Shown here: piece after piece, positions 1 to 64,000 of the stretch
Position numbering within the stretch: the first letter of the stretch is position 1
Layout of the letters: each line of letters begins with the position of its first letter
Origin: an uncultured Acidobacteriaceae bacterium
GTDB taxonomy: Bacteria; Acidobacteriota; Terriglobia; Bryobacterales; Bryobacteraceae
Length of the DNA stretch: 64,000 nt
NCBI GenBank assembly: GCA_963730795.1
Contig: CAVSTJ010000002.1
Location: forward strand, 17,007 to 81,006
Direction: 5' to 3'
Notes under the pieces: model-generated
The model's database searches: none
What the model saw: only the letters and a program-made list of their open reading frames with translations
Told to the model about the DNA's origin: nothing
Program-made: the position numbers and the translations under genes

Positions 1-450
1 AAAGACTGATCGTTAAACACCACCAACCCATACTGGGATCGAAGCGGGACAGTGCTGAGGGTTGCTAGAACATTAGCTTTTTTGTGCATGTCAAGCAAGC
101 GGTGCAGGTCGATGTTTCCCAACCCATCGCCATAAGTAGCAAAGAAACGCTCTCCCACATAGGTCCCGCAGCGCAAGATGCGCTCTCCCGTGTCAGCATC
201 CTCGCCCGTGTCGACGATTCGAACTTTCCAATCCGAAAACCGCCCGTCGAAGTAATCGGTCAGCATCTCTTTACGGTGCCCGGCGGCCAAGACGAACTCC
301 GTAAAGCCCTGCGTCGCGTAGATGCGCATCAGGTGCACAATGATGGGTGTGCCTGCGATCGGCATCATCACCTTCGGATAGTACTCCGTGAACGGATACG
401 AGCGAGTGCCCTTCCCTCCGCACAGTATGACAACCTTTGGTCGTTCCATC
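1..450 (-). CDS. rfbF: glucose-1-phosphate cytidylyltransferase, N-terminal 150 aa (3' end runs off the window)
   Basis: Absent from the ORF track because it has no in-window stop. My translation of the minus strand from ATG at 450 reads MERPKVVILCGGKGTRSYPFTEYYPKVMMPIAGTPIIVHLMRIYATQGFTEFVLAAGHRKEMLTDYFDGRF... It has the GGxGTR nucleotidyltransferase loop and an overall RfbF/DdhA-like sequence. Confidence 0.85.
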
Positions 451-653
451 TGTCCTAATCCGCTCCGATCTGGCGTCTCGAGTATGCTTCCGGGCAGTAA
501 TGATGACTTGAAGTCTTGCGACTTACATTCTAAAAGTGTCTTGTAACTTCAGAACATAATGCAGGTTATTCCGAAAAGAGTCAAGGGCTTTTCACGTTAC
601 CAACCGCGATGAAGTACCGGTCGGACTGTTAACTCTGCTTTACCGCTTCATTA

Positions 654-2162
654 TTGGGAGGGTCGGCGTCGAAAAGCTCGTCAAGTCGAGTAACATGCAA
701 TTCTAAAGCTTTGGTTCCGAAACGCAAGCTCGTCGTTGGCGCCTTGAGTAATGGCATCTTCGCCGCACTCGGAGGGTTGCTCACCGTTTTGCAATCTCTG
801 CTCGCGATGCGGCTACTTGGACCAGGCGAAATGGGCGAATTCGCCGTCGCTGCCGCGATCGCCGCTATGTTGGAGCTCATCTCCGATTTCGGAATTGGAG
901 ATCGCTTAGTTCAGCAGACATCGCTGCCGATCCCCAAAGCATTTCATGCCGCACTTACATTACAGACCTTTGCGGCGATTCCAATATGGTTGGCTGTTTT
1001 TCTTTTGGCTCCAAGCTTAGCGCATTTCTACAACCTGCCTCAGCTAACCAATCTAGTGCGGCTAATGAGTTTACAAGCTTTTGGGGGAGTTCTGCGACTG
1101 CCGCTCTTTCTCCTCTATCGGGATCTTGAGTACTTCCAGCACCGTCTTCTGGTCTTCCTCGGGAAAGCCATGTCGTTCGCGGTGACCATCAGCATGGCTC
1201 AGTGGGGCTACGGAGCCCGGTCGCTCGCGTTCGGAGCCCTAGTCGGACTGCTGACCACCTGCGTCCCAGCCTGGATTCTTGTCGCGCAGCTTCCGGCTTG
1301 GAACTGCCGTCGCGATGACGTCAAGCTGTTCCTAACCTTCTGTTGGCCGGTCTGGGCATCGCGGGTCGCCCTCATTGCTGTCGAGCAAGGGAGCGTGTTC
1401 ATTATCTCGGTAACTCTGTCCGTTCAGCAACTTGGGCAGTACAAATCTGCCGAGCAGATTGCGCACACTGCTCCTCTGATCGAGATGGTTTTCGCCCAGA
1501 CGATATTCCCTATGTTGTGTCGCGTTTCCGGATCGCGCGAGCAACTAAGTCTGCTATTTTCCGCGTCGACCCGAGCCGCCATGATATTCTTCTCAGCCGC
1601 CGCCTGTTCCTTGCTGATCTTCTCTCACCAGATTGTGAGGCTCATACTAACGCCCCGCTGGGAAGGCGCAGAACTCTATTTGCAGGCTCACGCGATCGGG
1701 ATATTGCTTGGTGCGGTGGCCTTCAACTGGGAGGTGCTCTTCCGTGCAATTGGCCAAACTGGACCGATATTCCGCTTTTCTATGATCTACGGAATGTCGT
1801 TTCTACTCATCCTTTGTCCCTTAACCTACTTCATGGGACGGCCCGGGGTGGCGGCGGGGGTTGTCCTCGTAAATCTGGTTGGTTTTGTTGTTCGGAACTT
1901 CTATTTTGCGAAGCTGCAGCTCGAGACGTCGATGATGAACATTATCTGGCGTTCCACTCTTGCCGGATCGGGAGCGATAATGGCCGTTCTCATTCTTCGG
2001 TTAGTCGCACAAGGAGCCGCGAATACCTTCGTTGCTTGGGGGCTAGAGGTCAGCGTATATGTGGCCACGTATCTGCTGCTGATCTGGTGGCTCGAAAGCA
2101 GCCTTCTCGCCAGCTTGCGCAACACACTCCGAAGACCAACGACGCAGGCCTCACCAGCTTAG
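654..2162 (+). CDS. Wzx-type polysaccharide flippase (MOP/PST family membrane protein)
   Basis: 502-aa ORF that is almost entirely hydrophobic helices, with 'polysaccharide biosynthesis protein' architecture, inside an EPS locus. The start is uncertain (the track start is TTG). Confidence 0.75.
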   Translation: MGGSASKSSSSRVTCNSKALVPKRKLVVGALSNGIFAALGGLLTVLQSLLAMRLLGPGEMGEFAVAAAIAAMLELISDFGIGDRLVQQTSLPIPKAFHAALTLQTFAAIPIWLAVFLLAPSLAHFYNLPQLTNLVRLMSLQAFGGVLRLPLFLLYRDLEYFQHRLLVFLGKAMSFAVTISMAQWGYGARSLAFGALVGLLTTCVPAWILVAQLPAWNCRRDDVKLFLTFCWPVWASRVALIAVEQGSVFIISVTLSVQQLGQYKSAEQIAHTAPLIEMVFAQTIFPMLCRVSGSREQLSLLFSASTRAAMIFFSAAACSLLIFSHQIVRLILTPRWEGAELYLQAHAIGILLGAVAFNWEVLFRAIGQTGPIFRFSMIYGMSFLLILCPLTYFMGRPGVAAGVVLVNLVGFVVRNFYFAKLQLETSMMNIIWRSTLAGSGAIMAVLILRLVAQGAANTFVAWGLEVSVYVATYLLLIWWLESSLLASLRNTLRRPTTQASPA

Positions 2163-2211
2163 GGACCGAACTCCGCGCGTAGCTCAGACCAATTCGTGTT
2201 TCAGAAGCTCT

Positions 2212-3042
2212 TTAGCAATGCGCAAGGTAGCTTGCATGAGCTACCCGTTGGCCTGTAGAAGAATGCTTCAAGATGAATTTCTTCTTCAACTCCACCCTCT
2301 CGTAACCAGCGTCCTCGATCATCTGTGTAAGACAAGCCAAACTCATACCCCACCAAGCGCAGTTATCCCCACCTCCGAGGTAACGCATGAGATTGAATGG
2401 CAACTTACGGTTGTAACAATCGGTAAACACTGCTTGCCCTCCGCTCACCTCCCGAATCCTTTCAAGAGCAAGGACAGGATTTTTTAAATGAAGTAGAAGA
2501 CTACCGGTGTGAACAAGATCGAAAGTTCCCAGTTGCTTGGCGCTGAGATCGTAAACACTCATCTCGATGCGTTTGACTTTCGATCCGTATGCTTCGTGCG
2601 CCAGGGAGAATCCCCGGCCAAACGGTGCATCCAGTTGCGCATCCGTCATTGCCGTGCGCTGCTTACGCGGCAGGTCCAGCTCGCGTGCGCATGACACATC
2701 TAAAGCAACAACTTCAGAGGCACCTCGACGCTCCATCTCAAAGGCCCAATAACCGTCGAACGTGGCGACATCCAACACTCTGAGCCCGTCCAGACGACTC
2801 GGAACCGGGTAGTCGTCAAGAATAGCACGGTGATCAAAAACGCCGTGAGTACGCACGCCGCCGCCGAGATCCAGAGTGTGATACCAATTGATCTCCTTAA
2901 CGCGAGTTTCCAAGTTAGTCAGCGAACCGACATCGGGAAACGCGTTTGCAGGACTGGACCTACCGCCAGTCACAACTCCAAGCGCTGTTAAAGGATCTTC
3001 CATGGTACACCTTCTCGTGTCGGCACGTAAGTGAATTGGCAC
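2212..3042 (-). CDS. class I SAM-dependent methyltransferase (CmoB/DUF1698-like)
   Basis: Motif I-like VLDVATFDGYWAFEMERRGA, followed by DLVHTGSLLLHLKNP. An alternative start at ATG 3003 (MEDPL...) has GAAGG about 8 nt upstream. Confidence 0.7.
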   Translation of the reverse strand: MPIHLRADTRRCTMEDPLTALGVVTGGRSSPANAFPDVGSLTNLETRVKEINWYHTLDLGGGVRTHGVFDHRAILDDYPVPSRLDGLRVLDVATFDGYWAFEMERRGASEVVALDVSCARELDLPRKQRTAMTDAQLDAPFGRGFSLAHEAYGSKVKRIEMSVYDLSAKQLGTFDLVHTGSLLLHLKNPVLALERIREVSGGQAVFTDCYNRKLPFNLMRYLGGGDNCAWWGMSLACLTQMIEDAGYERVELKKKFILKHSSTGQRVAHASYLAHC

Positions 3043-3067
3043 CCGTCAGAACGACAGACTCAATACG

Positions 3068-4099
3068 CTACCAGATGAACGAGCCAGCCCTCTCGGACCG
3101 AGCTCGATAGCCACCGCTATTCGTACTAACGCCGAACAATTCAGAATCTGTAAGATAACGAATCGGAAAGTATCTGTCTACCCGCTGCGCTACATGTGCC
3201 AGCCCGAGCAGGACATCGTACTCGGCGGCGCTTAGGCGCCGGCTCACAATCACCCCGCAACCATCTACAATCAGGAACGAGCGCTTCTGGGGACTTGCCG
3301 TCATTTGTTGCAAGGCTAAATCCGGGGTGGCCGACGTGAAGACGCCTGGAGATTCATCTGTCCAAAAGAGTGCCTGGCAAGGATAAAGGATTCCTCCTGC
3401 TAATAGCTTGCGGGAAATCCCGTCAGTGCCAAGAGAATGGAGCAACTCGTGTTTTGGTAACCGCCAGCCTGCCCGGCTCGCAAGTTCCTTCAGAACTGCA
3501 TAGTTCGGGTCCGGCGAAGGTCGAGGTTGAATTTCCAATCTCCCCTCGACCTCCCAAAGCAGGGATTCTGCCGCTTGTGAGGTGTCCGCACAGATTACAA
3601 GGCCATGGTTCCCCAACAAGAACACGTCAGTGCCTGGTGACCTCTGTAAGGCGTCGTGAACGGCGTGTGCCAGCGGTAAGCCGGAGGCCACGTACGGTAT
3701 CCATGCCCAATTGAGACCCTTTAGGCCCTGCGCTGCGAGCACCGGAGCGTCTTGGCGTACTCCGTATGCTATCGAGTTGACCGAGTGCACATGAACAACG
3801 ATCCTGTACGGTAGCACTGCGTGCATTGCCGTCTCTATAGAAGGCTGGCGACCCGGGTCGCCGTGCTCGGTTGAAAGATCGAGGTGATCAAAAACACTGC
3901 GACGAACACAGGCCAGGTCGAGCGGGATGAGAATGTCGCATGTTTCTGCATCGGCGAGCCATGTGCCGGATGCTTTCACCCAAAGACGCTCATTGGTCTT
4001 TATCGAGACATTTCCTGTGCTTGCCTGCACGAGCGTCGGTTCAAGTCCGATGCGAGCGGAGAAGCTAAGAAGTGCGCTCATTTCGGAATCGTCGCTCAT
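3068..4099 (-). CDS. class II aldolase/adducin-domain protein
   Basis: 343-aa ORF. N-terminal TGNVSIK and HVHSVNSIAYG segments are typical of the class II aldolase fold. The C-terminal half is unassigned. Confidence 0.6.
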   Translation of the reverse strand: MSDDSEMSALLSFSARIGLEPTLVQASTGNVSIKTNERLWVKASGTWLADAETCDILIPLDLACVRRSVFDHLDLSTEHGDPGRQPSIETAMHAVLPYRIVVHVHSVNSIAYGVRQDAPVLAAQGLKGLNWAWIPYVASGLPLAHAVHDALQRSPGTDVFLLGNHGLVICADTSQAAESLLWEVEGRLEIQPRPSPDPNYAVLKELASRAGWRLPKHELLHSLGTDGISRKLLAGGILYPCQALFWTDESPGVFTSATPDLALQQMTASPQKRSFLIVDGCGVIVSRRLSAAEYDVLLGLAHVAQRVDRYFPIRYLTDSELFGVSTNSGGYRARSERAGSFIW

Positions 4100-4325
4100 G
4101 ATGGGACTCCTTGTCTTAATCAGCGGGACGAACTACATCCTCTGGTGGTTCTCCGCCCGTTGAGTTGTGTCCGACAGAACGAAAGCATACGTCCGGCACC
4201 GGCCAGAGATTCAATTGGCCTAAGCCTAGACCCGATAACTCCGCGCCTGCTTAGCCTAGCTCGATATCTAGTTACCCTGAAAAACTGATAGGTCAGAGGG
4301 TCACATACGGAAGGATCGTTGTAAG

Positions 4326-4350
4326 TATGAATATTGTGCCAGTATTCATA
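4326..4350. promoter_or_regulatory. 8-bp perfect inverted repeat TATGAATA-N9-TATTCATA in the divergent promoter region
   Basis: Read directly from the sequence: 4326-4333 and 4343-4350 are reverse complements. It lies 70 nt upstream of the initiating-transferase ORF. Confidence 0.2.
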
Positions 4351-4419
4351 TCGCTAGCGCGGGTCATCCAAGAAACAATCTTCTTTTAAGTACTAGGGCG
4401 AGCACAACTCAGTACCACA

Positions 4420-5607
4420 TTGCGAACCGATTCGCACGAAGCCCACTTTCAGCTCTTGACCCTGTGTGGCGGTTCGTCCACACTAGCTCAATCGGCAAAT
4501 CAGCGAAACTTACTTAGCGAGCAATTATCGCTACGTGCGGGATGCAACTTGAGTACACATATCCATATCTCGGGTGGTGTTGTCACCCCGGCTACCGGGC
4601 TTAAAGCTATCGGACCGGCTTCGTTGCATCGGAAGAGGCGGAGCTTGCTTGTTGGGACAGGCACATTCGCTCTTGCAGCCGCCCACAAGTTAGTGGCTAG
4701 CGACGACTACTTTCTGGTCGGCAGGGTGGGCGGCGACCCACAGGATCCGACTTTGGATTCGATCTCTTTTCTGGGATGGATTTACGACCTCCGAAGCATC
4801 ATAGTCGAGCACTGCATTGACGAGTTGCACGTTGCAGCCGCAATTCGGAGCGGATTCCCAGAACTGCCGGAAATCCACAAAGTCGCTTGTTCTTTAGGTA
4901 TCCCCGTTACCGTCCACCTGGAGTTGCTCGGCGCTGAGTTCGGCCTTGTGTCTCGAGACGCTGCCAGGCTGTCACTCGCTTACAACTGCCACCGCGCGCA
5001 TCGGTGGCACTGGCGTCTAGCCAAGCGCCTGCTGGATTTCAGCGTTGCTCTTCTCCTGTTGCTTGTGACCGCACCGGTATTTGCAGTCATCGCGCTACTG
5101 GTGAAGACCACTTCCCGAGGTCCTGTGTTCTTTCGGCAATCGCGCATTGGGTTGCGCCGCCGCGAATTCATGATGTGGAAGTTCAGGACGATGGTTGAGA
5201 ACGCGGAGCAACTTCGGCACGAAGTCCACCGGTTGAACAACGCCCGGGGCATTAGCTTCAAAATCATTCGCGACCCGCGTCTCACGCCGATTGGCGGCTT
5301 TCTCAGAAAAACCAGCCTGGATGAACTGCCCCAGTTCCTAAACGTGTTGATGGGAGAGATGAGCCTGGTTGGCCCCCGTCCCATCCCGTTGTGGGTCGCT
5401 GACCAAATGCAAGATGCTAAATTCTATCGGCGCTTCCACGTCATGCCTGGACTTACCGGCTGGTGGCAAGTTGAGGGCCGCGAGCAGGATTTTGAGGTGA
5501 TGGCCGAACAGGATCTGGATTACGTAGACAATTGGTCTTTCCGTCTTGATTTGAAGATACTGCTCAGGACGCTGCCGGCGGTCTTGAAGGGGGACGGAGC
5601 GCATTGA
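4420..5607 (+). CDS. polyprenyl-phosphate sugar phosphotransferase (WbaP/EpsB-type initiating enzyme)
   Basis: C-terminal bacterial sugar transferase signatures WKFRTM, DELPQFLNVLMGEMSLVGPRP and GLTGWWQV. TM helix LLLLLVTAPVFAVIALLV. Confidence 0.9.
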   Translation: MRTDSHEAHFQLLTLCGGSSTLAQSANQRNLLSEQLSLRAGCNLSTHIHISGGVVTPATGLKAIGPASLHRKRRSLLVGTGTFALAAAHKLVASDDYFLVGRVGGDPQDPTLDSISFLGWIYDLRSIIVEHCIDELHVAAAIRSGFPELPEIHKVACSLGIPVTVHLELLGAEFGLVSRDAARLSLAYNCHRAHRWHWRLAKRLLDFSVALLLLLVTAPVFAVIALLVKTTSRGPVFFRQSRIGLRRREFMMWKFRTMVENAEQLRHEVHRLNNARGISFKIIRDPRLTPIGGFLRKTSLDELPQFLNVLMGEMSLVGPRPIPLWVADQMQDAKFYRRFHVMPGLTGWWQVEGREQDFEVMAEQDLDYVDNWSFRLDLKILLRTLPAVLKGDGAH

Positions 5608-6839
5608 GCACCCAAACCGTTAAAGCCGCGGATCTCCGCGCTCCTTCGGCTCAGCCGCTTCGTTTGGCTATTTATTATCCCTGGTTGTACCTAAAGAGCG
5701 GAGGCGAGCGGACGATCTTCGAGCTCGTTTCGCGCAGCCGCCATGACTGGACGATAATAACGAATCGCTATGATGCCGAAGCCACATACCCGGAGCTTCA
5801 GAACGCGAAAATCATCGAATTAGCGAAGATACCCGTCAGGCGAAGCTTGCTCCACGTAGCCAAAGCCGGTTACCGGATCGTAATGCAGAAGCTTCCGCTC
5901 GAAGGATATCAGGCGGCCCTGGTGTTCTGTGAAGGATTGGGCGACTTGGTTCTTTTCCGCAATCACACCATTCCGACGGCCTGTTACTGCTTTACGCCCT
6001 TACGAGTGACCTTCGACCCGCATTATCGCCAGAAATATCTGGCTATGACTGAAGCCTCCTGGACTAAAAGGGCTGTGCTTGCCTGTCTCAATACGATGTT
6101 CCGGGTTGTCGACCGCCAGGCATGGAAGGTTTACGACCATGTGTTCGCGATCAGCCGGGAAGTGGAAAAGCGAATTCTAACTGGAAATTTGTGCTCCCCC
6201 AACAGAATGTCGGTTCTCTATGCCGGAATCGATACGCAGAAACTGCAACCATCGGGGCGGTACTCGCCCTTCTTCTTCCATCCCGGCAGAATCATGTGGA
6301 CCAAGAATACCGAGCTCGGCATTCGCTCGTTCCTGGAATTCAAGAAGCGTCGGCCGGATCATGCGCATTATCAACTCGTCGTAGCGGGCTTCGTAGATGA
6401 AAAGAGCAAGTCCTATTTGGAACGCCTCGAGCGAATGATCGATGGACGGAACGACATACGCATAGTGGTCAATCCTACCGATGGTGAGATGCGTGAGTTT
6501 TACCAGGCCTGTTACTCCGTGCTTTACACGCCTTTCAACGAAGACATGGGTCTTATTCCGGTAGAAGCAATGGCGTCAGGGAAGCCCGTCCTAGCGGTAA
6601 ACAGGGGCGGTCCCCGGGAATTGATTGAACATGGGCACACCGGCTTTCTCCTCGAGCCCGAGCCGGAATCATTTGCGGATACTATGGAACACTTGGCTGA
6701 CAATCCTCTACTAGTAAGAACGATCGGCAAAGCGGGTGTTGCGCAGTCGAAACGATATGACTGGGCTAATTTCCACACGGTGATCGACGATTACTTTGAG
6801 CGGCTTGTGGCGCGGCGTGCCGTTGGGAAGAAAAGTTAA
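5604..6839 (+). CDS. glycosyltransferase family 4
   Basis: EDMGLIPVEAMASGKPVLAVNRGGPRELIEHGHTGFL (GT4 EX7E region). TTGA start/stop overlap with the upstream gene. Confidence 0.85.
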   Translation: MSTQTVKAADLRAPSAQPLRLAIYYPWLYLKSGGERTIFELVSRSRHDWTIITNRYDAEATYPELQNAKIIELAKIPVRRSLLHVAKAGYRIVMQKLPLEGYQAALVFCEGLGDLVLFRNHTIPTACYCFTPLRVTFDPHYRQKYLAMTEASWTKRAVLACLNTMFRVVDRQAWKVYDHVFAISREVEKRILTGNLCSPNRMSVLYAGIDTQKLQPSGRYSPFFFHPGRIMWTKNTELGIRSFLEFKKRRPDHAHYQLVVAGFVDEKSKSYLERLERMIDGRNDIRIVVNPTDGEMREFYQACYSVLYTPFNEDMGLIPVEAMASGKPVLAVNRGGPRELIEHGHTGFLLEPEPESFADTMEHLADNPLLVRTIGKAGVAQSKRYDWANFHTVIDDYFERLVARRAVGKKS

Positions 6840-6853
6840 CCCACAAGAAGAGG

Positions 6854-8425
6854 ATGCAAGACATGAAACCGACAATCTGTCTGCTCACGCCCCCGTCTGT
6901 GTTCCTGCTGGACGAGCGGGTGTTCATGACATTAGGCATCCTGAAAATTGCAGCAGTACTGGAGAAGGCGGGTTACTGTGTCGAGATGGTTGACCTCTCC
7001 GGTATCGAGAATTTCATTGAGGCGGCTCGGGACCACGCAGCGCGTTCCAACGCGAACATCTTCGGTCTGACGGCCACTACTCCGCAGCTACCGGCCACCA
7101 TTCGTATTTCGGACGCAATACGTTCCGTACGTCCGGACGCCCGTCTAATCCTGGGCGGACCACACGTCACTCTGGTGAACGCGGCGCGCAAGCGGGAACT
7201 CAGGCTCGGCGTCGAAGGACGGGTGAGAAAGGCGTTCGAGCAATTAGAACGCGTCTTTGACGTTCTGGTCGCCGGAGACGGAGAGCAATCTATCTTTCAC
7301 GCCATCCAGGAAAACTCACCACCGTTGATAGATGCAGACGATCCGAAGTCATTCTTATTCTTAACCAGTGCCATGCTGGCCGAATTGCCTTTACCGGCCC
7401 GCCACCTAGTAGCCGTGGACACTTATCGTTACACAATCGACGGTGTACGGGCCATGAGTCTTATCGCCCAGTTAGGCTGCCCCTTCGAGTGTGGTTTCTG
7501 CGGCGGGCGAGATTCGCCCATGCTGCGCCGGACCCGCATGCGGGCGAGCCAAGGCGTGGTTGCTGAAGTGGTTCATCTGTATGAACAATATGGCGTAACA
7601 GGCTTCATGCTGTATGATGACGAGCTTAACGTCAATCCGAAAATGGTACCGCTCATGCGGATGTTGGCTCACGCCGCCGAAGAGCGTGGGGTCGAATGGC
7701 GCCTTCGCGGATTCATCAAAGCGGAGCTGTTCACAGATGAACAAGCCGAGGCAATGTACCAGGCAGGTTTCCGTTGGATCCTGACCGGCTTTGAATCTGC
7801 CGCACCTAGAATTCTCAAGAACATCAATAAGAAAGCGACGCTCGAAGAGAATACTCGGTGCATCGAGATCGCCCGGCGTCACAAACTCAAAATTAAGGCC
7901 CTGATGTCGGTCGGACACCCCGGAGAGTCAGCCGATACCGTCGGGCAGAGTCATCAATGGTTATTGGAAGTCAAGCCGGACGACTTCGATGTAACCATCA
8001 TTACACCCTATCCTGGCACTCCGTACTATGATCAAGCCGTTCCGCACGACAATACCGAGGACCTGTGGGTGTATACAATCAACGGGGACCGGCTGTATGC
8101 TTACGATCTTGATTACACGGTCACTTCTGACTACTACAAGGGAGATCCTAACGGAGGTTACCAATCGTTCGTCTTTTCAGACGCATTGTCGCAACAGGAG
8201 CTAGTCAAACTAAGAAATTTCGTAGAGACGGACGTCCGCGCCAAGCTGGCCATACCGTTTAGTGTTTCATCTCCATCCATGCGCTACGAACACAGCATGG
8301 GCCAGTTTGCAGAAATGCCGTCCCACATCGTCCGGCGCAGCTCCGAATCCGCCCTCCCGCCCTTGATGAATGCCGTGGCGGCGGGTGCTGTTTTTCCCAT
8401 CCTGCATTCAGGGTTACACGAGTAA
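6854..8425 (+). CDS. B12-binding-domain radical SAM protein
   Basis: N-terminal Rossmann-like B12-binding region (ILGGPHVT). CxxxCxxC cluster GCPFECGFCGG at about 7475-7507. Confidence 0.85.
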   Translation: MQDMKPTICLLTPPSVFLLDERVFMTLGILKIAAVLEKAGYCVEMVDLSGIENFIEAARDHAARSNANIFGLTATTPQLPATIRISDAIRSVRPDARLILGGPHVTLVNAARKRELRLGVEGRVRKAFEQLERVFDVLVAGDGEQSIFHAIQENSPPLIDADDPKSFLFLTSAMLAELPLPARHLVAVDTYRYTIDGVRAMSLIAQLGCPFECGFCGGRDSPMLRRTRMRASQGVVAEVVHLYEQYGVTGFMLYDDELNVNPKMVPLMRMLAHAAEERGVEWRLRGFIKAELFTDEQAEAMYQAGFRWILTGFESAAPRILKNINKKATLEENTRCIEIARRHKLKIKALMSVGHPGESADTVGQSHQWLLEVKPDDFDVTIITPYPGTPYYDQAVPHDNTEDLWVYTINGDRLYAYDLDYTVTSDYYKGDPNGGYQSFVFSDALSQQELVKLRNFVETDVRAKLAIPFSVSSPSMRYEHSMGQFAEMPSHIVRRSSESALPPLMNAVAAGAVFPILHSGLHE

Positions 8426-8436
8426 CCGGAGAATTA

Positions 8437-9189
8437 ATGAGGTTCCGTCACTTTATACCAATTGGCCTCATCGTTTGTCTGGTCACGGTAAATAGGAGCA
8501 TCGAAGCACAGATAAACCAGCTTGCAGCAACCAGTGCGCCGTCCCAAAGACAATCTACGGCAACTGGAAGGGAAGGCGGTCAAACAAGCTATCACGTTAA
8601 TCCTGGCGACTCAGTAGAGTTCAAATTTACGTTCAACAAGGAGTTGAATGAGCTGGTAACTGTACGCCCAGACGGCTTTCTTTCACTGGCGATGATTGGC
8701 GATGTCGCAGCGAACGGTGAGACGCCCGAGTCTCTTGCCCAGCTCGTATCGTCCCGCTACGCACAGATCTTAAAGCGTCCAGAGGTTGTCGCGATCATGC
8801 GCAATTTCTCCAGCCAACGAGTCTTCGTGACGGGTGAGGTTTTCGCGCCTGGCGTCGTCCCCATCGCCGGGCACATGACACTCACTCAAGCCGTCGTAAG
8901 TGCGGGAGGAATTAGACCGACCGGTTGCGCAACCCAAGTGCTGCTCGTTCGCTACGGAGGGTCGAATACAGCTACCGTAACGCCCGTCTCCTTGAAGAAC
9001 CTGCTTAAAGGAAAGGCGCCGGATATGCTCCTTGAAGCATATGACGTAATCTACGTGCCGCGTACCCGGATCGCACAAGTGGGAACCTTCGTGGAACAGT
9101 ACATAAACAATATCGTCCCAAGAAGCCTATACTTTCCTTACAATCTGCACAACGTCGTCAGCTTTCAAAGTACGGCGGCCCCGCAGTAG
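8437..9189 (+). CDS. polysaccharide export protein (Wza/Poly_export + SLBB)
   Basis: N-terminal hydrophobic signal (IGLIVCLVTVN). YHVNPGDSVEFKF Poly_export-type motif. VFVTGEVFAPG SLBB-like segment. Confidence 0.8.
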   Translation: MRFRHFIPIGLIVCLVTVNRSIEAQINQLAATSAPSQRQSTATGREGGQTSYHVNPGDSVEFKFTFNKELNELVTVRPDGFLSLAMIGDVAANGETPESLAQLVSSRYAQILKRPEVVAIMRNFSSQRVFVTGEVFAPGVVPIAGHMTLTQAVVSAGGIRPTGCATQVLLVRYGGSNTATVTPVSLKNLLKGKAPDMLLEAYDVIYVPRTRIAQVGTFVEQYINNIVPRSLYFPYNLHNVVSFQSTAAPQ

Positions 9190-9199
9190 GAGTCGGAGC

Positions 9200-11434
9200 A
9201 TGCAAGACCGTCCTTCATCGCCGCCCAATAACGATGTCGTCTTTGAACAAACCGAGAGCGAAGACGCAAGAACGGTTCAGCGATTTACATTGCGCGACTT
9301 TCTTACCGTTATCTTTCGTTATAAGTGGCTGTTGATCTGTACTTTGTCGGCTACCGTACTCGGCACATTGGGGTGGCTCTGGATACGCTCGGATGATTAT
9401 GAGACCTCTGCAAAGATAATTATTAAGTTCACGCGTGAATCTTCCGATCCGAGGACATCTCTGTCCCCTTCAACGACTCGGGTCTTACCGCATGAGATGC
9501 CGGACATCAATACCGAAGCGGAGTTGATCAAAAGCTATGCTCTGGTGAGCCAACTGGTCAGGTCCTTGCATCTCGACGCGCCGGCGCCGACAATTCCTCC
9601 TTCGGCGCTGGTCCCACGGATCAAGTTTGAGGCAAAACGGCTGTATCACCGCGCGGCCGATCAGTTAGAAGCTGTCGAGATTGGATTCGGACTCAAAGAT
9701 TCCCTCACTCTTAAAGAGAAAGCAGTGGTCCAAATTGTCCGCGGCCTTAAGGTGGAAACCGTAAAGGACTCCAGCGTAGTGAAAGTCACGTTGGTGTCCC
9801 CGATTAAGCAGGGCGCCGGATTAATAGTCAACACGTTGATCGATTCGTACAAGGAAAGCCGCTTGAAGTTGGGCCACATTTCAGGCGAGGCCAGTTTCTT
9901 CAATGAGCAGGCACAAGTGTCCGGGAAGCAGTTGCATGACGCGGAAGAAAAGCTCGCATCCCTTAAGGGGCATTTTGATATTTCCTCGCTGGCTGAACAG
10001 ACAAGCCTCATCTTGAAAACCCGCTCTGATGCTCAGCGAGCCGCTCTCGAAACGGAAAACATCGTCACCGCAGCCGAGGCAAAGGCAGAGTTGCTACAGC
10101 GCCAGATCCAGCAATTGTCCCCAACGCTTGTGACCAGCAAGATGAGCCAGCGCAACGAACAGTTGGACCATCTTGCACAACGTAAGGCCGAGGCCGAACT
10201 GGAACGACAGAAACTGCTTTCCAAATATGAATCCGGCAGCCCTCTGATCGAGGATACGAACGCGCAGCTAGCGAAGATGGACCAAATGCTCGCTCACACG
10301 CAGGAGACTGTCGAACAGTCTCAAACCACGGCGGTTAATACAAATTACCTAGACACGCAGAAAGCACTTCTTGAGACGAACCAGTTCCTGGCGAGTTCCA
10401 GGGCAAAGCTTGAGGGCGAGCGAAAGACGTTAGCTGACTATGACGATCAGCTTGTCAAGCTGCGTTCCGCCGAGGTCTCATGGAATGAGCTTACGCGGGA
10501 AGTAGCGCTCGCCGATGAGAACTACCGGCTTCACAGGCGAAACGCCCACGAAGCGAAGGCCTCTGAGGCTCTTGATTCTCACAACATATCGAGCATCGAG
10601 GTGGTAGACCCCGCAGTAGATCCGATCGTCTCCTCCGGCATACGAAAAACCTATCTCGTAGGGAGTGCGCTGGCTATTGGAATGTTACTGGCGATCGGCT
10701 TAGCTTTTCTCTTCGATTCGCTCGATCACAGCGTCGGCAACACAGAGGACGTCGAGACTTATCTCGGTAGCCCGTTATGGGGTTCTGTTTCTCTCGATCG
10801 CCGAGCTCGCAGCGCCGCAGATGTGGTCAGCAGTTCTAGCGCGGACTTCCTGCCTTTGGCGGCTAAGCTCGAGAGCGCACGCCGAACCAAGAATTGCGCT
10901 GTGTTTGTGTTTCAGGCGGCCAGCGCTCGGGCGGGAGCAACTACGGTGGTGAGCGGCGTAGGAACTGCCTTGTCACGCGACTTTGGACGGAAAACGCTGA
11001 TTGTCGATCTGGAGTCTGGACCGGTGTTGGCAGCCATGAAGCATGTCGCGGGATCGCCGCGGCAGGTTTCGCTCAGTCCAGAGGTGAAAGCGGACTTTTG
11101 GGAAGTTTGTTCGACTCTGTCTGTGGTGTCTCTCCGCGGTTCGAATCCAGGAATACTGCCCTCGTTCCCTAAAGAAATACCTTCTGTTCTGGGAAGCTTC
11201 CCTGACTGCGAGTTTCTTCTTGTCGATGCCGGTGTTTCCATGCCCGCTTATCTTCGTACCAAGCTGGGCCAGACCTCCAATGGCGTAGTCGTTGTGGCGC
11301 GGTGGCAGAGCACCCGTACCGAAGTGCTGGAACGGCTGAAAGAAGAGGCAAAGAGAGACAAAATTTCGATCGTGGCCGGCGTTCTGAATAGGAGGCGGTT
11401 CATGATTCCGGAATCCATTTATCAGATGTTGTAG
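9200..11434 (+). CDS. Wzc/GumC-like polysaccharide co-polymerase with degenerate C-terminal kinase-like domain
   Basis: Two TM segments (LLICTLSATVLGTLGWLW; LVGSALAIGMLLAIGLAFLF) flank a long coiled-coil periplasmic region. The C-terminal P-loop-like domain reads AASARAGATTV where GxxxxGK[ST] is expected. There is no terminal Tyr cluster. Confidence 0.8.
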   Translation: MQDRPSSPPNNDVVFEQTESEDARTVQRFTLRDFLTVIFRYKWLLICTLSATVLGTLGWLWIRSDDYETSAKIIIKFTRESSDPRTSLSPSTTRVLPHEMPDINTEAELIKSYALVSQLVRSLHLDAPAPTIPPSALVPRIKFEAKRLYHRAADQLEAVEIGFGLKDSLTLKEKAVVQIVRGLKVETVKDSSVVKVTLVSPIKQGAGLIVNTLIDSYKESRLKLGHISGEASFFNEQAQVSGKQLHDAEEKLASLKGHFDISSLAEQTSLILKTRSDAQRAALETENIVTAAEAKAELLQRQIQQLSPTLVTSKMSQRNEQLDHLAQRKAEAELERQKLLSKYESGSPLIEDTNAQLAKMDQMLAHTQETVEQSQTTAVNTNYLDTQKALLETNQFLASSRAKLEGERKTLADYDDQLVKLRSAEVSWNELTREVALADENYRLHRRNAHEAKASEALDSHNISSIEVVDPAVDPIVSSGIRKTYLVGSALAIGMLLAIGLAFLFDSLDHSVGNTEDVETYLGSPLWGSVSLDRRARSAADVVSSSSADFLPLAAKLESARRTKNCAVFVFQAASARAGATTVVSGVGTALSRDFGRKTLIVDLESGPVLAAMKHVAGSPRQVSLSPEVKADFWEVCSTLSVVSLRGSNPGILPSFPKEIPSVLGSFPDCEFLLVDAGVSMPAYLRTKLGQTSNGVVVVARWQSTRTEVLERLKEEAKRDKISIVAGVLNRRRFMIPESIYQML

Positions 11435-11446
11435 CGCTTAGGACTC

Positions 11447-12472
11447 ATGGAGCACACTCCCCAGATCACATTCGTCGTACCCGTGCGAAACAATCGCACA
11501 GTTGTGGGCAAAACCTTGGAAAGCATCCAGGCGCAAACGGTGCGCGACTTTGCCTGCTTCGTGATCGACGGCGGCTCAGAGGATGGGACTACGGATTTTG
11601 TTCGCAAAGAGTTCCCGTGGACCCAGGTAGTCTGCAAAGTGTCGGACTCAGGTCCGGCCGCTAGCCGCAGCATTGGCTTGCGTGCAAGCGCGTCGCCCTT
11701 CACTGCTTTGATCGATAGCGACGTTTCACTCGATCCGAATTGGGCGGAGATCCAACTCAAGCTGATGCGGCAGCGTGAAAGCATTGGCATCGCCGGTTCC
11801 CTTCTCTTGTACAGAAAACACCCCACCATACTTTGTGCCAGCTATGGCGCTATGAATCGGTACGGCGTGAGCTGGGACGGTGGTCAAGGGGAACCGGCGA
11901 ATGTGCATTCTGAATTACGACGCTGCCTGTGGGCGAATACATCAGCCATCTTAGTCCGTCGTGCGCTCGTCGAGAGGTCGGGTGTCTTCGACGACATAAT
12001 GTTTGCCGCTGGTGAGGACAGCGATTTCGGTTGGCGAGCTAACATCTGTGGGTTTCAAGTTGTATGTAATCCTGCGGCCATCGCCGTTCACGACGTACAC
12101 GGCACTTTCAACCCGCGCCAAGAGCGTGAGCGAATCCTGTACTTACTGCGCCGAAATCGTATTCGCTCTCTCCTTGTGAACTACCAGCGAACGTCGCTTT
12201 TGCGATATGGAGTTGTCTATCTGGCACTTTCATGTGTGGAACTGGCTTTCCGCCGCGAAAGACGACCGCTACTGCAGGCCATTCTATGGAACATCCGGCA
12301 CCTGTCGGGGACAATCCGTAGACGTTCCGAAGTACAACGTTCCCGCCGGACGCCCGACAGCGAACTTTGGCATCTCTTTGAAAAAGGCTTTCGGGGCCCG
12401 GGTGGCGATGTCATGGCAACCCTGGAAGCCGTCGCGCCCCAATCGACTATTCTGCCGCAAAGGACAACATGA
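11447..12472 (+). CDS. glycosyltransferase family 2
   Basis: FVVPVRNN...VIDGGSEDGT...ALIDSDV...GEDSDFGWR, typical of the GT2 N-terminal domain. Confidence 0.85.
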   Translation: MEHTPQITFVVPVRNNRTVVGKTLESIQAQTVRDFACFVIDGGSEDGTTDFVRKEFPWTQVVCKVSDSGPAASRSIGLRASASPFTALIDSDVSLDPNWAEIQLKLMRQRESIGIAGSLLLYRKHPTILCASYGAMNRYGVSWDGGQGEPANVHSELRRCLWANTSAILVRRALVERSGVFDDIMFAAGEDSDFGWRANICGFQVVCNPAAIAVHDVHGTFNPRQERERILYLLRRNRIRSLLVNYQRTSLLRYGVVYLALSCVELAFRRERRPLLQAILWNIRHLSGTIRRRSEVQRSRRTPDSELWHLFEKGFRGPGGDVMATLEAVAPQSTILPQRTT

Positions 12473-14649
12473 GACGTAGGAGCGCGACTTCGGTCGGGAT
12501 TGCCCTGCTCATTCTGACATCGTTCGGGCGCCCAGTGCACGCCCAGAACGGAAACCTGCTGATCAATGGACAATTTCATGAGGACGGCGGAAGCGATCAC
12601 GGCTGGACATTCGATCCAGCACTTGCCGGAGATGGGACTGTCAACGTGGAGCGGAACGGCCAGGCGCGCTCAGGGTTTGCGTTGCGTTTGTCGCCGAACG
12701 CGAGAAATACGAATAAGGATAAGCCGCTCGGAATCGGTCAGGTCATTTCGATTGGTGAGTGGGCGGGCCGCCGGCTTACTATTCGCGCTTCGATGAAGTG
12801 CGAAGGTGCATTCGGAGTCGTCCTAGCGTTTGCCCTTGACGAAAAAGGAAGGCCGACTCGGAACGTTGTCCTCCGGCAGCTCGACACTACGAGTGAGTTT
12901 CAGGCTCAACAAACTGAACTGGATATCCCCAAACGTGCTGCAAAGTTGCTGTTTGGGGTGGTGACGCCTTCGACCTCCGGATCCGTTTCATTTGCCGACT
13001 TGTATGCGGGGCCGAGCGCGCCTGTTGCGGGCGGGGTACAAAAAGGCCCAGCCCCGGATGTCCAAGCGCCGGACTCCACATCAGCAGGTTCCGCTGTTAT
13101 CGAGATCAATGCATCTCGCGTGCTGCGGCAAATTCCCAACCTGATGTTCGGGACCAACGTCGAATGGGTGCGGGACGGAAACACGTTGTGGGACAAGAGT
13201 ACCTATTCCGCGCGCGACGAAATTGTAAAGCGCGCCAAGGACCTGGGCATCAGTGTCGTGCGCTACCCGGGCGGCGGTTTTGCAGATTACTACCATTGGC
13301 AGGACGGGATCGGACCCATTGAAAGCCGGCCGACCCGCCACTATGTTCTCGATTCTGGTAGTTCGCAAGTCGTTTTCGGAACCCACGAACTCGTGCGGTT
13401 CTGCCGCTCATTGGGTGCAGAGCCGCTCCTTCAAGTTAACGTTGTCACCGGCACTGTGCAGGAGGCGGCCGATTGGGTGGCCTATTGCAATCGCCGCGAC
13501 ATGCCCGAACGCGCCCGGAACGGGTCTCGCGAGCCGTTCCTGATTCGCAACTGGGAAATCGGCAACGAACAGTACATCAAACCGGACCGCAGTCTTCCTA
13601 CGCCCTCCGATTCCTATCTGGATCCCGACGAGTACGCACAGCGATTTAAGCGCTACGCCACTGCAATGCGGGCGGTTGATCCCACTATCCGCATCGGTGC
13701 TGTAAGCGGACATAATTTCGGGCTTTACCGGTTGCTACATGATGAAAATTGGGAGCAAACCCTGCTTGAGCAAACAGCGGGCGAAATCGATTTTCTTTCC
13801 GTTCACAACGGATACGCTCCGCTCGTTGTGGCGGGAAGTCCGCCGGGATCAGTGGAAGACGTCTATGCCGCTATGTTGGCTTTCCCTTTACAGGTCGAGC
13901 GCAATCTGAGGCAGATTGGGGAGGATATCGATAGATACGGCGGCTCGAGGGCTTCCCATATTGGAATAGCCGTGACCGAGTGGGGTCCACTATTTGCTTT
14001 TCTCCCTTCCAGCCCGTACATCGACCACCAGAAGACACTCGCGAGTGGTTTATACGTAGCCAGTTTGATGCAGACCTTCCTGCGAACGCCGCGGGTCGAA
14101 ATTACAAATTTTTTCAAATTGACCGAGGCCAACTTCATGGGGTGGATAAATGGGCCGGATGCCGAACCCAAACCTGTCTACTACGCATTCCAAATGTACT
14201 CCCGGCATTTTGGCACGAAGCTCGTCGAAACCAGCGTTTCCGGGCCGTCCTATAGCTCGAAGCCGATTGGCTTGATCACTCCGGAGGGTCGAGTGCCCTT
14301 TCTCGATTGCGTCGCCTCCCTGAATGAGGACGGTTCCAAGCTCTACGCAATAGTAGTGAATAAGAATCTGCGCGATCCCATATCCACCTCCATCAACATC
14401 AACGGATATGTGCCAAGACGTTCGGCTAGGGTTTGGCTGCTTACCGCCGACAGTCCTGATGCAAACAACGGGCGTGATATGCAAAACCCGGCAAAACAGA
14501 AAGAAGCGTCCGGGAATCCGATGCTCTACTCAGGCCGCCCGGGCACAGTTGTTCCCGCAGCTCAAGATTTCGCGTCGGCCGGTCCGCATTGCAAGTTCAC
14601 GTTTAAATCTCGATCGGTTACTGCCATTGAGTTCACGCGAGTTCCATGA
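12469..14649 (+). CDS. secreted GH51-like (clan GH-A) glycoside hydrolase with N-terminal carbohydrate-binding-like domain
   Basis: Sec signal MRRRSATSVGIALLILTSFGRPVHAQ. VRYPGGGFADYYHWQDGIGP, WEIGNEQY (acid/base Glu) and AVTEWG (nucleophile Glu) parallel alpha-L-arabinofuranosidase GH51 motifs. ATGA overlap with the GT2 gene. Confidence 0.65.
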   Translation: MRRRSATSVGIALLILTSFGRPVHAQNGNLLINGQFHEDGGSDHGWTFDPALAGDGTVNVERNGQARSGFALRLSPNARNTNKDKPLGIGQVISIGEWAGRRLTIRASMKCEGAFGVVLAFALDEKGRPTRNVVLRQLDTTSEFQAQQTELDIPKRAAKLLFGVVTPSTSGSVSFADLYAGPSAPVAGGVQKGPAPDVQAPDSTSAGSAVIEINASRVLRQIPNLMFGTNVEWVRDGNTLWDKSTYSARDEIVKRAKDLGISVVRYPGGGFADYYHWQDGIGPIESRPTRHYVLDSGSSQVVFGTHELVRFCRSLGAEPLLQVNVVTGTVQEAADWVAYCNRRDMPERARNGSREPFLIRNWEIGNEQYIKPDRSLPTPSDSYLDPDEYAQRFKRYATAMRAVDPTIRIGAVSGHNFGLYRLLHDENWEQTLLEQTAGEIDFLSVHNGYAPLVVAGSPPGSVEDVYAAMLAFPLQVERNLRQIGEDIDRYGGSRASHIGIAVTEWGPLFAFLPSSPYIDHQKTLASGLYVASLMQTFLRTPRVEITNFFKLTEANFMGWINGPDAEPKPVYYAFQMYSRHFGTKLVETSVSGPSYSSKPIGLITPEGRVPFLDCVASLNEDGSKLYAIVVNKNLRDPISTSININGYVPRRSARVWLLTADSPDANNGRDMQNPAKQKEASGNPMLYSGRPGTVVPAAQDFASAGPHCKFTFKSRSVTAIEFTRVP

Positions 14650-16139
14650 ACTCAACGGGAATCAGCACTGACTGGGTTAGGCCGGTAACCGGCATTGCGC
14701 TGGGATTGCTCGTCGGGATAACTATCGCAATGGCACGCGAATCATCGCCCAAGGCTTACGGGCCCGCGCTGGCCGGTTTGCTATTTGTCCTGTTGATAGC
14801 GGCTTCTAAATATAGGAAGGAAGTCTGTCTCCTTGCTTTGATAGTGGCGATCCCACTTCCCATGCACGCCTTTTATCAACGGCTGGAGCCCTTGCACGGA
14901 GGCGGGGCAATCGGGATCTACTCGATGGCTCTCGAGGTGCCGCTATTGGCGCTACTGATTCTATGGTTCTTCGATTGGTGGCGTGGCAACGAAGTCCGCA
15001 AACGGTCCGGACTGCTTCCGGCTTTACTGGTTCCCTTTCTGGTGATCGGCGGCATGACGGTTCTCGGCGCTGAGAAGCCATTCTGGGGAGTTTGCGAGTG
15101 GATCCGCTGGGGTAAGGTATTCCTGGTCTTGCTTTACGTGGTTTATCGTTTGCGGGCGGGCCAGGTATTGCTAGCACTCTTTGGGCTCTCCGCGTCCGTT
15201 CTCATCGAAGCCAGTCTGGCCATAGCCCAGGCGGCCACGCGGTCGAACCTAGGGATGGATAAACTCGGCATACTCGGGGCTGGCGGTGAGCAGGCACTTA
15301 CGCAGGATCTCCAATCAGGAACACTCTTCCGCGGAGCTGGTCTTACCGGCCATCCGAACTATCTGGCAGGTTATCTGTTGCTCCTGCTTCCCATCTTCGG
15401 CTTGCTGGCTTGCGCCGACTCAGGGCGCTGGCGGAAGCTGTACTGGACCACCGTTTTTCTGGTCGGCGCAGGTGGACTTGGCGCGACCATGTCACGGGCT
15501 GCCATGGTCAGTTTCGGCGCAGGGTGTGGGCTCGCACTTATTTCGGCCGTTGTATACAGATTCATTCCTGCGCGTAAAGCCTTCCTCATCGCCGCGACAG
15601 GCATCGTTGTCGCCGGAAGCGTGTTCCTGGTGTTTCGCGAGAGCATCATGGATCGTATTCGCACCGATTGGCAACTTTCGTGGGACCTTCGATCACATCT
15701 GAACCACTCTGCGGTTTCGATAGCCACTGATCACGTGATCTTAGGGGTGGGCCTCAACAACTACACGCTCGCTTACCCGGCGTATAACCACGATTTCGCA
15801 GCCCAACTTCTTGCGATGGACAACATGCTGACTGCCGTTCATAACGTCTACTTACTGGTGTGGGCGGAAACGGGAACGTTAGGTCTTGCGGCATTTCTGT
15901 TTTTTCTTGTTGGCTGCATGGTCGCGGCATTCGCGTCGGTCCGTAAACTCGACCGCATAGGACGAGCCGTTATGCTCGGCTTCGTTTTCGGCCTTCTCGC
16001 CGAAATGGCCAACGACTTTACTGAGTTTTCTCTTTGGATCGAAATTTGTATGTATACGCTGGTGTTCGTCGCAGGCATGTTGCCCGCCTTACAAGAGCGT
16101 GCAGCCACCAGCCTCCTTCCTGCCCCGTGCGAATACTAA
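14646..16139 (+). CDS. Wzy/O-antigen ligase family polymerase
   Basis: 497 aa with at least 10 hydrophobic helices. A periplasmic loop (GLTGHPNYLAGYL) is followed by the HNVYLLVWAETGTLGL Wzy_C-type segment. ATGA overlap with the upstream gene. Confidence 0.75.
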   Translation: MNSTGISTDWVRPVTGIALGLLVGITIAMARESSPKAYGPALAGLLFVLLIAASKYRKEVCLLALIVAIPLPMHAFYQRLEPLHGGGAIGIYSMALEVPLLALLILWFFDWWRGNEVRKRSGLLPALLVPFLVIGGMTVLGAEKPFWGVCEWIRWGKVFLVLLYVVYRLRAGQVLLALFGLSASVLIEASLAIAQAATRSNLGMDKLGILGAGGEQALTQDLQSGTLFRGAGLTGHPNYLAGYLLLLLPIFGLLACADSGRWRKLYWTTVFLVGAGGLGATMSRAAMVSFGAGCGLALISAVVYRFIPARKAFLIAATGIVVAGSVFLVFRESIMDRIRTDWQLSWDLRSHLNHSAVSIATDHVILGVGLNNYTLAYPAYNHDFAAQLLAMDNMLTAVHNVYLLVWAETGTLGLAAFLFFLVGCMVAAFASVRKLDRIGRAVMLGFVFGLLAEMANDFTEFSLWIEICMYTLVFVAGMLPALQERAATSLLPAPCEY

Positions 16140-17296
16140 TCACTCACCCATATTGCTGGCCGTATGTCCGCCGCGGTTCTGAGCGATTTCTCGCAGAACT
16201 TTCGGGCTATATGGCCCTGCGCGGTCACGACGTAACCGTGCTCAGCACCAGCCCGGTCGGGGACGAGCGAGAGGTCGTCTCCGGCGTTCACATTGTACGC
16301 AAGCGCCAGATTCCCGTGCACCGCTATGCCGCACCGTTTGCCCGTCCCGAATCGACGTTCTCGAAAGTCTGTGAAGACTTTCTCGCCTGCCACCGATTCG
16401 ATCTCATTCACTGCCTCTACCATTCGGACGTCCTAGGTGCACAGAAAAGCGCCCCCTCCACACCCTGCATCTTCCACCTCACTGGCGTTCCATTCGGGCG
16501 TTGGATCCGCCGGTATCCACTCGAAACGCGTATCGTGCGAAATGCCATCCGCCACGCGTCCCGCATTCTGGTTGTCAGCCAGTATGCTGCACGCCGCTAT
16601 GAGATGGCTTTCGCCAATTTACAGAAACCCGCGCTCGTGTTGCCCATACCCTCCTATACAAAAAGCTTTACCGCTGAACAGCAGCACTCTCGCGAGTTAA
16701 CGAAACCAGTCATCTTATTCATGGGTGCCTTGGACGAACCGCGCAAGGGAGCCCTTCCGCTAGCGAAAGCTTTCAATCTCGTTAAAGAAGATGTTCCCGA
16801 CGCGAGACTCCGATATTGTGGGCGCGATTCAGTCCAGATCCAGTCAGGCATCTTGGCAGCCGTTGATCCTCGTTATCGAGGCGATGTGCAGTTTCTGGGC
16901 TCTGGTAAATTGGACGATCTGCCCGCCATCTACGCTGCGGCGGCGGTGACGGTTCTTCCATCGGTTGAGGAGTCCTTCGGAATGGTGCTGGTCGAGTCGC
17001 TGGCGTCGGGAACGCCCGTGGTGAGCAGTTCCGAGATCGGGAGTGCAGATGTTGTGACACCAGCAACCGGCCGGGTATTTGCGGCCCTTCAAAAGGGAAA
17101 GGCAATGACCAACATCCGCGGTTTGGCACAGTCAATCAAAGACGTAGTCGATTTACAAAGGAATTCCGATCTCCCTTTGCAGTGCCGCGCCGCTGTTCGG
17201 CGGTTCGACTGGAACTTTGTCGGCCGGGATTACGAGCGGCTATATGAAGAGTGTGCGCCTGCAGAAAAGGACGCTCGGCGAAGAGCAAAAGTGTGA
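16127..17296 (+). CDS. glycosyltransferase family 4
   Basis: VRILITHPYCWPYVRRGSERF N-terminus and EESFGMVLVESLASGTPVV. I chose GTG 16127, in frame with track ORF 16034, which limits the overlap with wzy to 13 nt. Confidence 0.8.
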   Translation: MRILITHPYCWPYVRRGSERFLAELSGYMALRGHDVTVLSTSPVGDEREVVSGVHIVRKRQIPVHRYAAPFARPESTFSKVCEDFLACHRFDLIHCLYHSDVLGAQKSAPSTPCIFHLTGVPFGRWIRRYPLETRIVRNAIRHASRILVVSQYAARRYEMAFANLQKPALVLPIPSYTKSFTAEQQHSRELTKPVILFMGALDEPRKGALPLAKAFNLVKEDVPDARLRYCGRDSVQIQSGILAAVDPRYRGDVQFLGSGKLDDLPAIYAAAAVTVLPSVEESFGMVLVESLASGTPVVSSSEIGSADVVTPATGRVFAALQKGKAMTNIRGLAQSIKDVVDLQRNSDLPLQCRAAVRRFDWNFVGRDYERLYEECAPAEKDARRRAKV

Positions 17297-18348
17297 AAAT
17301 CCTCATTGTGCATGAACGGTTCCCGCCGGACTATAACGGAGGCGGCGAGTACGTGATGTTGAGAACCGCGCAAGCTCTGCAGTCGCGGGGCGTGGAGATC
17401 CGTGTGCTCACCACGGGCGATCCATCCGTTCGGGAGTTCGCCGGTATACCAACTCTACGCCTTCCAATCAGCCGCTATCGCCTCAACTTTGCCCGTCGCG
17501 CAGTGGCCGAAGAGGCAAGAGACGTTGACGCAATCCTCACTGCGACGTACCACGGGTGCCTGCCATCCTATTCGGCCGGGAAAGATTGCAAGAAGCCGGT
17601 CATCTGCATTGTGCTCGCTCTGTTCGGAGACGTTTGGAAAACGATGCGGCCACCCTTGATTGGTGAGATGTTTGTGCGCTGGGAGCGCTTCCTCCTGACG
17701 CGTCCTTTCGATCGATGGATTTTTCTAACCGAATTTTCACGCCAGTTTGGGCTCAACAACACAGGGATCCCCGCCGCCCGCTCGACTGTCGCGTCGCCCG
17801 GAATTGAGCTTCCGGAATATGCGCCGGCTAAGCACAAGGAGAACGTTGTCTTTGTAACTGGCAAGCTCGATAAGCGCAAGGGCATTTTTGAAGTGATGGC
17901 AGCCGCAAGAGAGCTTCCCCATGTTCGTTTTCGAATCATGGGGTGGGGGGCCTTACGGGAGAAAGTTGAAGCTCAATCTCCTTCCAATGTCGAGTTTCTG
18001 GATTATAAACGAGGCCAGCCGCTGCGCGCAGAATTTGGAAAGGCCCGCATTTTCCTGTTCCCAACCAGGGGCGAGACGATGGGGGTCGCACTTATCGAGG
18101 CGATGGCTTCCGGATGTGCTGTCATCTCGTCCGTGCCGCTTCCTTTTGACGGACTATCCGTGGCGCCCGGCGACGTACCCGGCATCGTGCAGGCGGTTCG
18201 CGAGTTATGGAACGATCCTGAGCGATGCCGACGGATGGGTGCCCACAATCGGGAGCTAGCTCAGGAGTACTCGTGGGATATCTACACCGACCGTCTAATG
18301 AGTTCGCTGCAGAACTGCCTTGCCAAGCCGCTGGGCGCGGCGGGCTGA
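17293..18348 (+). CDS. glycosyltransferase family 4
   Basis: VKILIVHERFPPDYNGGGEY N-terminus and GETMGVALIEAMASGCAVIS. GTG 17293 forms a GTGA overlap with the upstream stop. Confidence 0.8.
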   Translation: MKILIVHERFPPDYNGGGEYVMLRTAQALQSRGVEIRVLTTGDPSVREFAGIPTLRLPISRYRLNFARRAVAEEARDVDAILTATYHGCLPSYSAGKDCKKPVICIVLALFGDVWKTMRPPLIGEMFVRWERFLLTRPFDRWIFLTEFSRQFGLNNTGIPAARSTVASPGIELPEYAPAKHKENVVFVTGKLDKRKGIFEVMAAARELPHVRFRIMGWGALREKVEAQSPSNVEFLDYKRGQPLRAEFGKARIFLFPTRGETMGVALIEAMASGCAVISSVPLPFDGLSVAPGDVPGIVQAVRELWNDPERCRRMGAHNRELAQEYSWDIYTDRLMSSLQNCLAKPLGAAG

Positions 18349-18352
18349 AGTC

Positions 18353-19408
18353 TCAGGCCAATGCGGCAAGCACTGATATGGATGGCGTTGACAGGTTTGC
18401 GCCCGAGCCGGTAAACGACGCTGGCATATTGAGTGCTTTGCTTTTTATCAGATCTAGATCGTGACCAACCATCTCACGCACTAATTCCTGAAAGGTGTAA
18501 GACGGCTTCCAGTTAAGTTGCTTTATGGCTTTGGCCGGATTGCCTACCAGGAGGTCGACTTCCGCCGGACGATAGAAGCTGGGATCGACGCGAACAAAGT
18601 CCCGGTAATCAAGATCAGCTTCTGCGAAGGCCTGCTCACAGAACTCGCGGACGGAGTGCGTTTCTCCGGTTGCGATCACATAATCATCTGCCTCTGGCTG
18701 TTGCAGCATGAGGTGCATCGCGCGAACGTAATCTGCAGCATGACCCCAATCGCGGCGCGCATCAAGATTACCGAGACGGAGTTCGGATGCGAGGCCAAAT
18801 TTGATACGCGCAACGCTGTGGGTGATCTTACGAGTGACAAATTCGAATCCCCGACGTGGGCTTTCGTGATTGAATAGCAAGCCGGCTGCGCAAAACATCC
18901 CGTACGCCTCGCGATAATTCAGGCTTAGGTAGTAGCCGGCGATTTTGCTGATTCCGTACGGGCTTCGCGGGTGAAACGGCGTGGTCTCAGTTTGCGGCGT
19001 TTCCCGCACCTTACCGAACATTTCGCTGGACCCAGCAAAGTAGAACCGGCATGACGGTTGAAGTTCGCGAAGAGCAGCCAACAGATAATGCGTACCGTTA
19101 CTGTTCGTGTTCATCGTAGAGAAGCCATCAGCGAAGCTTTCCGCCACGAAACTTTGGGCGGCTAGGTGGTAGCATTCGTCAAACTGGTGGCGACTCAATA
19201 TCTGATAGAGACTAGGATAACTTTCTAAGCTTCCGGCATGAAGTTTCAGACGATCCAGAAGGTGTTGCACGCGCGATAATCGCTGATCCGGCTGTTCCAA
19301 TGCCACCCGCCGTACCAGACCATGAACCTCGTACCCAAGATCTAACAGATATTCGGCCAGATAACTGCCGTCTTGACCGGTAAGTCCTGTGATCAGCGTC
19401 CTTCTCAT
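18353..19408 (-). CDS. gmd: GDP-mannose 4,6-dehydratase
   Basis: MRRTLITGLTGQDGSYLAEYLLDLGYEVHGLVRR..., YGISK catalytic region and NHESPRRG motif. The length of 351 aa is typical for Gmd. Confidence 0.95.
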   Translation of the reverse strand: MRRTLITGLTGQDGSYLAEYLLDLGYEVHGLVRRVALEQPDQRLSRVQHLLDRLKLHAGSLESYPSLYQILSRHQFDECYHLAAQSFVAESFADGFSTMNTNSNGTHYLLAALRELQPSCRFYFAGSSEMFGKVRETPQTETTPFHPRSPYGISKIAGYYLSLNYREAYGMFCAAGLLFNHESPRRGFEFVTRKITHSVARIKFGLASELRLGNLDARRDWGHAADYVRAMHLMLQQPEADDYVIATGETHSVREFCEQAFAEADLDYRDFVRVDPSFYRPAEVDLLVGNPAKAIKQLNWKPSYTFQELVREMVGHDLDLIKSKALNMPASFTGSGANLSTPSISVLAALA

Positions 19409-19668
19409 CTACTTGTTGCACCTTCGCAGCGGCATGCATCTCAAACCTCATCGATCCGTTCGAACCAGATGTGGATGCTCTAAATAACCAGAGATTCTAG
19501 ATACCGGAGGCTACAATGTATCACCAATGCGAGAGAAGATGCTAGTGAGATAAGAAAAGAACTGGTGGCTGTTGCTTTAGCCAATAACCAATCGCCTTTC
19601 TCTGGGGTGTTGCTTACGAGTTAGCGCACCCCTGTGTCCGGCAACACCGACTACTTAGTTGAAACCGG

Positions 19669-20823
19669 TCAGCGCCCGCAACTCCCCTGAAACGTGATGT
19701 CCCAACTCTTGTAATTCGGAAAAAACAAGTTCTGGACGCTGACCGTCGTACAATCCAGGCTCCATTCGCCATTCGCCGCTACGCTTGGCTGCCACGAAAA
19801 CTCAGGATCCTGAGGCCAGCGGAACGTGTTGAAGTGCGTGAGTTGCCTGCGATTCGAGCCGTCTGCATTCATAAGCATGAATTCGGTTTTCAGGAACCAG
19901 ACTTGATTGGCGCCCGGATACGGAGCGGAACTCATATAGAGGATGGTCTTTCCGTCGGGAGAAAAAACGCCATGCTCATCCCAGACGTCCGGGGAGTTAG
20001 TCAGGTTGGTTATTTGTCCCGTAAGGATGTTCAAGACAAACTGATCCTGCCCTTGCACGGAGGCATGATTCGGGAATCCCGTATCCGCCGTCAGCACGAG
20101 GTCGTGCCCATTGGGCGAAAAGTTGCCCGGTTCCACCCAATCCGTATTCGGCGGTGTGATATTTCGTAAGTTCGCCAGCTTTGGCACGCCACCAGCCTGC
20201 GTGAAGTCAGCCGCAATGAGTTGCCACTTTCCGAAGGTATAAGCAAAGACATTGCCGTCCACGATTTGCGCCCAGACAGCCGTCATCCCATCGGGCGTAA
20301 TCGCTGGCCCGGTAAAGCCGGTTGCGTTGCTTGGATTCGTGGGACCAAAATCCTGGAGCTTGTACCACGTGGATCCGTCAGGCGTGGTGACCCATAGGTC
20401 CGTCCACAAACCACATTGCAGCCACCCCTCAACGATGGTTGAGTTGGCATACCACGGCATGACAAAGTTTTCTTGCTGGACTGCCACAAAAATCCATTTC
20501 CCGCTCGGATGCCAGTGCGGCTGCATTTTGAACAAACCCGCCTTCGGCGCATTCAATTGGTCCGTGCAGGTAATGCAAACCGCGGCGCCGCCTTTCGGCC
20601 CGACATAGATCTGGGCAACGCCGGTCGCATCTTTTTTGTTCACCAGGTATTGTGTGCCATTCGGAGACGGGATTGTAAGTCCGCCTTGAGCAGATGGCCG
20701 AATGCTCTGTACCGAAAGCGGGTCCTGAGCGGAGGTTTGCGATACAAAGAAAAGACTGAGGAATAGCAGGGCTGATGACTGGAGTTGCACGGTAATTCTC
20801 TGCGAATACCGTGTCAATTCCAA
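19669..20823 (-). CDS. secreted TolB-like beta-propeller protein (PD40-type repeats), paralog of 51523..52749
   Basis: Signal peptide (ALLFLSLFFVSQTSAQ). Repeated SPDG/TPDG blade motifs. It shares long peptide blocks with the 408-aa ORF at 51523..52749. Confidence 0.6.
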   Translation of the reverse strand: MELTRYSQRITVQLQSSALLFLSLFFVSQTSAQDPLSVQSIRPSAQGGLTIPSPNGTQYLVNKKDATGVAQIYVGPKGGAAVCITCTDQLNAPKAGLFKMQPHWHPSGKWIFVAVQQENFVMPWYANSTIVEGWLQCGLWTDLWVTTPDGSTWYKLQDFGPTNPSNATGFTGPAITPDGMTAVWAQIVDGNVFAYTFGKWQLIAADFTQAGGVPKLANLRNITPPNTDWVEPGNFSPNGHDLVLTADTGFPNHASVQGQDQFVLNILTGQITNLTNSPDVWDEHGVFSPDGKTILYMSSAPYPGANQVWFLKTEFMLMNADGSNRRQLTHFNTFRWPQDPEFSWQPSVAANGEWSLDCTTVSVQNLFFPNYKSWDITFQGSCGR

Positions 20824-21143
20824 CCGAAATTATCTGTATTTAATCCGCCTCGCAAGAGGTCAGAGTGCGACCCCCGTTACCACTGAACAATTTTGCGATT
20901 CCTTAGAGCGTTGAAGGGTTTTTCTTATGAGGCAAACCTCGGGCTTCTGGCACGTTGCGGAGTAAGGAGGTGAAATCCGGAGTCGTGAGGTGCTGATAGC
21001 CTATAGCGATTCACTACTTACTCGAGACTGACCTTCGCGGCTGACGAACACGAGTTGTGCCAAGGGGCTCCTCAGCAACACAAAATAGTCGGAAGGTTCA
21101 GTGGACCCAATCGCGTCCCGATGCTACACTTCGCACTGGCTGA

Positions 21144-22352
21144 ATGGGACTCTTAGCCCGCCGATACTACGGCCTTGATGCGCTCCGGGCATCCATGATT
21201 CTGCTCGGCATCGTGTTTCACGTTTCGCTGCCGTACACAGGACTTCCGATGCGCGGCTACTACGTTACGCAACAAAGAAGCCTTTTCTTATTTATTACTG
21301 CGTTTCTCTTGCATTACTTTCGGATGCCAATGTTCTTCCTGCTCTCCGGCTTTTTGTCGGGCATGATATGGGGGCGAGAGGGCACACGTAAGTTCTTGCA
21401 TATTCGATCGCGACGGATCGGACTGGTGTGGTTGCTAGCACAAACGGTACTGCTGCCGATGTCGGCCTTTGCAGGCATCTACAACCACTTTGCAAGCGAA
21501 GGCGGGAATGCACTGACGCCCACTTTGGATGCGATCACGTCGTTCCAAATTAACGTGGGTTGGTTACCGGAGGTGTCGATCCATCTCTGGTTCCTTGAAT
21601 ACCTGATGTTGTTCTCCCTGTGCGGAGCGGTACTCATGGACCTCCTGAGAGGCTTCGCAACCCGCATTGATTACGTGACGAATAAGGTGCTTTGGTCCAG
21701 ACTTCGAATTTTTGTCCTCGCCGTACCCACCGCAGCAACACTCAACCAGATGCCATTTGCGGTGATTCCCTACCCGACCAGTCTTGTCCCGTGGTTTTGG
21801 GTAGTGCTCGCGTACGGATGGTTCTATGCCGTGGGCTGGCTCATCTATCGGCGGCGCGATCTATTGCCTTTTCTGGTCAACAGGATGCAAGGGGAGAAGC
21901 TCGCGCTGCCGATCTTCATGTTAGCCACTGTTCTGTTGCTTCAAAGGCGCAATAAATTCGGATTGCATCAGAGCGCGCAAGTGCTTGACCTGGGAATTGC
22001 ATTGTTCACGGCTTTAACCGTGTGGTCTACGGTCATGCTCCTGATGACGGCCTGCCAGAATGTAGGTCCAAGCCGGCGCCTTACATACCTTGCGGATTCC
22101 TCTTATTGGGTGTATCTAATGCATTATCCACTGGCAATGTTGATGCCTGCCTTGCTCCGCAACTGGCAAGCTTCAGCTCTCACGAAGGTAGTCTGCTCGA
22201 CCTCTCTCATCTTCGCCGTGCTCCTGCTGACATACGATCGGTTCGTTCGCTACACAGCGATGGGCCGAGTACTACACGGAACTCGCGTTCGCACACACAT
22301 GAGTACACCGAGCCCGCAGCCTCATCCCTCTGCCCTCACCCAGGCTGATTGA
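21144..22352 (+). CDS. acyltransferase family 3 integral membrane protein (O-acyltransferase)
   Basis: LDALRASMILLGIVFHV N-terminal signature (conserved His) and about 10 TM helices. Confidence 0.8.
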   Translation: MGLLARRYYGLDALRASMILLGIVFHVSLPYTGLPMRGYYVTQQRSLFLFITAFLLHYFRMPMFFLLSGFLSGMIWGREGTRKFLHIRSRRIGLVWLLAQTVLLPMSAFAGIYNHFASEGGNALTPTLDAITSFQINVGWLPEVSIHLWFLEYLMLFSLCGAVLMDLLRGFATRIDYVTNKVLWSRLRIFVLAVPTAATLNQMPFAVIPYPTSLVPWFWVVLAYGWFYAVGWLIYRRRDLLPFLVNRMQGEKLALPIFMLATVLLLQRRNKFGLHQSAQVLDLGIALFTALTVWSTVMLLMTACQNVGPSRRLTYLADSSYWVYLMHYPLAMLMPALLRNWQASALTKVVCSTSLIFAVLLLTYDRFVRYTAMGRVLHGTRVRTHMSTPSPQPHPSALTQAD

Positions 22353-22442
22353 GAAGTAGTGCCTTGGAGTATCCGACACGCTTGGGTGGCGACGCGGTGC
22401 TCAGATCCATATCCCTTCCGGCGCTGTATAGGCGCTGCTCAC

Positions 22443-23210
22443 TTAATGAGCCGAGAAGCCGCCGTCAAGCACCAGCGTCTGGCCAGTCATCCAGCGGCCC
22501 GCATCGGAGATGAGGTACGCAGCCGCGCACGCCACGTCCCAGGTGGTGCCGAGTCCCAAAGGGTGTTGGGCCACGATGCCCGCGAACTGCTCCTCGCTGA
22601 GGGATGTTCGAATCTGGTCAGTCATCTCGGACTGCACCATACCCGGAGCGATGCAGTTCACTCTGATGCCCTCCCGCGCTAACTCGATTGCGAGACTCCT
22701 GGTCAGCCCGATCAGGGCAGCTTTCGATGCAGCGTACGCCGACGTGCCGGGCGAGCCGACAATCGCACTGACAGAACTGACGAAGACAACGCTGCTGCTG
22801 GGTGCGCAGCATCTCTTCTGCCGAAAGCCCTTGGCAAGAATCACCGCACTATCGAAGTTCACCCGAAAGGTCTCATGCAGAACCTCGGGTGACAATCCGC
22901 GAAGCCCCACGGTCTTCCGAATGCCGGCTGCGTGAACCAGACCATCGAACGGGCCATAGAGATCTGCCAAGGACTTGATCCATGCGGGAATAGCGTCGAG
23001 ATCCGCTAAGTCGAACGGCTCGGTCGCGTGTGCACCGTCTGTCATTCGCACGAGCGTCGCTTTGAGCTGCTCAGCCCTCCGGCCGCTCACAACAACGCGG
23101 CACCCAAGTTCACTCAGCACGACTGCTGTCTCACGTCCGATACCGGACGAGCCGCCCGTCACCAATACGGTGCGGCCGGTGAGGTCAAGTGGCTTTCGTC
23201 GTGGAGTCAT
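22443..23210 (-). CDS. SDR family oxidoreductase (FabG-like ketoreductase)
   Basis: TGRTVLVTGGSSGIGRE (TGxxxGxG), NCIAPG and YAASKAA (YxxxK). Confidence 0.9.
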   Translation of the reverse strand: MTPRRKPLDLTGRTVLVTGGSSGIGRETAVVLSELGCRVVVSGRRAEQLKATLVRMTDGAHATEPFDLADLDAIPAWIKSLADLYGPFDGLVHAAGIRKTVGLRGLSPEVLHETFRVNFDSAVILAKGFRQKRCCAPSSSVVFVSSVSAIVGSPGTSAYAASKAALIGLTRSLAIELAREGIRVNCIAPGMVQSEMTDQIRTSLSEEQFAGIVAQHPLGLGTTWDVACAAAYLISDAGRWMTGQTLVLDGGFSAH

Positions 23211-23271
23211 AAGTCGTTAGCTTGTCACTGGTATACTACGTTGTCTAAACGAGACGAACTACCACTGAAGC

Positions 23272-24696
23272 ATGCTTTCAGATACTCCGCAAAGACATGA
23301 GCCACTGAAATCCTTTCCGCTCAGCCCGGTCGAAAGTATGTTCTGGCGGCTTGAAGAGGGTTCGCGGGGCATCTTCCGCGTGATCCTGCTATTTCGGGTC
23401 ACGGGCTGCGTTGAGGCAAAGCTCCTACTCATCGCCCTTCGTGAGGTTCAGCGGCACCACCCGAAGCTGCGAGCTGTGGTTGCCGAGGATGAGCATGGGC
23501 GGCTTCAGTACGAGGTTAGTGACGCGAGCCCACCGATTGCGTTTGAGATACGAGACTACGACGAGGAGGAGTCGCCTTGGCGCGAAGAAACGCGGCGGCT
23601 GCTCGAGCTTGAATTCCCAGTACGTGGACCATTCGCGGCCGTGACCGTCTTCCGCAATCGGTCACAGAGCCAATCTGATCTCATCCTCGCAGTGCATCAT
23701 GCGATTGCAGACGGTTTATCGGCCATCATGCTCATAGACGATCTCCTGACGGAGTATGCAAATGCCGAACAGAATCTGCAATTGCCACCGCGTCCGGTTC
23801 TTCCTGCATTCACAGCAGCAAACGCGAAAACCTCCCGTAGATGGCGTGACCGCGGCTGGTTATTCCGAAGGTTCTTGCGGATCCAGCGCGAGGAAAAGCG
23901 TTCACGCCCGACTCCGCTGCCCGAGTCGGCTGGCATTACTCCGCAATCGCAATGGGTGCATTGGATATTTTCTCGCGCGGATACTTCGAGGTTCGTTCGG
24001 CGCTGCCGGATCGAGAAAACATCCGTAAATGGGGCGATGGTGGCCGCGGTATGTTGTGGCCTTATGGATTGCCTGCCAGTAGAAGAGGCTTTATTTAAAT
24101 GCCAGTTCCCGCTCAATCTTCGCGAAGCGCTCGTCGGGGCGGAAGGACCGGTCACGGACCGTGATCTTGGCTGCTTCGTCAGCGTGATGAACGAGCTCTT
24201 CGAAGTACGCAAGAATCTCGATTTCTGGCATTTCGCAAGATCTGTGCAAGGAAAAGTTCAGGCCTTTGTACAACACGAAGGACCTTCCTTCTACTACAAC
24301 CTGATGTCGCTGCTGGAGCGCCGCCTCTTCGTAAGTGGGTTGCGGAGACTGCCAGGCTCTAATACCCGGGTAACGCTACTCGCCACGAGCTACGGTTTGC
24401 TGAACGTGCGTGATACCTATGGGAGCCTTCGACCCCGCGGTTGTACGCTCATGTTCAAGAACGACGCTGTTGGGCCGTGGCTTGTGATGGAAGGACTGGT
24501 GATGGGACAACAACTGAACATCGGCTTCGGGGGAGACGGTCTTGAACCGTCCTTCTGGGAGCGGCTTCAGTTGGCTGTCCGCAAACATCTCGATATCGCC
24601 TGTTCGGAGAAAGCTGGACGGATGCTCTCACCCGATGGCACGACAGATCAAAACGAAGCCGGCCCCCAGCGGATGAGCGTGGCTGCCCACGAATAG
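23272..24696 (+). CDS. stand-alone condensation-domain / PapA5-type acyltransferase
   Basis: HHxxxDG motif in LILAVHHAIADGLSAIMLIDDL. At 474 aa it is the size of a single C domain, and no A or PCP domain is attached. Confidence 0.7.
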   Translation: MLSDTPQRHEPLKSFPLSPVESMFWRLEEGSRGIFRVILLFRVTGCVEAKLLLIALREVQRHHPKLRAVVAEDEHGRLQYEVSDASPPIAFEIRDYDEEESPWREETRRLLELEFPVRGPFAAVTVFRNRSQSQSDLILAVHHAIADGLSAIMLIDDLLTEYANAEQNLQLPPRPVLPAFTAANAKTSRRWRDRGWLFRRFLRIQREEKRSRPTPLPESAGITPQSQWVHWIFSRADTSRFVRRCRIEKTSVNGAMVAAVCCGLMDCLPVEEALFKCQFPLNLREALVGAEGPVTDRDLGCFVSVMNELFEVRKNLDFWHFARSVQGKVQAFVQHEGPSFYYNLMSLLERRLFVSGLRRLPGSNTRVTLLATSYGLLNVRDTYGSLRPRGCTLMFKNDAVGPWLVMEGLVMGQQLNIGFGGDGLEPSFWERLQLAVRKHLDIACSEKAGRMLSPDGTTDQNEAGPQRMSVAAHE

Positions 24697-25670
24697 CCAA
24701 CGCCGAACCCGACTAACATGACAAGCGCTCCAGGCTTAAGCTGCCCCTGAGTCTCGGCGTGCTCCAAGGCCATTGGGATTGACGAGGATACGGTATTACC
24801 GACGTACTCCATTGCAAAGACGAATTTTTCCTCGGGGATATGCAACTTTCGCCGCAGGTGGTCGAGCATGAAACGATTTGCCTGATGAAACACAAACAGG
24901 TCCACCTGTTCCATGCTGATGCCAGTCTTGTTGAGCAGTTTTGTTATTGCATCCGGCACCATACGCAAAGTGAAGTTGAAGATTTCTGCACCATTCATGT
25001 ACAGGTCATTTACGGTCCGTGCGTTGCCGCTTTCGTCTGATACCAGCTCCGCCTCAGCGACAATCGATCGACGCATGCCACCGGTGGGAACTATCAGATT
25101 CCCGGCACCAGCGCCGTCCGTGCCGTAGACAAACGGACCGATTAAGGATTCCTGCTCCCGTCCGACCACTAACGTAGCGGCCGCCCCGTCGCCGAACAGC
25201 GTGCGCACACTCTTGTCGGCCGGATTCAGCAGTTTGCTATAGGTGTCTGAGGTGATCAGGATAATTGTCGTCGCCTGCCCGCTGTCTATCAGGGCTTTCG
25301 CCAATCCAAGTCCATACACGTATCCTGAACACCCGAGATTGAAGTCGAGGGCCCCACAAGAAATTGGCAACCCAAGGCGGTGCTGCAGAACACAGGCGGT
25401 TGTTGGGAGGATGTAGTCCGGAGTCTGCGTGCAGCAGAGAAGATAATCGATGCTCGAACGCTCGATACCCGTGTCCTCAGCCAACTTTTTCACCGCACGC
25501 ACTGCAAGATCCGAGGCGCATTCATCGGGGGCAGCGATGCGCCTGGTTCGAATGCCCGTTTTTGCGTAGATTTTGTCGGCCGACCATCCTTCGTACTGGG
25601 AAGCCAACTGCTCGTTGTCGAGAACCGTCTCCGGAAGCGTTGTTCGAATGGCCGCGAGAAAAGCTTTCAT
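24648..25670 (-). CDS. 3-oxoacyl-ACP synthase III (FabH-like KAS III)
   Basis: Cys-His-Asn triad contexts GCSGYVYGL, FVFHQANRFM and YVGNTVSSSIP. GGAG lies 10 nt upstream of the ATG. Confidence 0.9.
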   Translation of the reverse strand: MKAFLAAIRTTLPETVLDNEQLASQYEGWSADKIYAKTGIRTRRIAAPDECASDLAVRAVKKLAEDTGIERSSIDYLLCCTQTPDYILPTTACVLQHRLGLPISCGALDFNLGCSGYVYGLGLAKALIDSGQATTIILITSDTYSKLLNPADKSVRTLFGDGAAATLVVGREQESLIGPFVYGTDGAGAGNLIVPTGGMRRSIVAEAELVSDESGNARTVNDLYMNGAEIFNFTLRMVPDAITKLLNKTGISMEQVDLFVFHQANRFMLDHLRRKLHIPEEKFVFAMEYVGNTVSSSIPMALEHAETQGQLKPGALVMLVGFGVGYSWAATLIRWGPASF

Positions 25671-25722
25671 ATTCTGGCTCCGCGACTGTTCATTCGCTCG
25701 CTCCAGCGTGATTCGTTTTGAG

Positions 25723-25956
25723 TCAAGCGGCTAATCGGTCACCGAGCAAACCAAGGAGATCTGAGACTGTCTTTGATTTGGCGATTCTGTCGCCCGAGAC
25801 GGCCACTCCAGTTTTCTCGTCTGCAAGAGCAATGAACAAGACAGCGGCCATTGAATCCCAGCCTTCTATTTCCGTCAACCGTTTGTGTTCATTCAGGCTG
25901 CCGCTAGGCAATTCCATTTGAACCTCCAGCTCTCGTAAAAACTCACCTTTCGTCAC
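25723..25956 (-). CDS. acyl carrier protein
   Basis: LTEIEGWDSMAAVLFIALAD carries the phosphopantetheine Ser. I placed the start at GTG 25956 (GGAG upstream, no overlap with the sulfotransferase gene). The track ORF extends to 26007. Confidence 0.7.
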   Translation of the reverse strand: MTKGEFLRELEVQMELPSGSLNEHKRLTEIEGWDSMAAVLFIALADEKTGVAVSGDRIAKSKTVSDLLGLLGDRLAA

Positions 25957-25979
25957 GTGTCTTAGTCTCCCAGTTGCGG

Positions 25980-26651
25980 TTATCTTGGCATGGACATGGC
26001 ATCGCAATTGCTCTCAAAGGCCGCAGAACGGTTCCGGTAGAGTGAGGGATCAATCACGCCCATCATGGCGTCGGTATCCAGCCGAAGATCAAGGAATCGG
26101 CTAATTTCGGAGACCGTCTGTCCGGGCTGCCCCAAAACGTTATCGTAGTCCAGATAAAGAATCTCGAAATTGCTTTTCCTCTCCATCCAACTGTATAGCT
26201 TTTGAAGCTGCTCATCGAACGACCCCGCCAACTGTTCTGGGCTAAGAGAGCTTTGTTCTTGCCGTCTGCGAAGCATTACCTTTTGGGACGCGATTACCTC
26301 GTTGAGGTTCCGCCTCATGAAAATGACCTTATACATCTGATCCGCGGGTAAGGCATAGAGCAATACATAGATGACCTTTACGGCCTTCCCAAGAGCATGA
26401 GGCAGCCACGAGGCGTCCTTGTCCATCCGCTTGACGGCCTCGAACTCGTAGTAGCCACGCGGATTATCTTCGTCTGCCTTCCTGAATCCGTCAGTGAGTA
26501 CAGGGATCCCGCCGCTTTCGAGCATGCGCATCATCATGGATGTTCCGGATCTGGGAAGACCTGAAACAACGGTTATGAAATTATTTTGCCCTGTGTCCAA
26601 TACATTCTCCTCGAAGTACATCTGCAAAACTTGTCCCGGTATCCACGGCAT
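25980..26651 (-). CDS. PAPS-dependent sulfotransferase family protein
   Basis: 5'-PSB loop FITVVSGLPRSGTSMMMRML. At 223 aa it fits the size of a Sulfotransfer_3-type enzyme. Confidence 0.8.
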   Translation of the reverse strand: MPWIPGQVLQMYFEENVLDTGQNNFITVVSGLPRSGTSMMMRMLESGGIPVLTDGFRKADEDNPRGYYEFEAVKRMDKDASWLPHALGKAVKVIYVLLYALPADQMYKVIFMRRNLNEVIASQKVMLRRRQEQSSLSPEQLAGSFDEQLQKLYSWMERKSNFEILYLDYDNVLGQPGQTVSEISRFLDLRLDTDAMMGVIDPSLYRNRSAAFESNCDAMSMPR

Positions 26652-26652
26652 C

Positions 26653-27928
26653 TCACATCCGTGCCGCGTTCGCTACACTCTGCTGAATTATCTCCACGGC
26701 ACTTAGGACTCCGCTCTCCTGACCTATGCGCCTGCCAAGCTCAGCAGCGCGGCCGCGCATCTCCTTATTCGAAGTTGCCTGAACCGCTTCGGTCAAGGAA
26801 TTCTCGGTCAATTGTTTGGCAGGAATCGGACGTGGACCAGCGCCAAGATCATATACTCGACTTGCCCAGAAAGGTTGGTCCGCAAACACGGGCACAACGG
26901 CGGCAGGCAACCCGGCGCGTAATGCCGCTCCCGTTACGCCGGCTCCCCCATGATGAACCGCTGCACAGACACGGGAGAAAAGCCAGGCGTGCGGCACCGA
27001 GTTCAAACTGATAACGTCATCACTAAGCCTTCCCGTGGATAGTCCGCTCCCGCCTGCCAGAATTACTCCGCGCTTATGTGCACGTTCGAGAGCTCGAACC
27101 ACCAACCGGGTAGATACTTCGGGCTGCGGAAAAGGTGTACTGCCGAAACCGACGAAGACCGGGGGTGGACCGGATTCGAGAAAATCGACCAATTCTGCCG
27201 GCGGTACCCAATCTGAACCATCGTTCAAGAACCAATAACCGGTAACATGAATCCACTCATTCCAGTCAGGTGGTCGCGGTACAACCGCAGCGCTATAGGC
27301 GTCGAGGATAGGAAGGCGCCTCCGGTCCAAGACCTTAAAGGGTTCCATCAGCGGCAAAGGATGCAACCCGAGTACAGTTGTGCGTGCCGCATTTGTGTTC
27401 CGCCGAAGCATGCTCCACATCACCGTCCGGAACACGGCATGTTGGAACGCAGTCCACTCTCCTCTCAAGAGTGGTTGCTACATTCTTTTTTCCAGCCCAA
27501 TCATATTGCGTCCGCGCGAACGGGCTGGTCTGAACCCGTATCAAAGGGACATTGAGCCGTTCGGCAATGTGAACGCCTAAAAGAATACCCATTCCCGAGA
27601 CGACGATCGCTTCCACGTCGCTGCAATCGCGCCAATACGTAGCCATTCCCTCTTCGATAAGGGATCCGGCAAGGCGCACAAAACCTTTCAGAAAACCCGC
27701 GGCGGTGGTTCGGCCGCGGACCCACTCGCGTCCCGCATCGGTGTTCGCCATGTCGAGCGGTCTGCCGCCAATTGAAAGGTGATGGAGTCCGTACGGCTGA
27801 ACGAGATCCTCAAAGCCACCGAGCGTGACGATCCGCACCCGGTGACCCGCGTCCCGCAGACCAATGCACAGGGCGATGTAGGGTTGAACATCGCCCCTGG
27901 AGCCGATAGCTAAGACATCGATACGCAT
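26653..27928 (-). pseudogene. GT1 (GT28-N / sterol-glucosyltransferase-like UDP-glycosyltransferase), frame-disrupted
   Basis: The N-terminal half (MRIDVLAIGSRGDVQPYIALCIGLRDAGHRV...) is in ORF 27335..27928. The C-terminal half (HVTGYWF...VFVGFGS...HHGGAGVTGAALRAGLPAAVVPVFADQPFW) is in ORF 26653..27468. The frames switch near 27455-27480. The total span is 1 mod 3. Confidence 0.75.
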
Positions 27929-27946
27929 GCGCGTCGAGTGGCTTTA

Positions 27947-30113
27947 CTACGGCTGGCTTCCCGTACAGAACTCACTCGAAGTTACCTGTTGGGGAAATTG
28001 AGTGTAGAGCTGGAGCCGTCTTACGAGCTTGCTGTATAGAACATCGGCGTCGGTTGATTCGGGATCCTGGAGTGAAGGGGTACTGAGTTGCTTTACCGCT
28101 CCGTTGATCTGGCAGGCTGCCGCCTGCTGCTGTGCAGCGACAAGTTTCTGCGTAGCACCGGCCGAGCCGCTACTTGAGGTAAATCGTCCCCGCGCAGTCC
28201 AGACTTGTACTTGGTCCAGCAGTTGGCTGAACGTCACTGGGGGGGTGTTCATGGGGAAAGCCACTAAATTGGAAGGATCCGACGGTGCGCTGTTCTTTTT
28301 CTCTGCGGTGACATAGTACATGTATTTCTGCCCGGCTTGGGCCGTTGAGTCGAAGAAAATGGTGGTACTTACATCTGCGATATCGGTCCATGGACCCACG
28401 CACTGATCGGGGATCTTGTTCCCGTACTGCAGATTCCAGCCTTCAACACTCACGTTGTCTCGCACTAGGCAGAGACTTAGCTGGGCACGCCAGACGTGGT
28501 AGATCTTCGCGCCGCCCACGCTGTTCCATGAGAGAAGTGGGTTGCCATTTTTTGCCGGTTCCATCTCCAGACGACCCGGAGGGTCCGGTGCCGACGATCC
28601 TCGAGTATTGGCCTGAAAAATCATAAGCCCGTAGTAATCGTTCACCGAGCCAACAAACATACCGTGAGGGGTGTAAGCCATAGAACGGAAGCCGTAGTCG
28701 AACTTACCCCCCAATGGATCGCCCTTGTCTGTAAAGCCATTCAGAGTCATCGGACTGAAATACCACGCGTCCTGCGTGCGGTAAAGCTGTGCTCCCATGT
28801 TTGCCGCCAACAGTGGTCCGTAATTACTATCGAATCGCGCTGCTGTGCTCGCGTTGTATGTTCCGATATACAGATACCTGAATGGGTCGTCCATTTGCCA
28901 CGCATGATCGTTCAGAGTAAGACCGAACCCGGCCTCAAGGCCGCTGCTGGGATACTTCATCGCGGAAGAGCCGTTCGCAGCAGGCACGGATCGGGGCGCC
29001 CCGACCACCAAATCCCATGTGTCGTCAGGGTTGATTCGAACGATTTCCGTAAATGTTGCCGTCCCAACGTACAACTGCCCTCCGTATACATGCATGCTCA
29101 CGACAGACTTGCTCGCGGTAGCGGGACTCAATCCTCCACCAGCGGGCACCACGGTGATGAACTGGTACGGCGGTGATCCCTCGGCCTTCGTCTTGACTAC
29201 TGAGTAGCCGCCGACAGGATCAAAGCCGCCCAGGTATAACCATCCATTAAAAACCTCAAGCTCATAGTAAATGGGGTTTGCGTCGCCTGCTAGAAACCAT
29301 GAATTGTCGCCCTGCGACGGGTTGGCTGAGGCGATCAGCGAGCCCTGGCCGAAAGCTGGCCCGCACAGGGCAAACAGCTTTCCGTTGTAGGAAGTCGCCG
29401 CGCGAAAACTGGAATGATCGGAGTTGAACGGAAGATCTCCCAGGAACGTTCCAGGCGTTTGTGGTAAGGGCGAGAAGTTGATGCCGTCAGTGCTGCGTAG
29501 GATGCGGGGAGGCGGCAGCTTTGTTCGATCATAGATGATGGTGGTATTCACGCCGAACGCGTACAAAGCCTGCGTGCCATCTGGTTCCGTGTAAGTTGTG
29601 AAATCCCGAATAGCCATCTCGTACGGGAGTTTCTTTCCTGGGCGAGGCGGAAAAGCAGGAACACCGGCTCCGGGATTATCGAGCGCGAGAGGCGACTGAA
29701 ATACTCGTTGCCAGCCGCCGCTCTGAGTCCAGCGCCAGATCTCAGCCTGAAGGCTTAGATCCGCTGGGTCGGGAGCACACGAAAGATCCGGGTCAGTAGG
29801 TGGGTAGGGCAAATAGGTATTCGCCAGACTGGCGCTGACGTTGATACTTACGTATTGCCAGACCGCATCCCAACTGCTACAAAGCGACTGCCGGCTCGTA
29901 CCGACGTATAGCGCATTGTTCCACCAGATCATGGCTTGCGGCCAACTGTTGTTTCGGTCTCCGAAGCCGCGAGGTGCGGCCTCCATAAAAGTTACTTGCG
30001 GTTATGGGTCGTGTGCTGTTTTGCGCCCTTGTAAGGGACGCGCCGAGCGTGAGGGACACGGTTATCAGTCCAGCGGCGATGAGGGCTGCTCGTTGGTGCT
30101 GTGTTTTGTTCAT
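27947..30113 (-). pseudogene. secreted beta-propeller-like + FN3-like domain protein, signal peptide separated by a frameshift
   Basis: ORF 29877..30113 begins with a clean Sec signal (MNKTQHQRAALIAAGLITVSLTLGASLTRAQ). It abuts the 679-aa ORF 27947..29986 in the adjacent frame, with the switch near 29986-30005. An FN3-like segment (KIYHVWRA...YMYYVTAE) lies near the C-terminus. The span is 1 mod 3. Alternatively the 679-aa ORF is a stand-alone CDS. Confidence 0.55.
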
Positions 30114-30241
30114 GAATACAACTACGTCCTATTCTTGGGATTACTTTTACTTCAGGCAAACGCGGGACTTGTGTGTCTGAGGCGCGATTCTCGCGGCCGC
30201 AGCGCTCTGGCAAAACCAGACAATGTATTTGGGAGACCGGA

Positions 30242-31580
30242 TTACAATACCAGACTGGTTGAGGCCTCTTCCATCGCTCGGGGCGATTTCACGGCGAGGG
30301 ACTCCAGCAACTCAGCAGCGTGTGCCGGGCCCGGCGCCTGCGCCAATTTCTCAGCGATGCGTCGGGCATTCGCTCGAAAATGAGGCTCTTTGAGCAATCT
30401 CATAACAGCAGCACGGACGCGATCCGGTGTACACTTCCGGGGCGCAAGCCGAATTCCAACGCCGGCTTCTACAACGCGCTGAGCATTATCACTCTTTTCC
30501 CAGAATGTCGGGACCATCAATAGCGGCACACCAGCCTTCAGCGCAGCCATAACGGTGGCTGGCCCTCCGGTGGTTACCACGACGGCACAATGGGGCAGCA
30601 AATCCTCATGGCTGAGCCACCGTTCGACTCGCACGTTTGTTGGAAGAGGATCGAGGCCCAACGTTTTAGGATCCCTTGACTGGCCCGTTGTCAGGATTAC
30701 TTCGACCGCCTCATTCGCCAGTCCTGCTGCGGTCGCACGCAACAAGAACGGTTCTTGATACTGCGCCGTACCTTCTGTTGCGTGAACCCATGGCCGCGTC
30801 TTTGTAAGCTCGTTCAGCCACTGTGGCTGGGGTGCTCCCCCAGGTCTGGTCCATACGCATGGACCGACATAATGCACGTTCGACGGTTGATCGTGACGTT
30901 CGTAATCGAGTTCCGGAATGCTCGGGATGAGGTATAGCGGCAAGCGCCCGCTGAAGGCGTTGATCGAACCACCCATAGGCTTCAAACCGTATCGGGCCCT
31001 GATCCGATTGACTTGCTGGCGCATGCGGTAAGCGATTACGTCGATGGCTAACTCGGTTGCGCGCGCAAGCAGCCTCGTTCTGAAGTTCCGGGGCGGTGGG
31101 AGTCCGGGACCCCAGGGTGGCGCATCCGGTCCCGGAATCAGAGAGCCCATCATCGTCGACGAAAGGGCAACCGGTAAACCGGTAAGCTCCCAAATAACCA
31201 ATATGGAACCCCACATTGCAGGATCCGTAACCAAAGCCTCAGGTTGCCATTCCTCGAGGATCGGCTTCAGGTCTGTCGACCTGCTCCGGAATGGAGTCAG
31301 CGAGCATGTCGCGATAGGCCCGCATCGCAACGGAGAGAGTTTGACGTTTCGGTTGAGTAGCCGGTACTTTGGCTTCAAGCGCGTGGATACGCTCGTAGCG
31401 CTGGTCGTCAACATGAATGAATGGGAACAGCTTGAAGCCTTCTCCTTCGACCACTGGACGCGTGGATTCGTGGCTGTAGAAGGCAACATCGTGACCGCGA
31501 TCGCGCAGCGCGTGCGCGATGCTGATCTGGGGATATAGGTGTCCAACGAACGGCCAACACGTGACAAGGAAACGCGCCAT
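30242..31580 (-). pseudogene. GT1 MGT-family UDP-glycosyltransferase, frame-disrupted
   Basis: The N-terminus MARFLVTCWPFVGHLYPQISIAHALRDRGHDV is in ORF 31239..31580. The remainder (DLKPILEEWQPEALVTDPAMWG...TTGGPATVMAALKAGVPLLMVP) is in ORF 30242..31567. The switch is at about 31265-31285 (GTCGACAGACCTG). The span is 1 mod 3. Confidence 0.8.
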
Positions 31581-32960
31581 TAGTCGCTACCTCCCTGGCC
31601 CATCGTTAACGGCACTAATGATGGATTCATTTGTGAGAGACGAACACTGCCGCCTGCTGCGGTGGCGCTTAGGTTTTCCAGCATCTTGGCAGCCCTGCTC
31701 GGACCCTCGTATTCGGTGAATGAGCGGGCAAGGCGCTGGGCGTTCCGGCGAAACGATGGCTCGTTCAGCACGCGTTCGACAGCAGCCCTAAGCCGCTGCG
31801 GCGTACATCGCGTTGGCGTAATGCGAAGGCCGGCCCCGGCCTCAACCACTCGTTGCGCGTTTTCCGGTCTGTCCCACTCGGTTGGCACAATGACCAGAGG
31901 GATACCGGCTTTGAGAGCCGCAAGCACGCCACCCGACCCGCCCAGAGTCACCATTACGGCAGTTTTAGGCAACAAATCGCTCTGCGGCACATACGACTCG
32001 ACACGCACATTCGGATAAACCGGGCCTAGATTCAGCGCCGCGGGATCCCGCTGTTTTCCCGTTGTCATAACGACCTCAAAGGGTCCATCTCCGAATGCAC
32101 GCAACGCCGCTTTCAGCAAGAAAGGTTCCTGCGTTCCAATGGTCGCCTCCGTGACGTAAATCAAGGGCTTGTCCGGGGCAAGCTGCGCGATCCATTCGGC
32201 TGGCCCTATCTGATTAGGCTTATCCCAGAGGCACGGACCCACATATTGAACAGAATGAGGCAAATCGCGGCGCTGATAATCGTACTCCGGCGTGCTCGGG
32301 ACAAGATAGAGCGGCATCTGGCCGGCGTACTCCGTAACAGAACAGCTCACGGGCGGCAAACCGTACCGCTTGCGAATGATATTCACCTGCGCTCTGAACC
32401 CAGTCGAGAGCCACGACACGACCATGAATTTCAGTCTTGACTGCAAACGCATGAGCGGCGTTGCGTGGTTTGGGCAAACCCTGACCCCAGAATGGGGCAT
32501 CCCGTCCTGGCAGAATGCAAGCAGCAAGAATTGACATAACGGCAACAGGAATCTGCCTGGCCTCGTGAAGCACGATGATGGGCCCCCAAAACGCCGGGTC
32601 GCAGATCAACACCTCCGGGCGCCACTCCTCGAGCAAGAGGTCGAGATCCTGAATCTGATCTGGAACGGTATCGAGCAGCCACTCGCGAAATCTCGTCTGG
32701 AGCTTGCGTGCGCGCTTCAACTGTTTAAGGAGCGAAGGCGAATAAGCAAAGTCGTCGGACGATGCGAGTTCCCGAACTCTCTCCTCATCGACTCGTTTGA
32801 AGGGAAAAAACGCAAACCCTTCGCCCTCGATCACACTGCGCACCGATGAACCACTATAGAAACCGGCCTCGTGACCGCGCGCCTGAAGCGCATGAGCCAA
32901 GGCGATCGCCGGATTGACGTGACCCGGGAAAGGCCACACTGCAAACAGAAATTTAGCCAT
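31580..32960 (-). pseudogene. GT1 MGT-family UDP-glycosyltransferase (paralog of 30242..31580), frame-disrupted
   Basis: The N-terminus MAKFLFAVWPFPGHVNPAIALAHALQARGHEA...GQGLPKPRN is in ORF 32220..32960. The remainder (RLQSRLKF...RKRYGLPP...TLGGSGGVLAALKAGIPLVIVP) is in ORF 31580..32545. The switch is at about 32450-32475. The span is 1 mod 3. TAATG stop/start overlap with the next GT1. Confidence 0.8.
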
Positions 32961-32988
32961 TCCTTCGTCTACGTACCTTCGGTTCGGA

Positions 32989-33927
32989 TCAGTCTCTCAG
33001 CGCAGGTTTAGCGCTGAGTGGCGGAGCGCTCTGAGTTGCACGGCGGATCACGGTGCGGAAGTAGATCCGTTCGAACAAATCTCCCGGCAACCACCTTCGG
33101 AGAGCCACGGCAAGTTTCGCCTTCCGGCCGACCATGTAGCGGAGGTTCGGATTCTTAGCAGTTAAAGCACCATAGACGACCGCCGCAACATCGCCGGGCG
33201 TCGCGGTAGATGCCTGAACTAATTTGTCCGACTCCTGTTCAGATCGAGAGAACCACGCCGCATAGGGGCTATTCGGATCACCTGCCCGCGCAGCAAGACC
33301 ACGGTTGATTGTCCAGCGCTCCGTCTTGATAATGCCTGGTTCAACCAGGACAACGTTGATTCCCAACGGTGCCAACTCCATGAAGAGTGACTCGCCAAAA
33401 CCCTCCACCGCAAACTTGGTAGAACAGTAGGCGCTCACACCCAGTGAGCCGATCCGACCTCCTACCGAACTCATCAGAATGATCCGGCCGTTCCTCGCCT
33501 TTCGCATATGAGGGAGCACCGCCCGGGTTACTTCCATCACTCCGAAAAGGTTTGCCTCAAACAAACGGCGGATCTCATCGTAATCCAAATCCTCGAAGTA
33601 GCCGCGCAAGCCCACACCGGCATTGTTGATGACACCGTAGATTGCACCAGCCTCGGCGACGATCGAGTCAACGACTGCACGGATGCTGTCTCGATCGGTG
33701 ACGTCGAGTGACATTACCCTGAGATCCACGCCTCGATCTCTGGCAGCACTGAGCAGGCTTTCGGATCCGCCCATGTCCCGGACCGTCGCATACACCTTGA
33801 ATCCGCGTTCGGCGAGATACAAGGCCATCTCTTTTCCGAGCCCAGTCGAAGCTCCGGTGATGAGGATGGCCGCGCCCTTCATTGTTTCTCTCATTTGCTG
33901 ATTTCCGAGCCTACTGTCCTTGATCAC
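32989..33927 (-). CDS. SDR family oxidoreductase
   Basis: ILITGASTGLGKEMALYLAERG (TGxxxGxG), NNAG and YCSTKFAVEG (YxxxK). GTGA overlap with the upstream hydrolase gene. Confidence 0.85.
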   Translation of the reverse strand: MIKDSRLGNQQMRETMKGAAILITGASTGLGKEMALYLAERGFKVYATVRDMGGSESLLSAARDRGVDLRVMSLDVTDRDSIRAVVDSIVAEAGAIYGVINNAGVGLRGYFEDLDYDEIRRLFEANLFGVMEVTRAVLPHMRKARNGRIILMSSVGGRIGSLGVSAYCSTKFAVEGFGESLFMELAPLGINVVLVEPGIIKTERWTINRGLAARAGDPNSPYAAWFSRSEQESDKLVQASTATPGDVAAVVYGALTAKNPNLRYMVGRKAKLAVALRRWLPGDLFERIYFRTVIRRATQSAPPLSAKPALRD

Positions 33928-34787
33928 GAGTTCGCTAGAAGTTGCTCGGGCTCCCTGCTCTCACGCATGGTTTCAGCAGCCTCCAGGAACTTTCTTACAT
34001 TCTGCAGCAACAGGTCCGGACGCTCGATCGGTCCGAAATGCTCACTCCCCGAAATGAGCGTGCATGTGGAGTTGACCAAGTGATCTCGCAAATACTCGTA
34101 TGTGTCGAGGAACACGGAATCCTCCCCGTAGATCACGAGCGTCTGATGCTGAACTTTGTTTATCGCGTCGAGCGTCATACCGGCCAACTCGCAATAATCC
34201 TTCGCGGCCGTGGTCGTATCCATCAGTCTCACCAGCGGCGCAGCACGACGGGCGCGACCCTTCCTATAGCCGAACAGCATGGGAAGTCCGACACTGGCGC
34301 GAACCAAGTATTCCGTGTCGTACCATTTCTCTCGCGGAACTACCACTCCGCCCAGAGCCAACTTATCCCGCCAATATTGCCAGCCGGCCCAATCCTCTCG
34401 CTCGCGCAACGGGATCAGCGCCGCAATGGCTGGCTCAATCAGTATCAGGCGGTCCACCCGGTCGGGGTAAGCAATCGCGAAGTGCAGGGCGACATCCGCA
34501 CCGAAGCTGTGTCCCATGATGTGCGCCCGCTCGATTCCCAATGCATCCAGAAGCTGGCGCAGGTCCGACGCGTGATCCGCCGTGGTGTAACCGGTCGGCG
34601 GTACGTCGCTATATCCATGACCGCGCAAATCGTAAGTTGCGAGCCGGTACTCGGACATCAGCGCCGGCACAATCTCGAGGTGCCAGATCGCCAGATTCCC
34701 AGTCATGCCGTGAATCATCACGAGGTTTGGCCCTTCCCCGAATTGCTGAAAATGTAGATTAAACCCGTTAACGAGCGCTTTAGGCAA
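33924..34787 (-). CDS. alpha/beta hydrolase
   Basis: LVMIHGMTGN oxyanion region, nucleophile elbow IMGHSFGADVAL and C-terminal SGSEHFGPIE (catalytic His). Confidence 0.85.
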   Translation of the reverse strand: MPKALVNGFNLHFQQFGEGPNLVMIHGMTGNLAIWHLEIVPALMSEYRLATYDLRGHGYSDVPPTGYTTADHASDLRQLLDALGIERAHIMGHSFGADVALHFAIAYPDRVDRLILIEPAIAALIPLREREDWAGWQYWRDKLALGGVVVPREKWYDTEYLVRASVGLPMLFGYRKGRARRAAPLVRLMDTTTAAKDYCELAGMTLDAINKVQHQTLVIYGEDSVFLDTYEYLRDHLVNSTCTLISGSEHFGPIERPDLLLQNVRKFLEAAETMRESREPEQLLANS

Positions 34788-34801
34788 CTAAGAATTTCTC
34801 C

Positions 34802-36411
34802 TCATTCCACATATCCGAGTGCACGTAAGTGCTGCATCACTTCCGCAGCAACGTTGGCATCAATAGCTGGCGCTTCTTCTGAACTACTATCCGAACCAGC
34901 TTGCGTAGACGCTCCGAAGCGCACTGGATGCGATTGCAGGTATCCAGGCTCAAACAGTTCGCCCGGCACGCGGCCTTCGAAATCGATCGGAATCGGGATT
35001 TCCAATGAGTGAAGGAGCAGCGGTGCAACATCGAGGATGGAAAGCGACGGCACGGAGGCACCCCGCCGTATTCCAGGGCCTGAAGCCGCAAACACGCCTT
35101 GCGGACGATGCGCGCCACTCAATTCTTTGCGGGGCCTCAGAGAGGACTTCGGAAGGCAGAATTGACACTAGGCCGCCATCCCTGAGCATCAACGTCAAAT
35201 CCGGGGCTGCTCGCATCTGATCACCGGCAAACGCTTCCTCTCGCGTCCAGATCTGAGACACGACTTTTCTTCCGGTCACGGGATCGAGCGAATTCGAGCA
35301 AGCGGTCCTTCAATTCACGCCGGAAGCCTTCATAGTCAGCGGCAGCCACTCCTTTTCCCTTGGCTGTCCGCGGTACGATGTAGATCCCGTTGCTGCTCGG
35401 AGTCGGGCAATAGGCGGTGGTTCTGTCCCAATCGATTTGATAGAACCGCTTTGCCATCGTCCCGATACCAAGAGTCTCTGCGTGTTTCTGGTCAACGGTG
35501 GCGTTATCAGTCCAGGCTAAATACCCGTGTTGGTGAAGCCAGGCATTCAAATAGAAGACTTCTTCCGTTGGCCCGAAGCCGTGATCGGAAGCGACAACCA
35601 CGCTCGCCTCTGGTCCGCCGGTCGCGACGATCTCCCCGATAAACTGGTCAATCTCGCGGAAGTATTCCAGGCACAACTGACGAGCCCGAAGCTCCCAGAC
35701 GGACGGTGAAGATGGAAACAAGCTTGAGTCCAGAAAACGCCAGCAAACATGCTGCAGCTTATCCACTCCGTCAAACAGGACTGCCGTCAAATCGCATGGG
35801 TCCGTTTGCATCAGGTAGCGAAGCACATTGAACCATTGCCGCTCTCTGCGAGTATGTAAGATAATCCAACTTTCGTAGTCTTCCTCGCGTGTACAGCCCT
35901 CAAGCGCTCTCTCTTCGAGCGCCATATCCATGGCCATTTCTTTCGCATTGAAGCCAGGAAGAGCCGAAAGCTGTTCGTACAGGGACTTGGGATAACACGC
36001 GAGCCGAAGATGGCGCCACGGCACCCAGCCGGGAACGACACTGCCTAGGATTTTCGGGGCCGGGAAGGTAGACGGGAAATTCAGCACCGTGGCCGTTCGC
36101 TCGTGCCGCGTGAGGATGGACCAGATCGTTTCAGAAGCGACGTCTTCGGAACTCACTACTCGAAGCTGATGCCCGTCTGAACAAAATTGAAAGCGTAAGA
36201 AGTCGAAGATGCCATGATTCCCGGGACTGCGGCCGGTCATGAGCGATGTCCAGGCGGGTGGAGTAAGCGGGGGAATCACCGAGGCGAGTTCCGCACGCGT
36301 ACCGGACGCGAACAACTTCTTCAGTGAGGGCATGACGCCCGCTTCGATGAGCGGGTCAAGGACCGAGAACGTAGCTCCGTCCAGGCCGATGAGAAATGTA
36401 CGCCTGGTCAT
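34802..36411 (-). pseudogene. alkaline-phosphatase-superfamily phosphodiesterase/nucleotide pyrophosphatase, two frame disruptions
   Basis: The N-terminus FLIGLDGATFSVL...PPLTPPAWTSLMTGRSPGNHGIFDF is in ORF 35221..36411. The middle (VTGRKVVSQIWTREEAFAGDQ...) is in ORF 34950..35279. The C-terminus (SGAHRPQGVFAASGPGIRRG...ILDVAPLLLHSLEIPIP) is in ORF 34802..35122. The switches are near 35275-35300 and 35105-35135. The span is 2 mod 3. Confidence 0.75.
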
Positions 36412-36713
36412 CGGGCAACCCCTGCAGCCGCCCCATTCAAGTGGCTGTGAACAAATCCGACAAGTTCACCTATAGTTAGGTCCTTGACATCTCTCCGACC
36501 TATATCTGCGAGCAATTGCGGAAACGGCATGGGGCGGCCATAATGCTCCTGCACAAACGAGGCCAGCACCACAGTGTCAATGGACTCAAACCCTAAATCG
36601 GCGAACAGTAGCGTATCGGGCGTTATCTCTCCCGAGTACTCCCAATCCCGGGACAATTGGCTGAGTAGGTTGACCACGTCGGTCATGACTGTCGGTTGAT
36701 CAACTGCGCTCAT
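36408..36713 (-). CDS. acyl carrier protein (PP-binding)
   Basis: LFADLGFESIDTVVLASFVQEHYG, with Ser at the DSL position. The start ATG 36713 (MSAVDQ...) has AGAGGA 5 nt upstream. ATGA overlap with the downstream gene. The track ORF extends to 36860. Confidence 0.7.
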   Translation of the reverse strand: MSAVDQPTVMTDVVNLLSQLSRDWEYSGEITPDTLLFADLGFESIDTVVLASFVQEHYGRPMPFPQLLADIGRRDVKDLTIGELVGFVHSHLNGAAAGVAR

Positions 36714-37998
36714 CAGTTCCTCTTTCATAAAATGATGTTGCGAAGACGTATTCCCCTTCCCGCGCTGTGTAGGTAACGAGTTCACTCTGCAAAGCTTGGG
36801 GAACTTCGGCGGCGAGTTTCCCGGAAGGAGCGGCTCGAACAATGCCCGTCTTTGCGTCAACCGAGATTATTCGTACGCTACTCGGTCCTTCGAGAAGTCC
36901 GCGACCAAGAGCTTTTGCAACAGCCTCTTTCGTACACCACAGCCTTAGTACCCATTCAGGCCGGTTTGATTCGGAGATGTTTGCAAGAAGTAGCCGCTCG
37001 TCAGAGGTAAACGCAACATTGACAAAGCTTGACGCGAGTTCGCGTATAGCTTGGATATCAATGCCGAAGGAGCCGCTGTTTCCATTGCCGGCGACAGCGA
37101 CGGCAGTTCCGTTGGAATGCGTCAGAGACAAACCCGGAGCAGTTCGCAACCGTTTCAGCCACGATCCTTGGGCAAACGGCTTGCCATGCTCGTCCTGAAC
37201 GATCTCAATATCTGCAGGCAACAACTCTAGTCCGTAATGCCGCTTTAGCAGCGAGCGAATTGCATCCTTGGCGGCAGTCCTGCCACTCAACCACTCCAAG
37301 CGTCGTTTTTCAGGACTCTGCCGTTGCGAAAAGAATTTTCTTTCCTCTCGCGAGAGTACGAGAGAAGCCCACAGGTCCGTCCAGAGGCCGTCGCCAGGTT
37401 CGAACAGGCTTTCAACCCGATAACACTCGAGGCTATCCCTGGCCGGTATGCCACGAAGCGGCGTCTCCCAGGACTCGCTAATCAGCGCTTCACCGGGAGC
37501 AATCCAGGCGTGGTGAAATCGCTTCGGCGGATCGAAGCGGCGATCTTCCCACCCGCGGACTTCCATCCATAATGATCCATCACTCCCCAGGACTTCGATG
37601 GTTGAGCGAATGCGCTCATTGCCGATCATCTGCAGCTTCAACCGGCAACTGAGTTGTTCTCCGGCGGGGCGATTGGGTCCGTAAATGCGAAGAGTTTCCA
37701 GCCGGTACGGAAACACGACAAAGCCCGATTCCAGGTACTCAGCGGCCCAGAAGCCTACAAGTTGACCCGCAGCGTCGAGCGCGACGGGATCGGTAACGAA
37801 GGATGGCTCGGGGTTCGACCTGAAGAGATTATTGGTTGGCAGTATTCTCAGATGGGCGGATACGCCGTCTTGGCCCGAGCGATCTACGCTCGCCACTCCC
37901 TGGAAGCAAGGACCATGAAACATCAATCGCCCGTCGTATAGATCGGCGGAGGCCAGGCTTGAAACCCGTTCGGCCGCGAGCGAAAACGGAGCGCGCAA
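36700..37998 (-). CDS. C-terminal half of a PKS dehydratase domain fused to an Sfp-type 4'-phosphopantetheinyl transferase (probably the 3' part of the upstream PKS gene)
   Basis: LYDGRLMFHGPCFQGV and DPVALDAAGQL parallel the second half of the DH domain of the 2901-aa synthase. PPTase motifs FGIDIQAI and LWCTKEAVAKALG are present. The ORF has no plausible independent start (the track start is TTG inside the DH domain). Confidence 0.7.
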   Translation of the reverse strand: MRAPFSLAAERVSSLASADLYDGRLMFHGPCFQGVASVDRSGQDGVSAHLRILPTNNLFRSNPEPSFVTDPVALDAAGQLVGFWAAEYLESGFVVFPYRLETLRIYGPNRPAGEQLSCRLKLQMIGNERIRSTIEVLGSDGSLWMEVRGWEDRRFDPPKRFHHAWIAPGEALISESWETPLRGIPARDSLECYRVESLFEPGDGLWTDLWASLVLSREERKFFSQRQSPEKRRLEWLSGRTAAKDAIRSLLKRHYGLELLPADIEIVQDEHGKPFAQGSWLKRLRTAPGLSLTHSNGTAVAVAGNGNSGSFGIDIQAIRELASSFVNVAFTSDERLLLANISESNRPEWVLRLWCTKEAVAKALGRGLLEGPSSVRIISVDAKTGIVRAAPSGKLAAEVPQALQSELVTYTAREGEYVFATSFYERGTDERS

Positions 37999-40900
37999 CC
38001 GGAGGCTTCGGATACCCGTCGGCGAAAATCATGATTCCCCGAACCGCCGGCGTGTTGACAGTGCTCTTTTCCCCGGTTGACGGGGCGACGTCACGAATCT
38101 GAACCTCGACTTCGTCATTTGACGTGGCGAGTCTTCTGGCTGAGATCTGGAGTTCGGAGGACGCCTCATCTACTCTTATCCAGTGATGGGCCTGAACGTC
38201 ACGCATGCCAATAAGCACTTTGCCCGGCATTAACGCAGAAGCCGCTTCCGCGAGCAGTTCCATGCTCATTGTCAGAGGCAGGACGATCATGGGACGCAGC
38301 GTCGGATCCATTGTCGACACCGGTCCGCCTAAGGCGTGTTCGCGGAGGAAAAGATCATCCTCCAGGTTGAGATGACGAACGGCCGTCAGCTCCTGGCCCG
38401 GCGATAGCGAGGTGATGGCTCCGAGTAGCGGGAAGACGGCTCCAGCAGATTGCCTCGACATCGTACCGGCTTTACTACTTCCGGCAGCTCGGGCGACACC
38501 AAGGAAACTCGCCATCATCTGCTGTTCCACGTTGAGGAACTTCTCCATCCCTTTCATGTACTCTTCCATCACCAACGTCGTCCCGTTTGCGGAGGCACGG
38601 GGACGGATAGGTTGTGGACGGGTTGCAGCCGGCAACGGGATTTCAATCTTTCGGCTAGGGCCGGCATGGGAATCGCCGTTGTGCGGAACGGCCGCAGTGC
38701 TCGGCTTCGAGCTTTGAGGCGCGGCTGGCGGCCGGGGCGCCACTTTGAGCGGAGGCAACGAAAGGACCACCTTCATTGCCGGCGAAACACTCTTTGCTGG
38801 CGGTTTCGGATTTTCGAAGGACACCGGGCTCGGATCGCGACGGGCGTAGAGATAGTCGAGACGCATCCCTATCCCTTGGGCGGCCAGAATACTAACCAGA
38901 TGATTGATTTGTGTTATGCCCGAGCGGCGCGCGATGTTGGCCGGCATCGCAAGATGAGGCTTGCTGCGGAGAATGTCGCCCACGAACGCGGTCAGGTTGC
39001 CGCGCGGCCCTACTTCAACAAAGGTCCGCACTCCGTCCGCGTACATGGTCTCGATCGTCTTGCCGAACAATACGGGGAGCACCCAATGCGCTATATACAA
39101 CTCCCGGATCTCATCTCCGCTATTCGGATAGAGGGCTGCTGTGGTACAGGAATACGTTTCGATCTGAGGTGCGGAAATTCGAAGACGTGAAAAAAACTCA
39201 CGAGCGGCACCTTCTGCGTAAGCCCGGAACATCGGCGTGTGATATGGCCGGTCGAATGGCAGGACTTCATAAATGAGCCCGCGTTGCTGAACGTATTTTA
39301 TTGCCTGCTCGATCTGGTCTTTGCTACCGACGAGAACACTCTGATGAGGGCAGTTGTCCATCGCGAGATAAAGTTCCCCGCCGAGAGCATCGATCATGGA
39401 GCTGACGGTTGCGGAATCAGCCGCAATGGCCAGCAAAGCAGCTTCAGGTACAGAGGTTTCTTTTTCGACCCGAACATGTGCCTGATTCAGTTCCAGGATT
39501 GTTTCGAGATAGGTGGCGTCGCTCGTCAGCTCGATGATATTTGCAGCAAGCATTGCCGAGTAGTCGCCGGTGCTATGTCCAACAATTGCGTCGGGGCGTA
39601 TCTCGAGTCGCCGCAACAGTGTCCAAAGGGCTAGGTTGCCGATGAGGACGCTGCCGACAGCACCCTCTATACCCCAGATCCGTTTCTGTACCTCCGAGAG
39701 CTCAATGTCGGACAAGAGCGAACGAGGAAAGATAAACTCGCTGGGCCAGCATTCGGGTGACTGGTGGCTAAGAGCGCGATCTGCTAGCTCGAAGCACCGT
39801 CTCACCTCCGGGAAATGAAGACAGAGGTCAAGCAACATGTTGGGGTATTGAGCGCCTTCACCCGGGAAAAGGAAGGCGAGCTTGCCCTTGAGCGGCTCAT
39901 CGAAGAAATAGATACCCCGGTTGTCCTTGATCTGCCGACATTTGGGGTCGGCAAGACGGTCTAGGGCATGTGCGAGCTTCGCGTCCAGATCCTGTTTGGA
40001 TTCAGCGACGATCGCAAGACGAGAAGACCGGCCTTCCAGTTCTTTGCTGAGCGTATATGCGACGTCCTTGAGGACGACCTTACTAGCCTCCTTCAGGTAG
40101 TCCCGAAGTCGGTTGCCTTCATCAATCAATCCTTGTCGTGATGAAGCTTCGAGAATGATAGCTTCCGTATCCCATTCGAGAAGGTAACTGTGGTCCTCTG
40201 TTTCACCGGAATACTCCTCGAGCACCGCGTGACCGTTGATTCCGCCAAAACCAAATGAATTCACGCCGGCCCGGCGCGGCGTTTCAGCTCCGTGGAACCA
40301 TGGCCGCACTTCGGTGTTGACGTAGAACGGCGTCTTTTCAAGTTGCAGAGCGGGATTCGGCTTCTCGCAATTCAGAGTGGGCGGCAACACACGGTGGTAG
40401 AGAGCGAGTGCCGTTTTGATCACTCCGGCGATACCCGCGGCTGGCATTGTGTGTCCGATCATGGACTTGACGGAGCCGATCGCACAGCTCGGCAATAAGC
40501 CATGCCGCTCCCCGAAGACCCGGTGTAGCGCCTGCAGCTCCGTCACATCACCCACCGGAGTAGCCGTGCCGTGTGCCTCGATCAAGCCGACGCTCGCAGG
40601 CGAAACATCGGCCATCTCGTAGGCGCGGCGCAACGCAAGCTCCTCGCCTTCGATACGTGGGGCCATGACGTGCAGCGCGCGGCCGTCGCTGGCAATACCG
40701 ACGCCCTTGATCAAGGCATAGATTCGATCGCCGTCCCGCTCGGCGTCCTTTCGCCGCTTTAGGACAACCATTCCTAGGCCTTCGCCAAGAATGGTGCCAT
40801 CTGCGTCCTTGTCAAAGGGTCGAATACGTTCCTGCCGGGATAAGGCGCCCAATTGACAAAAGAGACTCAAGGTTGGGAGTGGCGCGTTAACGTTTGCTCC

Positions 40901-41638
40901 TCCCGCGAGTACCAAGTCGCACTTACCGGTTAGTAGGTCGCGAACGCCTATATCTAAGGCAACCAGTGCGGACGCGCAAGCTGCGTCTACGGTAAAACTC
41001 GGTCCCATCAGATCGAGCCGATTGGCAATGCGACCGGCGATGATGTTGCCTATCAGCGCGGGCGCCGTATCCGCATTGAACGGAGGCAATCCGCCTTTCA
41101 ATTCCTGCTTGATCTGGTTGACTTCCGCCTCGCTGTACTCGGGATGAAGGTTCCGAAGCACCTGGAGCAATTGCTCTACCACCATCCCGTGATAGCCGAC
41201 CGTCAGATTGCCACGGTTAACGTAGGTGCCCTTCCCGAGGATGACCTCGGCGCGCAGATGTTCTTTGGGGGACTCCCGGTACCCTGCATCCGCGAGCGCC
41301 TGAAACGCGACTCGCACCGCCAGCCACTGGTCTGGTTCTCCGCCGTCCACCGTGACCGGCATGACGCCAAAATCCGCGGGGCGGAATTCGGCTAAATCAT
41401 TGATGTATCCGCCGCGCTTACAATAAACGCGGTCGTTCGACTTGGACGATGGATCGTAGAATACGTTCACATCCCAGGCATCTGAGGACGGGTCAGAGAT
41501 GGAATCTACCTTCGAAACGATGTTGCGCCAATAACTGTAGAGATCGGGTGCGCCCGCAAAGAGGCAGCTCATCCCGACGATGGCCACATCGCCTTTAAGC
41601 TGAGGTAGTTCCTTTTCTGCCTCGGTGCTGACCTTCAT
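37829..41638 (-). CDS. type I PKS, KS-AT-linker-DH(N-terminal half); reading frame breaks at about 37985-38025
   Basis: Start ATG 41638 (MKVSTEAE...) forms an ATGA overlap with the upstream stop. KS motifs: DAACASALVALD (Cys codon 40976-40978), EAHGTATPVGD, GHTMPAAG. AT motifs: FLFPGEGAQY, VGHSTGDY (Ser codon 39572-39574). DH motif: LREHALGGP...LPLTMSMELLAEAA. The last ~50 codons are Arg-rich out-of-frame sequence. Confidence 0.85.
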   Translation of the reverse strand: MKVSTEAEKELPQLKGDVAIVGMSCLFAGAPDLYSYWRNIVSKVDSISDPSSDAWDVNVFYDPSSKSNDRVYCKRGGYINDLAEFRPADFGVMPVTVDGGEPDQWLAVRVAFQALADAGYRESPKEHLRAEVILGKGTYVNRGNLTVGYHGMVVEQLLQVLRNLHPEYSEAEVNQIKQELKGGLPPFNADTAPALIGNIIAGRIANRLDLMGPSFTVDAACASALVALDIGVRDLLTGKCDLVLAGGANVNAPLPTLSLFCQLGALSRQERIRPFDKDADGTILGEGLGMVVLKRRKDAERDGDRIYALIKGVGIASDGRALHVMAPRIEGEELALRRAYEMADVSPASVGLIEAHGTATPVGDVTELQALHRVFGERHGLLPSCAIGSVKSMIGHTMPAAGIAGVIKTALALYHRVLPPTLNCEKPNPALQLEKTPFYVNTEVRPWFHGAETPRRAGVNSFGFGGINGHAVLEEYSGETEDHSYLLEWDTEAIILEASSRQGLIDEGNRLRDYLKEASKVVLKDVAYTLSKELEGRSSRLAIVAESKQDLDAKLAHALDRLADPKCRQIKDNRGIYFFDEPLKGKLAFLFPGEGAQYPNMLLDLCLHFPEVRRCFELADRALSHQSPECWPSEFIFPRSLLSDIELSEVQKRIWGIEGAVGSVLIGNLALWTLLRRLEIRPDAIVGHSTGDYSAMLAANIIELTSDATYLETILELNQAHVRVEKETSVPEAALLAIAADSATVSSMIDALGGELYLAMDNCPHQSVLVGSKDQIEQAIKYVQQRGLIYEVLPFDRPYHTPMFRAYAEGAAREFFSRLRISAPQIETYSCTTAALYPNSGDEIRELYIAHWVLPVLFGKTIETMYADGVRTFVEVGPRGNLTAFVGDILRSKPHLAMPANIARRSGITQINHLVSILAAQGIGMRLDYLYARRDPSPVSFENPKPPAKSVSPAMKVVLSLPPLKVAPRPPAAPQSSKPSTAAVPHNGDSHAGPSRKIEIPLPAATRPQPIRPRASANGTTLVMEEYMKGMEKFLNVEQQMMASFLGVARAAGSSKAGTMSRQSAGAVFPLLGAITSLSPGQELTAVRHLNLEDDLFLREHALGGPVSTMDPTLRPMIVLPLTMSMELLAEAASALMPGKVLIGMRDVQAHHWIRVDEASSELQISARRLATSNDEVEVQIRDVAPSTGEKSTVNTPAVRGIMIFADGYPKPPVARSVFARGRTGFKPGLRRSIRRAIDVSWSLLPGSGERRSLGPRRRIRPSENTANQ

Positions 41639-44600
41639 GAGCCAAGCCCGACAGCAGCGGTCATCGACTTTCTCGCAAGGCGGTTTAACGCTGTGCTGCA
41701 CGCGCCCTGCATGTCGTCCAGAACAGCAAAGACACGTCGGGTTGCTGCGTCGATGAAGAAAATGTCGGCATGTATCGTCTGGGAACCAGTGTTCGGCCGA
41801 ATTCTCATTTCGCACAACACCGGCCCGCTGGATGGCTCGCCGAAGCGTGAATAGCTCTGGAAGCCGGAGGGTAACGCGGTCATGTCCCAGTGTTCCCGCG
41901 CCCAGACAACAAGCAATTGCAAAGCGCTATCGAACATAAGGGGATCGATCAGCCATGGGCGCTTGGGATCTCCTGCCACAAGGTCAGACGGCCGCGACCT
42001 TGCCAGCAGGGCTGTGATTCCACTCGGTCCAATACTCTCGATCCTGCTAATTCCCTGCAGCAATGGGCCGTGAAATAACCACTGATTGTAGAAGTCTTCG
42101 CGTGTCAAGCGGAATGCACCGCCATCCGAGAGCAGAACCGGCTCACGAGGTGGCGTTTGAGGCAACCCCTGTGCAAGTTCGACAGTCGCCCGGTAATGCA
42201 CTCGATACGGCTGTTCGGCGCTCACCAACTCCACAGCTACGCTCGTTTTGTTCGGCTCGCTTACCGACTGCGATTTCGAGACGATTCGAATGTTCCCGTG
42301 TTCTTTATCGAGGACGATTCCCTTTAAAAGCTGCAGGTCGCGGATCGACGTGAACTGCAACTCAGGCCAGTTCTGCGCCACCACTTCGGCCATCAGCTCA
42401 GACGCGACAGCTAGTGGCAGAACAGGGCGTCCGTCAATTCGGTGGTCGTCCAGGTAACGGTCGTGAACTGGGTCCAACTCGCAGACGAATTCCCGAGTGC
42501 CATTAACCCCCGATGAGCTGATCCGCGGGAGGAGAGGCCAATCGCCGAAAGACTCCGCATGTTGCTTGACAGGACTCCATCCGGCTCCTCCAATGACGAC
42601 CTCGGCTTCGCCCCGATGTCCAAAATTCAACTCGTCTTCGAGCATCTGGAGCCCGACCTCCGGAGGAATCAACTCGACGCCGCGTTCGACGAATTGCCGG
42701 CGAACTTCTTCCGAGACCATGCCCGGGCTATCCCAGGGTCCCCAATTCATTGCCACCACGCGCCCCGGCCAACTGCGGTCAAGAGATACCGCGAGCTTGT
42801 TCAGCACTTCGTTCGCCGCCGCATAGTCTCCCTGCCCGCGGTTGCCGAATCGCCCCGCTACAGACGTAAAGAACACGAGAAACTGGAGACTCTCCGAATG
42901 AAGCTTGCGCGTCAGAGTGAAGGCGCTGTTGACCTTGGTATCGAAGACGCGATCGAACGATTCGACGGTTTTGTCTTGCACGAGCTTGTCTTCAATGACA
43001 CCCGCGGCATGGATTACGCCATCCAACCGGCCGAAGCGTTCGTAGATGCTGTCGATGACCGAGGCGAATGCCTCGGCATCGCGTACGTCAACGGTCTCGT
43101 AGTGCACCGCTCCGCCGAGCTTTCGAAGCTCCTTCAGATTCTGACGAATTTCGCGTTCACTCATGAGCCGCGCATAGGCCTGTTCGACACGCGCCGGTGT
43201 CACCTGGTCCCCGCCCCGGCGCATGGATTCCATGAGCGCAGCTTTCAGTTCTTTGGGTGAACTTAGTTGAGATGTTTCCGCGGACTCCTGTGCCTCGGGC
43301 ATAGGGGTCCGGCCTATCAGCACGATCGTGGACCCGTAACGTTCTGCGATCCGATGCGCCGCGCGCGCCCCGATTCCACGCGCACCGCCCGTTACGAGAA
43401 CTACCGAAGAGCTATCGATGGCGAGCGCAGGTTTTCCCTTCCTCTCTGGAGCGGTGAGATTCAGATCCAGACAAAGACGACGAGCGCCTTGATACCCGAT
43501 TTCCGTGTGGCCTTCTTCCGCGACGTTCATTTCGCCCAAGAGATGGTCAGCGAGATCTTGTCCGTTCTCCTCCGGGTTGAGATCGACGACCCGGATCCTC
43601 ACTTCCGGCCATTCGATGGCGAGCGTTTTCGTAAGTCCAGCAATGCCGCCGTGATCCGGGTACGAAACCGGAGAGTCGGGAGACAAGCCAGTCATGAAAG
43701 CGCCGCCCATCCCTGTCGCCGCAATCAGAGATGCTCCTTTGTTTTGCCCGGCCTCCCGCAGTTGCTTGCCTGCTGCCTTTGCGAGATAGAACAGGCTCTT
43801 CGTGCCTACCATTAGCTTTTGGCTACTGTCTTCGAGGGCCAGATTTCGAGGAGATGGTCTATTCGCCAACGGGTAGAGATGAACGATAGCGCCGATCGCC
43901 CCCTGGCGTTCATTCACGAGAGAAATGAGCTGGTTGACCGCTTCCGGCGAACCTAAATCAGCTTCGTAAAATCCGCTCGCCCGCTCTTGAACTCGTTCGC
44001 CCATAGCTACTGTGACGACATGGTGTCCACGGCGGTGCAACTCCTCGCCCAAGGCGGTCGCGATACCGCGCCCGTCATCGGTAATCAGGACGGTTCGGTC
44101 CTTCGCCACGGGCTGCAGGGCACCAGCTAGCGGCCTCTCAACGGCAGCCAATGTGAAACGTCCGATGTTCGCCGTTTCTCGCTTATGGTCGTTCGAAGTT
44201 GAAACGCCTGCCGTCGCTCTGAAGTGCTCATCCGATTTGTCGGCAGTCGCCGGCTCACTGTCGCCGGACACCGGCTTTTTCTGAGCAACTTGCAAGACAC
44301 AATCGATGATGCCGCGCAAGGTATGCATTCCCGCGAGTTGCTCGATCATTCCCTCGTGGGTTGCTTGTCCGAGTTCGAAGAGTGCTTGCTGGAAGTTGCC
44401 CAATATCTCGACTCGCTTGATGGAGTCGATTCCGAGGTCCGCCTCCATGTCCGCATCTACGTCCAGCATCTCGGGCGGATATCCGGTCCGATCGCTCACT
44501 GTAGCGAGCAATCGTGCGGTCAACTGTTCCCTGCTCGGGGCGCCAGCTTTAGGAACACTCATCTCCGCAGAGGACACAGAAGTGGGCGCTTCCGCGCCAA

Positions 44601-47600
44601 TCTGCTCCGCAACTCGATCGATGACGCCTTGCAAGGTCCTAATACCAGAAAGCCCTTCCATCAAGCCTTCTCCGGCATTGATACCCATCTCTGCGAAGGA
44701 CTGTTGGAAAGTTCCCAAAATTTCGACTCGTTTGATCGAGTCGATGCCTAAATCAGCCTCCAAGTCGAGTTGGAGATCCAGCATCTCCGGCGGGTAACCG
44801 GTCCTATCGCTCACAATGGTCAACAATCGCTTGGTGAGCTCGGTCGCGGGGTCCGTCTTGCCAGCCGACTTCTCAGATGGAAGTGGACCCGGAGTTGACT
44901 TAAGGGCGTGCGCCGCAACGGGCGCGGCAGAAACGGCGATTTCGGGTTGCGTGACAGGTTGAGGAATGAGGGGCTCGGCCGCTACAAAGTGTTGCAACGC
45001 GAAGAGATCGCGGGTCGGCTCAGCCTGAGGCCGAGGGGCGAGCTCGCGCAGCGCAGGCTCGAGGGTAGAGGGAGTTGACTGGCCCTCCAGGTAATTGATC
45101 ATGACGGTTTGTTGGACATCCAGAAAACGCGTCATTATCTGCTGGAAGTGCACCACCACGTGCGAGACGTTATCCAGGGAGCGAGTGACCGCAGGTGCTG
45201 GTTCGTGAGAACCATTGAGAACTACCGGTGAGGGTTGGACAGGAGGCGGCGAAGGCGGTGCTGCCCCCTGATGGGATGCTGCCGCAGAACCGTTAACCGG
45301 TGCGGGAATGGGCGGCACGCTCAGCCCCGCTGTACTCTCTTTCGGGTGTTTTGAAGAATCCATTTTTTGAGAACCGTTCGCGCGGCCGTTGCGGCCCGCT
45401 ACTTCCTTCAGCGGCTTGGCGCGCGCGCCATTGACCAACCATACGGATGGGGATAATTGCTTTTCGTTGTCCTGCCCGAGCGCGCCGAGATCCAGACGCC
45501 GGCTCGACCGGCCGCGATATAAACGATCGAGCTTTACGCTCACGCCTTGCGCAGCAAGCTGTGCAAGCAGGTGGAGGACTTGCGTTAGACCTGGCCTCCC
45601 GCTCTGGTTTGATGCCACTGCGAGCTTCGGACGGTCTCCCAGAATCTTGTCCACCAAGCCTGTTAGAACGCCACGCGGGCCCGCCTCTACAAAGATCCGC
45701 GCGCCTGCGTCATACATGGATTCGATTTCGCGCGCAAACTCTACTGGCCGGACCAGGTGTTCTAGAAGCCTCGTCACAATTGCATCGGGCTCTGTTGGAT
45801 AAGGCTCTGCCGTGGTATTCGAATAGACCGGAATAGTAGGTGTTCCTACCTTCACACCCGAAAGGAACTGAGCCAAGCCCTGCTGCGCGCCCGAAACGGT
45901 CGGCGAGTGGAAGGCACATGCCACAGGGATTCTGCGCACGGACGTGCCTCTCGCGCCAAACTGCTTGAGAGCTTCTTCCACGCCGGCCTTCGTCCCGGAT
46001 ATAACTATCTGGCGAGGGGCGTTCGCGTTCGCGATGCACACCCCCTGGATGCCATCAACAACAGCCGCCACTGTTACGGCATCAGCTTCGATCGCCGCCA
46101 TTACGCCCGGCTCTCCGCCAGCCGCGTCAACGATAAAGCGACCCCGTGCCTCCGAAATCGCAATGAGTGTTTCGGGACTAAACGCTCCGGCCGCAGCTAA
46201 GGCCACATACTCTCCGTAGCTGTGACCGGCAACCATGTCCGGTTTGAGACCTAATTCTCCTAGCAAGCCAGACATAGCCAGACCGGCGGCTCCTAGCGCT
46301 GGTTGTGCGATGTGCGTTTCTGTCAGCGCACATTGACGATTGTCTGCTTCCTGAGTGTTGAAACTGGGAGGCGGAAAAACGTAGGAACTCAACGGCTTTT
46401 CCAGCCGTTCGCCGAGGGCGGCGTTGGCGCTTTCAAATACTTCCTGCATCTCCGGGAAATAAATGAGAAGATCCTGCAACATGTGCGGGTATTGCGAACC
46501 TTGCCCGGGAAATAGGAATGCTACCTTTCCTTGTGAACCCAGCGGTTCTTGGGAAAAGTAAATCCCACGGGGATCGCTGATTCGGGCAACTTCGGACTGC
46601 ACGAGGCTCTTCCGGGCCGAAGCCAGTTTTTGCTTAAGATCATCGACCGAACTCGCGACGATCGCGAGCTGCAGGGCAGACTTGCGAGCTCCAGCAGATA
46701 ACTCTTCGGCCTGCTTCCACGCTGTGAAGGCCAGATCCCGCAAGATCGGCGCCGTCGGTACACGAAGTGCCTCATCCCAGGTCTCAACCGTTTGAAGTAG
46801 GGCCTGCCGGTTCTCGGCTCGCCACACGAAAAGCTCATCTGACCACTGCCGGGTCCGGGTTGGTTGAGCCGAAGCTGGCGTGCCCGTGTATTCCTCGACT
46901 ACCACGTGAAAATTCGTACCGCCGAAACCGAATGCGCTTACGCCCGCGCGGCGCGGATTCTGGGCAAGCCCGTTCAGCCAGGCTTGCGCTTCCGTATTAA
47001 CGAAGAACGGCGTCTCAGGAAAGCGCGCACGAGGATTCGGCTTCTCAACACCTAACGTCGGCGGCAGCACCTTATGGTGAAGTGCCAGCGCAGCCTTGAC
47101 CAGGCCAACGGCACCGGCACTGCATTTCGTATGCCCGACCATTGACTTGACAGAGCCGATGGCGCAGCTCTGAAGGGGAGCTCGAGCGTCGGAGAACACT
47201 TGTGTGAGCGCCTGGACTTCCGCGCCATCCCCCGCCACGGTACCCGTTCCGTGAGCTTCAATCAGTCCCACCGTCGCGGGTGACAGTCCAGCCTTGGCGT
47301 ACGCGCGATTCAGAGCGCGTGCCTGACCCTCAGGGCGGGGCGCCGTCAGCCCGCGGTCTTTTCCATCGCTTGAGCTTCCAGCGCCTTTGATGACTGCGTA
47401 GATGCGGTCGCCGTCCCGCTCTGCATCCGCCAATCGCTTGAACACCATCATTGCGATGCCTTCGCTGATGGCAATTCCATCTGCGCTCTCATCGAACGTG
47501 CGGCACCGGCCGCGAGGCGAGAGCGCGTGGGTTTTGCTGAAGCAAAGGTATGTGAACGGATTTTGCATGGTGTCGATTCCGCCCACAATCACCATGTCGC

Positions 47601-50340
47601 TCGTATGGCATTCCAGTTCTTTGAGCGCGAGCGATACCGCCGCCAGAGAGGAAGCGCAGGCAGCGTCAACCGTGAAGTTGCTGCCTCCCAGATCGAAGCG
47701 GTTTGCGACGCGTCCAGCCGAAACATTCGCTAATATTCCTGCGAATGAGTCTTCCGTCCACTCCGGGAGCCGCCCATCCAGGCGATCCACAATCTCGCTG
47801 GTACGGCCGCGGAATTCCGGCAGATCTTCAAGCACGGGCATAAAAGAGCGTGCGCCATACGCCAGCCCCAGGTCGGCAGCTCCTCCGCCAGCGCCGAGAA
47901 TAACCGAGGTCCGTTCCCGTGCAAATGGACGGTCCAGGTAACCGGCATCTTTCAGTGCCGCACGCACCACTTCGAGGGTGAGAAGCTGGACCGGCTCGAT
48001 CGAACGCAGGCTTGCAGGCGGCATCCCGTACTGAACTGGGTCAAAAGCAACGTCATCGATAAAGCCGCCCCATTTCGAATAGATCTTGTCTTTCGCTTTC
48101 GGGTCAGAGTCAAAGTACAGGTCCGAGTTCCATCGCTCTTTCGGAATCTCGCTGATTGCATCAACCTTGCAGAGGATGTTCTCCCAAAAGGTCTCAAGGT
48201 CGGGCGCTTTCGGCAAAATGCATGCCATGCCGACTATCGCCACATCGGAAGGCGCCTGGGCGGGACGTTGCGTTGGGACTTCAGGAAAGCGCTCACGCAA
48301 GCCTTCGAGCTTCTTCGAACCTTCTACAGCCACGTCGCGGTGCAGAGCCGCAATGGTACAAACCGAACCGCGGAGGGCAGCCACTTGGCCGATCATGTAC
48401 ATGCCCTGACTCACTTGTTCGGTCTTTTGGATTTCGACTAGCTTGGGCGCAGCAGGATCGGTGCCAAACCGGGGATGGCGCGTGACGCCTTTCGAGGCGA
48501 TTCTGAGACGGCCGAGATTGAGGTCCTCAAGAGCCATCCTCGTCTCTTCCGCTGAAGCGCCAGATTTCAACAAGCGCTTCTTCTCTTTCACGAACGCACT
48601 CAAGTAGGGCGTATCAACGCAGCGTGTGGCATGACCCGGGCCGGTTTCGAGCAGCACCGTGCGGCTGCATTTTTGAGCCTGTTCCTGAAAGGCTTCACGG
48701 ATAGCTCCGGAGGCTACGGCTTCTTGAGTGAATAGATAGGCGGTCCCGAGCAGGACACCAACACGAACTCCGCGTTCGGCTAAAGGCGCCGCGATCACTG
48801 AGACCATGGCCGCCGAGAGTGCATCGTGAATGCCGCCGGCGAATACAACATGGAAATCTTCGGGCGTCGCGTCCAGTGCGGGTGCATTCAGGAGCACATC
48901 GACCATCTGGTTCCACAACACGAAGCTGGCGCGTGGACCTACATGCCCTCCGCACTCACGACCTTCGAAAACGAAGCGGCGTGCTCCTTGCTGAACAAAC
49001 ATCTGTAACAAGCCCGGCGAGGGCACATGTAGGTAGCTGATGATTCCATTCGACTCGAGCGTACGTGCCTGGTCCGGTCTGCCGCCAGCAATCAGCGCAA
49101 AGGGCGGGCGGTACTTCCGGACCACTTCCATCTGTTCCTCGCGGAGCTCGGCTGGAACGAATCCGAGAATTCCGACGCCCCAGGGCAGATTTCGCAGACG
49201 GATCTGGGTTTCCGCCAGGAGTGCTTCCACCTCGGGTCCCCTCATCAGTGCCAGAGCCAAAAAAGGAAGCGCGCCTTCTTCAGCAACCCGGCCTGCGAAC
49301 TCCGGAACATCACTAACCCGCGTCATTGGACCTTGCAGGATCGGGTACCGTGTACCGTGCGAACGGGCCATTGCGGAGTTCTCATCCAAGGGCCGCAATC
49401 TCTCTGCGTTCTCGCAGTGTGTTCGGACCGCATCCCGCATTGCCTGCAACACACCAGCCACCGTCCGGAAGCGCTGGGCCAGAGATGCAGCGAACGCGGC
49501 ATCCTGACCGAGCATCAGAACCTTCTGCTCGGATTCCCACCCGGCGCGTTCCACGATTGCTTCACGCCATGATTCAAGAACTTCTTCCGCCTGACGATCA
49601 TCCACCGCTAAGCGCGTTTCGATCTCACCTAGCGCCTTTACAGCCGTGTGCCCGGGTCGGAAGTACATGCGGTAAGCTTCCCCGAGCTGCTCGCCCAGAC
49701 AGACGGTCTCGCTGCCATCCATGGAAGCGATCTTTGCTTTGATTGGTTCCGGCAGGCACGACTCCCGCGTCAGCGCTAACTGCGAGTCCAGCACGAGACC
49801 CGCTGCTCCGCCGACGACACAGGCGGCCGCCGTATGCAGTCCGATACCGCCCTGAACCCAGACCGGCAACTGAACCTCAGTTTTGAAGCGCTGCAGAAGA
49901 ACAAATGTGGTTTCGTTCGCTACCCGGCCTCCAGCCTCATGGCCCTTCGCTATTACTCCACTGAAGCCAAGCGCTGCCGCGATCTGAGCGTGTTCTAAAC
50001 ATCGCGCTTCGAGCAGTATGGAAACGCTCTTTTCACGGAGAGCTTGCGCTCCATGCCCCAGTTCTTTGGGGTCACTACAGGTGAAAACGACCGTCTTGAG
50101 ATTGCTGGGCAGCCTCGAACTCAAACGTGCAATGAGGCCTGGTGTAGCTCCACTGAGTTTTACGCCAAATCCCTGAGGAAGAACTTGATTCAACTTATCA
50201 ATGGCACGTACGGCCGCGTCTTCGTCGCGAACGTATTCAAAATCCAGGATGGCTAATCCTCCCGCTCGATGAGTTGCAATGGCTATCGAGGGCTGGAGAA
50301 GACCTGGAGTCAAGGTGGCGATCTGGAATGTATTTAACAT
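41635..50340 (-). CDS. type I PKS / PUFA-synthase-like megasynthase: NMO-like(ER')-ER-KS-AT-ACP-ACP-KR-DH
   Basis: Approximate domain positions follow. ER' is at 49440-50340 (KGHEAGGRV). The PfaD/FabK-type ER is at 48420-49370 (YPILQGPMTRVSD, EGRECGGHVG). KS is at 46888-48246 (DAACASS, Cys codon 47656-47658; EAHGTGT; GHTKCSAG). AT is at 45580-46520 (FLFPGQGSQY; GHSYGE, Ser codon 46219-46221; CAFHSP). Two ACPs carry LGIDSIKRVEILG (Ser codons 44737-44739 and 44422-44424). KR is at 42700-44100 (VLVTGGARGIGA; YAAAN). DH is at 41635-42480 (HRIDGRPVLP; LFHGPLLQG). Confidence 0.95.
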   Translation of the reverse strand: MLNTFQIATLTPGLLQPSIAIATHRAGGLAILDFEYVRDEDAAVRAIDKLNQVLPQGFGVKLSGATPGLIARLSSRLPSNLKTVVFTCSDPKELGHGAQALREKSVSILLEARCLEHAQIAAALGFSGVIAKGHEAGGRVANETTFVLLQRFKTEVQLPVWVQGGIGLHTAAACVVGGAAGLVLDSQLALTRESCLPEPIKAKIASMDGSETVCLGEQLGEAYRMYFRPGHTAVKALGEIETRLAVDDRQAEEVLESWREAIVERAGWESEQKVLMLGQDAAFAASLAQRFRTVAGVLQAMRDAVRTHCENAERLRPLDENSAMARSHGTRYPILQGPMTRVSDVPEFAGRVAEEGALPFLALALMRGPEVEALLAETQIRLRNLPWGVGILGFVPAELREEQMEVVRKYRPPFALIAGGRPDQARTLESNGIISYLHVPSPGLLQMFVQQGARRFVFEGRECGGHVGPRASFVLWNQMVDVLLNAPALDATPEDFHVVFAGGIHDALSAAMVSVIAAPLAERGVRVGVLLGTAYLFTQEAVASGAIREAFQEQAQKCSRTVLLETGPGHATRCVDTPYLSAFVKEKKRLLKSGASAEETRMALEDLNLGRLRIASKGVTRHPRFGTDPAAPKLVEIQKTEQVSQGMYMIGQVAALRGSVCTIAALHRDVAVEGSKKLEGLRERFPEVPTQRPAQAPSDVAIVGMACILPKAPDLETFWENILCKVDAISEIPKERWNSDLYFDSDPKAKDKIYSKWGGFIDDVAFDPVQYGMPPASLRSIEPVQLLTLEVVRAALKDAGYLDRPFARERTSVILGAGGGAADLGLAYGARSFMPVLEDLPEFRGRTSEIVDRLDGRLPEWTEDSFAGILANVSAGRVANRFDLGGSNFTVDAACASSLAAVSLALKELECHTSDMVIVGGIDTMQNPFTYLCFSKTHALSPRGRCRTFDESADGIAISEGIAMMVFKRLADAERDGDRIYAVIKGAGSSSDGKDRGLTAPRPEGQARALNRAYAKAGLSPATVGLIEAHGTGTVAGDGAEVQALTQVFSDARAPLQSCAIGSVKSMVGHTKCSAGAVGLVKAALALHHKVLPPTLGVEKPNPRARFPETPFFVNTEAQAWLNGLAQNPRRAGVSAFGFGGTNFHVVVEEYTGTPASAQPTRTRQWSDELFVWRAENRQALLQTVETWDEALRVPTAPILRDLAFTAWKQAEELSAGARKSALQLAIVASSVDDLKQKLASARKSLVQSEVARISDPRGIYFSQEPLGSQGKVAFLFPGQGSQYPHMLQDLLIYFPEMQEVFESANAALGERLEKPLSSYVFPPPSFNTQEADNRQCALTETHIAQPALGAAGLAMSGLLGELGLKPDMVAGHSYGEYVALAAAGAFSPETLIAISEARGRFIVDAAGGEPGVMAAIEADAVTVAAVVDGIQGVCIANANAPRQIVISGTKAGVEEALKQFGARGTSVRRIPVACAFHSPTVSGAQQGLAQFLSGVKVGTPTIPVYSNTTAEPYPTEPDAIVTRLLEHLVRPVEFAREIESMYDAGARIFVEAGPRGVLTGLVDKILGDRPKLAVASNQSGRPGLTQVLHLLAQLAAQGVSVKLDRLYRGRSSRRLDLGALGQDNEKQLSPSVWLVNGARAKPLKEVAGRNGRANGSQKMDSSKHPKESTAGLSVPPIPAPVNGSAAASHQGAAPPSPPPVQPSPVVLNGSHEPAPAVTRSLDNVSHVVVHFQQIMTRFLDVQQTVMINYLEGQSTPSTLEPALRELAPRPQAEPTRDLFALQHFVAAEPLIPQPVTQPEIAVSAAPVAAHALKSTPGPLPSEKSAGKTDPATELTKRLLTIVSDRTGYPPEMLDLQLDLEADLGIDSIKRVEILGTFQQSFAEMGINAGEGLMEGLSGIRTLQGVIDRVAEQIGAEAPTSVSSAEMSVPKAGAPSREQLTARLLATVSDRTGYPPEMLDVDADMEADLGIDSIKRVEILGNFQQALFELGQATHEGMIEQLAGMHTLRGIIDCVLQVAQKKPVSGDSEPATADKSDEHFRATAGVSTSNDHKRETANIGRFTLAAVERPLAGALQPVAKDRTVLITDDGRGIATALGEELHRRGHHVVTVAMGERVQERASGFYEADLGSPEAVNQLISLVNERQGAIGAIVHLYPLANRPSPRNLALEDSSQKLMVGTKSLFYLAKAAGKQLREAGQNKGASLIAATGMGGAFMTGLSPDSPVSYPDHGGIAGLTKTLAIEWPEVRIRVVDLNPEENGQDLADHLLGEMNVAEEGHTEIGYQGARRLCLDLNLTAPERKGKPALAIDSSSVVLVTGGARGIGARAAHRIAERYGSTIVLIGRTPMPEAQESAETSQLSSPKELKAALMESMRRGGDQVTPARVEQAYARLMSEREIRQNLKELRKLGGAVHYETVDVRDAEAFASVIDSIYERFGRLDGVIHAAGVIEDKLVQDKTVESFDRVFDTKVNSAFTLTRKLHSESLQFLVFFTSVAGRFGNRGQGDYAAANEVLNKLAVSLDRSWPGRVVAMNWGPWDSPGMVSEEVRRQFVERGVELIPPEVGLQMLEDELNFGHRGEAEVVIGGAGWSPVKQHAESFGDWPLLPRISSSGVNGTREFVCELDPVHDRYLDDHRIDGRPVLPLAVASELMAEVVAQNWPELQFTSIRDLQLLKGIVLDKEHGNIRIVSKSQSVSEPNKTSVAVELVSAEQPYRVHYRATVELAQGLPQTPPREPVLLSDGGAFRLTREDFYNQWLFHGPLLQGISRIESIGPSGITALLARSRPSDLVAGDPKRPWLIDPLMFDSALQLLVVWAREHWDMTALPSGFQSYSRFGEPSSGPVLCEMRIRPNTGSQTIHADIFFIDAATRRVFAVLDDMQGACSTALNRLARKSMTAAVGLGS
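44296..44859 (-). repeat. tandem ACP-domain duplication inside the 2901-aa synthase (315-nt period)
   Basis: Two copies of SDRTGYPPEMLD...EADLGIDSIKRVEILG..., with Ser codons exactly 315 nt apart. The nucleotide sequences are visibly similar but diverged. Confidence 0.85.
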
Positions 50341-50646
50341 CGCTTTATCTCGTTACTTACGCACCGGAACTAACGAGTGCATGAAGCTGGGTTAGTTAGT
50401 TATTGAAACACAGATCGTGGTGTTATGAAATACCTAAAAGATTGACTCAAATGTAACGGAGCTCAGGTTACACATATCGTCAATCGGATGGGAAGGAGCA
50501 GGCTAAGCTCCAAGCTTCTCTCTCGAGCAAATCGGAAGCTGCTGCTTCCGAAAGACACGTTTCGCGGCTTTTGTTGCGACGGGATTAAAGCGAAGTTAAG
50601 AATGTCCGGAGGCTAAACCGGGAAAGTTGACCACTGGATAGGAACG
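50341..50646 (-). promoter_or_regulatory. 306-nt AT-richer leader between the NusG-paralog gene and the PKS start, with stem-loops
   Basis: A perfect 7-bp stem CGGAAGC-N4-GCTTCCG at 50533-50550 is followed on the transcript strand by ATTTG. A second stem GGAGC-N7-GCTCC lies at 50483-50499. A candidate sigma70-like pair TTGAGT-N17-CATAAC (50450..50422, minus strand) is weak. Confidence 0.35.
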
Positions 50647-51240
50647 CTAAATGTTGCGATTCCCCGGCTCATGTTCCGCCAATCGTTCATTGTCCTGTAA
50701 CGAGACTCCACTAATAATGTTGGGAAGATTGCGGTCTTTCACTGGCCGCACACAAGTTCTGTCGACCTCTACTGAGACGGATCGCTGCAGCAGTGAAATC
50801 GATAAGACAAGTCGGTCGTGGCCTTTTTCACTAACCAACACGCCTTCGATACCGGTCAGGGGTCCGCGGTAGACGTACACTTGTTCGCCCGCTTTGAGAT
50901 ACGCCCAGGGTGTCACTTCGGAATTCGACGCGAGCAGATGACGAATGGCGGCAAGCTCTTCGTCCTCAATTGGGAGTAGCTTTTCACCGGCACGAACCAC
51001 ATCGAACACGCCCGGTGTGGTAAGCACGGCGAGCGTTTCTTCGGGGTCGACTCGGCAGAACAGATATCCCGGAAACAGGGCGGCATCCACCTTCCGCACG
51101 CGTCCCGGATAATGTCGGAGTTCTTTGTAGGTAGGCAGGAAAGTCTCAAACGACTTCCGCCGGAGAGCATCTTGAACTAGTATTTCGCTGCGCGTTCTTA
51201 CCTGGAGCGCCAGCCAAGGGCATGGAGAGTCGAACTGCAT
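50647..51240 (-). CDS. NusG-family specialised paralog (RfaH/LoaP/TaA/UpxY-like transcription antiterminator)
   Basis: NGN-domain start PWLALQVRTRSEILVQDALRRKSFETFLPTY...FPGYLFCRV. KOW-like GEQVYVYRGPLTGIEGVLV. It is 197 aa and sits at the head of a 26-kb co-directional array. Confidence 0.8.
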   Translation of the reverse strand: MQFDSPCPWLALQVRTRSEILVQDALRRKSFETFLPTYKELRHYPGRVRKVDAALFPGYLFCRVDPEETLAVLTTPGVFDVVRAGEKLLPIEDEELAAIRHLLASNSEVTPWAYLKAGEQVYVYRGPLTGIEGVLVSEKGHDRLVLSISLLQRSVSVEVDRTCVRPVKDRNLPNIISGVSLQDNERLAEHEPGNRNI

Positions 51241-51522
51241 AGAAAACTTTTCTTTCTATCAGTAAATTTTTTTGGCCAAGCTCCGCCGCTTTTTTGCCGC
51301 CCTATAACTAACACGCAGTGAAGTAACCTAACAATTACTCTTACCGGCGCGTGGGGAAAGCGCACTCGCTCAGCCTAACTTCTAATTTCGGTATGAAACA
51401 TAGCCTACAGCGCTACGGGCCCTATGTCAATGAGGACCTTCAGCATTCTAATACGTCTTTAGTACCGATGTTGTTCTGATCTCGCTTCAGGAGCACGCTC
51501 TGTAGCGCCTCCGAACCGGACC

Positions 51523-52749
51523 TCATTTCCCGGCAGCTTGCCTTCCGCAAGCTCCCTGAAAAACTACATCCCAGTATTCATATTCCGGGAAGGAAAGCTG
51601 CCTAAGACCGGCGGAGCGGCCGTCGGGACTCCACTCGGGGCTCGCTGCAATTCCCCCTTTCTTGGAATACTCCGGATACCCTGGCTCTCTGAAATGAGTT
51701 AGCTGTGTCAAGCCGCTGCCGTCCGCGTTCATCAGCATGAACTCTGTTTTGATCTTCAGAACTTTTGAGGCGTTTGGGTCGGCGCGGTACGGATTTGCAC
51801 TCATCAGCAGGATTGTTCTTCCGTCAGGAGAGAAGCGGCCGTGCTCGTCCCATACAGTAGGAGATCGAGTCAGGTTGGTGAGGATACCGCTTGTTATGTT
51901 CAACAGATACTGATCCATCCCTTGAGCGTCCTTCTCGACCGAACCACTCAGCAGAAGCGTCTCGCTGTCCGGATGGAAGTTTCCTGGTTCATTCCAGTTC
52001 ATGCCTGGTGGTGTGATGTCCCTGGTATGAACGAAGGTCGGCCTCCCGTCCACTTCTTGGAAATCTGCCAAAACCAGTTCCCATCGCCCAAACGGCCAGA
52101 ACTTGAAGACATTTCCATCGACGATTTGGGACCAGACGGCTTTGTGGCCGTCAGGCGTAAACGCAGGTCCAGTGAATCCATCTGCAACTCCCTTAGTTCC
52201 CGATTTGAAATCAGTCAGTCGAAACCATTGCAAACCGTCCGGCGAAACCGCGTACATGTTGGTCCATAAACCGCTTTGTAACTCGCCTTCAACATAGGTT
52301 TTGCTCAAACCCAAGAGCGGTGGCTTAGAGTACTTGTCGCGTTCCACTGCAAGAAAAATCCATCGGCCGGATGGGTGCCAATGTGGCTGCATTTTGAAGC
52401 GCTTCGGATTCGGCCCTCCAGGAACCTCGTCGCAGGTTATACATTTAACATTCTGGCTACCATCAACGCCGATGTAGATTTGAGCGACATTCATTGCGTC
52501 TTTTTTGTTGACCAGGTACCGTTGATGATCGCTAGAATACACGACCAAGCCTTGGACCTCACTCTTCCTGAGTTCCTTGACCGCACACGGGCTCCCCTGC
52601 CCCGGTGCCCGCGACTGTAAGAGCTCAGATGTTCCGAGCGCGAGGTGCGCTGAACCCATGAGCAGAAGCGCCGCCGCCAGTTGCCGGTGCCGGAATCGGC
52701 AGAAGGTGAGGGGAATCTGGAGACTGAGGTCGATCATCAACTTACTCAA
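51523..52749 (-). CDS. secreted TolB-like beta-propeller protein, paralog of 19669..20823
   Basis: Signal peptide (LAAALLLMGSAHLALG). Peptide blocks shared with the 384-aa paralog: YLVNKKDA..VAQIY.G, FKMQPHWHPSG.WIF.AV, GFTGPA.TPDG..AVW.QIVDGNVF, TEFMLMNADGS...QLTHF. Confidence 0.6.
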   Translation of the reverse strand: MSKLMIDLSLQIPLTFCRFRHRQLAAALLLMGSAHLALGTSELLQSRAPGQGSPCAVKELRKSEVQGLVVYSSDHQRYLVNKKDAMNVAQIYIGVDGSQNVKCITCDEVPGGPNPKRFKMQPHWHPSGRWIFLAVERDKYSKPPLLGLSKTYVEGELQSGLWTNMYAVSPDGLQWFRLTDFKSGTKGVADGFTGPAFTPDGHKAVWSQIVDGNVFKFWPFGRWELVLADFQEVDGRPTFVHTRDITPPGMNWNEPGNFHPDSETLLLSGSVEKDAQGMDQYLLNITSGILTNLTRSPTVWDEHGRFSPDGRTILLMSANPYRADPNASKVLKIKTEFMLMNADGSGLTQLTHFREPGYPEYSKKGGIAASPEWSPDGRSAGLRQLSFPEYEYWDVVFQGACGRQAAGK

Positions 52750-53209
52750 TTAATCGCGGGGTTTGGTCACGGGCGGGCCGTAACTGCTTGTCGCGCCAAG
52801 TGACTGAATCACCTTTGACCGTCGCCCGAAGCCTCGTCAAATCGTTTAGAATCTCACGAGCACTGCTCAAAGTGAAAGAGAGTTGGTGAAGTCTGAGCAA
52901 CGCAAGTTTGACTTCCTTTGCGTGACTCGCCATCGGACAGTCGTTAAGTGTTCCCCGAGCTTCTATCGAAGCTTCCACGACCTCGCCCTGCAGGAGAACA
53001 ATGAACTCCAAGGCACTCTCCAGATAGGCGAATGGGTGTGCGATGTTGCTCGACATTCCGTCGGTCCTCTCTCGTGGTTTGGGTCCAGAACCGGTCCAAA
53101 CCCGACTAAATAATCGTGTGAAGGTGGAAAAAGTTGTTGGGGCCGCCAGTAACTCTGAAACTTGACGTCCCGGTAACATCGAATTGTACTGACTGAAACC
53201 TGATCGCAC
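52742..53209 (-). CDS. hypothetical protein
   Basis: ORF only, with no recognisable motif. A shorter version from ATG 53056 (MSSNIAHPF..., about 104 aa, helical-looking) is equally possible. It overlaps the downstream propeller gene start by 8 nt. Confidence 0.3.
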   Translation of the reverse strand: MRSGFSQYNSMLPGRQVSELLAAPTTFSTFTRLFSRVWTGSGPKPRERTDGMSSNIAHPFAYLESALEFIVLLQGEVVEASIEARGTLNDCPMASHAKEVKLALLRLHQLSFTLSSAREILNDLTRLRATVKGDSVTWRDKQLRPARDQTPRLIE

Positions 53210-53355
53210 AAGTAAAAAGTGAAATCAGGCCGGACCAGTCGGTCGCCGAGGCGAACAACTGGTTCCAGAGTTTGCTCGTCGGATCCTCCGAGCATGCAAA
53301 TCCCTGGCAGACACCTTGGCTAGTGAGTTAGCTAAGCCTCAGATGTGCCCCTAAG

Positions 53356-54200
53356 CTAGCGGCCGCGCCGACCAGTGTGATGAGCGTGCTCTTCGATCGA
53401 CAAGAACACTCCAGCAGGAATGCTAAGATTACCGCGACCAGTACCGAGCTTGATGCCAGGCTTCACGTCGCCGTGAAGTCAGAGCCTCCGGTTACGGCGA
53501 GCTTGTACCGCTGAGCTAATCGAAGATACATCTCCACTGCTCCACTCGTGTGATCACTGTGACAAACCTCGATCGCATCAAGACCATACCCACACAACCG
53601 GGGTAAAACCTGATCGAAATTACCTTTGATACGCACGGGGTGAGCAAGAGATGTGATGCCTCCCTGAGCACGCACTTGTGCGATACACAACTCGAGCTGT
53701 GGCTCCAGCCGGTCAACATAGCATGAACTCGATACATCTAGATACTTGTCGAACGCTTCTTGAATGCTCTTGACATAGCCCTTCTCGAGGAGAACCTGAG
53801 CGAAATGTGGTCTGCCCGCCATCTTTCGGCCCTTCTCGTGGACCTCTTCGTACCGGATATCGAACCCTGCTTGCCGCAAGCGCGCCACGAGCCGCTGGTT
53901 GCGGTCATATCGGGAGGCTTGCATCTGTTCGACCTAGGCTTGTGCCTCGGCTGGACAGCCATCCAGATAATAGGCAAGCAGGTGGACCGATTAGCCCTCA
54001 AACTTGGTGGAGAGCTCGATACCACAGACAAGCTCGACCCCGTACTGGCGGGCAACGGACACCGCCGCGTCGTAACCCGAGAAGGTGTCGTGATCAGTGA
54101 CTGCGAGTACAGTCACGCCTGCGCGCTTCGCCTTGAGGATCACGTCCGCTGGGCAAAGTGTTCCATCCGATTCACTTGTATGGACATGCAGTTTTATCAT
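53356..54200 (-). pseudogene. PHP-domain phosphoesterase (TrpH/YciV-like), two in-frame stops plus one frameshift
   Basis: MIKLHVHTSESDGTL...LAVTDHDT is in ORF 53991..54200. In the same frame come TAA (53991-53993), SVHLLAYYLDGCPAEAQA, TAG (53934-53936), then ORF 53463..53924. GGSDFTAT* becomes GGSDFHGDVKPG... (canonical GSDFH) if one base is restored near 53470-53477, which extends the gene to TAG 53356-53358. Confidence 0.8.
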
Positions 54201-54742
54201 CCCGGAACGAGGCCCTTGTCCTTCAGCACAGCCCAGATTCTGTCAACCCCCTGAACCGGACTCTCCGTGGCAGAATGGATCACGACATGTGGAGAGATCG
54301 GCGGCTCGTAAGGATCAGAGACACCGGTGAAGTTCGTTATCTCGCCGGCCAAAGCCTTTCGGTACAGGCCTTTGACATCGCGCGCTGCGAGAACCTCTAG
54401 TGAACATTCCATGTAAATTTCGATGAAATTCGCGATTTCCTTCCGGAGTTGATCGCGCATTTCACGATATGGAGAGATGACAGCCGCAATCGCCAAAACA
54501 CCGTTGCGCGAAAGAAGGTTGCAAACGAACCCGACACGCCGGATGTTCTCATCCCGATCCTGTTTGCTAAAGCCCAGATCCTTGCAGAGGTGTTGGCGGA
54601 CCAGATCTCCGTCCAAGATCTCAACCAGCTTTCCGCAATCTCGAAGCCGTTCAGCTACGAGCCGCGCAGTTGTGGTCTTTCCCGCGCCTGACAATCCGGT
54701 GATCCAAAGAGTACAGCCTTCGCAATTCACCCGCGCCTCCAA
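54197..54742 (-). CDS. cysC: adenylylsulfate (APS) kinase
   Basis: P-loop LWITGLSGAGKTTTARLV and DGDLVRQHLCKDLGFSKQDRDENIRR, typical of CysC. It is 181 aa. The start is uncertain (TTG 54742 or GTG 54730). Confidence 0.9.
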   Translation of the reverse strand: MEARVNCEGCTLWITGLSGAGKTTTARLVAERLRDCGKLVEILDGDLVRQHLCKDLGFSKQDRDENIRRVGFVCNLLSRNGVLAIAAVISPYREMRDQLRKEIANFIEIYMECSLEVLAARDVKGLYRKALAGEITNFTGVSDPYEPPISPHVVIHSATESPVQGVDRIWAVLKDKGLVPG

Positions 54743-54883
54743 GGTCTTTTGTAGGACAACTGTGAGTACAGAATCATGCGCGTAACCCCCTCTGTTGTTT
54801 TCAAGCTCTCAGAAGGTTACCATTGATGGCGATCGGTCCCACAGAGGACGATAAGTTTCTCAATCAACGAAAAAAACGTAATT

Positions 54884-54910
54884 GGTCAGTTAGAAAACGA
54901 ATGACTGACC
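54884..54910 (-). terminator. hairpin GGTCAGT-N13-ACTGACC flanked by A7 / T-runs (possible terminator downstream of 55179..55574)
   Basis: Read directly from the sequence. On the minus strand the T7 run starts 8 nt after the stem, so this is not a canonical intrinsic terminator. Confidence 0.25.
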
Positions 54911-55178
54911 TTTACTGAAAGTAATTGCTTACAATCTAGCGTCCGGAGCGTATCCTAGTAAAACCATGGCGGTCACGCGGCAAGTAATTACTTCGCTGTT
55001 ATTCGACCTGATGAGCGATGAAGTAATGCTTACGACCTCAGCATCCCTTCAGGGCATCACCAAACTCCGCCTTCCTGAAGGGCCAGAATTATGACCCATG
55101 TGTCGGAAGCTTTAAGTAACAGCAAGTCGAACTTATGCGGCCTCACAGTGCTTACCGGATAGGACCTCATTGGCCCAA

Positions 55179-55574
55179 TCAATCGTTCGTCGTTAACAGT
55201 CGAAGTTCGTCTTCTAATTCGACGATCCGATCTTGGAAGACCCTGCCCGCTTTGGGATCCGCTGCCCGGGCCAGATTCTGACGAGCCGTTTCGATGCGCT
55301 TTTTCAGGCGACCGATCTGCTTGCTGTTATCGGGCTTCGGCTGTTGCCGGGTTGCTAGTGGCTTCGAACGGGGCTTTCGGGACTTCAGCGAGGTCGGCCT
55401 GATTCTATAGTTAAAGACCTCCTTCAATTCCTTCTGGATGCCTGTAGCTTCGCCCATCAATGCATGGTACTTCTCTATGAGCTCCTGCCTCGCGGCCTTT
55501 TCAAGTTCCCGGATCGTTTCTTTCGCCGCCCGATACTTCTCAAGCGTCGAGTCGTCTGGTTTCTGTTGCGCCAT
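55179..55574 (-). CDS. hypothetical small basic coiled-coil protein (131 aa)
   Basis: ATG 55574 has GGAG 4-5 nt upstream. Lys/Arg/Glu-rich heptad-like sequence (EKYRAAKETIRELEKAARQELIEKYHAL...RIVELEDELRLL). No family recognised. Confidence 0.35.
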   Translation of the reverse strand: MAQQKPDDSTLEKYRAAKETIRELEKAARQELIEKYHALMGEATGIQKELKEVFNYRIRPTSLKSRKPRSKPLATRQQPKPDNSKQIGRLKKRIETARQNLARAADPKAGRVFQDRIVELEDELRLLTTND

Positions 55575-55639
55575 GCTCTCCTGTCGTTTGTTCTTGCGTT
55601 GGCAATTCGCCTCAGTATCTCTCGCTCCAGAAAATGCGG

Positions 55640-55992
55640 CACGAATCCGGCATGATTGTCTGGTGATCAATCCGTCCGACTCTCTCACGCCAATGCGGGG
55701 CGGCCCTTGGTCCGTGATGTACCAACTTCCAATCAATCCGCGTTTACCGTGCAAATGACAAAAGCGGGCGCGCTTCTGAAAGACAAGACCTTCCCCGCCG
55801 AACAGGCCGGGCGTGTTTGCCACCGAAATGGAATCGACAGCGGTACTGTTTGCGCCTTCTCTTGAATAGATCGGCTTCCGTACATAGGAAGTAATGCTTC
55901 GTGGGGCCGTCGAGATAGCTTTCGAGCAAATCGGGATGGCCGGGGAAATCCGCCCCAAGATGAGCAGCATCGCCTTTTTTTGACCAGGGCAT
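55640..55992 (-). pseudogene. 3' remnant of a glutathionylspermidine-synthase-like (YgiC/YjfC family) gene, frameshifted and 5'-truncated
   Basis: The remnant is spread over three frames: DFPGHPDLLESYL, then YVRKPIYSREGANS...GEGLVFQ...LIGSWYITDQGPPRIGVRESDGLIT, then GFVPHF. Only about the last third of the family is present. Confidence 0.45.
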
Positions 55993-56391
55993 CTTCTAAG
56001 CTGGCTCCCTCACACCGTAGCCGCGAAGCTCTCTGCGATTTTGTCCTTGCTCCCCTATCAGCCGTCGACTGAAGATAAGGCCGCGTTGATAGCCTTTTCA
56101 GAGTCTATGAGGGAAGATTGAGTTTGGGTCAGTGGTTGAGACCGGCCCGGGAATCACCAATCCGCATGGGTTTTCCTGTTCTTAAAGAGCCGTATTAGTG
56201 CACTCCTGAGGGTAGTCTTGAGGAAAAGTTTGTAAGAAAAAACATCTCCAACGCCGGGCATTAGCCCTTCGAAGCATGCGTCATAATCGAACTCGTGGAA
56301 ATCCGCCTCAAGGACATTGGGCTAGCCGCCGAATTGGCTTTGTCGCTTGTTGAAAAGAGATGGTTCGGTGCCCGAAGGACGAGGATCGTGC

Positions 56392-58386
56392 GTGAATAGA
56401 AGAAAGTTTCTCACGAGCTCGATGAGCGCCAGCGCGGCGGTCCCGGTGTCCGCTGCGTATAACCGGCTCCTCTCAGGCCCGCTGCTCCCGAGCGCTGCTC
56501 CGACCACGGAGGAAGCGAGAGTCGCTGTCCTGCTCGTCGATACGGACAGAGTCACGAGTCGCATCGACGAGCGAATTTACGGCCAATTTCTTGAGCATAT
56601 TAACCATTCAGTGGAGGACGGGCTCTTCGCCGAACAGATTCGCGGCGCTGGGTTCGAGGGCGAAGACTTCAAGATCTATTGGGAATCGTTCTCGGATCGG
56701 GGCAGAGTCGAGATCGCCGACGTTGAGTTCCAGAACGGGAAACAGAGCGTACGTCTCGAAGTCGGCGGCGGCCATGCGGGCATCCGGCAAGGTCGCATTT
56801 TTCTCGACGCAGGATTCAAGTATGATGGCTCGCTGTGGGTCAAACGCGACGAAGGCTCTCCGCAGTTTACGCTTCGCGTCCAAACGTCCCAAGGTAGTTC
56901 GATCGCTTCGATACCGCTCGCCGTCACGGACTCGGGTTGGCAGGAGATCCCTTTTTCATTCACTAGCGCTGTGCGGGATACACAAGCATCGATCGAGATT
57001 GCTGCAGCAGGTAATGGCACGCTCTTGCTCGATTTCGTTTCAATGATGCGCGCCGACGTCCGCCGCGACGGCATGCTCCGCCCAGACCTGCTGCAAGCAC
57101 TCCGTGATCTCCGTCCGTCCTTCCTCCGCTGGCCTGGCGGATCCTTCGCTTCTACATACAAATGGAAAGAGGGCGTCGGCCGCTATGCCGCGCGTGGATA
57201 CCATCCCAACACTTTCTGGGGCGGCTACTCAGATTACTTCGGATTTGGAACGGATGAGTTTCTGGGGCTTTGCCGGAAGCTCAACGCCGAACCTCTGATT
57301 ACGTTGGCGGCGCCCGGCACGAACCCTGAGCAAGTCGAATACGCCATGGAGTGGGTCCACTATCTGAACGACCCGCCCACCACCGCTTTGGGAAAGCTTC
57401 GGGCATCCAACGGACATCCCGAGCCCTACGGAGTGAAGTTGTTCCAGATCGACAACGAACCCATGAACAACGGCTTCACGGCCGAGAAGTATGCGGAGAT
57501 CGTCAACGTCTACGGTAGACGGCTGCGGGCTATTGCTCCCGAAGCGCGCATCGTCGCATGCGGGCAAAAGCGGTCCAACGATATGCGCTGGAGCGAGACA
57601 GTCATCGACCTCGCGGGGGAGAACTTCGACGTACTTGGGTGTCACAACTACGAATACGAGCCCGAGAACTTCGAGACAGGGCTGAGGCGCATCCGTGACT
57701 ACCTCACAAAGCTGCGAGACTATGTCCGTTCCTCCAAGCATCCGCGCATAGAGATCGGTGTCCTGGAGTGGAGCCTACAGCAGACCCATGATTGGCGAGC
57801 GGGACTCCATGCGGCCGGTAGCCTTATGCTCTATGAGGAACTCAGCCCTGGTCTGACGATGACTTGCCCCGCCCTGCTCATGCGAAATACGACGGACGAT
57901 CCAACCTGGACTTCGTTCATCTATCACGATCACGTCTCGTGGTTCCCAGCCAATGGCTATGTGGTCGAAAAGCTCTTTCGCGAGCATTACGCGCAACGCT
58001 ACCTTGCCTCCTCCACCGGATCCTTCCGGGACATTCCCGACCGGAAGCGATTATTTGACCAGATCTCGACGATGAAGCCGGAAGACTGGCTACCCGGCTC
58101 GGTAGACGCCATCGCCACGGCAAGCTCTGACGAACAACGCCTGATCGTCAAGGCGGTTAATTATCGAGCGGAGCGGAACATCCTACTCGTGCGACTTCAG
58201 GGGGCCGGCGTTCCCGACAAAGCTGTCGCGAGATTACATACAATCAGCGCAGGTCTGAAGGATTCTGCGTCCCTGGAGCATCCGGATGCGATCACTCCGA
58301 TTACGCGACCGTTGAATTACGCGAAAGACTTCTCCGTGGATCTGGAACCCTATACCGTGGCCGTGGTCGAGATCCGCGCGGAATGA
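56392..58386 (+). CDS. Tat-secreted GH51-like glycoside hydrolase with N-terminal CBM-like domain (paralog of 12469..14649)
   Basis: Twin-arginine signal VNRRKFLTSSMSASAAVPVSAAY. LRWPGGSFASTYKWKEGVG, FQIDNEPMN and GVLEWS motifs. GTG 56392 has GAGGA 7 nt upstream. The track ORF starts at TTG 56347. Confidence 0.7.
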   Translation: MNRRKFLTSSMSASAAVPVSAAYNRLLSGPLLPSAAPTTEEARVAVLLVDTDRVTSRIDERIYGQFLEHINHSVEDGLFAEQIRGAGFEGEDFKIYWESFSDRGRVEIADVEFQNGKQSVRLEVGGGHAGIRQGRIFLDAGFKYDGSLWVKRDEGSPQFTLRVQTSQGSSIASIPLAVTDSGWQEIPFSFTSAVRDTQASIEIAAAGNGTLLLDFVSMMRADVRRDGMLRPDLLQALRDLRPSFLRWPGGSFASTYKWKEGVGRYAARGYHPNTFWGGYSDYFGFGTDEFLGLCRKLNAEPLITLAAPGTNPEQVEYAMEWVHYLNDPPTTALGKLRASNGHPEPYGVKLFQIDNEPMNNGFTAEKYAEIVNVYGRRLRAIAPEARIVACGQKRSNDMRWSETVIDLAGENFDVLGCHNYEYEPENFETGLRRIRDYLTKLRDYVRSSKHPRIEIGVLEWSLQQTHDWRAGLHAAGSLMLYEELSPGLTMTCPALLMRNTTDDPTWTSFIYHDHVSWFPANGYVVEKLFREHYAQRYLASSTGSFRDIPDRKRLFDQISTMKPEDWLPGSVDAIATASSDEQRLIVKAVNYRAERNILLVRLQGAGVPDKAVARLHTISAGLKDSASLEHPDAITPITRPLNYAKDFSVDLEPYTVAVVEIRAE

Positions 58387-58619
58387 GCTATCGTGAGCTG
58401 AGTTGAACTTTTTAATCTCCGCCTGCACAGACTCCCCCGACAAGTAACTCAAAAGCTGAGCGCAACGCAGCACTGACGGTGTTCTCGCAAGGGACAAGAA
58501 AGACGTTTTTCGAGCTTCCGCGGCTTTCCATTATCTGAGCGAGACTGTTCAGGCCCTGCACAACACTGGCATAATTGGCCGCATTCACAACTGATGCGGT
58601 AACAACCGCTCCTGTCTTC

Positions 58620-59280
58620 TCGAAAGCGGAATCCGATGCTGCTGCTCTATCACGCGTTCGATGTCGCCGTCCGTGTAAGTGTGGAACGCTTTGTACTGGA
58701 CCTTCTCGAGCAGGCCTCCACTGGTCGACACCCACGTTCTTGACCGGTGTTGGTTTCAGCCACGAATCGGCGCTACACGCGAGTCTCTGGCTGGCCGTTG
58801 TTTACGCCTTGATGACGACCATAGGGCTGATGATCGTCGATCGTGTGAACGCCGGCGCCTATCGCTATCGATGTTGCCAGCGCTGCCCTCGCACTCGCCG
58901 CCTTTGCTGCTGCGTTCCTCTTTCACGTGGCAAACAAGCGGAATGCCTGGATAGTGGTTGCCTGCCTTGTCGTTTACATGTTCTTCAACGCCGGCGGAAT
59001 TCAGGTGGTAGGCTGGCTGTCCGGCTCCGAGATGTATCCGCTTTCCGTTCGCGGAGCAGGCACCAGCAGCCGTCGTGTGGGCCGACCTGCTGGTGACCGT
59101 GATTGCGCTCAGCTTAATCCATCGGCTCACCGAAGGAGGCACAATGCTGGTATACGCAGGGATGAATGTGGTCGCCTGGATCTTCACCTATCCGCGTGTT
59201 CCGGAAAACCGCGGGCAAAAGCCTCGAAGACATAGAGCAAATGCTTCAGCGCGGAGAATTTCGTCCTTAGAGGTTCAATG
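58620..59280 (+). pseudogene. 3' remnant of an MFS sugar-porter gene with multiple frameshifts
   Basis: The remnant is spread over three frames: LLEQASTG; FLTGVGFSHESALHASLWLAVVYALMTTIGLMIVDRV; AWIVVACLVVYMFFNAGGIQVVGWLSGSEMYPLSVRGAGTS; WADLLVTVIALSLI...VAWIFTYPRVPE; GKSLEDIEQMLQRGEFRP*. Only the TM7-12 equivalent is present. Confidence 0.5.
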
Positions 59281-59299
59281 ATGGCAGGATGTGTACTAA

Positions 59300-59995
59300 G
59301 TGATCGATGAGATTGACTTGATCATCTTCGATTGCGACGGTGTGTTGATTGAGAGCGAGATCGTTGTCTGCCGGATCGCGGCCCAGGAACTGACGCGTCT
59401 GGGTTACCCGATTACAACAGAACAGGTGATCGACAGGTTCGCGGGAAGGCCGGATCGCGAGATGCGGGCCGAGATCGAAGCGGAAATGCGTCGGCCATTA
59501 CCGGAGGAATACAAAGCTCTCGTCGATCGTCGGACGGAAGAGGCTTATGCGCAAGAACTGAAGATCATGGCGGGAGTCCACGAGGCTCTTGACGCTATTC
59601 ATAAGCCCATCTGTGTCGCCTCCAGCAGTTGCCCGGAGAAGCTCAAGATGGGGTTGCAGCAGGTTGGTCTTTACGACCGGTTCGCGCCGAACGTGATCAG
59701 CGCGACCTCTGTGGCGCGCGGCAAGCCAGAACCCGACATCTTTATTTTTGCGGCCGGGTGGATGCATGTTCCTCCAGCAAGATGCCTGGTCATTGAGGAT
59801 AGTGTTCCTGGGGTTCGCTCCGCCGTTCGCGCCGGCATGCGGGTGTTCGGATTTACAGGCGGCGCCCACAGTCGGCCGGGCCATGCGGAGTCGCTAACCA
59901 GTGCAGGTGCGGAGCTCGTGTTCGGGCAGATGAGTAAACTCCCGGATCTGGTACACGCCGTCGAAGACCTTTCGACTAAGCTAGTCGACGTATGA
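59300..59995 (+). CDS. HAD-IA family hydrolase (beta-phosphoglucomutase-like phosphatase)
   Basis: Motif I IIFDCDGVLIESE, motif II VASSS, and K...EDSVPGVRSA (motifs III/IV). Confidence 0.85.
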   Translation: MIDEIDLIIFDCDGVLIESEIVVCRIAAQELTRLGYPITTEQVIDRFAGRPDREMRAEIEAEMRRPLPEEYKALVDRRTEEAYAQELKIMAGVHEALDAIHKPICVASSSCPEKLKMGLQQVGLYDRFAPNVISATSVARGKPEPDIFIFAAGWMHVPPARCLVIEDSVPGVRSAVRAGMRVFGFTGGAHSRPGHAESLTSAGAELVFGQMSKLPDLVHAVEDLSTKLVDV

Positions 59996-60174
59996 ACGCC
60001 GTGCGCGCGACGCTCGCTTGCTCCGCAGAGCACTCCCCAGCAGCATCCTACTCCGGTGGTGAGAACCGGACGCTTGGGCTGCCTGCACATAGTAGCTTCG
60101 GTTGCGCAGCAAATGCTGCCCACAGGCGCGGAGCAAAGAACGCTGAAGCGACAGCCTCTAGAGAAGATCTGGCT

Positions 60175-63100
60175 TCAGAACGTAAACCGTAACCCGTACT
60201 GCCATCTCCGCATCTGAGACAAGGTTGCTAAGCCGGTGATTTTCCCGGCTGTCGGGCTATCGACCTGGGTATTAGGTTGCCCAAGGTTGACGTGATTGAA
60301 AGCGTTAAATAATTCGGCCCGGAATTGCGCCGTCACCCGTTCTGTGACGTAGAGGGTCTTATTAAGTGACGCGTCCGCGTTGAACATTCGCGGTCCGAAG
60401 AATCCGTCACGAGTGGCGTTTCCGAACGTTCCTGCGGCAGGCCGGCTCCAGGGTCCTCGCGTGCAGCCATTTGCGTTCAGTTCCGCAGTGGCGGTTCCGC
60501 TTGCGATACATCCCGTTCCGGACGTTCCCGCGGTCGCAGTCGCAAACCATTGATCCCTGGTGGGGTTGGCTATGTTCGGATTTCCGACAAGGTTAGGACG
60601 GCATGGACCGGTATCCTCATCCTTACCGCAATCCAGATAAGAGGGCGTGAAGGGTATCCCCGACTCGTACAGCCACACACCGGACAATTGCCAACCGCCA
60701 ACAAGAGCCTCCGTCAATCGTGATGCTCCGCTCATGTAGTGGTGACCCTTGCCGAACGGAAGCTCATAGACATGGGTAAAGTTGAAGACGAACCGCCGAA
60801 CCCCACCCTCACGTCCGTAGTCGATGTCGTGATTCCAGAAATAGTAATCGTTGGCGTAGTCGAAGGCGCTGGCCCACGTAAAATTCCCCTGGAACGTCAA
60901 ACCGTTCGAGAAACGTTTTTCGCCGCGCAACTGCAACGAATTGAACTTTACGGTAGAGTCGTCGGCAAAATACTTGATGGTCTGCGTCCAGCCGTACGTC
61001 GGGTAGAAGAATCTCCGCTGATTGGTGCTGAGAGTCCCGAATCCGACGATGCTGGGCTGATTGATGTTGTAATTCGTTCCGCCTGCCGTCACGTGATAGC
61101 CATGGTTCCCGACATAAGCAACCGAAACCACAGCGTTTGAAGCGAGCTGGTGTTCCACCGAGATGTTCCACGCGTCGATGGTTGGCAGCCGGATGGTGTT
61201 GTTCGAAGAAATCGGCAGCACGTTGGGAGAGATGCCGTTGGGCAATATCGGATTGCCCGTGGCCCCCTTAGGCGCTGTCGCCAGGATCGAACTCGGATCG
61301 AGCGAAGGCGGCCCTTGCGATAGCGTGAAGACCGGAAGCCAGGGATTGGCGGGATTCAGCGACTGATTCGCCAATACCGGCACATTCTGCGTCACGTTGT
61401 GCCCGAAAGAAACGCCGAACACTCCCACGTCGTAGGAACGGCCATAGCCGGCGCGAACAACCGTATTTTTTCCTGTCTGATAAGCCAGTCCGACGCGTGG
61501 CGCAAATTGCGTCAAGCTAGCCCCCATATTTCCATTCAGCCCGATCCCGTTTTGGCCGACGACCCGAACCTCTCCGGTCGAAAGGCTTTGGAATGCGCCT
61601 TTATTCGGGCCGTTCACGTACTGCGGGAAGTAAATTTCCCAACGCAGTCCGTAATTCAGGGTTAGCTTCGGTGTAAGGCGCCAAGTGTCCTGAACGTATG
61701 TGAAGAAGCGATGCTGGCGTTCGGCCGCATCCGTCGCATTGCTGACATACCGGGTAAACGAATTCACATCGCCCAGTAGATACGAAGCGAGCGACAGTCC
61801 GCCGCCATTGGGCCCTTGCGTAGTGCTCGGGTCAAACGTTAACTCACCGGCACGGTGAGAGTCGCTCGGTATTCGCAGATTCATGGCATAGCGGAAATCC
61901 GCGCCGAACTTTGTGGAATGGTTCCCGTACTGGTGGGTTACGTTACCGACCCACTGGAATTCATTCTCCTGCTCGTCCAGCGGGCAGTTACAGGAATTGG
62001 TGCCCAGAGCATATCCAAACCGGAAGCCGCCGGTAGCAGTTCCGCCCGTGCCCTGCAGATTAAAGTAAGGCATGCCGGACGTGTAGACAGGGTCGTTGTT
62101 CAATCCGGGTATGCCTGCGTCCTTGGCGGGAGTCGTGCCCAAGCCGTTCGGATTCACTGCGACACGATAGCGGAAAAAACCAAATCGAAAGTCAGCGAGC
62201 CAATCAGGGCGAATAATGTAATCGATACCGTAAGACAGGCTCTGGTCGCGAAGGAATGACGAAGCAGCGTACGTTGTAGTGGCAAAGCTGGGCCCCCCGG
62301 CCTCAAATCCAAAGGCGCCCGGAATTGCCTGGTCAACCTGTAGAAAGCTGTACCTGCCGAACATATGCATCTTTTCCGTCTGATACCGGTCAATCCGTAC
62401 GTCGTAGCCGTCCCAATTCACGATTCCACTTCCCGATGCGCTGTAGTTCGGATTCGATCCCACTGCGTTGGGAACATTCGGCAAAGGTATGAAATTGTTC
62501 AGTAAATACAAAGCTTGCGGCGACAACTGCGACGTGGGGATTTGCCGGCCGACATATGCCTGACGCTGCGCGGGTGTCAGGCAAGTGGTTCCCGTACATC
62601 CGGGATTGAAAAAGTCCGTTGTCAGGTCGCTCAGATCGCCGGCGCGTTCCGCGGCGGTCGGCACGCGAGTCAACAAAGAGCCGCTGTTCTTTTGTCGTGT
62701 GCCCTGGTAATCCGTGAAAAAGAATGTCTTGTCTTTTTGTATCTTTCCACCGACTGACCCGCCGAATTGATTCCACACGTTTGGCGGGATAAACACCCCA
62801 TTCGTTCCAGTGATAGCCGTACTTTGCGAGAAAGGATCCCGGGCGGCGCCCCGTTGATCGCGGCGATACCAAAAGCCCGAGCCGTGGAGATCATTGCTGC
62901 CCGACTTTGTCGTGACCGAAATGATAGCCTGGCTCGCTTGTCCGAACTCCGCGTCATAGGCAGTGGTCGTGATTTTCAACTCCGAAGTGGCATCGAGGTT
63001 GGGCGTGATGATCGGCTCACCCAACACAGAATCACGATTATCCGTGCCGTCCAACTGGAACGAGATGCCGCCCCAATATTGCCCTCCGATTGAAGGACGA

Positions 63101-63642
63101 AAGGTGTCCTGGGGCTGCTCGTTCGCGCCAGTCGTACCGGTGGCTTGCACGCCCGGCACCAGGAAATACAAACGGCTCATATCGCGCCCGAGTACCGGTA
63201 TCTCGGAAACCGTCTTCGTGCTTAAGGTGTCCGAGACTTCGCCCTTCTCCGTTTTGAGGAGCGGAGCTTCTCCGGTTACATTCACGGTCTCGCCTACGCT
63301 GCCTACCACGAGTTGTGCGTTCACCTGGGTAGTGGAATCTACTTCGACCTTTACATTCTTCTGAAGATAGGCCTGGAAGCCGGGTGCCTCCACGCGAACT
63401 TCATAGACGCCCGCAATGAGATGGGTCTGGGTGTAGTTGCCGGAGTCATTGGTTATGGTGCTAAAGTTAACGCCCTTTCCGGTATCGGCGATCGTAACAG
63501 CCGCCTTGACAACCGCAGCACCCGACGGGTCAGTTATGGTGCCAACGATGCCCCCATACACTGCTTGTGCCCTGAGACTCGCCCCTTGCAGCAAGCCCAT
63601 TAACAGCAGTAGTGTTCGTACGTTGAACAGCTGATTCCTCAT
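60175..63642 (-). CDS. TonB-dependent receptor with N-terminal carboxypeptidase-regulatory-like domain
   Basis: Start ATG 63642 (MRNQLFNVRTLLLLMGLLQGASLRAQA) has AGAGG upstream. CarboxypepD_reg-like GTITDPSGAAVVKAAVTIADTGKG...GVYEVRVEAPGFQ. Plug and beta-barrel-length body. C-terminal YGLRFTF ends in an aromatic residue. Confidence 0.85.
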   Translation of the reverse strand: MRNQLFNVRTLLLLMGLLQGASLRAQAVYGGIVGTITDPSGAAVVKAAVTIADTGKGVNFSTITNDSGNYTQTHLIAGVYEVRVEAPGFQAYLQKNVKVEVDSTTQVNAQLVVGSVGETVNVTGEAPLLKTEKGEVSDTLSTKTVSEIPVLGRDMSRLYFLVPGVQATGTTGANEQPQDTFRPSIGGQYWGGISFQLDGTDNRDSVLGEPIITPNLDATSELKITTTAYDAEFGQASQAIISVTTKSGSNDLHGSGFWYRRDQRGAARDPFSQSTAITGTNGVFIPPNVWNQFGGSVGGKIQKDKTFFFTDYQGTRQKNSGSLLTRVPTAAERAGDLSDLTTDFFNPGCTGTTCLTPAQRQAYVGRQIPTSQLSPQALYLLNNFIPLPNVPNAVGSNPNYSASGSGIVNWDGYDVRIDRYQTEKMHMFGRYSFLQVDQAIPGAFGFEAGGPSFATTTYAASSFLRDQSLSYGIDYIIRPDWLADFRFGFFRYRVAVNPNGLGTTPAKDAGIPGLNNDPVYTSGMPYFNLQGTGGTATGGFRFGYALGTNSCNCPLDEQENEFQWVGNVTHQYGNHSTKFGADFRYAMNLRIPSDSHRAGELTFDPSTTQGPNGGGLSLASYLLGDVNSFTRYVSNATDAAERQHRFFTYVQDTWRLTPKLTLNYGLRWEIYFPQYVNGPNKGAFQSLSTGEVRVVGQNGIGLNGNMGASLTQFAPRVGLAYQTGKNTVVRAGYGRSYDVGVFGVSFGHNVTQNVPVLANQSLNPANPWLPVFTLSQGPPSLDPSSILATAPKGATGNPILPNGISPNVLPISSNNTIRLPTIDAWNISVEHQLASNAVVSVAYVGNHGYHVTAGGTNYNINQPSIVGFGTLSTNQRRFFYPTYGWTQTIKYFADDSTVKFNSLQLRGEKRFSNGLTFQGNFTWASAFDYANDYYFWNHDIDYGREGGVRRFVFNFTHVYELPFGKGHHYMSGASRLTEALVGGWQLSGVWLYESGIPFTPSYLDCGKDEDTGPCRPNLVGNPNIANPTRDQWFATATAGTSGTGCIASGTATAELNANGCTRGPWSRPAAGTFGNATRDGFFGPRMFNADASLNKTLYVTERVTAQFRAELFNAFNHVNLGQPNTQVDSPTAGKITGLATLSQMRRWQYGLRFTF

Positions 63643-64000
63643 ACTTAGCCTCTTTTCAGACGGTTGGTCGAAGCGGCCAACTAAAGTTGCCCCAAAAGCG
63701 CAGCGGAAAATAGTATATATCAACAGTAATAAGAATCAAGTACCCGCAGTTAGATATCCCGACGCATCTAAAACGACAATGCGCGGCACACTCGCCAACT
63801 TTTCCGACAGGATCACTATCCTGATCGCGGAGAACAAAATCCTGCGGTCGGATTTGCCTCGTCGGTTCGCGTCGTCGGCGATCTCAACGGCAGATTGGCC
63901 GCTCCATCGAATTCCTGACATGGTTTGAGGCGCCTGGCAGCCTCCGGTTGTCTTGATATTCACCAAGCCCGCTCCACTCAAAGTAAACTGATCATCGGCA

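Follow-up and report, generated by a model that had tools for sequence, protein, structure and literature searches.

What product is made where Pfa-type synthases share one gene array with glycosyltransferases, a sulfotransferase and acyltransferases? The question is raised by a ~31-kb cluster from an uncultured soil acidobacterium, analyzed here in a window of 64,000 nucleotides (the whole stretch of DNA studied). Pfam and NCBIfam scans indicate a real gene array, with most core genes on the minus strand, and they uphold nearly every domain call of the original prediction: both synthase architectures (ER′-ER-KS-AT-ACP2-KR-DH and KS-AT-DH-PPTase) and, 3′ of them, an ACP, a phosphodiesterase, an alpha/beta hydrolase, an SDR, three GT1 glycosyltransferases, a propeller/FN3 protein, a sulfotransferase, an ACP-FabH pair and a convergent PapA-like acyltransferase. 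We put at roughly even the chances that this operon directs the synthesis of a cell-envelope "secondary lipid" with a long, decorated chain. Judged by gene content, its product is most likely a sulfated, acylated glycolipid; the sulfated glycolipid first proposed stands as the best reading of these genes, and as a product it is still a prediction, unproven. The synthases and their immediate partners are:

41635–50340, minus strand: PKS1, ER′-ER-KS-AT-ACP-ACP-KR-DH, 2901 aa, 8.7 kb
36703–41638, minus strand: PKS2, KS-AT-DH-PPTase, +1 insertion at 37993 disrupting the frame
36411–36713, minus strand: stand-alone ACP, 101 aa, weak PP-binding match, serine in LGFESID
34805–36411, minus strand: alkaline-phosphatase-superfamily phosphodiesterase (PDE; PF01663), ~534 aa if intact, +1 insertions at 35286 and 35141
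33924–34787, minus strand: alpha/beta hydrolase, 287 aa, Abhydrolase_1 (E = 1.4e-32)
32989–33927, minus strand: classical SDR, adh_short (E = 3e-51), probably a ketoreductase
27947–30107, minus strand: secreted protein with propeller, FN3-like and helical-bundle parts, ~716 aa if intact, present as a 679-aa ORF

PKS1 is equipped for a complete reducing cycle of elongation (ER, KS, AT, two ACPs, KR and DH) and is predicted to be an iterative synthase resembling a PfaD-PfaA fusion. The PfaA-family character originally assigned to it is borne out by a score of 1360 bits on TIGR02813 (PfaA family; cutoff 1010), by tandem ACPs carrying LGIDSIKRVEIL at residues 1864 and 1969, and by two NMO/FMN-type ER domains, each of which exceeds its Pfam cutoff if scanned alone. 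The KS Cys-His-His triad, AT GHSYG, KR YAAAN and DH HxxxGxxxxP motifs are present, the dehydratase is of the PS-DH type, and the frame is unbroken, with 84% identity to the orthologue in related locus L001. PKS2, judged by its motifs (AT GHSTG, PPTase WxxKEAxxK), is a second, catalytically competent KS-AT-DH with its own PPTase; KR and ER are absent from it, and in relatives it is one intact gene of 1646–1647 aa. Its KS was considered as a chain-length factor and rejected, since Cys-His-His is retained.

The TIGR02813 score, tandem ACPs and FMN-type ER domains of PKS1 are also what an orthologue of a PUFA synthase or heterocyst-glycolipid synthase, making a known lipid class, would present. 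To this reading we give hardly any credence: a chain-length-factor domain is absent and the second KS keeps its active-site cysteine, the dehydratases are PS-DH only with no FabA type, a thioester-reductase domain is absent, and literature searches returned no characterised homologue. The cluster encodes neither a PUFA nor a heterocyst-glycolipid synthase, and it is no SL-1 system.

In species-representative genomes, around phosphodiesterases at least 40% identical to the one in the window, the upstream side contains PKS2 in 44 of 52 loci, and the downstream side contains the hydrolase in 45 of 48 and the propeller protein in 29 of 39; GT1 is found in 13 of 39. Of 54 related loci, 42 have an ACP ahead of the phosphodiesterase, and the free ACP of the window is 88% identical to that of L085; the classical SDR is present in 30 of 46. 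Near phosphodiesterases of greater divergence such partners hardly occur (PKS2 2/20, ACP 1/22, GT1 1/14, hydrolase and propeller protein 0). The core of PKS1, PKS2, ACP, PDE and hydrolase, often with the propeller protein, recurs in many phyla, and the cultured Solibacter usitatus Ellin6076 holds a glycosylated variant. A relative with 84% identity carries the same genes in the same order, intact. Judged by these relatives, the cluster is a member of a large multi-phylum family and not a one-off; syntenic matches, a check proposed from the start, were solely to uncharacterised clusters.

The original prediction listed the phosphodiesterase and the propeller/FN3 protein but overlooked that they are the two most conserved, unexplained partners. 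An ORF at 34802–35122, earlier taken as a gene of its own, is the C-terminus of the phosphodiesterase, whose metal-binding and nucleophile positions (D11, T50, D276, H277, H434) are invariant in orthologues and whose PDB matches, to NPP and PhnA, are distant. The propeller/FN3 protein has 778 homologues and no Pfam or NCBIfam match. Its AlphaFold model (pLDDT 86.9) comprises a propeller, an FN3-like domain and a helical bundle, with no PDB match above TM 0.33. A +1 insertion at 29985 splits off its signal-peptide region, and we take the signal-peptide-like N-terminal consensus of the family to favour export. The remaining tailoring genes are:

31589–32960, minus strand: GT1a, macrolide-type (EryCIII/UDPGT) glycosyltransferase, +1 insertion at 32456
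30245–31580, minus strand: GT1b glycosyltransferase, +1 insertion at 31278
26653–27928, minus strand: GT1c glycosyltransferase, frame break near 27430–27490
25980–26537, minus strand: PAPS-dependent sulfotransferase, PF13469 45.3, PF00685 32.6
25723–25956, minus strand: second stand-alone ACP, 77 aa, serine in GWDSM
24648–25670, minus strand: FabH (KAS III), NF006829 287 against a cutoff of 249, Cys-His-Asn triad
23272–24696, plus strand: convergent, stand-alone condensation-fold O-acyltransferase, PapA-like, Condensation and PapA_C matches
22443–23210, minus strand: FabG-like SDR, 74–88% identical to the FabH-adjoining copies in L085, L087 and L090
21144–22352, plus strand: membrane acyltransferase-3 (AT3; Acyl_transf_3, OpgC/MdoC-like), cluster membership uncertain

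The glycosyltransferase, sulfotransferase and acyltransferase assignments were confirmed, and catalytic motifs are intact throughout the three GT1 genes, the PAPS-motif sulfotransferase, the FabH/ACP/FabG-like trio and the PapA-like gene. GT1a has an intact 459-aa counterpart in L085; GT1b is 88–97% identical to a 445-aa L085 gene, and GT1c is 55–63% identical to the third GT1 of L086, L087, L089 and L090 but just 36–43% to that of L085. The PapA-like acyltransferase has the motif HHAIADG, a top PDB match to the phthiocerol dimycocerosyl transferase 8s6l (E = 6e-11) and homologues in L085, L087, L088 and L089. FabH was also considered as DarB-type and rejected, those models scoring far under their cutoffs. 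The second ACP pairs with FabH in L085, L087, L088, L090 and L091, and L085, L087, L088, L089 and L090 share an ACP-FabH-SDR cassette accompanied by a condensation enzyme or AT3; AT3 has a 51%-identical copy between SDR and FabH in L090 and is fragmented in L085. Sulfotransferase, ACP-FabH, SDR, AT3 and condensation genes are accessories shared by several relatives.

The sulfotransferase probably starts at 26537, giving a protein of ~185 aa in a family typically of ~195 aa, with the 5′-PSB motif PRSGTS and the 3′-PB motif RRNLNEVIAS. Many of its 4968 homologues share contigs with PKS1 or propeller homologues, and it recurs within related clusters L089, L090, L037, L039 and L057. Because the last three, from Desulfobacterales, place it directly after the hydrolase and have no glycosyltransferases, sulfate may sit on the alkyl chain instead of a sugar. 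The same arrangement suits a different chemistry, in which, on the model of CurM and olefin synthase (OLS), the sulfotransferase creates a leaving group: sulfation of a beta-hydroxyacyl intermediate and then decarboxylative elimination driven by the hydrolase would yield a terminal alkene, itself unsulfated. A beta-functionalised final unit is plausible because PKS2 has neither KR nor ER. We nevertheless regard this outcome as quite improbable. In the acidobacterial clusters its gene follows the GT1 genes at the distal end and is preceded in relatives by one for an MFS_2 transporter; the protein is free-standing (~190 aa) with no ACP-ST-TE tridomain, and a PDB search (E ≤ 1) returned cytosolic SULTs and no CurM or OLS sulfotransferase domain. 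Three unrelated sulfur-ester enzyme forms surround the core across the family, namely the window-type sulfotransferase, Sulfotransfer_3 enzymes in Microcystis and alphaproteobacteria, and PF00884 sulfatases; the sulfatases of sister clusters suggest turnover of a stable sulfate ester.

For a sulfated, acylated glycolipid the following route can be proposed. Iterative action of PKS1 would give a long chain, for the most part saturated, to which PKS2 and the free ACP would append the final unit or units without full reduction, leaving an oxo or hydroxy function. The alpha/beta hydrolase, a candidate chain-release enzyme, would free the chain, possibly aided by the conserved phosphodiesterase, and the classical SDR would set the hydroxyl. 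Three cytoplasmic GT1 enzymes would attach sugars, and the sulfotransferase would place sulfate on a chain hydroxyl or a sugar. FabH, the second ACP and the FabG-like SDR may supply a short 3-hydroxyacyl-ACP, whose acyl group the PapA-like enzyme would move to a hydroxyl, perhaps together with the membrane AT3; the secreted propeller/FN3 and PD40 proteins would handle the lipid beyond the cytoplasm. Chain length, functional groups, sugars and sulfation site are all inferred in this scheme. Two absences count against the scheme: the cluster has no recognisable thioesterase or reductase release domain, and the window has no transporter, where relatives have the MFS_2 gene before the sulfotransferase.

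The borders of the cluster bear on its function as well:

51523–52749, minus strand: secreted PD40/TolB-like beta-propeller protein, 408 aa, weak PD40 and TolB matches, N-terminus resembling a signal peptide
19669–20823, minus strand: second secreted PD40 propeller protein, at the far boundary of the cluster
54197–54742, minus strand: APS kinase (CysC), PF01583 (E = 1.4e-58)

Both PD40 genes probably belong to the cluster and are kept in relatives: homologues of the first lie within or next to related clusters L001, L005, L086, L087, L089 and L090, and the second is 90% identical to an L085 copy in the same position. The APS kinase may be a PAPS source for the sulfotransferase; none was seen next to the cluster in the relatives examined, nor within 10 kb upstream of the L001 synthase. 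Beyond the far boundary a complete Wzx/Wzy-type polysaccharide locus (654–19408) adjoins the cluster, with Poly_export, a Wzz-like protein, a B12-radical SAM enzyme and GDP-mannose dehydratase, and in Brocadia (L003) genes for Poly_export, a flippase and a B12-radical SAM enzyme are interspersed among those of the core. Like the products of the RkpA/WcbR-type PKSs of capsule loci treated in PMC3908369, the lipid might then be no free glycolipid but a membrane anchor or primer of that polysaccharide. We think this very unlikely: the adjacency is kept neither in the 84% relative, which has rhodanese and MR_MLE genes there, nor in Solibacter usitatus, and the GT1s belong to the type that acts on small molecules (macrolide GT).

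At the opposite end the operon is headed by a regulator and a leader:

50647–51240, minus strand: NusG paralog of the UpxY family of processive antiterminators, Pfam NusG
50341–50646, minus strand: intergenic leader between the NusG paralog and PKS1, 306 nt

Among NCBIfam models the paralog scores 104.8 on UpxY (NF033644; cutoff 100), 87.7 on RfaH and 70.9 on LoaP, and it would sustain elongation by RNA polymerase across the 26-kb operon behind it. As with other specialised paralogs of the UpxY, RfaH and LoaP kind, and above the UpxY family cutoff, its gene heads a very long surface or secondary-metabolite operon; unlike them, it is limited to this lineage of the cluster family (only the closest relative, L001, had it among loci L001–L084 searched by tblastn), and recruitment elements of known type, such as ops and JUMPstart, were not detected. 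The leader is 83% identical to that of L001, with long invariant blocks, and folds better than shuffled sequence (z = −2.47), with no Rfam match even at E ≤ 5.

Whether this copy of the cluster works depends on its frame breaks, of which the original prediction counted three and we find seven; GT1b, whose break that prediction missed, and the propeller gene are among those affected. Mapped against the intact relative (L085/L001; ~80% DNA identity), six are uncompensated +1 single-base insertions, at 37993 in PKS2, 35286 and 35141 in the phosphodiesterase, 32456 in GT1a, 31278 in GT1b and 29985 at the propeller N-terminus; the seventh, in GT1c, is located approximately (27430–27490). If real, they would leave this copy inactive, which counts against the biosynthetic reading. 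They are most likely assembly errors. Decay, with frameshifts having inactivated the tailoring half (end of PKS2 through GT1c) and left the cluster non-functional here, is in our view unlikely. It draws on the confinement of all seven breaks to 10.6 kb (27.4–38.0 kb), a clustering unexpected from uniformly distributed sequencing errors, while the flanking cluster genes are unbroken: none occurs in PKS1 (8.7 kb), the sulfotransferase-to-PD40 stretch, the NusG paralog or the upstream PD40 gene, and the 19-kb left flank has no obvious split domains in Pfam scans. Yet the six mapped breaks are all of one kind, the alignments hold no large deletions, and the broken genes match the intact relative as well as the unbroken ones do (81–97% amino acid identity over most segments). 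Many related MAGs are nanopore assemblies, one of which (L004) also has a split PKS2. An independent contig, L091, is 99.1% identical and gap-free over its overlap with the window, which stops short of the break sites.

The original statement that the gene set matches neither the PUFA/heterocyst-glycolipid nor the SL-1 system holds: none of the characterised systems compared fits. As in CurM and olefin synthase, the last steps of a PKS line would fall to a PAPS-dependent sulfotransferase and an alpha/beta-fold hydrolase; here the two are free-standing and non-adjacent in the window, and similarity to the CurM/OLS sulfotransferase was not detected in the PDB search. The swf cluster of sponge symbionts (SwfA PKS/FAS, SwfB reductase-sulfotransferase, SwfC radical SAM) is likewise an orphan, widespread PKS/FAS with a sulfotransferase, for which an alkyl sulfate is predicted and was never observed; it differs in that SwfA is one KS-AT-DH-ER-KR-ACP module, its sulfotransferase is fused to a thioester reductase, and GT1, phosphodiesterase and PPTase fusion are all lacking (PMC3908369). 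The resemblance to SL-1 (Stf0, Pks2, FadD23, PapA1/PapA2, MmpL8) originally drawn holds for the combination of PKS acyl chain, sugar, sulfotransferase and Pap acyltransferase, the acyltransferase here having HHxxxDG and a PapA5-type enzyme as top PDB match. It fails in the details: the sulfotransferase matches Sulfotransfer_1/_3 and not Stf0, the acyltransferase reaches 46.8 bits on the PapA5 model, whose cutoff is 396, the synthase is Pfa-type and not mycocerosic-type, and the cluster has no FAAL, MmpL or trehalose-specific enzyme. The GT1s here would put sugars on a lipid aglycone, whereas SL-1 puts acyl chains on a sugar core.

The hgl island of Nostocales has a PfaA-like synthase, tandem ACPs and a long hydroxy/oxo alkyl chain that, once glycosylated, is placed beyond the cytoplasmic membrane, as predicted here. 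The present cluster, from an acidobacterial host, has no KS-CLF-AT (HglC) or thioester reductase (HglB/HetM), a DevBCA-type exporter is not among the scanned ORFs of the window, and three macrolide-type GT1s, sulfation and acylation are added. The fused pfaDA + pfaBC-PPTase architecture was catalogued earlier as an uncharacterised "secondary lipid synthase" (PMC13291983; PMC3098273), such as Type M of Shulse & Allen 2011, e.g. in Renibacterium salmoninarum (PMC3098273), compared here by its textual description and not by sequence. In the portion of those sources available, the phosphodiesterase, hydrolase, propeller/FN3, GT1, sulfotransferase and FabH/PapA genes are not mentioned; relative to that description PKS2 here has one active KS and no chain-length factor, and PKS1 has two NMO-type ER domains and a C-terminal DH. 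As described there, these synthases share with the present cluster an ER fused ahead of a PfaA-like KS-AT-ACPn-KR, a second synthase with a terminal integrated PPTase, and a long-chain fatty-acyl product, which is predicted only.

The original prediction had read 51240 to 24648 as a single co-directional array of lipid biosynthetic genes, and the ORF listing with Pfam and NCBIfam scans confirms that array with corrections, seven frame breaks among them. The genes follow one another in the order below, and the last three lines give those next to the array.

Genes of the lipid cluster, in array order
51240 to 24648 (-), co-directional array, beginning with a NusG paralog (-)
41635-50340 (-), PKS1, a synthase of 2901 aa with two NMO (FMN-type ER) domains at the N-terminus, then KS, AT, two ACPs, KR and a PKS-type DH
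36703-41638 (-), PKS2, a KS-AT-DH-PPTase synthase
(-), 101-aa ACP
34805-36411 (-), PF01663 phosphodiesterase (PDE)
(-), alpha/beta hydrolase
(-), SDR
(-), two GT1 glycosyltransferases, GT1a and GT1b
27947-30107 (-), 679-aa protein
26653-27928 (-), GT1c, the third GT1
25980-26537 (-), sulfotransferase (ST)
(-), 77-aa ACP
(-), FabH
condensation/PapA_C gene, convergent with the array
SDR gene
21144-22352 (+), AT3, an Acyl_transf_3 gene

The domains of the two synthases appear competent. Both carry the KS residues Cys-His-His and GHSxG in the AT; PKS1 has YAAAN in its KR and HxxxGxxxxP in its DH, and the PPTase motif WxxKEAxxK of PKS2 is intact. PKS2 has no KR, ER or ACP of its own, and a free ACP lies next to it. 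The whole PKS1 protein scores 1360.6 bits against the PfaA-family model TIGR02813 (cutoff 1010.1) and 110 bits against a FabK model. The hallmarks of polyunsaturated fatty acid synthases claimed earlier were recovered, since both tandem ACPs carry the LGIDSIKRVEIL motif and both NMO domains, each scanned singly, exceed the Pfam cutoff. FabH passes the KAS III model NF006829 (287.3 bits, cutoff 249) and has a Cys-His-Asn triad in LGCSG, FHQAN and VGNT; assignment as a DarB-type dialkylresorcinol enzyme was rejected, the DarB and StlD models falling far below their cutoffs where the KAS III model is passed. ST is above cutoff for both PF13469 (45.3 against 27) and PF00685 (32.6 against 22), with PAPS motifs PRSGTS (5'-PSB) and RRNLNEVIAS (3'-PB). 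ST stands alone as a protein, its gene separated from those of the hydrolase and PKS2 by about 8 kb and 10 kb, respectively, and its nearest PDB matches are cytosolic SULTs. The condensation-fold acyltransferase contains an HHAIADG motif of the HHxxxDG type; its best PDB match is 8s6l, a PapA5-type phthiocerol dimycocerosyl transferase (E = 6e-11), and it reaches only 46.8 bits against the NCBIfam PapA5 cutoff of 396, so that it reads as Pap-like in its mode of action and its place in the subfamily is putative. All three GT1 enzymes are of the macrolide type in NCBIfam. At the head of the array, the NusG paralog matches Pfam NusG (NGN) at E = 1e-15 and the UpxY-family model NF033644 at 104.8 bits (cutoff 100), and Rfam returned no element at the gathering threshold across the whole window and none at E<=5 over 50200-51650, which includes the 306-nt leader.

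Several genes of the array are split, and the breaks were mapped by protein-guided and DNA alignments of the window against its closest relative (loci L001 and L085, Logan assembly), in which PKS1 (P0002) is 84% identical, all genes are intact and the order is the same. Six are uncompensated single-base insertions of +1, outside long homopolymers.

Frame breaks in the window
37993, +1 insertion in PKS2
35286 and 35141, +1 insertions in PDE
32456, +1 insertion in GT1a
31278, +1 insertion in GT1b
29985, +1 insertion in the N-terminus of the 679-aa protein
near 27430-27490 (position approximate), a seventh frame break, in GT1c

Because PDE is split in this way, its C-terminus appears as a separate ORF at 34802-35122 that matches no Pfam family by itself. 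Several points favor assembly errors as the probable source of the breaks: the six mapped ones are all +1 insertions, large deletions are missing from the alignments, conservation is as high in the broken genes as in the intact ones, and nanopore assemblies are common among the related MAGs, one of which also has a split PKS2. These same observations argue against a recent and real inactivation of the cluster copy in the window, which we consider unlikely. Nonetheless, all seven breaks fall inside one 10.6-kb stretch (27430-37993) and are absent from PKS1, the distal stretch from ST to the PD40 gene, the NusG gene and the upstream PD40 gene, and Pfam scans of the 19-kb left flank reveal no obvious split domains. 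Uniform sequencing error does not account for such clustering, and inactivation is kept as a rival since the clustering stays unexplained; a local assembly or polishing problem and recent decay are both possible causes. A 1744-bp contig from another run (L091, Logan ERR11523676) is 99.14% identical to window 25271-27014, with 15 mismatches and 0 gaps, and so a very close strain exists in another dataset. The overlap spans the junction from the end of GT1c through ST and the ACP to the start of FabH, and the break sites lie outside it.

Homologues of PKS1 over its full length, at 50-69% identity, occur in Solibacter usitatus Ellin6076, Bryobacterales, Brocadia, Nitrospirota, Binatia and other lineages. 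To define what travels with the synthases, one genome per species was surveyed with PDE as the anchor, giving 80 loci that were compared by a tblastn matrix and ORF clustering. At PDE identities of 40% or more, PKS2 is encoded upstream of PDE in 44/52 loci and the hydrolase downstream in 45/48, while an ACP (42/54), the 679-aa family (29/39), the SDR (30/46) and GT1 (13/39) are found near it. Around PDEs less than 40% identical, PKS2 was found in 2/20 loci, ACP in 1/22 and GT1 in 1/14, and hydrolase, SDR and 679-aa protein in none. Among the hosts of the core are Acidobacteriota, Chloroflexota, Solirubrobacteraceae, Desulfobacterales, Microcystis, Chroococcus and Frigidibacter albus. The cluster of Solibacter usitatus reads PKS1-PKS2-ACP-PDE-hydrolase-SDRx3-GT1-GT1-PD40-propeller-GT1-GT1-MFS_2-methyltransferase. 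In all, the family is present in dozens of retrieved species-representative genomes, and homologues of its marker proteins in metagenomes number in the hundreds.

Two members of this conserved neighborhood fall outside familiar enzymology. PDE has no signal peptide. The Asp/Thr/Asp-His/His positions invariant in enzymes of the alkaline-phosphatase superfamily are retained in it, and in PDB and NCBIfam searches it matched only NPP and PhnA, distantly and at the N-terminus, matches that do not assign a function. The 679-aa protein, about 716 aa if intact, has no Pfam or NCBIfam family match. It had been called a secreted propeller/FN3 protein, and this label is right, since the family consensus resembles a signal peptide and a confident model (pLDDT 86.9) predicts a beta-propeller together with an FN3-like domain and a helical bundle; Foldseek matched the model to generic propellers only (TM <= 0.33), with no specific structural analogue. 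A 571-aa secreted protein of Desulfobacterales (c26) was considered as a homologue, which profile comparison, giving a probability of only 36%, did not establish.

The window genes that look lineage-specific are, judged from their homologues, recurrent accessories in relatives. ST homologues (4968 matches, about 195 aa) share contigs with homologues of PKS1 and the propeller protein, and in loci L089 and L090 ST is located after GT1-MFS_2. The unit ACP-FabH-SDR, together with AT3 or a condensation enzyme, recurs in five loci (L085, L087, L088, L089 and L090). In Desulfobacterales loci the hydrolase directly precedes an ST of the window's family, and glycosyltransferases are absent. The Microcystis wesenbergii locus L045 and the alphaproteobacterial loci L041 and L049, which lack GT1, each encode 1-3 Sulfotransfer_3 proteins (about 320 aa) unrelated to the window ST. 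A cassette of PF00884 sulfatase (440 aa), SnoaL_2 protein, methyltransferase and MFS_2 transporter recurs at L008:18052-19834 and in L053, L016, L059 and L055. Given these ST homologues, Sulfotransfer_3 proteins and sulfatases in relatives, sulfur-ester chemistry is a family-wide theme and is not confined to the window.

Other differences between loci concern single genes. GT1c is only 36-43% identical to its counterpart at L085:12295-13611, although the rest of L085 is 80-90% identical, and its identity to the third GT1 is 55-63% in the more distant relatives L086, L087, L089 and L090, which suggests a glycosyltransferase swap in the L085 lineage. AT3 is intact in the window (402 aa), is called only in fragments of 100, 81, 57 and 49 aa at L085:17938-19291, and has an intact copy between SDR and FabH in L090. 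L089 also encodes a 786-aa protein with NAD_binding_4. In Candidatus Brocadia (L003, GCA_021646415.1) the PKS1 homologue is followed by an AT-PPTase protein without KS, and the locus contains several B12-radical SAM enzymes, a flippase and two PDE copies; this anammox variant suggests that its lipid is methylated or carries another radical-SAM modification.

The complement of enzymes is consistent with a pathway in which PKS1, having all the needed activities, would carry out iterative, fully reducing elongation. PKS2, with active KS, AT and DH, and the free ACP would probably perform the last extension or extensions and leave an oxo or hydroxy function, and the hydrolase and SDR may release and adjust the chain. 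The three macrolide-type GT1 enzymes would glycosylate the chain and ST would add sulfate. At a minimum, a chain hydroxyl could accept the sulfate, because the Desulfobacterales variants that have ST lack a glycosyltransferase. FabH, the 77-aa ACP and a FabG-like SDR may form a self-contained unit for making a short 3-hydroxyacyl-ACP, and transfer of the 3-hydroxyacyl group would fall most naturally to the PapA-like enzyme. The likely destination is the envelope, to judge from the secreted propeller proteins and from the MFS_2 transporter that relatives carry. An APS kinase (CysC) gene at 54197-54742 (-), 3 kb upstream of the NusG paralog, could serve as the source of PAPS for ST; at L001 the 10 kb preceding the synthase lacks one. 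A sulfated, acylated glycolipid, the product originally proposed, is the best-supported reading of these genes, and we hold the chances that this predicted molecule is the actual product to be evenly balanced.

A further-reaching and decidedly improbable reading is that the core defines a new class of bacterial envelope lipid in which PDE carries out an unprecedented step and sulfation is characteristic. That invariant core comprises the fused PfaD-PfaA-like synthase, KS-AT-DH-PPTase, free ACP, PDE, hydrolase and often the propeller/FN3 protein, and the lipid would be made in many phyla, namely Acidobacteriota, Chloroflexota, Actinomycetota, Desulfobacterota, Cyanobacteria, Alphaproteobacteria and anammox Planctomycetota. 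PDE might off-load the chain by cleaving the phosphopantetheine phosphodiester of acyl-ACP, or might install or remove a phospho head group.

Acidobacteriota belong to the most abundant bacteria in soil and, to our knowledge, almost none of their specialized lipids or natural products are known. The window holds a complete, decorated example of a widespread cluster family, and what the family makes is directly testable, since it occurs in at least two bacteria that are in culture, Solibacter usitatus Ellin6076 and Frigidibacter albus SP32. If the glycolipid prediction is true, the chemistry would be new, a Pfa-type synthase giving rise to a sulfated, acylated glycolipid, and the product would be an added surface molecule relevant to soil colonization, desiccation tolerance or barrier function. 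The conserved PDE and propeller/FN3 proteins represent biochemistry outside current models of PKS off-loading or lipid export.

A complete Wzx/Wzy-type polysaccharide locus adjoins the cluster at 654-19408, with the following content.

Polysaccharide locus
654-19408, first part: Polysacc_synt flippase, methyltransferase, class II aldolase, Bac_transf priming transferase, GT4, GT2
654-19408, second part: B12-radical SAM enzyme, Poly_export/SLBB, Wzz-like 744-aa protein, arabinofuranosidase-like protein, Wzy, GDP-mannose 4,6-dehydratase

In Brocadia L003 the PKS core is interleaved with Poly_export, flippase and B12-radical SAM genes, kinds also found in this locus. Two large arabinofuranosidase-like proteins (ASD1_dom / Alpha-L-AF_C; 12469-14649 (+) and 56347-58386 (+)), one with CBM_4_9, and a 1182-aa CarboxypepD_reg plus OMP_b-brl_4 TonB-type outer-membrane protein at 60175-63723 are typical acidobacterial glycan-foraging equipment. 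The 263-aa ORF at 55179-55970 (-) matches a glutathionylspermidine-synthase preATP-grasp profile only at 279-366 of 371, and could represent a gene outside the cluster that is truncated or has a broken frame.

The original prediction held that the gene set matches neither the polyunsaturated or heterocyst-glycolipid synthases nor the sulfolipid-1 (SL-1) system, and this is borne out: once past the PfaA family model the cluster, as read from its domains, fails the defining features of the characterized systems compared. It resembles Pfa synthases in its tandem ACPs and FMN-dependent PfaD-type ER. However, PfaC has a KS-CLF pair whose second KS lacks Cys, whereas PKS2 has one KS with an intact triad and no second KS-like domain; and the paired FabA-type dehydratase/isomerases of Pfa synthases make cis double bonds, whereas PKS1 and PKS2 have no FabA match, their dehydratase domains matching PS-DH and PKS_DH_N only. 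Hgl synthases have their own HglC KS-CLF-AT and release a fatty alcohol through a terminal thioester reductase (HglB/HetM), whereas the window cluster has no CLF and no ORF in it contains an NAD_binding_4/thioester-reductase domain; no DevBCA/HgdD-like exporter (ABC or HlyD-type) was found among the window ORFs scanned. The claimed resemblance to SL-1 survives as shared logic only. In that pathway Stf0 acts on trehalose, whereas ST matches PF13469 and PF00685 and not Stf0, and the FAAL (FadD23), mycocerosic-type Pks2 and MmpL8 of SL-1 are absent from the cluster. The ORFs scanned in 19.6-53.9 kb gave neither an AMP-binding nor an MMPL domain, and the Pks2 model gives 474 bits against a cutoff of 2400. 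In the CurM/OLS ST-TE module the sulfotransferase is fused between ACP and thioesterase at the PKS C-terminus, in contrast to the free-standing ST, and no CurM/OLS sulfotransferase chain is among its PDB matches at E<=1. The Azotobacter ars phenolic-lipid system (Type P) passes its acyl chain to type III PKSs (ArsB/ArsC), whereas the cluster has none, FabH giving only a weak, sub-cutoff Chal_sti_synt_N match. Likeness to the swf cluster, a KS-AT-DH-ER-KR-ACP mono-module with a reductase-sulfotransferase didomain protein, was rejected, as the domain order differs and ST is not fused to a reductase (PMC3908369).

The literature searched yielded no characterized member or homologue of the family; the cluster is one of a large family already glimpsed and not characterized. 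According to the relevant passages of two papers, the cataloguing of Pfa-like "secondary lipid" clusters goes back to 2011, and only a handful of products have been identified (PMC3098273, PMC13291983). Type R, which was considered for Solibacter, is described there as KS-MAT-CLF-ACP3-6-KR with a separate PPTase, an architecture that does not fit the window-type cluster (PMC3098273). In the pertinent section of PMC13291983, a fused pfaDA plus pfaBC-PPTase arrangement is likened to the uncharacterized secondary lipid synthase of Renibacterium salmoninarum, which in the corresponding section of PMC3098273 is Type M of Shulse and Allen. On architecture as described in these texts, rather than on sequences, a Type M-like arrangement is the closest described kind to the cluster in the window.

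Follow-up and report, generated by a model that had tools for sequence, protein, structure and literature searches.

Six adjacent genes on the minus strand, between 27.4 and 38.0 kb of the 64-kb stretch of DNA analyzed here (the window), are broken by seven single extra bases, each causing a +1 shift of the reading frame. The affected genes belong to a polyketide/glycolipid cluster of a soil acidobacterium and encode a KS-AT-DH-PPTase polyketide synthase (PKS), three GT1 glycosyltransferases, a secreted protein and an AlkP-family phosphodiesterase, the last of which contains two of the breaks. In our assessment, the seven extra bases are most likely not biology but insertion errors of the consensus or its polishing, which may have arisen where strains are polymorphic; in the organism itself, all six genes are probably intact.

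The disruptions were traced by several comparisons, which agree on what an earlier note on this DNA had claimed, namely seven +1 disruptions in six adjacent genes. At each of the seven places, the frame changes by +1 between minus-strand stop-to-stop segments. Pfam domains are split at the breaks: for example, Glyco_transf_28 N-terminal domains are followed by EryCIII-like_C in a different, adjoining frame, positions 2–241 of 342 of Phosphodiest are found in one frame, and the two halves of the DH domain occupy two frames. Homology continues cleanly across the breaks, as had been stated before, since intact orthologues of L001, L003 and L004 align without the loss of a single residue at any of them (tblastn and frameshift-aware protein-DNA alignment). 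Compared with the intact cluster of L013 (80% nucleotide identity), the window carries uncompensated 1-nt insertions at 37993, 35286, 35141, 32456, 31278 and 29985, and the remaining in-gene indels are multiples of 3 or locally compensated. The seventh site (27463–27480) was derived from frameshift-aware protein-DNA alignment and site-context analysis. The earlier note had also advised a comparison with orthologous clusters of relatives; at all seven positions, the orthologues of L001, L003, L004 and L013 are single ORFs. Removal of one base per site (two in the phosphodiesterase gene) repairs all seven disruptions as proposed, yielding lengths that are multiples of 3 with no internal stop, and the lengths of the repaired ORFs come within 1–5 residues of those of intact Bryobacterales orthologues wherever an orthologue was available.

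The first of these genes in the direction of transcription is the PKS gene (36703–41638, minus strand), which encodes KS-AT-DH and a C-terminal 4'-phosphopantetheinyl transferase according to Pfam and is divided into two frames with the break in the DH region. Its orthologues in L001, L003, L004 and L013 are single ORFs of 1,647–1,698 aa, and the repaired product has 1,646 aa compared with 1,647 aa in L013. The extra base lies within GCGCGCTCC (37987–37995), where all candidates stand in runs of 1–2 and the exact base is ambiguous. The phosphodiesterase gene (34805–36411, minus strand; AlkP-family type I, Pfam) is spread over three frames, its orthologues measure 533–552 aa, and the window's own 396-aa fragment is present in a public protein collection as P0005. 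Here, both extra bases can be placed exactly on the coding strand: the C at 35288 in TTCG[C]TCGAT, for which alignment to a 99.5%-identical contig (L015, see below) has a single solution, and the C at 35140 in CTCT[C]TGAGG. Neither base has a counterpart in that contig, and neither duplicates a neighbouring base (G[C]T and T[C]T).

Further along the minus strand, the GT1 glycosyltransferase gene GTa (31583–32960) has its N- and C-terminal domains in separate frames (Pfam), with the extra base in AACGCCGCTCATG (32452–32463), and GTb (30245–31580; Pfam) breaks after approximately residue 100, with the extra base in CAGGTCGACAG (31275–31278), where no candidate is part of a homopolymer. After repair, the two proteins have 459 and 445 aa, respectively, each equal in length to its L013 counterpart. 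In the gene of the secreted protein (27950–30113), which matches no Pfam family, the signal peptide and the mature part are encoded in different frames; the repaired protein has 721 aa compared with 716 aa in L013. Its extra base lies in AACTTTTATGGAG (29983–29991), the sole site that possibly involves a short run (T4 or GG). Finally, GTc (26656–27928; Pfam) is broken between its domains, with the extra base in ACCACTCTTGAGAGGAGAG (27463–27480). The switch ranges given in the earlier note hold for six of the sites, and the second phosphodiesterase site, at 35140, falls 5 nt outside the proposed 35105–35135. Its statement on sequence context stands with respect to long homopolymers, the longest run touched by any site being T4 at 29987–29990; three sites do sit within short alternating stretches (GCGCGC, CTCTCT and GAGAGGAGAG).

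Outside these seven sites, the search for further frameshifts across the 64-kb window returned none. The alpha/beta hydrolase and SDR genes located between the hits (32992–34787, minus strand) are intact, with Pfam assignments and lengths matching L013, and the hydrolase is identical to the Logan protein P0125 at 286 of 287 residues. The EPS locus and the synthase core are likewise intact, in line with the earlier description: Pfam domains are all complete in the ORFs at 1–24 kb, which form the EPS locus, and at 50–64 kb, and a PKS of 2,901 aa is encoded by one ORF. Two ORF overlaps were considered as additional frameshifts and rejected. The overlap of 180–290 nt between two PKS ORFs at 41.7 kb is natural, as the same overlap occurs in L003 and residue 1 of the orthologue aligns there. 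The overlap between ACP and PPTase at 36.7–36.9 kb is a natural gene boundary, with an ACP of 101 aa, as in L013. The confinement of all seven sites to 10.5 kb of the 64 kb is significant (P = 1.2e-4), also when only the 25.7-kb cluster is taken as the reference (P = 0.022), and so is the identical sign of all seven (P = 0.016). Because clustering and uniform sign are both significant, the proposal of one local cause is sound.

The most direct evidence on the nature of this cause comes from same-species sequence. A 2,079-bp contig (L015), which Logan assembled from ENA run ERR11523676, covers window positions 35649–33569 with 99.5% identity; 9 substitutions separate the two sequences, and the only indels are two 1-nt gaps in the contig, opposite 35288 and 35140. 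In this contig, the C-terminus of the phosphodiesterase is encoded by one ORF of 281 aa, of which 280 residues match the repaired window protein. That L015 lacks the two extra bases that can be checked makes an artefact more likely than biology. This same-species comparison spans two of the seven sites, and a second Logan contig (L014) ends 450 nt before position 27466. For the other five sites, searches with two 90-aa chimeric protein queries around each site and two rounds of cluster look-ups yielded nothing beyond fragments of the window itself and relatives with at most 89% identity; an artefact origin of these five would follow by extension from the two in L015. Furthermore, both Logan contigs, at 24 substitutions over 3.8 kb (0.5–0.9%), belong to a distinct strain or haplotype, and an intact contig from another strain or haplotype is no proof of intactness in the strain of the window.

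The pattern of selection also bears on the question of artefact or decay, which the earlier note had left as two options. In comparison with L013, dN/dS ranges from 0.03 to 0.16 on both sides of every break having an L013 orthologue, and from 0.08 to 0.10 in the intact neighbours; no rise that would indicate relaxed constraint was found upstream or downstream of these breaks. GTc was excluded from this comparison, as the gene at the corresponding L013 position is non-orthologous (36–41% identity), and L001, L003 and L004 were used for GTc instead. At the level of strains, 14 of the 17 in-gene substitutions between the window and the two Logan contigs are synonymous and 15 of the 17 fall on third codon positions in the repaired frame, a pattern to which substitutions downstream of the GTc and phosphodiesterase breaks contribute as well. 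Lastly, the lesions in the affected genes comprise no deletion, nonsense codon, multi-base indel or slippage context, and a spectrum of seven 1-bp insertions only is unlike natural decay. Of the two options, the artefact thus gains support from L015, which lacks both bases that it spans, and decay is disfavoured by dN/dS, the synonymous substitutions and the lesion spectrum.

The related loci and their sequencing platforms also point towards an artefact. Frameshifts occur in the cluster of both Nanopore-only Microflora Danica MAGs, L003 (one) and L005 (at least four), compared with none in the related cluster of the four other assemblies (L001, L002, L004 and L013). The Microflora Danica MAGs were assembled with metaFlye and polished once with Medaka (PMC12313526), and frameshifting indels are known from Nanopore-only MAGs at coverages below approximately 40x (PMC9262707). 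Consistent with such a provenance, the fragments of the window in the protein collection derive from an NCBI+ENA record with a 91-kb contig, a source pattern shared with the Microflora Danica MAG L003. Known Nanopore consensus indels, however, fall mostly in homopolymers, unlike the extra bases of the window, which counts against an artefact. The window resembles the long-read consensus indel errors described for Nanopore and PacBio CLR data, as detected by the IDEEL split-gene test (PMC9262707), in its genes being divided into neighbouring ORFs whose homology runs on perfectly past the break, the lack of the breaks in an independent same-species assembly, the lack of relaxed selection and the similar breaks in this cluster of Nanopore-only relatives. 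Such errors are, however, classically located in homopolymers, often deletions and distributed genome-wide depending on coverage, whereas the window has insertions only, most of them not in homopolymers and all within 10.5 kb of a 64-kb stretch that is clean elsewhere. The frameshift-free remainder of the window (approximately 50 kb) therefore requires a special local cause to be assumed, which counts against an artefact.

Most likely, long-read metagenome assembly or polishing, acting on what we infer to be a long-read-only source, introduced the extra bases into the deposited consensus, in a part of the contig that caused local difficulties. If this stretch is polymorphic between co-occurring strains, as we presume, the consensus may have retained both alleles side by side, turning, for example, GTC/GCC into GCTC and TTG/CTG into TCTG. 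Such allele merging would explain the uniform +1 sign, the lack of a duplicated neighbour at the resolvable sites and the clustering; it is a mechanism that we infer, and for which we found no published documentation. Low local read depth, for example along a minor-strain path in the assembly graph, could alternatively have a similar effect.

The strongest competitor of a consensus artefact, although unlikely, is that the insertions are real, very recent and strain-specific, the product of the cluster having become dispensable in this one strain, and the tailoring genes and the DH region of the PKS having gained all seven bases since its divergence from the intact strain in ERR11523676. The frameshifts do stand in the public record and were not created by this window: fragments of its split genes are already contained in public protein collections (e.g. 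P0005, P0126, P0127, P0129 and P0252), and the presence of these truncated products led us to reject planted or synthetic frameshifts. A strain-specific event is conceivable given that the Logan contigs stem from another haplotype. The copy of the cluster in L005 illustrates that such copies can look heavily disrupted, and by our own estimate a few indels would, at a neutral divergence of approximately 1%, not be numerically far-fetched for 11 kb of DNA free of constraint. Like the window, pseudogenized biosynthetic gene clusters show disruption of adjacent genes of one cluster next to intact flanking loci. Bacteria are, however, in general deletion-biased, and a +1 in seven of seven lesions has a probability of 0.016 even under no bias. 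The window further departs from pseudogenization in having no deletions, no nonsense codons, no larger indels and no raised dN/dS; its lesions are uniform, the resolvable bases are not slippage-type duplications, and two testable lesions are absent from a 99.5%-identical strain. Substitutions that arose downstream of the breaks after the strains split are synonymous in the old frame, and a dead cluster should have collected lesions in the intact PKS sequence (12.6 kb) as well, which makes the observed confinement improbable (P = 0.022).

A variant of this explanation, which we consider quite improbable, is a genuine and localized burst, in one strain, of single-base insertions other than slippage-type duplications, for example along an error-prone repair or recombination tract of approximately 10 kb, through which six genes would have been knocked out at less than 1% divergence from an intact sister strain. 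Even less probable is a systematic error of basecalling or polishing that depends on sequence context, such as a motif with a modified base, and does not involve strain mixing. In its favour, CGCTC occurs at the extra base in three of the seven sites (37993, 35288 and 32456), whereas a 5-mer common to three sites turned up in only 4% of trials with seven randomly chosen sites (a post hoc P value), and a reading as coding-strand C is possible for as many as five of the seven extra bases. The same strand of the window, however, contains 118 CGCTC, including 24 in the flagged region, almost all of which carry no extra base, so that the motif alone accounts for neither the clustering nor the four remaining sites; its occurrence at three of seven sites is only suggestive. 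TCGA was also considered as a common motif, being present at two sites in the alignment with L013, and was dropped when the exact alignment with L015 moved the base.

Programmed +1 ribosomal frameshifting, by which full-length proteins would be made through seven recoding sites as in prfB (release factor 2), where a +1 shift is likewise needed for the full-length product, would fit the exact homology across the breaks without residue loss and the uniform sign, but is effectively excluded because the sites are not conserved, the orthologues of L001–L004 and L013 having no shift at any of these positions and the 99.5%-identical strain lacking the two testable ones, and because no slippery or stimulatory motif is common to the seven sites, which, in contrast to prfB with its conserved slippery codon and adjacent stop or rare codon, lie in seven different, unrelated contexts with the next zero-frame stop 36–233 nt downstream.

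Taken as a consensus artefact, the pattern of clustered, all-insertion, non-homopolymer changes represents a recognizable signature. If allele merging is the true mechanism, this signature could help to recognize where long-read metagenome assemblies have mixed strains. When a MAG is built from long reads only, a cluster of split genes calls for read support before it is interpreted as decay of a biosynthetic gene cluster. Should the insertions nevertheless be real, they would represent a very recent, strain-specific loss of the tailoring pathway, which would be of modest interest. For annotation and mining of the polyketide/glycolipid cluster, we suggest treating the six genes, which gene callers now split, as intact.

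The biosynthetic cluster occupies 24.6–50.4 kb on the minus strand of the window (G+C content 55.9%), according to Pfam scans and to the genes called in a close relative. From upstream to downstream, it comprises a modular PKS of 2,901 aa (41635–50340), a second PKS with KS-AT-DH domains and a fused 4'-phosphopantetheinyl transferase domain (36703–41638), a separate gene for an ACP of 101 aa, an AlkP-family type I phosphodiesterase, an alpha/beta hydrolase, an SDR, two GT1 glycosyltransferases (GTa, 31583–32960; GTb, 30245–31580), a secreted protein without a Pfam family and, at the downstream end, a third GT1 (GTc, 26656–27928), a sulfotransferase and a KAS III, all on the minus strand. When one genome per species was scanned, this gene order turned up in five Bryobacterales (Acidobacteriota) MAGs (L001–L005), whose alpha/beta hydrolases share 64–80% identity with that of the window. 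The closest long-contig relative, L013 (Logan assembly of SRR31724267, ~80% nucleotide identity), carries all cluster genes intact. In the second PKS, the transferase (ACPS) domain is fused at the C-terminus, behind the DH domain, and this fusion is kept in L013 (1,647 aa), L001, L003 and L004. The PKS and GT1 genes are accompanied by a PapA-like condensation-domain acyltransferase (23272–24696, plus strand), the sulfotransferase (25980–26651, minus) and an APS kinase (54197–54742, minus); from these genes, the product may be a polyketide lipid bearing sulfate or sugar groups. A PD40-repeat protein is encoded on either side of the cluster (19669–20823 and 51523–52749, both minus), the two being paralogues; each is ~51% identical to an L003 gene (14531–15787) that lies inside the cluster there, with GTb on one side and the secreted protein on the other.

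Six of these genes are split by frame switches. Minus-strand stop-to-stop segments shift frame by +1 at all seven places named in the earlier note, confirming the switches as features of this sequence. By Pfam, all three GT1 genes show the N-terminal GT1 domain and the EryCIII-like C-terminal domain in successive frames, positions 2–241 of 342 of the Phosphodiest profile are confined to one frame of the phosphodiesterase, and the DH halves of the second PKS fall in two different frames. Intact orthologues of L001, L003 and L004 align piecewise, with frame changes at ~37986–38000, 35286–35290, 35140, 32452, 31273–31278 and 27464–27468, and a frameshift-tolerant protein-to-DNA alignment placed exactly one +1 event at each site, two of them in the phosphodiesterase. 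Homology is indeed clean across the breaks: no orthologue residue is lost, and this includes the break near 29987, where the signal peptide joins the mature protein. Deletion of one base per site repairs every gene and leaves no internal stop, yielding a PKS of 1,704 aa from an upstream GTG at 41815 (1,646 aa if translation begins with the ATG at 41638), a phosphodiesterase of 535 aa, GTa of 459 aa, GTb of 445 aa, a secreted protein of 721 aa and GTc of 424 aa. Where an L013 orthologue exists, these lengths agree with its products within 1–5 residues. The nucleotide alignment to L013 covers six sites, the gene at the seventh being too diverged, and places 1-nt window insertions at 37993, 35286, 35141, 32456, 31278 and 29985, which are the sole uncompensated in-gene indels not divisible by three. 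Comparison with a related cluster, as suggested earlier, finds intact genes in L013 and the 1-nt insertions on the side of the window. Of the earlier coordinates, six held and one did not: the second break in the phosphodiesterase is at 35140, 5 nt outside the range first assigned.

Neighbouring genes are intact as judged by domain completeness: the polysaccharide-locus ORFs at 1–24 kb and the ORFs at 50–64 kb have full-length Pfam matches, except 55179–55970, and the 8.7-kb PKS is a single uninterrupted ORF. A candidate frameshift at the PKS/PKS overlap (41.7 kb) was rejected as a natural boundary, the same overlap being present in L003. The 263-aa ORF at 55179–55970 (minus) matches Pfam GSP_synth at C-terminal positions 279–366 of 371 only, with only ~370 nt of non-coding DNA upstream; it is the sole incomplete-looking gene beyond the flagged region, possibly what is left of a truncated gene, possibly one whose domains are arranged differently. 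In simulations, seven random sites fell inside 10.5 kb of the 64-kb window with P = 1.2e-4, and the same confinement within the 25.7-kb cluster alone had P = 0.022; an identical sign in 7/7 insertions has P = 0.016. Clustering and uniform sign therefore require a single local cause, in support of the inference already drawn in the earlier note.

The frameshifts are part of the deposited record, since P0005, a 396-aa entry of a public protein collection, is 100% identical to the truncated phosphodiesterase fragment. Cluster look-ups retrieved an identical copy of the sulfotransferase and a twin of the alpha/beta hydrolase, differing in one residue, from the Logan assembly of ERR11523676. L015, a same-species contig of this run (2,079 bp), matches 35649–33569 at 99.5% identity; it differs by 9 substitutions and lacks a single base at each of 35288 and 35140. 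Read on the coding strand, these gaps fall in TTCG[C]TCGAT and in CTCT[C]TGAGG, and they coincide with the two phosphodiesterase frameshift sites; the L015 C-terminus is one unbroken 281-aa ORF, matched at 280 of 281 residues by the window gene repaired at both positions. The second contig, L014 (1,744 bp; 27014–25271; 99.1% identity, 15 substitutions, no gaps), ends before reaching the site at 27466, and protein queries around the sites and cluster look-ups found no further same-species sequence for the remaining five. The substitutions in L014 are patchy, with four within 10 nt in GTc (26845–26854) and seven within 34 nt of intergenic DNA upstream of KAS III (25688–25721), which suggests recombination or a strain mosaic.

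Together, the two contigs differ from the window by 24 substitutions. Of the 17 in genes, 14 are synonymous and 15 fall at codon position 3 of the repaired frame; among them, GTc has four and the phosphodiesterase two that lie downstream of frameshifts. The strain differences, being mostly synonymous also past the breaks, are therefore genuine polymorphisms on which purifying selection has acted in the original frames. Measured against L013, dN/dS is 0.03–0.16 both upstream and downstream of every break in a gene with an L013 orthologue (GTc has none) and 0.08–0.10 in intact neighbours. On these sequence comparisons, old or ongoing decay is excluded, leaving only very recent lesions or artefacts. 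The earlier note had offered an insertion-biased consensus or polishing artefact and recent decay of the tailoring genes as causes; the former gains support from L015, which is without the bases at 35288 and 35140, whereas dN/dS and the synonymous changes disfavour the latter.

In our view, the extra bases are probably errors of consensus building or polishing, made in a stretch with some local problem, and the genes are intact in vivo. That the insertions are real, strain-specific and very recent appears unlikely; the Logan haplotype belongs to another strain than the window and so leaves some room for this reading, but it is opposed by the lesion spectrum, by the 12.6 kb of PKS sequence that took no hit and by the synonymous changes found beyond the breaks. 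All seven lesions are single-base insertions, and no deletions, nonsense codons or longer indels were seen in the repaired ORFs or the L013 alignment. Neither of the two exactly placed bases, G[C]T (35288) and T[C]T (35140), duplicates a neighbour. At the other five sites, all on the minus strand, the extra base was narrowed to 4–18 nt, namely 37987–37995 (PKS), 32452–32463 (GTa), 31275–31278 (GTb, with no candidate base in a run), 29983–29991 (secreted protein) and 27463–27480 (GTc). T4 at 29987–29990 is the only run of at least 3 bases at the seven sites; short alternating stretches occur at three (GCGCGC, CTCTCT, GAGAGGAGAG). Natural single-base indels in bacteria arise mainly by slippage in runs and are deletion-biased, a pattern that the observed spectrum fits poorly. 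A motif-specific systematic error, which would likewise be an artefact, has very little probability in our estimate; CGCTC stands at or beside the extra base at 3/7 sites (37993, 35288 and 32456, minus), an association that is suggestive only (simulation P ~0.04, post hoc), with 118 such pentamers on this strand of the window. Programmed +1 frameshifting is negligible as an explanation, as the sites are conserved in no orthologue, share no motif and have no adjacent zero-frame stop, and the two that L015 spans are missing from this 99.5%-identical strain.

Among the related assemblies, frameshifts in this cluster are confined to two Microflora Danica long-read MAGs, L003 and L005; none were found in the copies of L001, L002, L004 and L013. 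L003 (MFD04580.bin.2.7) has one +1 at 12629 in the GTa orthologue, AGCCCC[G]GAATGG, in an otherwise intact cluster; in L005 (MFD09368.bin.2.32), GGATT[C]GATGAG holds a +1 at 14184. The L005 copy (2900–15400) is heavily disrupted, with the PKS spread over three frames, shifts of -1 in the ACP, +1 in GTb and +2 in the secreted protein, and a broken phosphodiesterase of which ~100 residues are recognisable at an identity of at least 52%. The Microflora Danica MAGs were assembled with metaFlye from Nanopore reads alone and given one Medaka polishing round (PMC12313526), and Nanopore-only MAGs under ~40x coverage are reported to need polishing, as consensus indels lead to frameshifted gene calls (PMC9262707). 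Proteins of the window share the NCBI+ENA source pattern of the L003 MAG.

Strain heterogeneity in this species amounts to 0.5–0.9% and is mostly synonymous, and we therefore propose allele merging as the source of the consensus errors. At some polymorphic positions, the consensus would keep both alleles in tandem, turning GTC/GCC into GCTC at 35288 and TTG/CTG into TCTG at 35140, where L013 has CTG. Such merging would yield +1 errors only, of unlike bases only and at strain-variable positions only, and a low-depth minor-strain path would strengthen the effect; we found no documentation of this exact mechanism in the literature. Most likely, the seven breaks are not a real biological feature, and the value of the finding lies in a caveat for annotation and, possibly, in a pattern by which stretches of mixed strains can be recognised in long-read MAGs.

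Follow-up and report, generated by a model that had tools for sequence, protein, structure and literature searches.

The gene considered here encodes a PUFA-synthase-like lipid synthase with a carrier-protein-activating (PPTase) domain of its own, one of a family that is widespread and has been catalogued before. In the window (the whole 64-kb stretch of DNA analyzed) the gene appears on the minus strand as two ORFs, which the removal of one base joins into a single ORF for a KS-AT-DH-PPTase of 1645 aa. We propose, with a probability of roughly 0.7, that this protein is the single, self-priming second subunit of a two-protein, pfa-like iterative lipid synthase and that the frame break is an error of the assembly. 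The gene has the following parts:

37829..41638, minus strand: ORF of 1269 aa with KS, AT and the N-terminal half of the DH
36700..37998, minus strand: ORF of 432 aa with the C-terminal half of the DH and the PPTase
37994..41638, minus strand: upstream part of the second synthase in frame −1 (KS-AT-linker-DH N-half)
41590..40364, minus strand: KS domain
39874..38960, minus strand: AT domain
from ~38443, minus strand: N-terminal hotdog half of the DH, preceded by a Pro/Ala-rich linker, catalytic His in REHALGG
37991..37996, minus strand: site of the frame break, where a GCGCGC run in the linker joining the DH hotdog halves has one base too many
37531..37992, minus strand: C-terminal hotdog half of the DH in frame −2 (Pfam PS-DH), LYDGRLMFHGPCFQGV ... 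LDAAGQ, catalytic Asp and Gln in the latter
36703..37440, minus strand: Sfp-type PPTase domain of ~245 aa in two lobes; stop codon at 36700-36702

The original prediction had read the two ORFs as a KS-AT-DH with a C-terminal PPTase and had estimated the joined protein at ~1646 aa. Pfam, NCBIfam and fold models agree with this domain order, and the motifs then quoted (LREHALGGP, LPLTMSMELL, LYDGRLMFHGPCFQGV, FGIDIQAI and WCTKEAVAKALG) were all found. The 1269-aa ORF contains the KS at residues 17-425, the AT at 589-893 and PKS_DH_N at 1070-1181, its final ~55 residues (RSVFARGRTGFKPG...) being out-of-frame junk; in the 432-aa ORF, Pfam places PS-DH at residues 20-156 and 4PPT_N plus ACPS at 226-388. 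The KS triad Cys221 (DAACAS), His356 and His396 is that of an elongating ketosynthase rather than of a CLF, the AT (Pfam Acyl_transf_1, 57.7 bits versus a cutoff of 32.7) has its active-site Ser689 in GHSTG, and the DH has the His1101 (REHALGG), Pro1121, Asp1288 and Gln1292 (LDAAGQ) of a PKS-type double-hotdog enzyme; all these residues are invariant in 54 full-length sequences, that of the window included. Pfam finds neither PP-binding nor KR in the 1645-aa protein, which has a single KS with an active Cys and no second KS-like domain. Compared by sequence with the PDB, the KS-AT part gave generic type I PKS matches only, with no specific affinity. With NCBIfam TIGR02813 (PfaA) the KS-AT-DH protein scores 611 bits, under the cutoff of 1010.1, and is therefore not itself a PfaA.

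When the syntenic protein of locus L001 was aligned by tblastn, frame −1 ended at 37994 and frame −2 began at 37992, and the break is thus one extra base inside GTTGCGCGCTCC (the (GC)3 run 37996-37991). Deletion of a single base anywhere in 37988-37999 gives the 1645-aa ORF. With one base removed the junction aligns ungapped over 50 columns to the closest relatives, L003 and L004, which makes a two-base deletion in (GC)n less parsimonious than a one-base insertion. The AF2 model of the repaired DH-PPTase (pLDDT 90.4, pTM 0.89) has the junction in the inter-hotdog linker; the break thus lies within the DH, between its hotdog halves, where it had been placed from the letters. Foldseek matches the DH model to the DH domains of CurF, PksJ and CurK with target-normalised TM-scores of 0.72-0.81 covering both halves, and the fold match to CurF, CurK, PksJ and the PpsC DH extends over ~310-325 columns. 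The region after 37998 is, by Pfam as by AF2 and Foldseek, a genuine DH C-terminal half.

Orthologues encode KS-AT-DH-PPTase in one ORF, as a check proposed with the original prediction had asked. In the closest, L003 from a Bryobacterales MAG, one HSP covers residues 4-1639 with 68% identity inside an ORF of 1698 aa, and a single ORF is likewise present in L004 and in the isolates Paludisphaera soli (L059), Micromonospora sonchi (L054), Sulfitobacter (L078, on a plasmid) and Rhodovulum adriaticum (L082). The best matches point to a Bryobacterales-type acidobacterium as the origin of the region. In the relatives DH and PPTase always share one reading frame, with no stop and separate start between them. 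Full-length representatives have ~1590-1700 aa, or ~1790-1990 aa when an ACP is inserted, KS-AT-ACP-DH-PPTase being a sister subtype of the family.

L001 was considered as a natural two-gene version (KS-AT of 1043 aa and DH-PPTase of 606 aa with a TGATG overlap) and rejected, since the conserved linker is still encoded, in the DH frame, ahead of the ATG; the apparent gene boundary is itself a frame break.

The architecture had been called uncommon. The DH-PPTase didomain is found in at least 482 species-level genomes from many phyla and in 1,823 representatives of 50%-identity protein clusters, and the architecture is already in the literature on pfa-like "secondary lipid synthases" (PMC3098273, PMC13291983).

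The gene stands in an operon with the following neighbors:

50647..51240, minus strand: NusG paralogue (antiterminator of the UpxY/LoaP/RfaH-like type), immediately before the synthase operon
41635..50340, minus strand: first synthase, 2901 aa, ER-KS-AT-ACP-ACP-KR-DH, a fused pfaD-pfaA homologue
36408..36713, minus strand: discrete ACP, 101 aa, Ser in LGFESI (Pfam PP-binding)
34805..36411, minus strand: phosphodiesterase/nucleotide pyrophosphatase of the alkaline-phosphatase (AP) superfamily, with two breaks at ~35286-35289 and 35141
33924..34787, minus strand: alpha/beta hydrolase (Pfam Abhydrolase_1), conserved in 39 of 47 loci
32989..33927, minus strand: SDR/KR-type reductase (Pfam adh_short and KR), conserved in 27 of 47 loci
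31643..32960, minus strand: first GT1 glycosyltransferase, one extra base near 32449-32457
30287..31580, minus strand: second GT1 glycosyltransferase, one extra base at ~31274-31277
27947..29986, minus strand: conserved protein of 679 aa, homologue in 29 of 47 loci
26653..27928, minus strand: third GT1 glycosyltransferase, break between ~27400 and 27470

The ER of the first synthase is a PfaD/FabK-like NMO; Pfam further finds ketoacyl-synt, Acyl_transf_1, two PP-binding domains, KR, PKS_DH_N and PS-DH, and with 1360.6 bits versus the cutoff of 1010.1 for TIGR02813 the protein belongs to the PfaA family. Its TGA stop and the start ATG of the second synthase share bases in ATGA. The discrete ACP, claimed from the letters to be translationally coupled to the PPTase, indeed overlaps the PPTase stop by 14 nt; it starts with ATG, has a GAGGA Shine-Dalgarno sequence 6-7 nt upstream, and its own stop overlaps the next start. 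It is 72% identical to the ACP of L001 and lies downstream of the synthase in 38 of the 47 loci with full flanks. Two discrete ACPs had been counted earlier; a motif scan of the window finds one, besides the tandem pair in the 2901-aa protein. The NusG paralogue is recognized by Pfam NusG and, with 104.8 bits versus a cutoff of 100, by NCBIfam UpxY; the 679-aa protein matches no Pfam or NCBIfam family. Genes for a sulfotransferase and an APS kinase lie near the operon.

The conserved operon consists of the pfaDA-like gene, KS-AT-DH-PPTase, ACP, AP-superfamily phosphodiesterase and alpha/beta hydrolase, the reductase and glycosyltransferases being variable; PfaA-like gene, ACP, phosphodiesterase and hydrolase each occur in 38-45 of the 47 loci. 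It is found in Acidobacteriota, Chloroflexota, Planctomycetota, Actinomycetota, Nitrospirota, Cyanobacteriota and Pseudomonadota, cultured strains included.

The split had been presented as a feature of the gene. It is one of six frame breaks within 10.6 kb (27.4-38.0 kb), all of one extra base, and wherever the site could be pinned down the removal of one base restores the length found in relatives. The phosphodiesterase, intact in L001 (535 aa), is broken here twice in this way, and the third glycosyltransferase is read in frame −1 in its N-half but in frame −2 in its C-half (ORF 26653..27468). No break was found in the ~48 kb of other judgeable coding sequence of the window: the 12.3 kb of synthase upstream align in single HSPs of 2286 and 996 residues, and ~27 other genes have near-complete Pfam profile coverage and no detected break. 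By our own arithmetic, six random points in ~59 kb would fall within 10.6 kb with p about 1e-3. Such a run of same-direction, one-base breaks is the pattern of consensus error, and the break at ~37993 is most likely an assembly artefact, one base inserted in error, rather than a property of the gene. Among the relatives, 46 of the 50 short-read or isolate assemblies encode the protein in one ORF of 1450 aa or more, versus 7 of the 16 long-read assemblies of the Nanopore type (Fisher p = 1.4e-4). The MFD MAGs were assembled with Flye from Nanopore reads only and polished by a single round of Medaka (PMC12313526).

A motif common to the breaks was also sought: the pentamer CGCTC stands at three of the six sites, but the stretch contains 24 CGCTC sites in all, and 21 of them are unbroken.

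The breaks could instead be real mutations, the distal operon (DH-PPTase, phosphodiesterase and three glycosyltransferases) consisting of recent pseudogenes and the pathway being dead. The breaks are, after all, present in the deposited sequence, in which the public gene call is a fragment of 338 aa (P0004). Homopolymers are the classic context of Nanopore errors, and five of the six breaks lie outside them; two coincide with the short dinucleotide repeats (GC)3 and (CT)3, sequences prone to replication slippage. Moreover, all of the breaks fall in one segment of the operon and within one functional unit, as would also be the case in local gene decay. Natural decay, however, produces mixed indels, usually with a bias toward deletions, whereas all six breaks here have the same sign. 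Substitutions normally outnumber indels, yet the corrected frames downstream of the breaks contain not one stop codon in ~1,460 codons; the catalytic residues beyond the break in the DH are intact, and identity to L001 does not drop there (57.8% before, 60.0% after). The cluster of breaks begins in mid-gene and spares the 12.3 kb of synthase upstream, as would be expected of a stretch of poor consensus rather than of a functional unit, and long-read relatives are broken in the same manner. We therefore regard decay of the operon as fairly unlikely.

The PPTase is recognized by Pfam ACPS and 4PPT_N, by NCBIfam TIGR00556 at the cutoff and by phmmer with Sfp (1qr0/4mrt). Its AF2 model (pLDDT 91.8) has the pseudo-dimeric, two-lobed fold of the group II enzymes, the top Foldseek matches being 4mrt (Sfp), 4qjl, 8gkf and 7b4r over 233-254 columns with target-normalised TM-scores of 0.71-0.78, the enzymes matched being Sfp, MuPPT, PptT and PptAb; with AcpS-type chains the match is limited to half of the model. 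With Sfp, PptT and PptAb the domain shares the two-lobed fold over ~235-250 aligned positions, and it has GxD and W-x-x-K-E-A; it differs in being the C-terminal domain of a megasynthase and in having Gln at the second acidic metal ligand. WCTKEAVAK is complete, and FGIDIQ retains the Asp, the Gln replacing the Glu of GxDxE that 38 of 54 relatives possess. Activity is not guaranteed, since in addition to this exchange 13 of the 54 full-length relatives lack the catalytic Asp of GxD (e.g., GIGIE, GVHVH, GMQIG). The domain might then be a catalytically dead structural remnant and the ACPs be primed by a PPTase from elsewhere, as the Gln in the window and its closest relatives and the failure of Pfam ACPS to detect some members (P0013, P0015, P0033) would suggest. 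Against this, the Asp, the Glu of W-x-x-K-E-A and both Lys are present in the window protein, the predicted fold is like that of active Sfp-type enzymes, the domain has been kept in the 1,823 representative clusters, and a non-exhaustive look within the 64-kb window revealed no other PPTase gene. A dead domain thus appears unlikely.

It is scarcely credible that the split is functional, the DH reassembling from two polypeptides (cf. heterodimeric hotdog dehydratases) or a +1 recoding by ribosome or polymerase joining the frames: the break does lie exactly in the linker between the hotdog halves of the AF2 model, but no Shine-Dalgarno sequence precedes the TTG at 37998 (upstream is GAAGCCTCCGG), the zero frame continues for ~55 codons with neither a stop nor a slippery motif at the site, and orthologues run through the site in frame and ungapped, quite unlike a programmed +1 frameshift. 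Equally far-fetched is a reading in which none of the six +1 breaks, all in one operon, is an artefact and recoding (ribosomal +1 frameshifting, transcript editing or slippage) carries expression across them; the same +1 correction is needed at each and CGCTC recurs at half of them, a coincidence with p about 0.02 after motif choice (own arithmetic) and one set against the many unbroken CGCTC sites. If recoding were true, the efficiency of frameshifting would gate expression of the lipid pathway.

If the gene encodes a single protein, as we propose, the 1645-aa subunit would work together with the 2901-aa protein and the discrete 101-aa ACP, its KS, AT and DH acting in chain extension and dehydration. 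The C-terminal PPTase domain would load the ACPs of the same system with phosphopantetheine taken from CoA, and the synthase would thereby prime itself. Phosphodiesterase, hydrolase, SDR and the three GT1 enzymes, with sulfotransferase and APS kinase nearby, would release and decorate the chain, the hydrolase possibly being responsible for release. A glycolipid is the probable product of such a set of genes.

Clusters that combine a fused pfaDA with a PPTase-bearing pfaBC homologue have been described from Renibacterium salmoninarum ATCC 33209, Aquimarina sp. TRL1 and Flavobacterium sp. N502540 (PMC13291983), Renibacterium being listed as Type M by Shulse and Allen, 2011 (PMC3098273). By the published wording the window has the same arrangement, a two-gene core with ER fused to KS-AT-ACPn-KR(-DH) and a second KS/AT/DH protein that ends in a PPTase. 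The second protein of the window differs in having an active-site KS, no CLF and, in place of pairs of FabA-like DH domains, a single double-hotdog DH of the PKS type, and its context is glycosyltransferases rather than NRPS/PKS. The Renibacterium, Aquimarina and Flavobacterium examples are not among the best 80 loci of either genome scan. One of these scans was seeded with actinobacterial members to reach Type M organisms (Renibacterium, Frankia, Streptomyces avermitilis) and gave other taxa only; the affiliation with Type M therefore has the published description, not sequence, as its basis.

With canonical PfaABCDE of Shewanella and Moritella the system shares iterative type I synthesis, tandem ACPs and a PfaD-type ER. 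There PfaE (PPTase) and PfaD (ER) are separate proteins and PfaC is KS-CLF-DH2 (PMC3098273); in the window the ER and the PPTase are instead built into the two synthases, the second of which lacks the KS-CLF pair and the tandem FabA-like DH. The fungal type I FAS alpha-subunit likewise has an integrated C-terminal PPT domain, which activates the ACP of its own synthase (PMC3909215) as we infer for the window; the fungal domain is AcpS-like with ~140 aa (PMC3909215), whereas that of the window is Sfp-type with ~245 aa. In domain order, an iterative type I PKS that ends in DH-PPTase and would prime its own ACP, the window protein also resembles enediyne PKSE. The latter is KS-AT-ACP-KR-DH-PPTase on a single polypeptide, whereas the window protein has neither ACP nor KR. 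Among the PDB matches, enediyne entries are no nearer to its KS-AT than generic PKSs are, and no enediyne accessory genes were seen in the window.

In the literature searched no product is assigned to the conserved operon. Full-text searches for the architecture names DH-PPTase and KS-AT-DH-PPT, and a search linking PfaA-like genes with nucleotide pyrophosphatase and glycosyltransferases, returned nothing relevant.

For the single gene the finding carries little weight, the architecture being widespread and catalogued and the split probably an assembly error. In this contig and in similar long-read MAGs, gene calls fragment large synthase genes; as a consequence, surveys of domain architecture in biosynthetic clusters will count "split" or "stand-alone DH-PPTase" proteins wrongly. 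For heterologous expression, a lipid synthase that primes itself in this way would be a convenient target.

The synthase operon lies on the minus strand between ~51.2 kb and ~26.6 kb and encodes two synthases, the second of which changes frame inside its dehydratase (DH) domain. The features of the operon and of its flanks are listed below.

Features of the synthase operon and its flanks (window coordinates)
54197..54742, flanking the cluster: APS kinase
50647-51240, minus strand: NusG paralogue, immediately 5' of the synthase operon (20 kb)
41635..50340, minus strand: first synthase, 2901 aa, ER(NMO)-KS-AT-ACP-ACP-KR-DH
41638 to 37829, minus strand: second synthase, upstream ORF, 1269 aa, with KS, AT and the N-terminal half of a PKS dehydratase
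36700..37998, minus strand: downstream ORF, 432 aa, with the C-terminal half of the DH, then 4PPT_N and ACPS domains
36408..36713, minus strand: discrete ACP with a Shine-Dalgarno sequence and a 14-nt overlap with the PPTase stop
34805-36411, minus strand: phosphodiesterase of the alkaline-phosphatase superfamily, directly 3' of the ACP gene
27947-29986, minus strand: conserved 679-aa protein
25980..26651, flanking the cluster: sulfotransferase
24648..25670, flanking the cluster: FabH-like KS III
23272..24696, flanking the cluster: PapA-like condensation-domain acyltransferase
22443..23210, flanking the cluster: SDR

The 2901-aa protein scored 1360 bits against NCBIfam PfaA, passing the cutoff of 1010, and its TGA stop shares bases with the ATG at 41638 of the second synthase. 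The final ~55 residues of the 1269-aa ORF are low-complexity junk. Every motif cited in the original prediction was found in the translated ORFs, and all structural details (ORFs, motifs, DH break, PPTase, coupled ACP) were borne out except for the ACP count: two discrete ACPs had been claimed and one was found.

In a tblastn comparison, the DH-PPTase homologue of L001, a syntenic contig, matches the window in frame -1 to 37994 and in frame -2 from 37992, the sequence at the site being GTTGCGCGCTCC. Any single-base deletion within 37988-37999 yields one ORF of 1645 aa. Since the repaired junction (…GYPKPPVAAPFSLAAER…) aligns gap-free across 50 columns with the two closest relatives, one extra base is more parsimonious than two missing ones. 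In AlphaFold's prediction for the repaired DH-PPTase (pLDDT 90.4, pTM 0.89) the junction falls within the linker joining the two hotdog halves, and in Foldseek both halves of the repaired DH were matched by the dehydratases CurF, CurK, PksJ and PpsC.

Five further frame changes in the window were found by comparison with L001 and with L003, the closest relative (a Bryobacterales MAG).

Further frame breaks (window coordinates)
~35286-35289 and 35141, minus strand: phosphodiesterase, two breaks
~32449-32457, minus strand: GT1 glycosyltransferase, one break
~31274-31277, minus strand: GT1 glycosyltransferase, one break
~27400-27470, minus strand: GT1 glycosyltransferase, one break

All six breaks go in the same direction, each corresponding to one extra base (-1 to -2, -2 to -3 or -3 to -1), and at those sites that could be pinned down the removal of one base gives the length found in L001. 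They all lie within 10.6 kb (27400-38000), for which chance gives p ~1e-3 when six random points are placed in ~59 kb of assessable sequence (our own arithmetic). The rest of the window is apparently intact: no breaks were found in the 12.3 kb of synthase sequence directly upstream (one HSP of 2286 residues and one of 996), and ~27 other genes have tight junctions and cover their Pfam profiles almost completely. The cluster of breaks begins in the middle of a gene and therefore tracks a physical stretch of DNA rather than a functional unit. In the corrected frames no stop codon was found in ~1,460 codons, all catalytic residues downstream of the breaks are intact, and identity to L001 does not fall (57.8% before the break, 60.0% after). 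Five of the six breaks are at non-homopolymer sites, which speaks against a consensus error. The pentamer CGCTC occurs at three of the six (37993, 35290 and 32457, minus strand; post-hoc p ~0.02), and 21 other CGCTC sites in the stretch are unbroken.

The most likely cause of the frame breaks is consensus error, to which we give a probability of roughly 0.72-0.75, and the consensus across 27400-38000 probably has poor support. We place the gene in a locally error-rich stretch of an assembly. The biological weight that had been given to the frameshift finds no support here.

Among related loci with enough upstream sequence, the gene formed one uninterrupted ORF of 1450 aa or more in 46 of 50 from short-read or isolate assemblies, versus 7 of 16 with long-read-type records (MFD 'contig_N' names and two ENA contigs; Fisher p = 1.4e-4). 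The MFD MAGs are Nanopore-only, assembled by Flye and polished once with Medaka (PMC12313526). The public gene call divides the L001 orthologue between AT and DH (9880-10001 of L001) into a KS-AT of 1043 aa and a DH-PPTase of 606 aa with a TGATG overlap; we rejected this as a gene boundary and read it as a frame break in a Pro-rich linker because the DH frame 5' of the ATG still encodes PDPVRAPASKHASTQV, homologous to the in-frame PQPIRPRASANGTTLV of the window. L003 is itself frame-broken in two genes, one for a glycosyltransferase and one for a 722-aa homologue of the 679-aa protein.

PPTase domains integrated into a PKS had been called uncommon; the distribution of this fusion does not support such rarity. 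The reconstructed DH-PPTase query retrieved 65 proteins, nearly all of which span the junction and cover 89-99% of the query. When each GTDB species was represented by one genome, a pattern scan confirmed at least 482 relatives, those listed belonging to Acidobacteriota, Chloroflexota, Planctomycetota, Actinomycetota, Nitrospirota, Cyanobacteriota, Pseudomonadota and other phyla and including cultured strains. Intact orthologues are present in Paludisphaera soli JC670, Micromonospora sonchi CGMCC 4.7312 and Rhodovulum adriaticum DSM 2781. Among 1.84 billion cluster representatives, 1,823 matched in a profile search at E ≤ 1e-30, and all of the best 150 have the C-terminal DH-PPTase didomain. 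Full-length members fall into two size classes, KS-AT-DH-PPTase (~1590-1700 aa, the type of the window) and KS-AT-ACP-DH-PPTase (~1790-1990 aa), both of which usually retain the discrete downstream ACP.

In their 2011 catalogue of pfa-like 'secondary lipid synthase' clusters, Shulse and Allen distinguished twenty types and noted PPTase domains inside or adjoining them (PMC3098273). Fused pfaDA and pfaBC with a PPTase domain have been likened to an uncharacterised cluster of Renibacterium salmoninarum (PMC13291983), and integrated PPTase domains are textbook knowledge for bacterial PKSs and fungal FAS (PMC3909215). The window gene belongs to a known, uncharacterised family; in our literature search no paper linked the operon to a product.

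Modelled separately, the C-terminal 246 residues (pLDDT 91.8) matched Sfp, MuPPT, PptT and PptAb in Foldseek over the entire two-lobed fold. In the window domain (36703-37440, minus strand) and its nearest relatives (compare the related proteins P0008, P0011 and P0033) the second metal-ligand Glu is replaced by Gln, giving GIDIQ or GIDVQ versus GxDxE, and the catalytic Asp is absent in 13 of 54 full-length relatives. In the repaired 1645-aa protein this Gln is residue 1529 and the Asp is residue 1527. Judged from these substitutions, the PPTase may be weakened, or dead in some lineages, and the domain may be inactive in a part of the family.

In 47 loci with full flanks, counting same-strand genes, we found the PfaA-like gene in 43-45, the phosphodiesterase in 41, where it comes directly behind the ACP gene, the alpha/beta hydrolase in 39, the ACP in 38, homologues of the 679-aa protein (which has no Pfam or NCBIfam match) in 29, the SDR in 27 and GT1 in 22. 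The NusG paralogue scores above the NCBIfam cutoff for UpxY-family antiterminators and resembles LoaP and RfaH-type regulators, which act on long biosynthetic operons. Between 52742 and 54197 (~1.5 kb) all ORFs are short and overlap one another, and none has a Pfam match; the region is either non-coding or holds a gene so broken or so novel that it escapes recognition. A separate, apparently intact polysaccharide locus (654-19408) encodes a flippase, an initiating sugar transferase, GT4 and GT2 enzymes, a Wzy-like polymerase, a Wza-like exporter, a B12-radical SAM protein and a GDP-mannose 4,6-dehydratase.

Together the two synthases contain two KS-AT pairs, one KR, two DHs, one ER and two tandem ACPs, to which one free ACP is added. 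These domains would suffice to build a long, partly reduced chain iteratively, and the tandem ACPs and the free ACP would be primed by the PPTase domain. The phosphodiesterase beside the ACP could release a phosphopantetheine- or phosphate-linked intermediate or act in a transfer on it. The flanking set of sulfotransferase, KS III, PapA-like acyltransferase, SDR and APS kinase is reminiscent of acylated sulfoglycolipid pathways, and the hydrolase, SDR and three GT1s of the operon, with the flanking sulfotransferase and APS kinase, suggest that the product is a lipid that is glycosylated and possibly sulfated.
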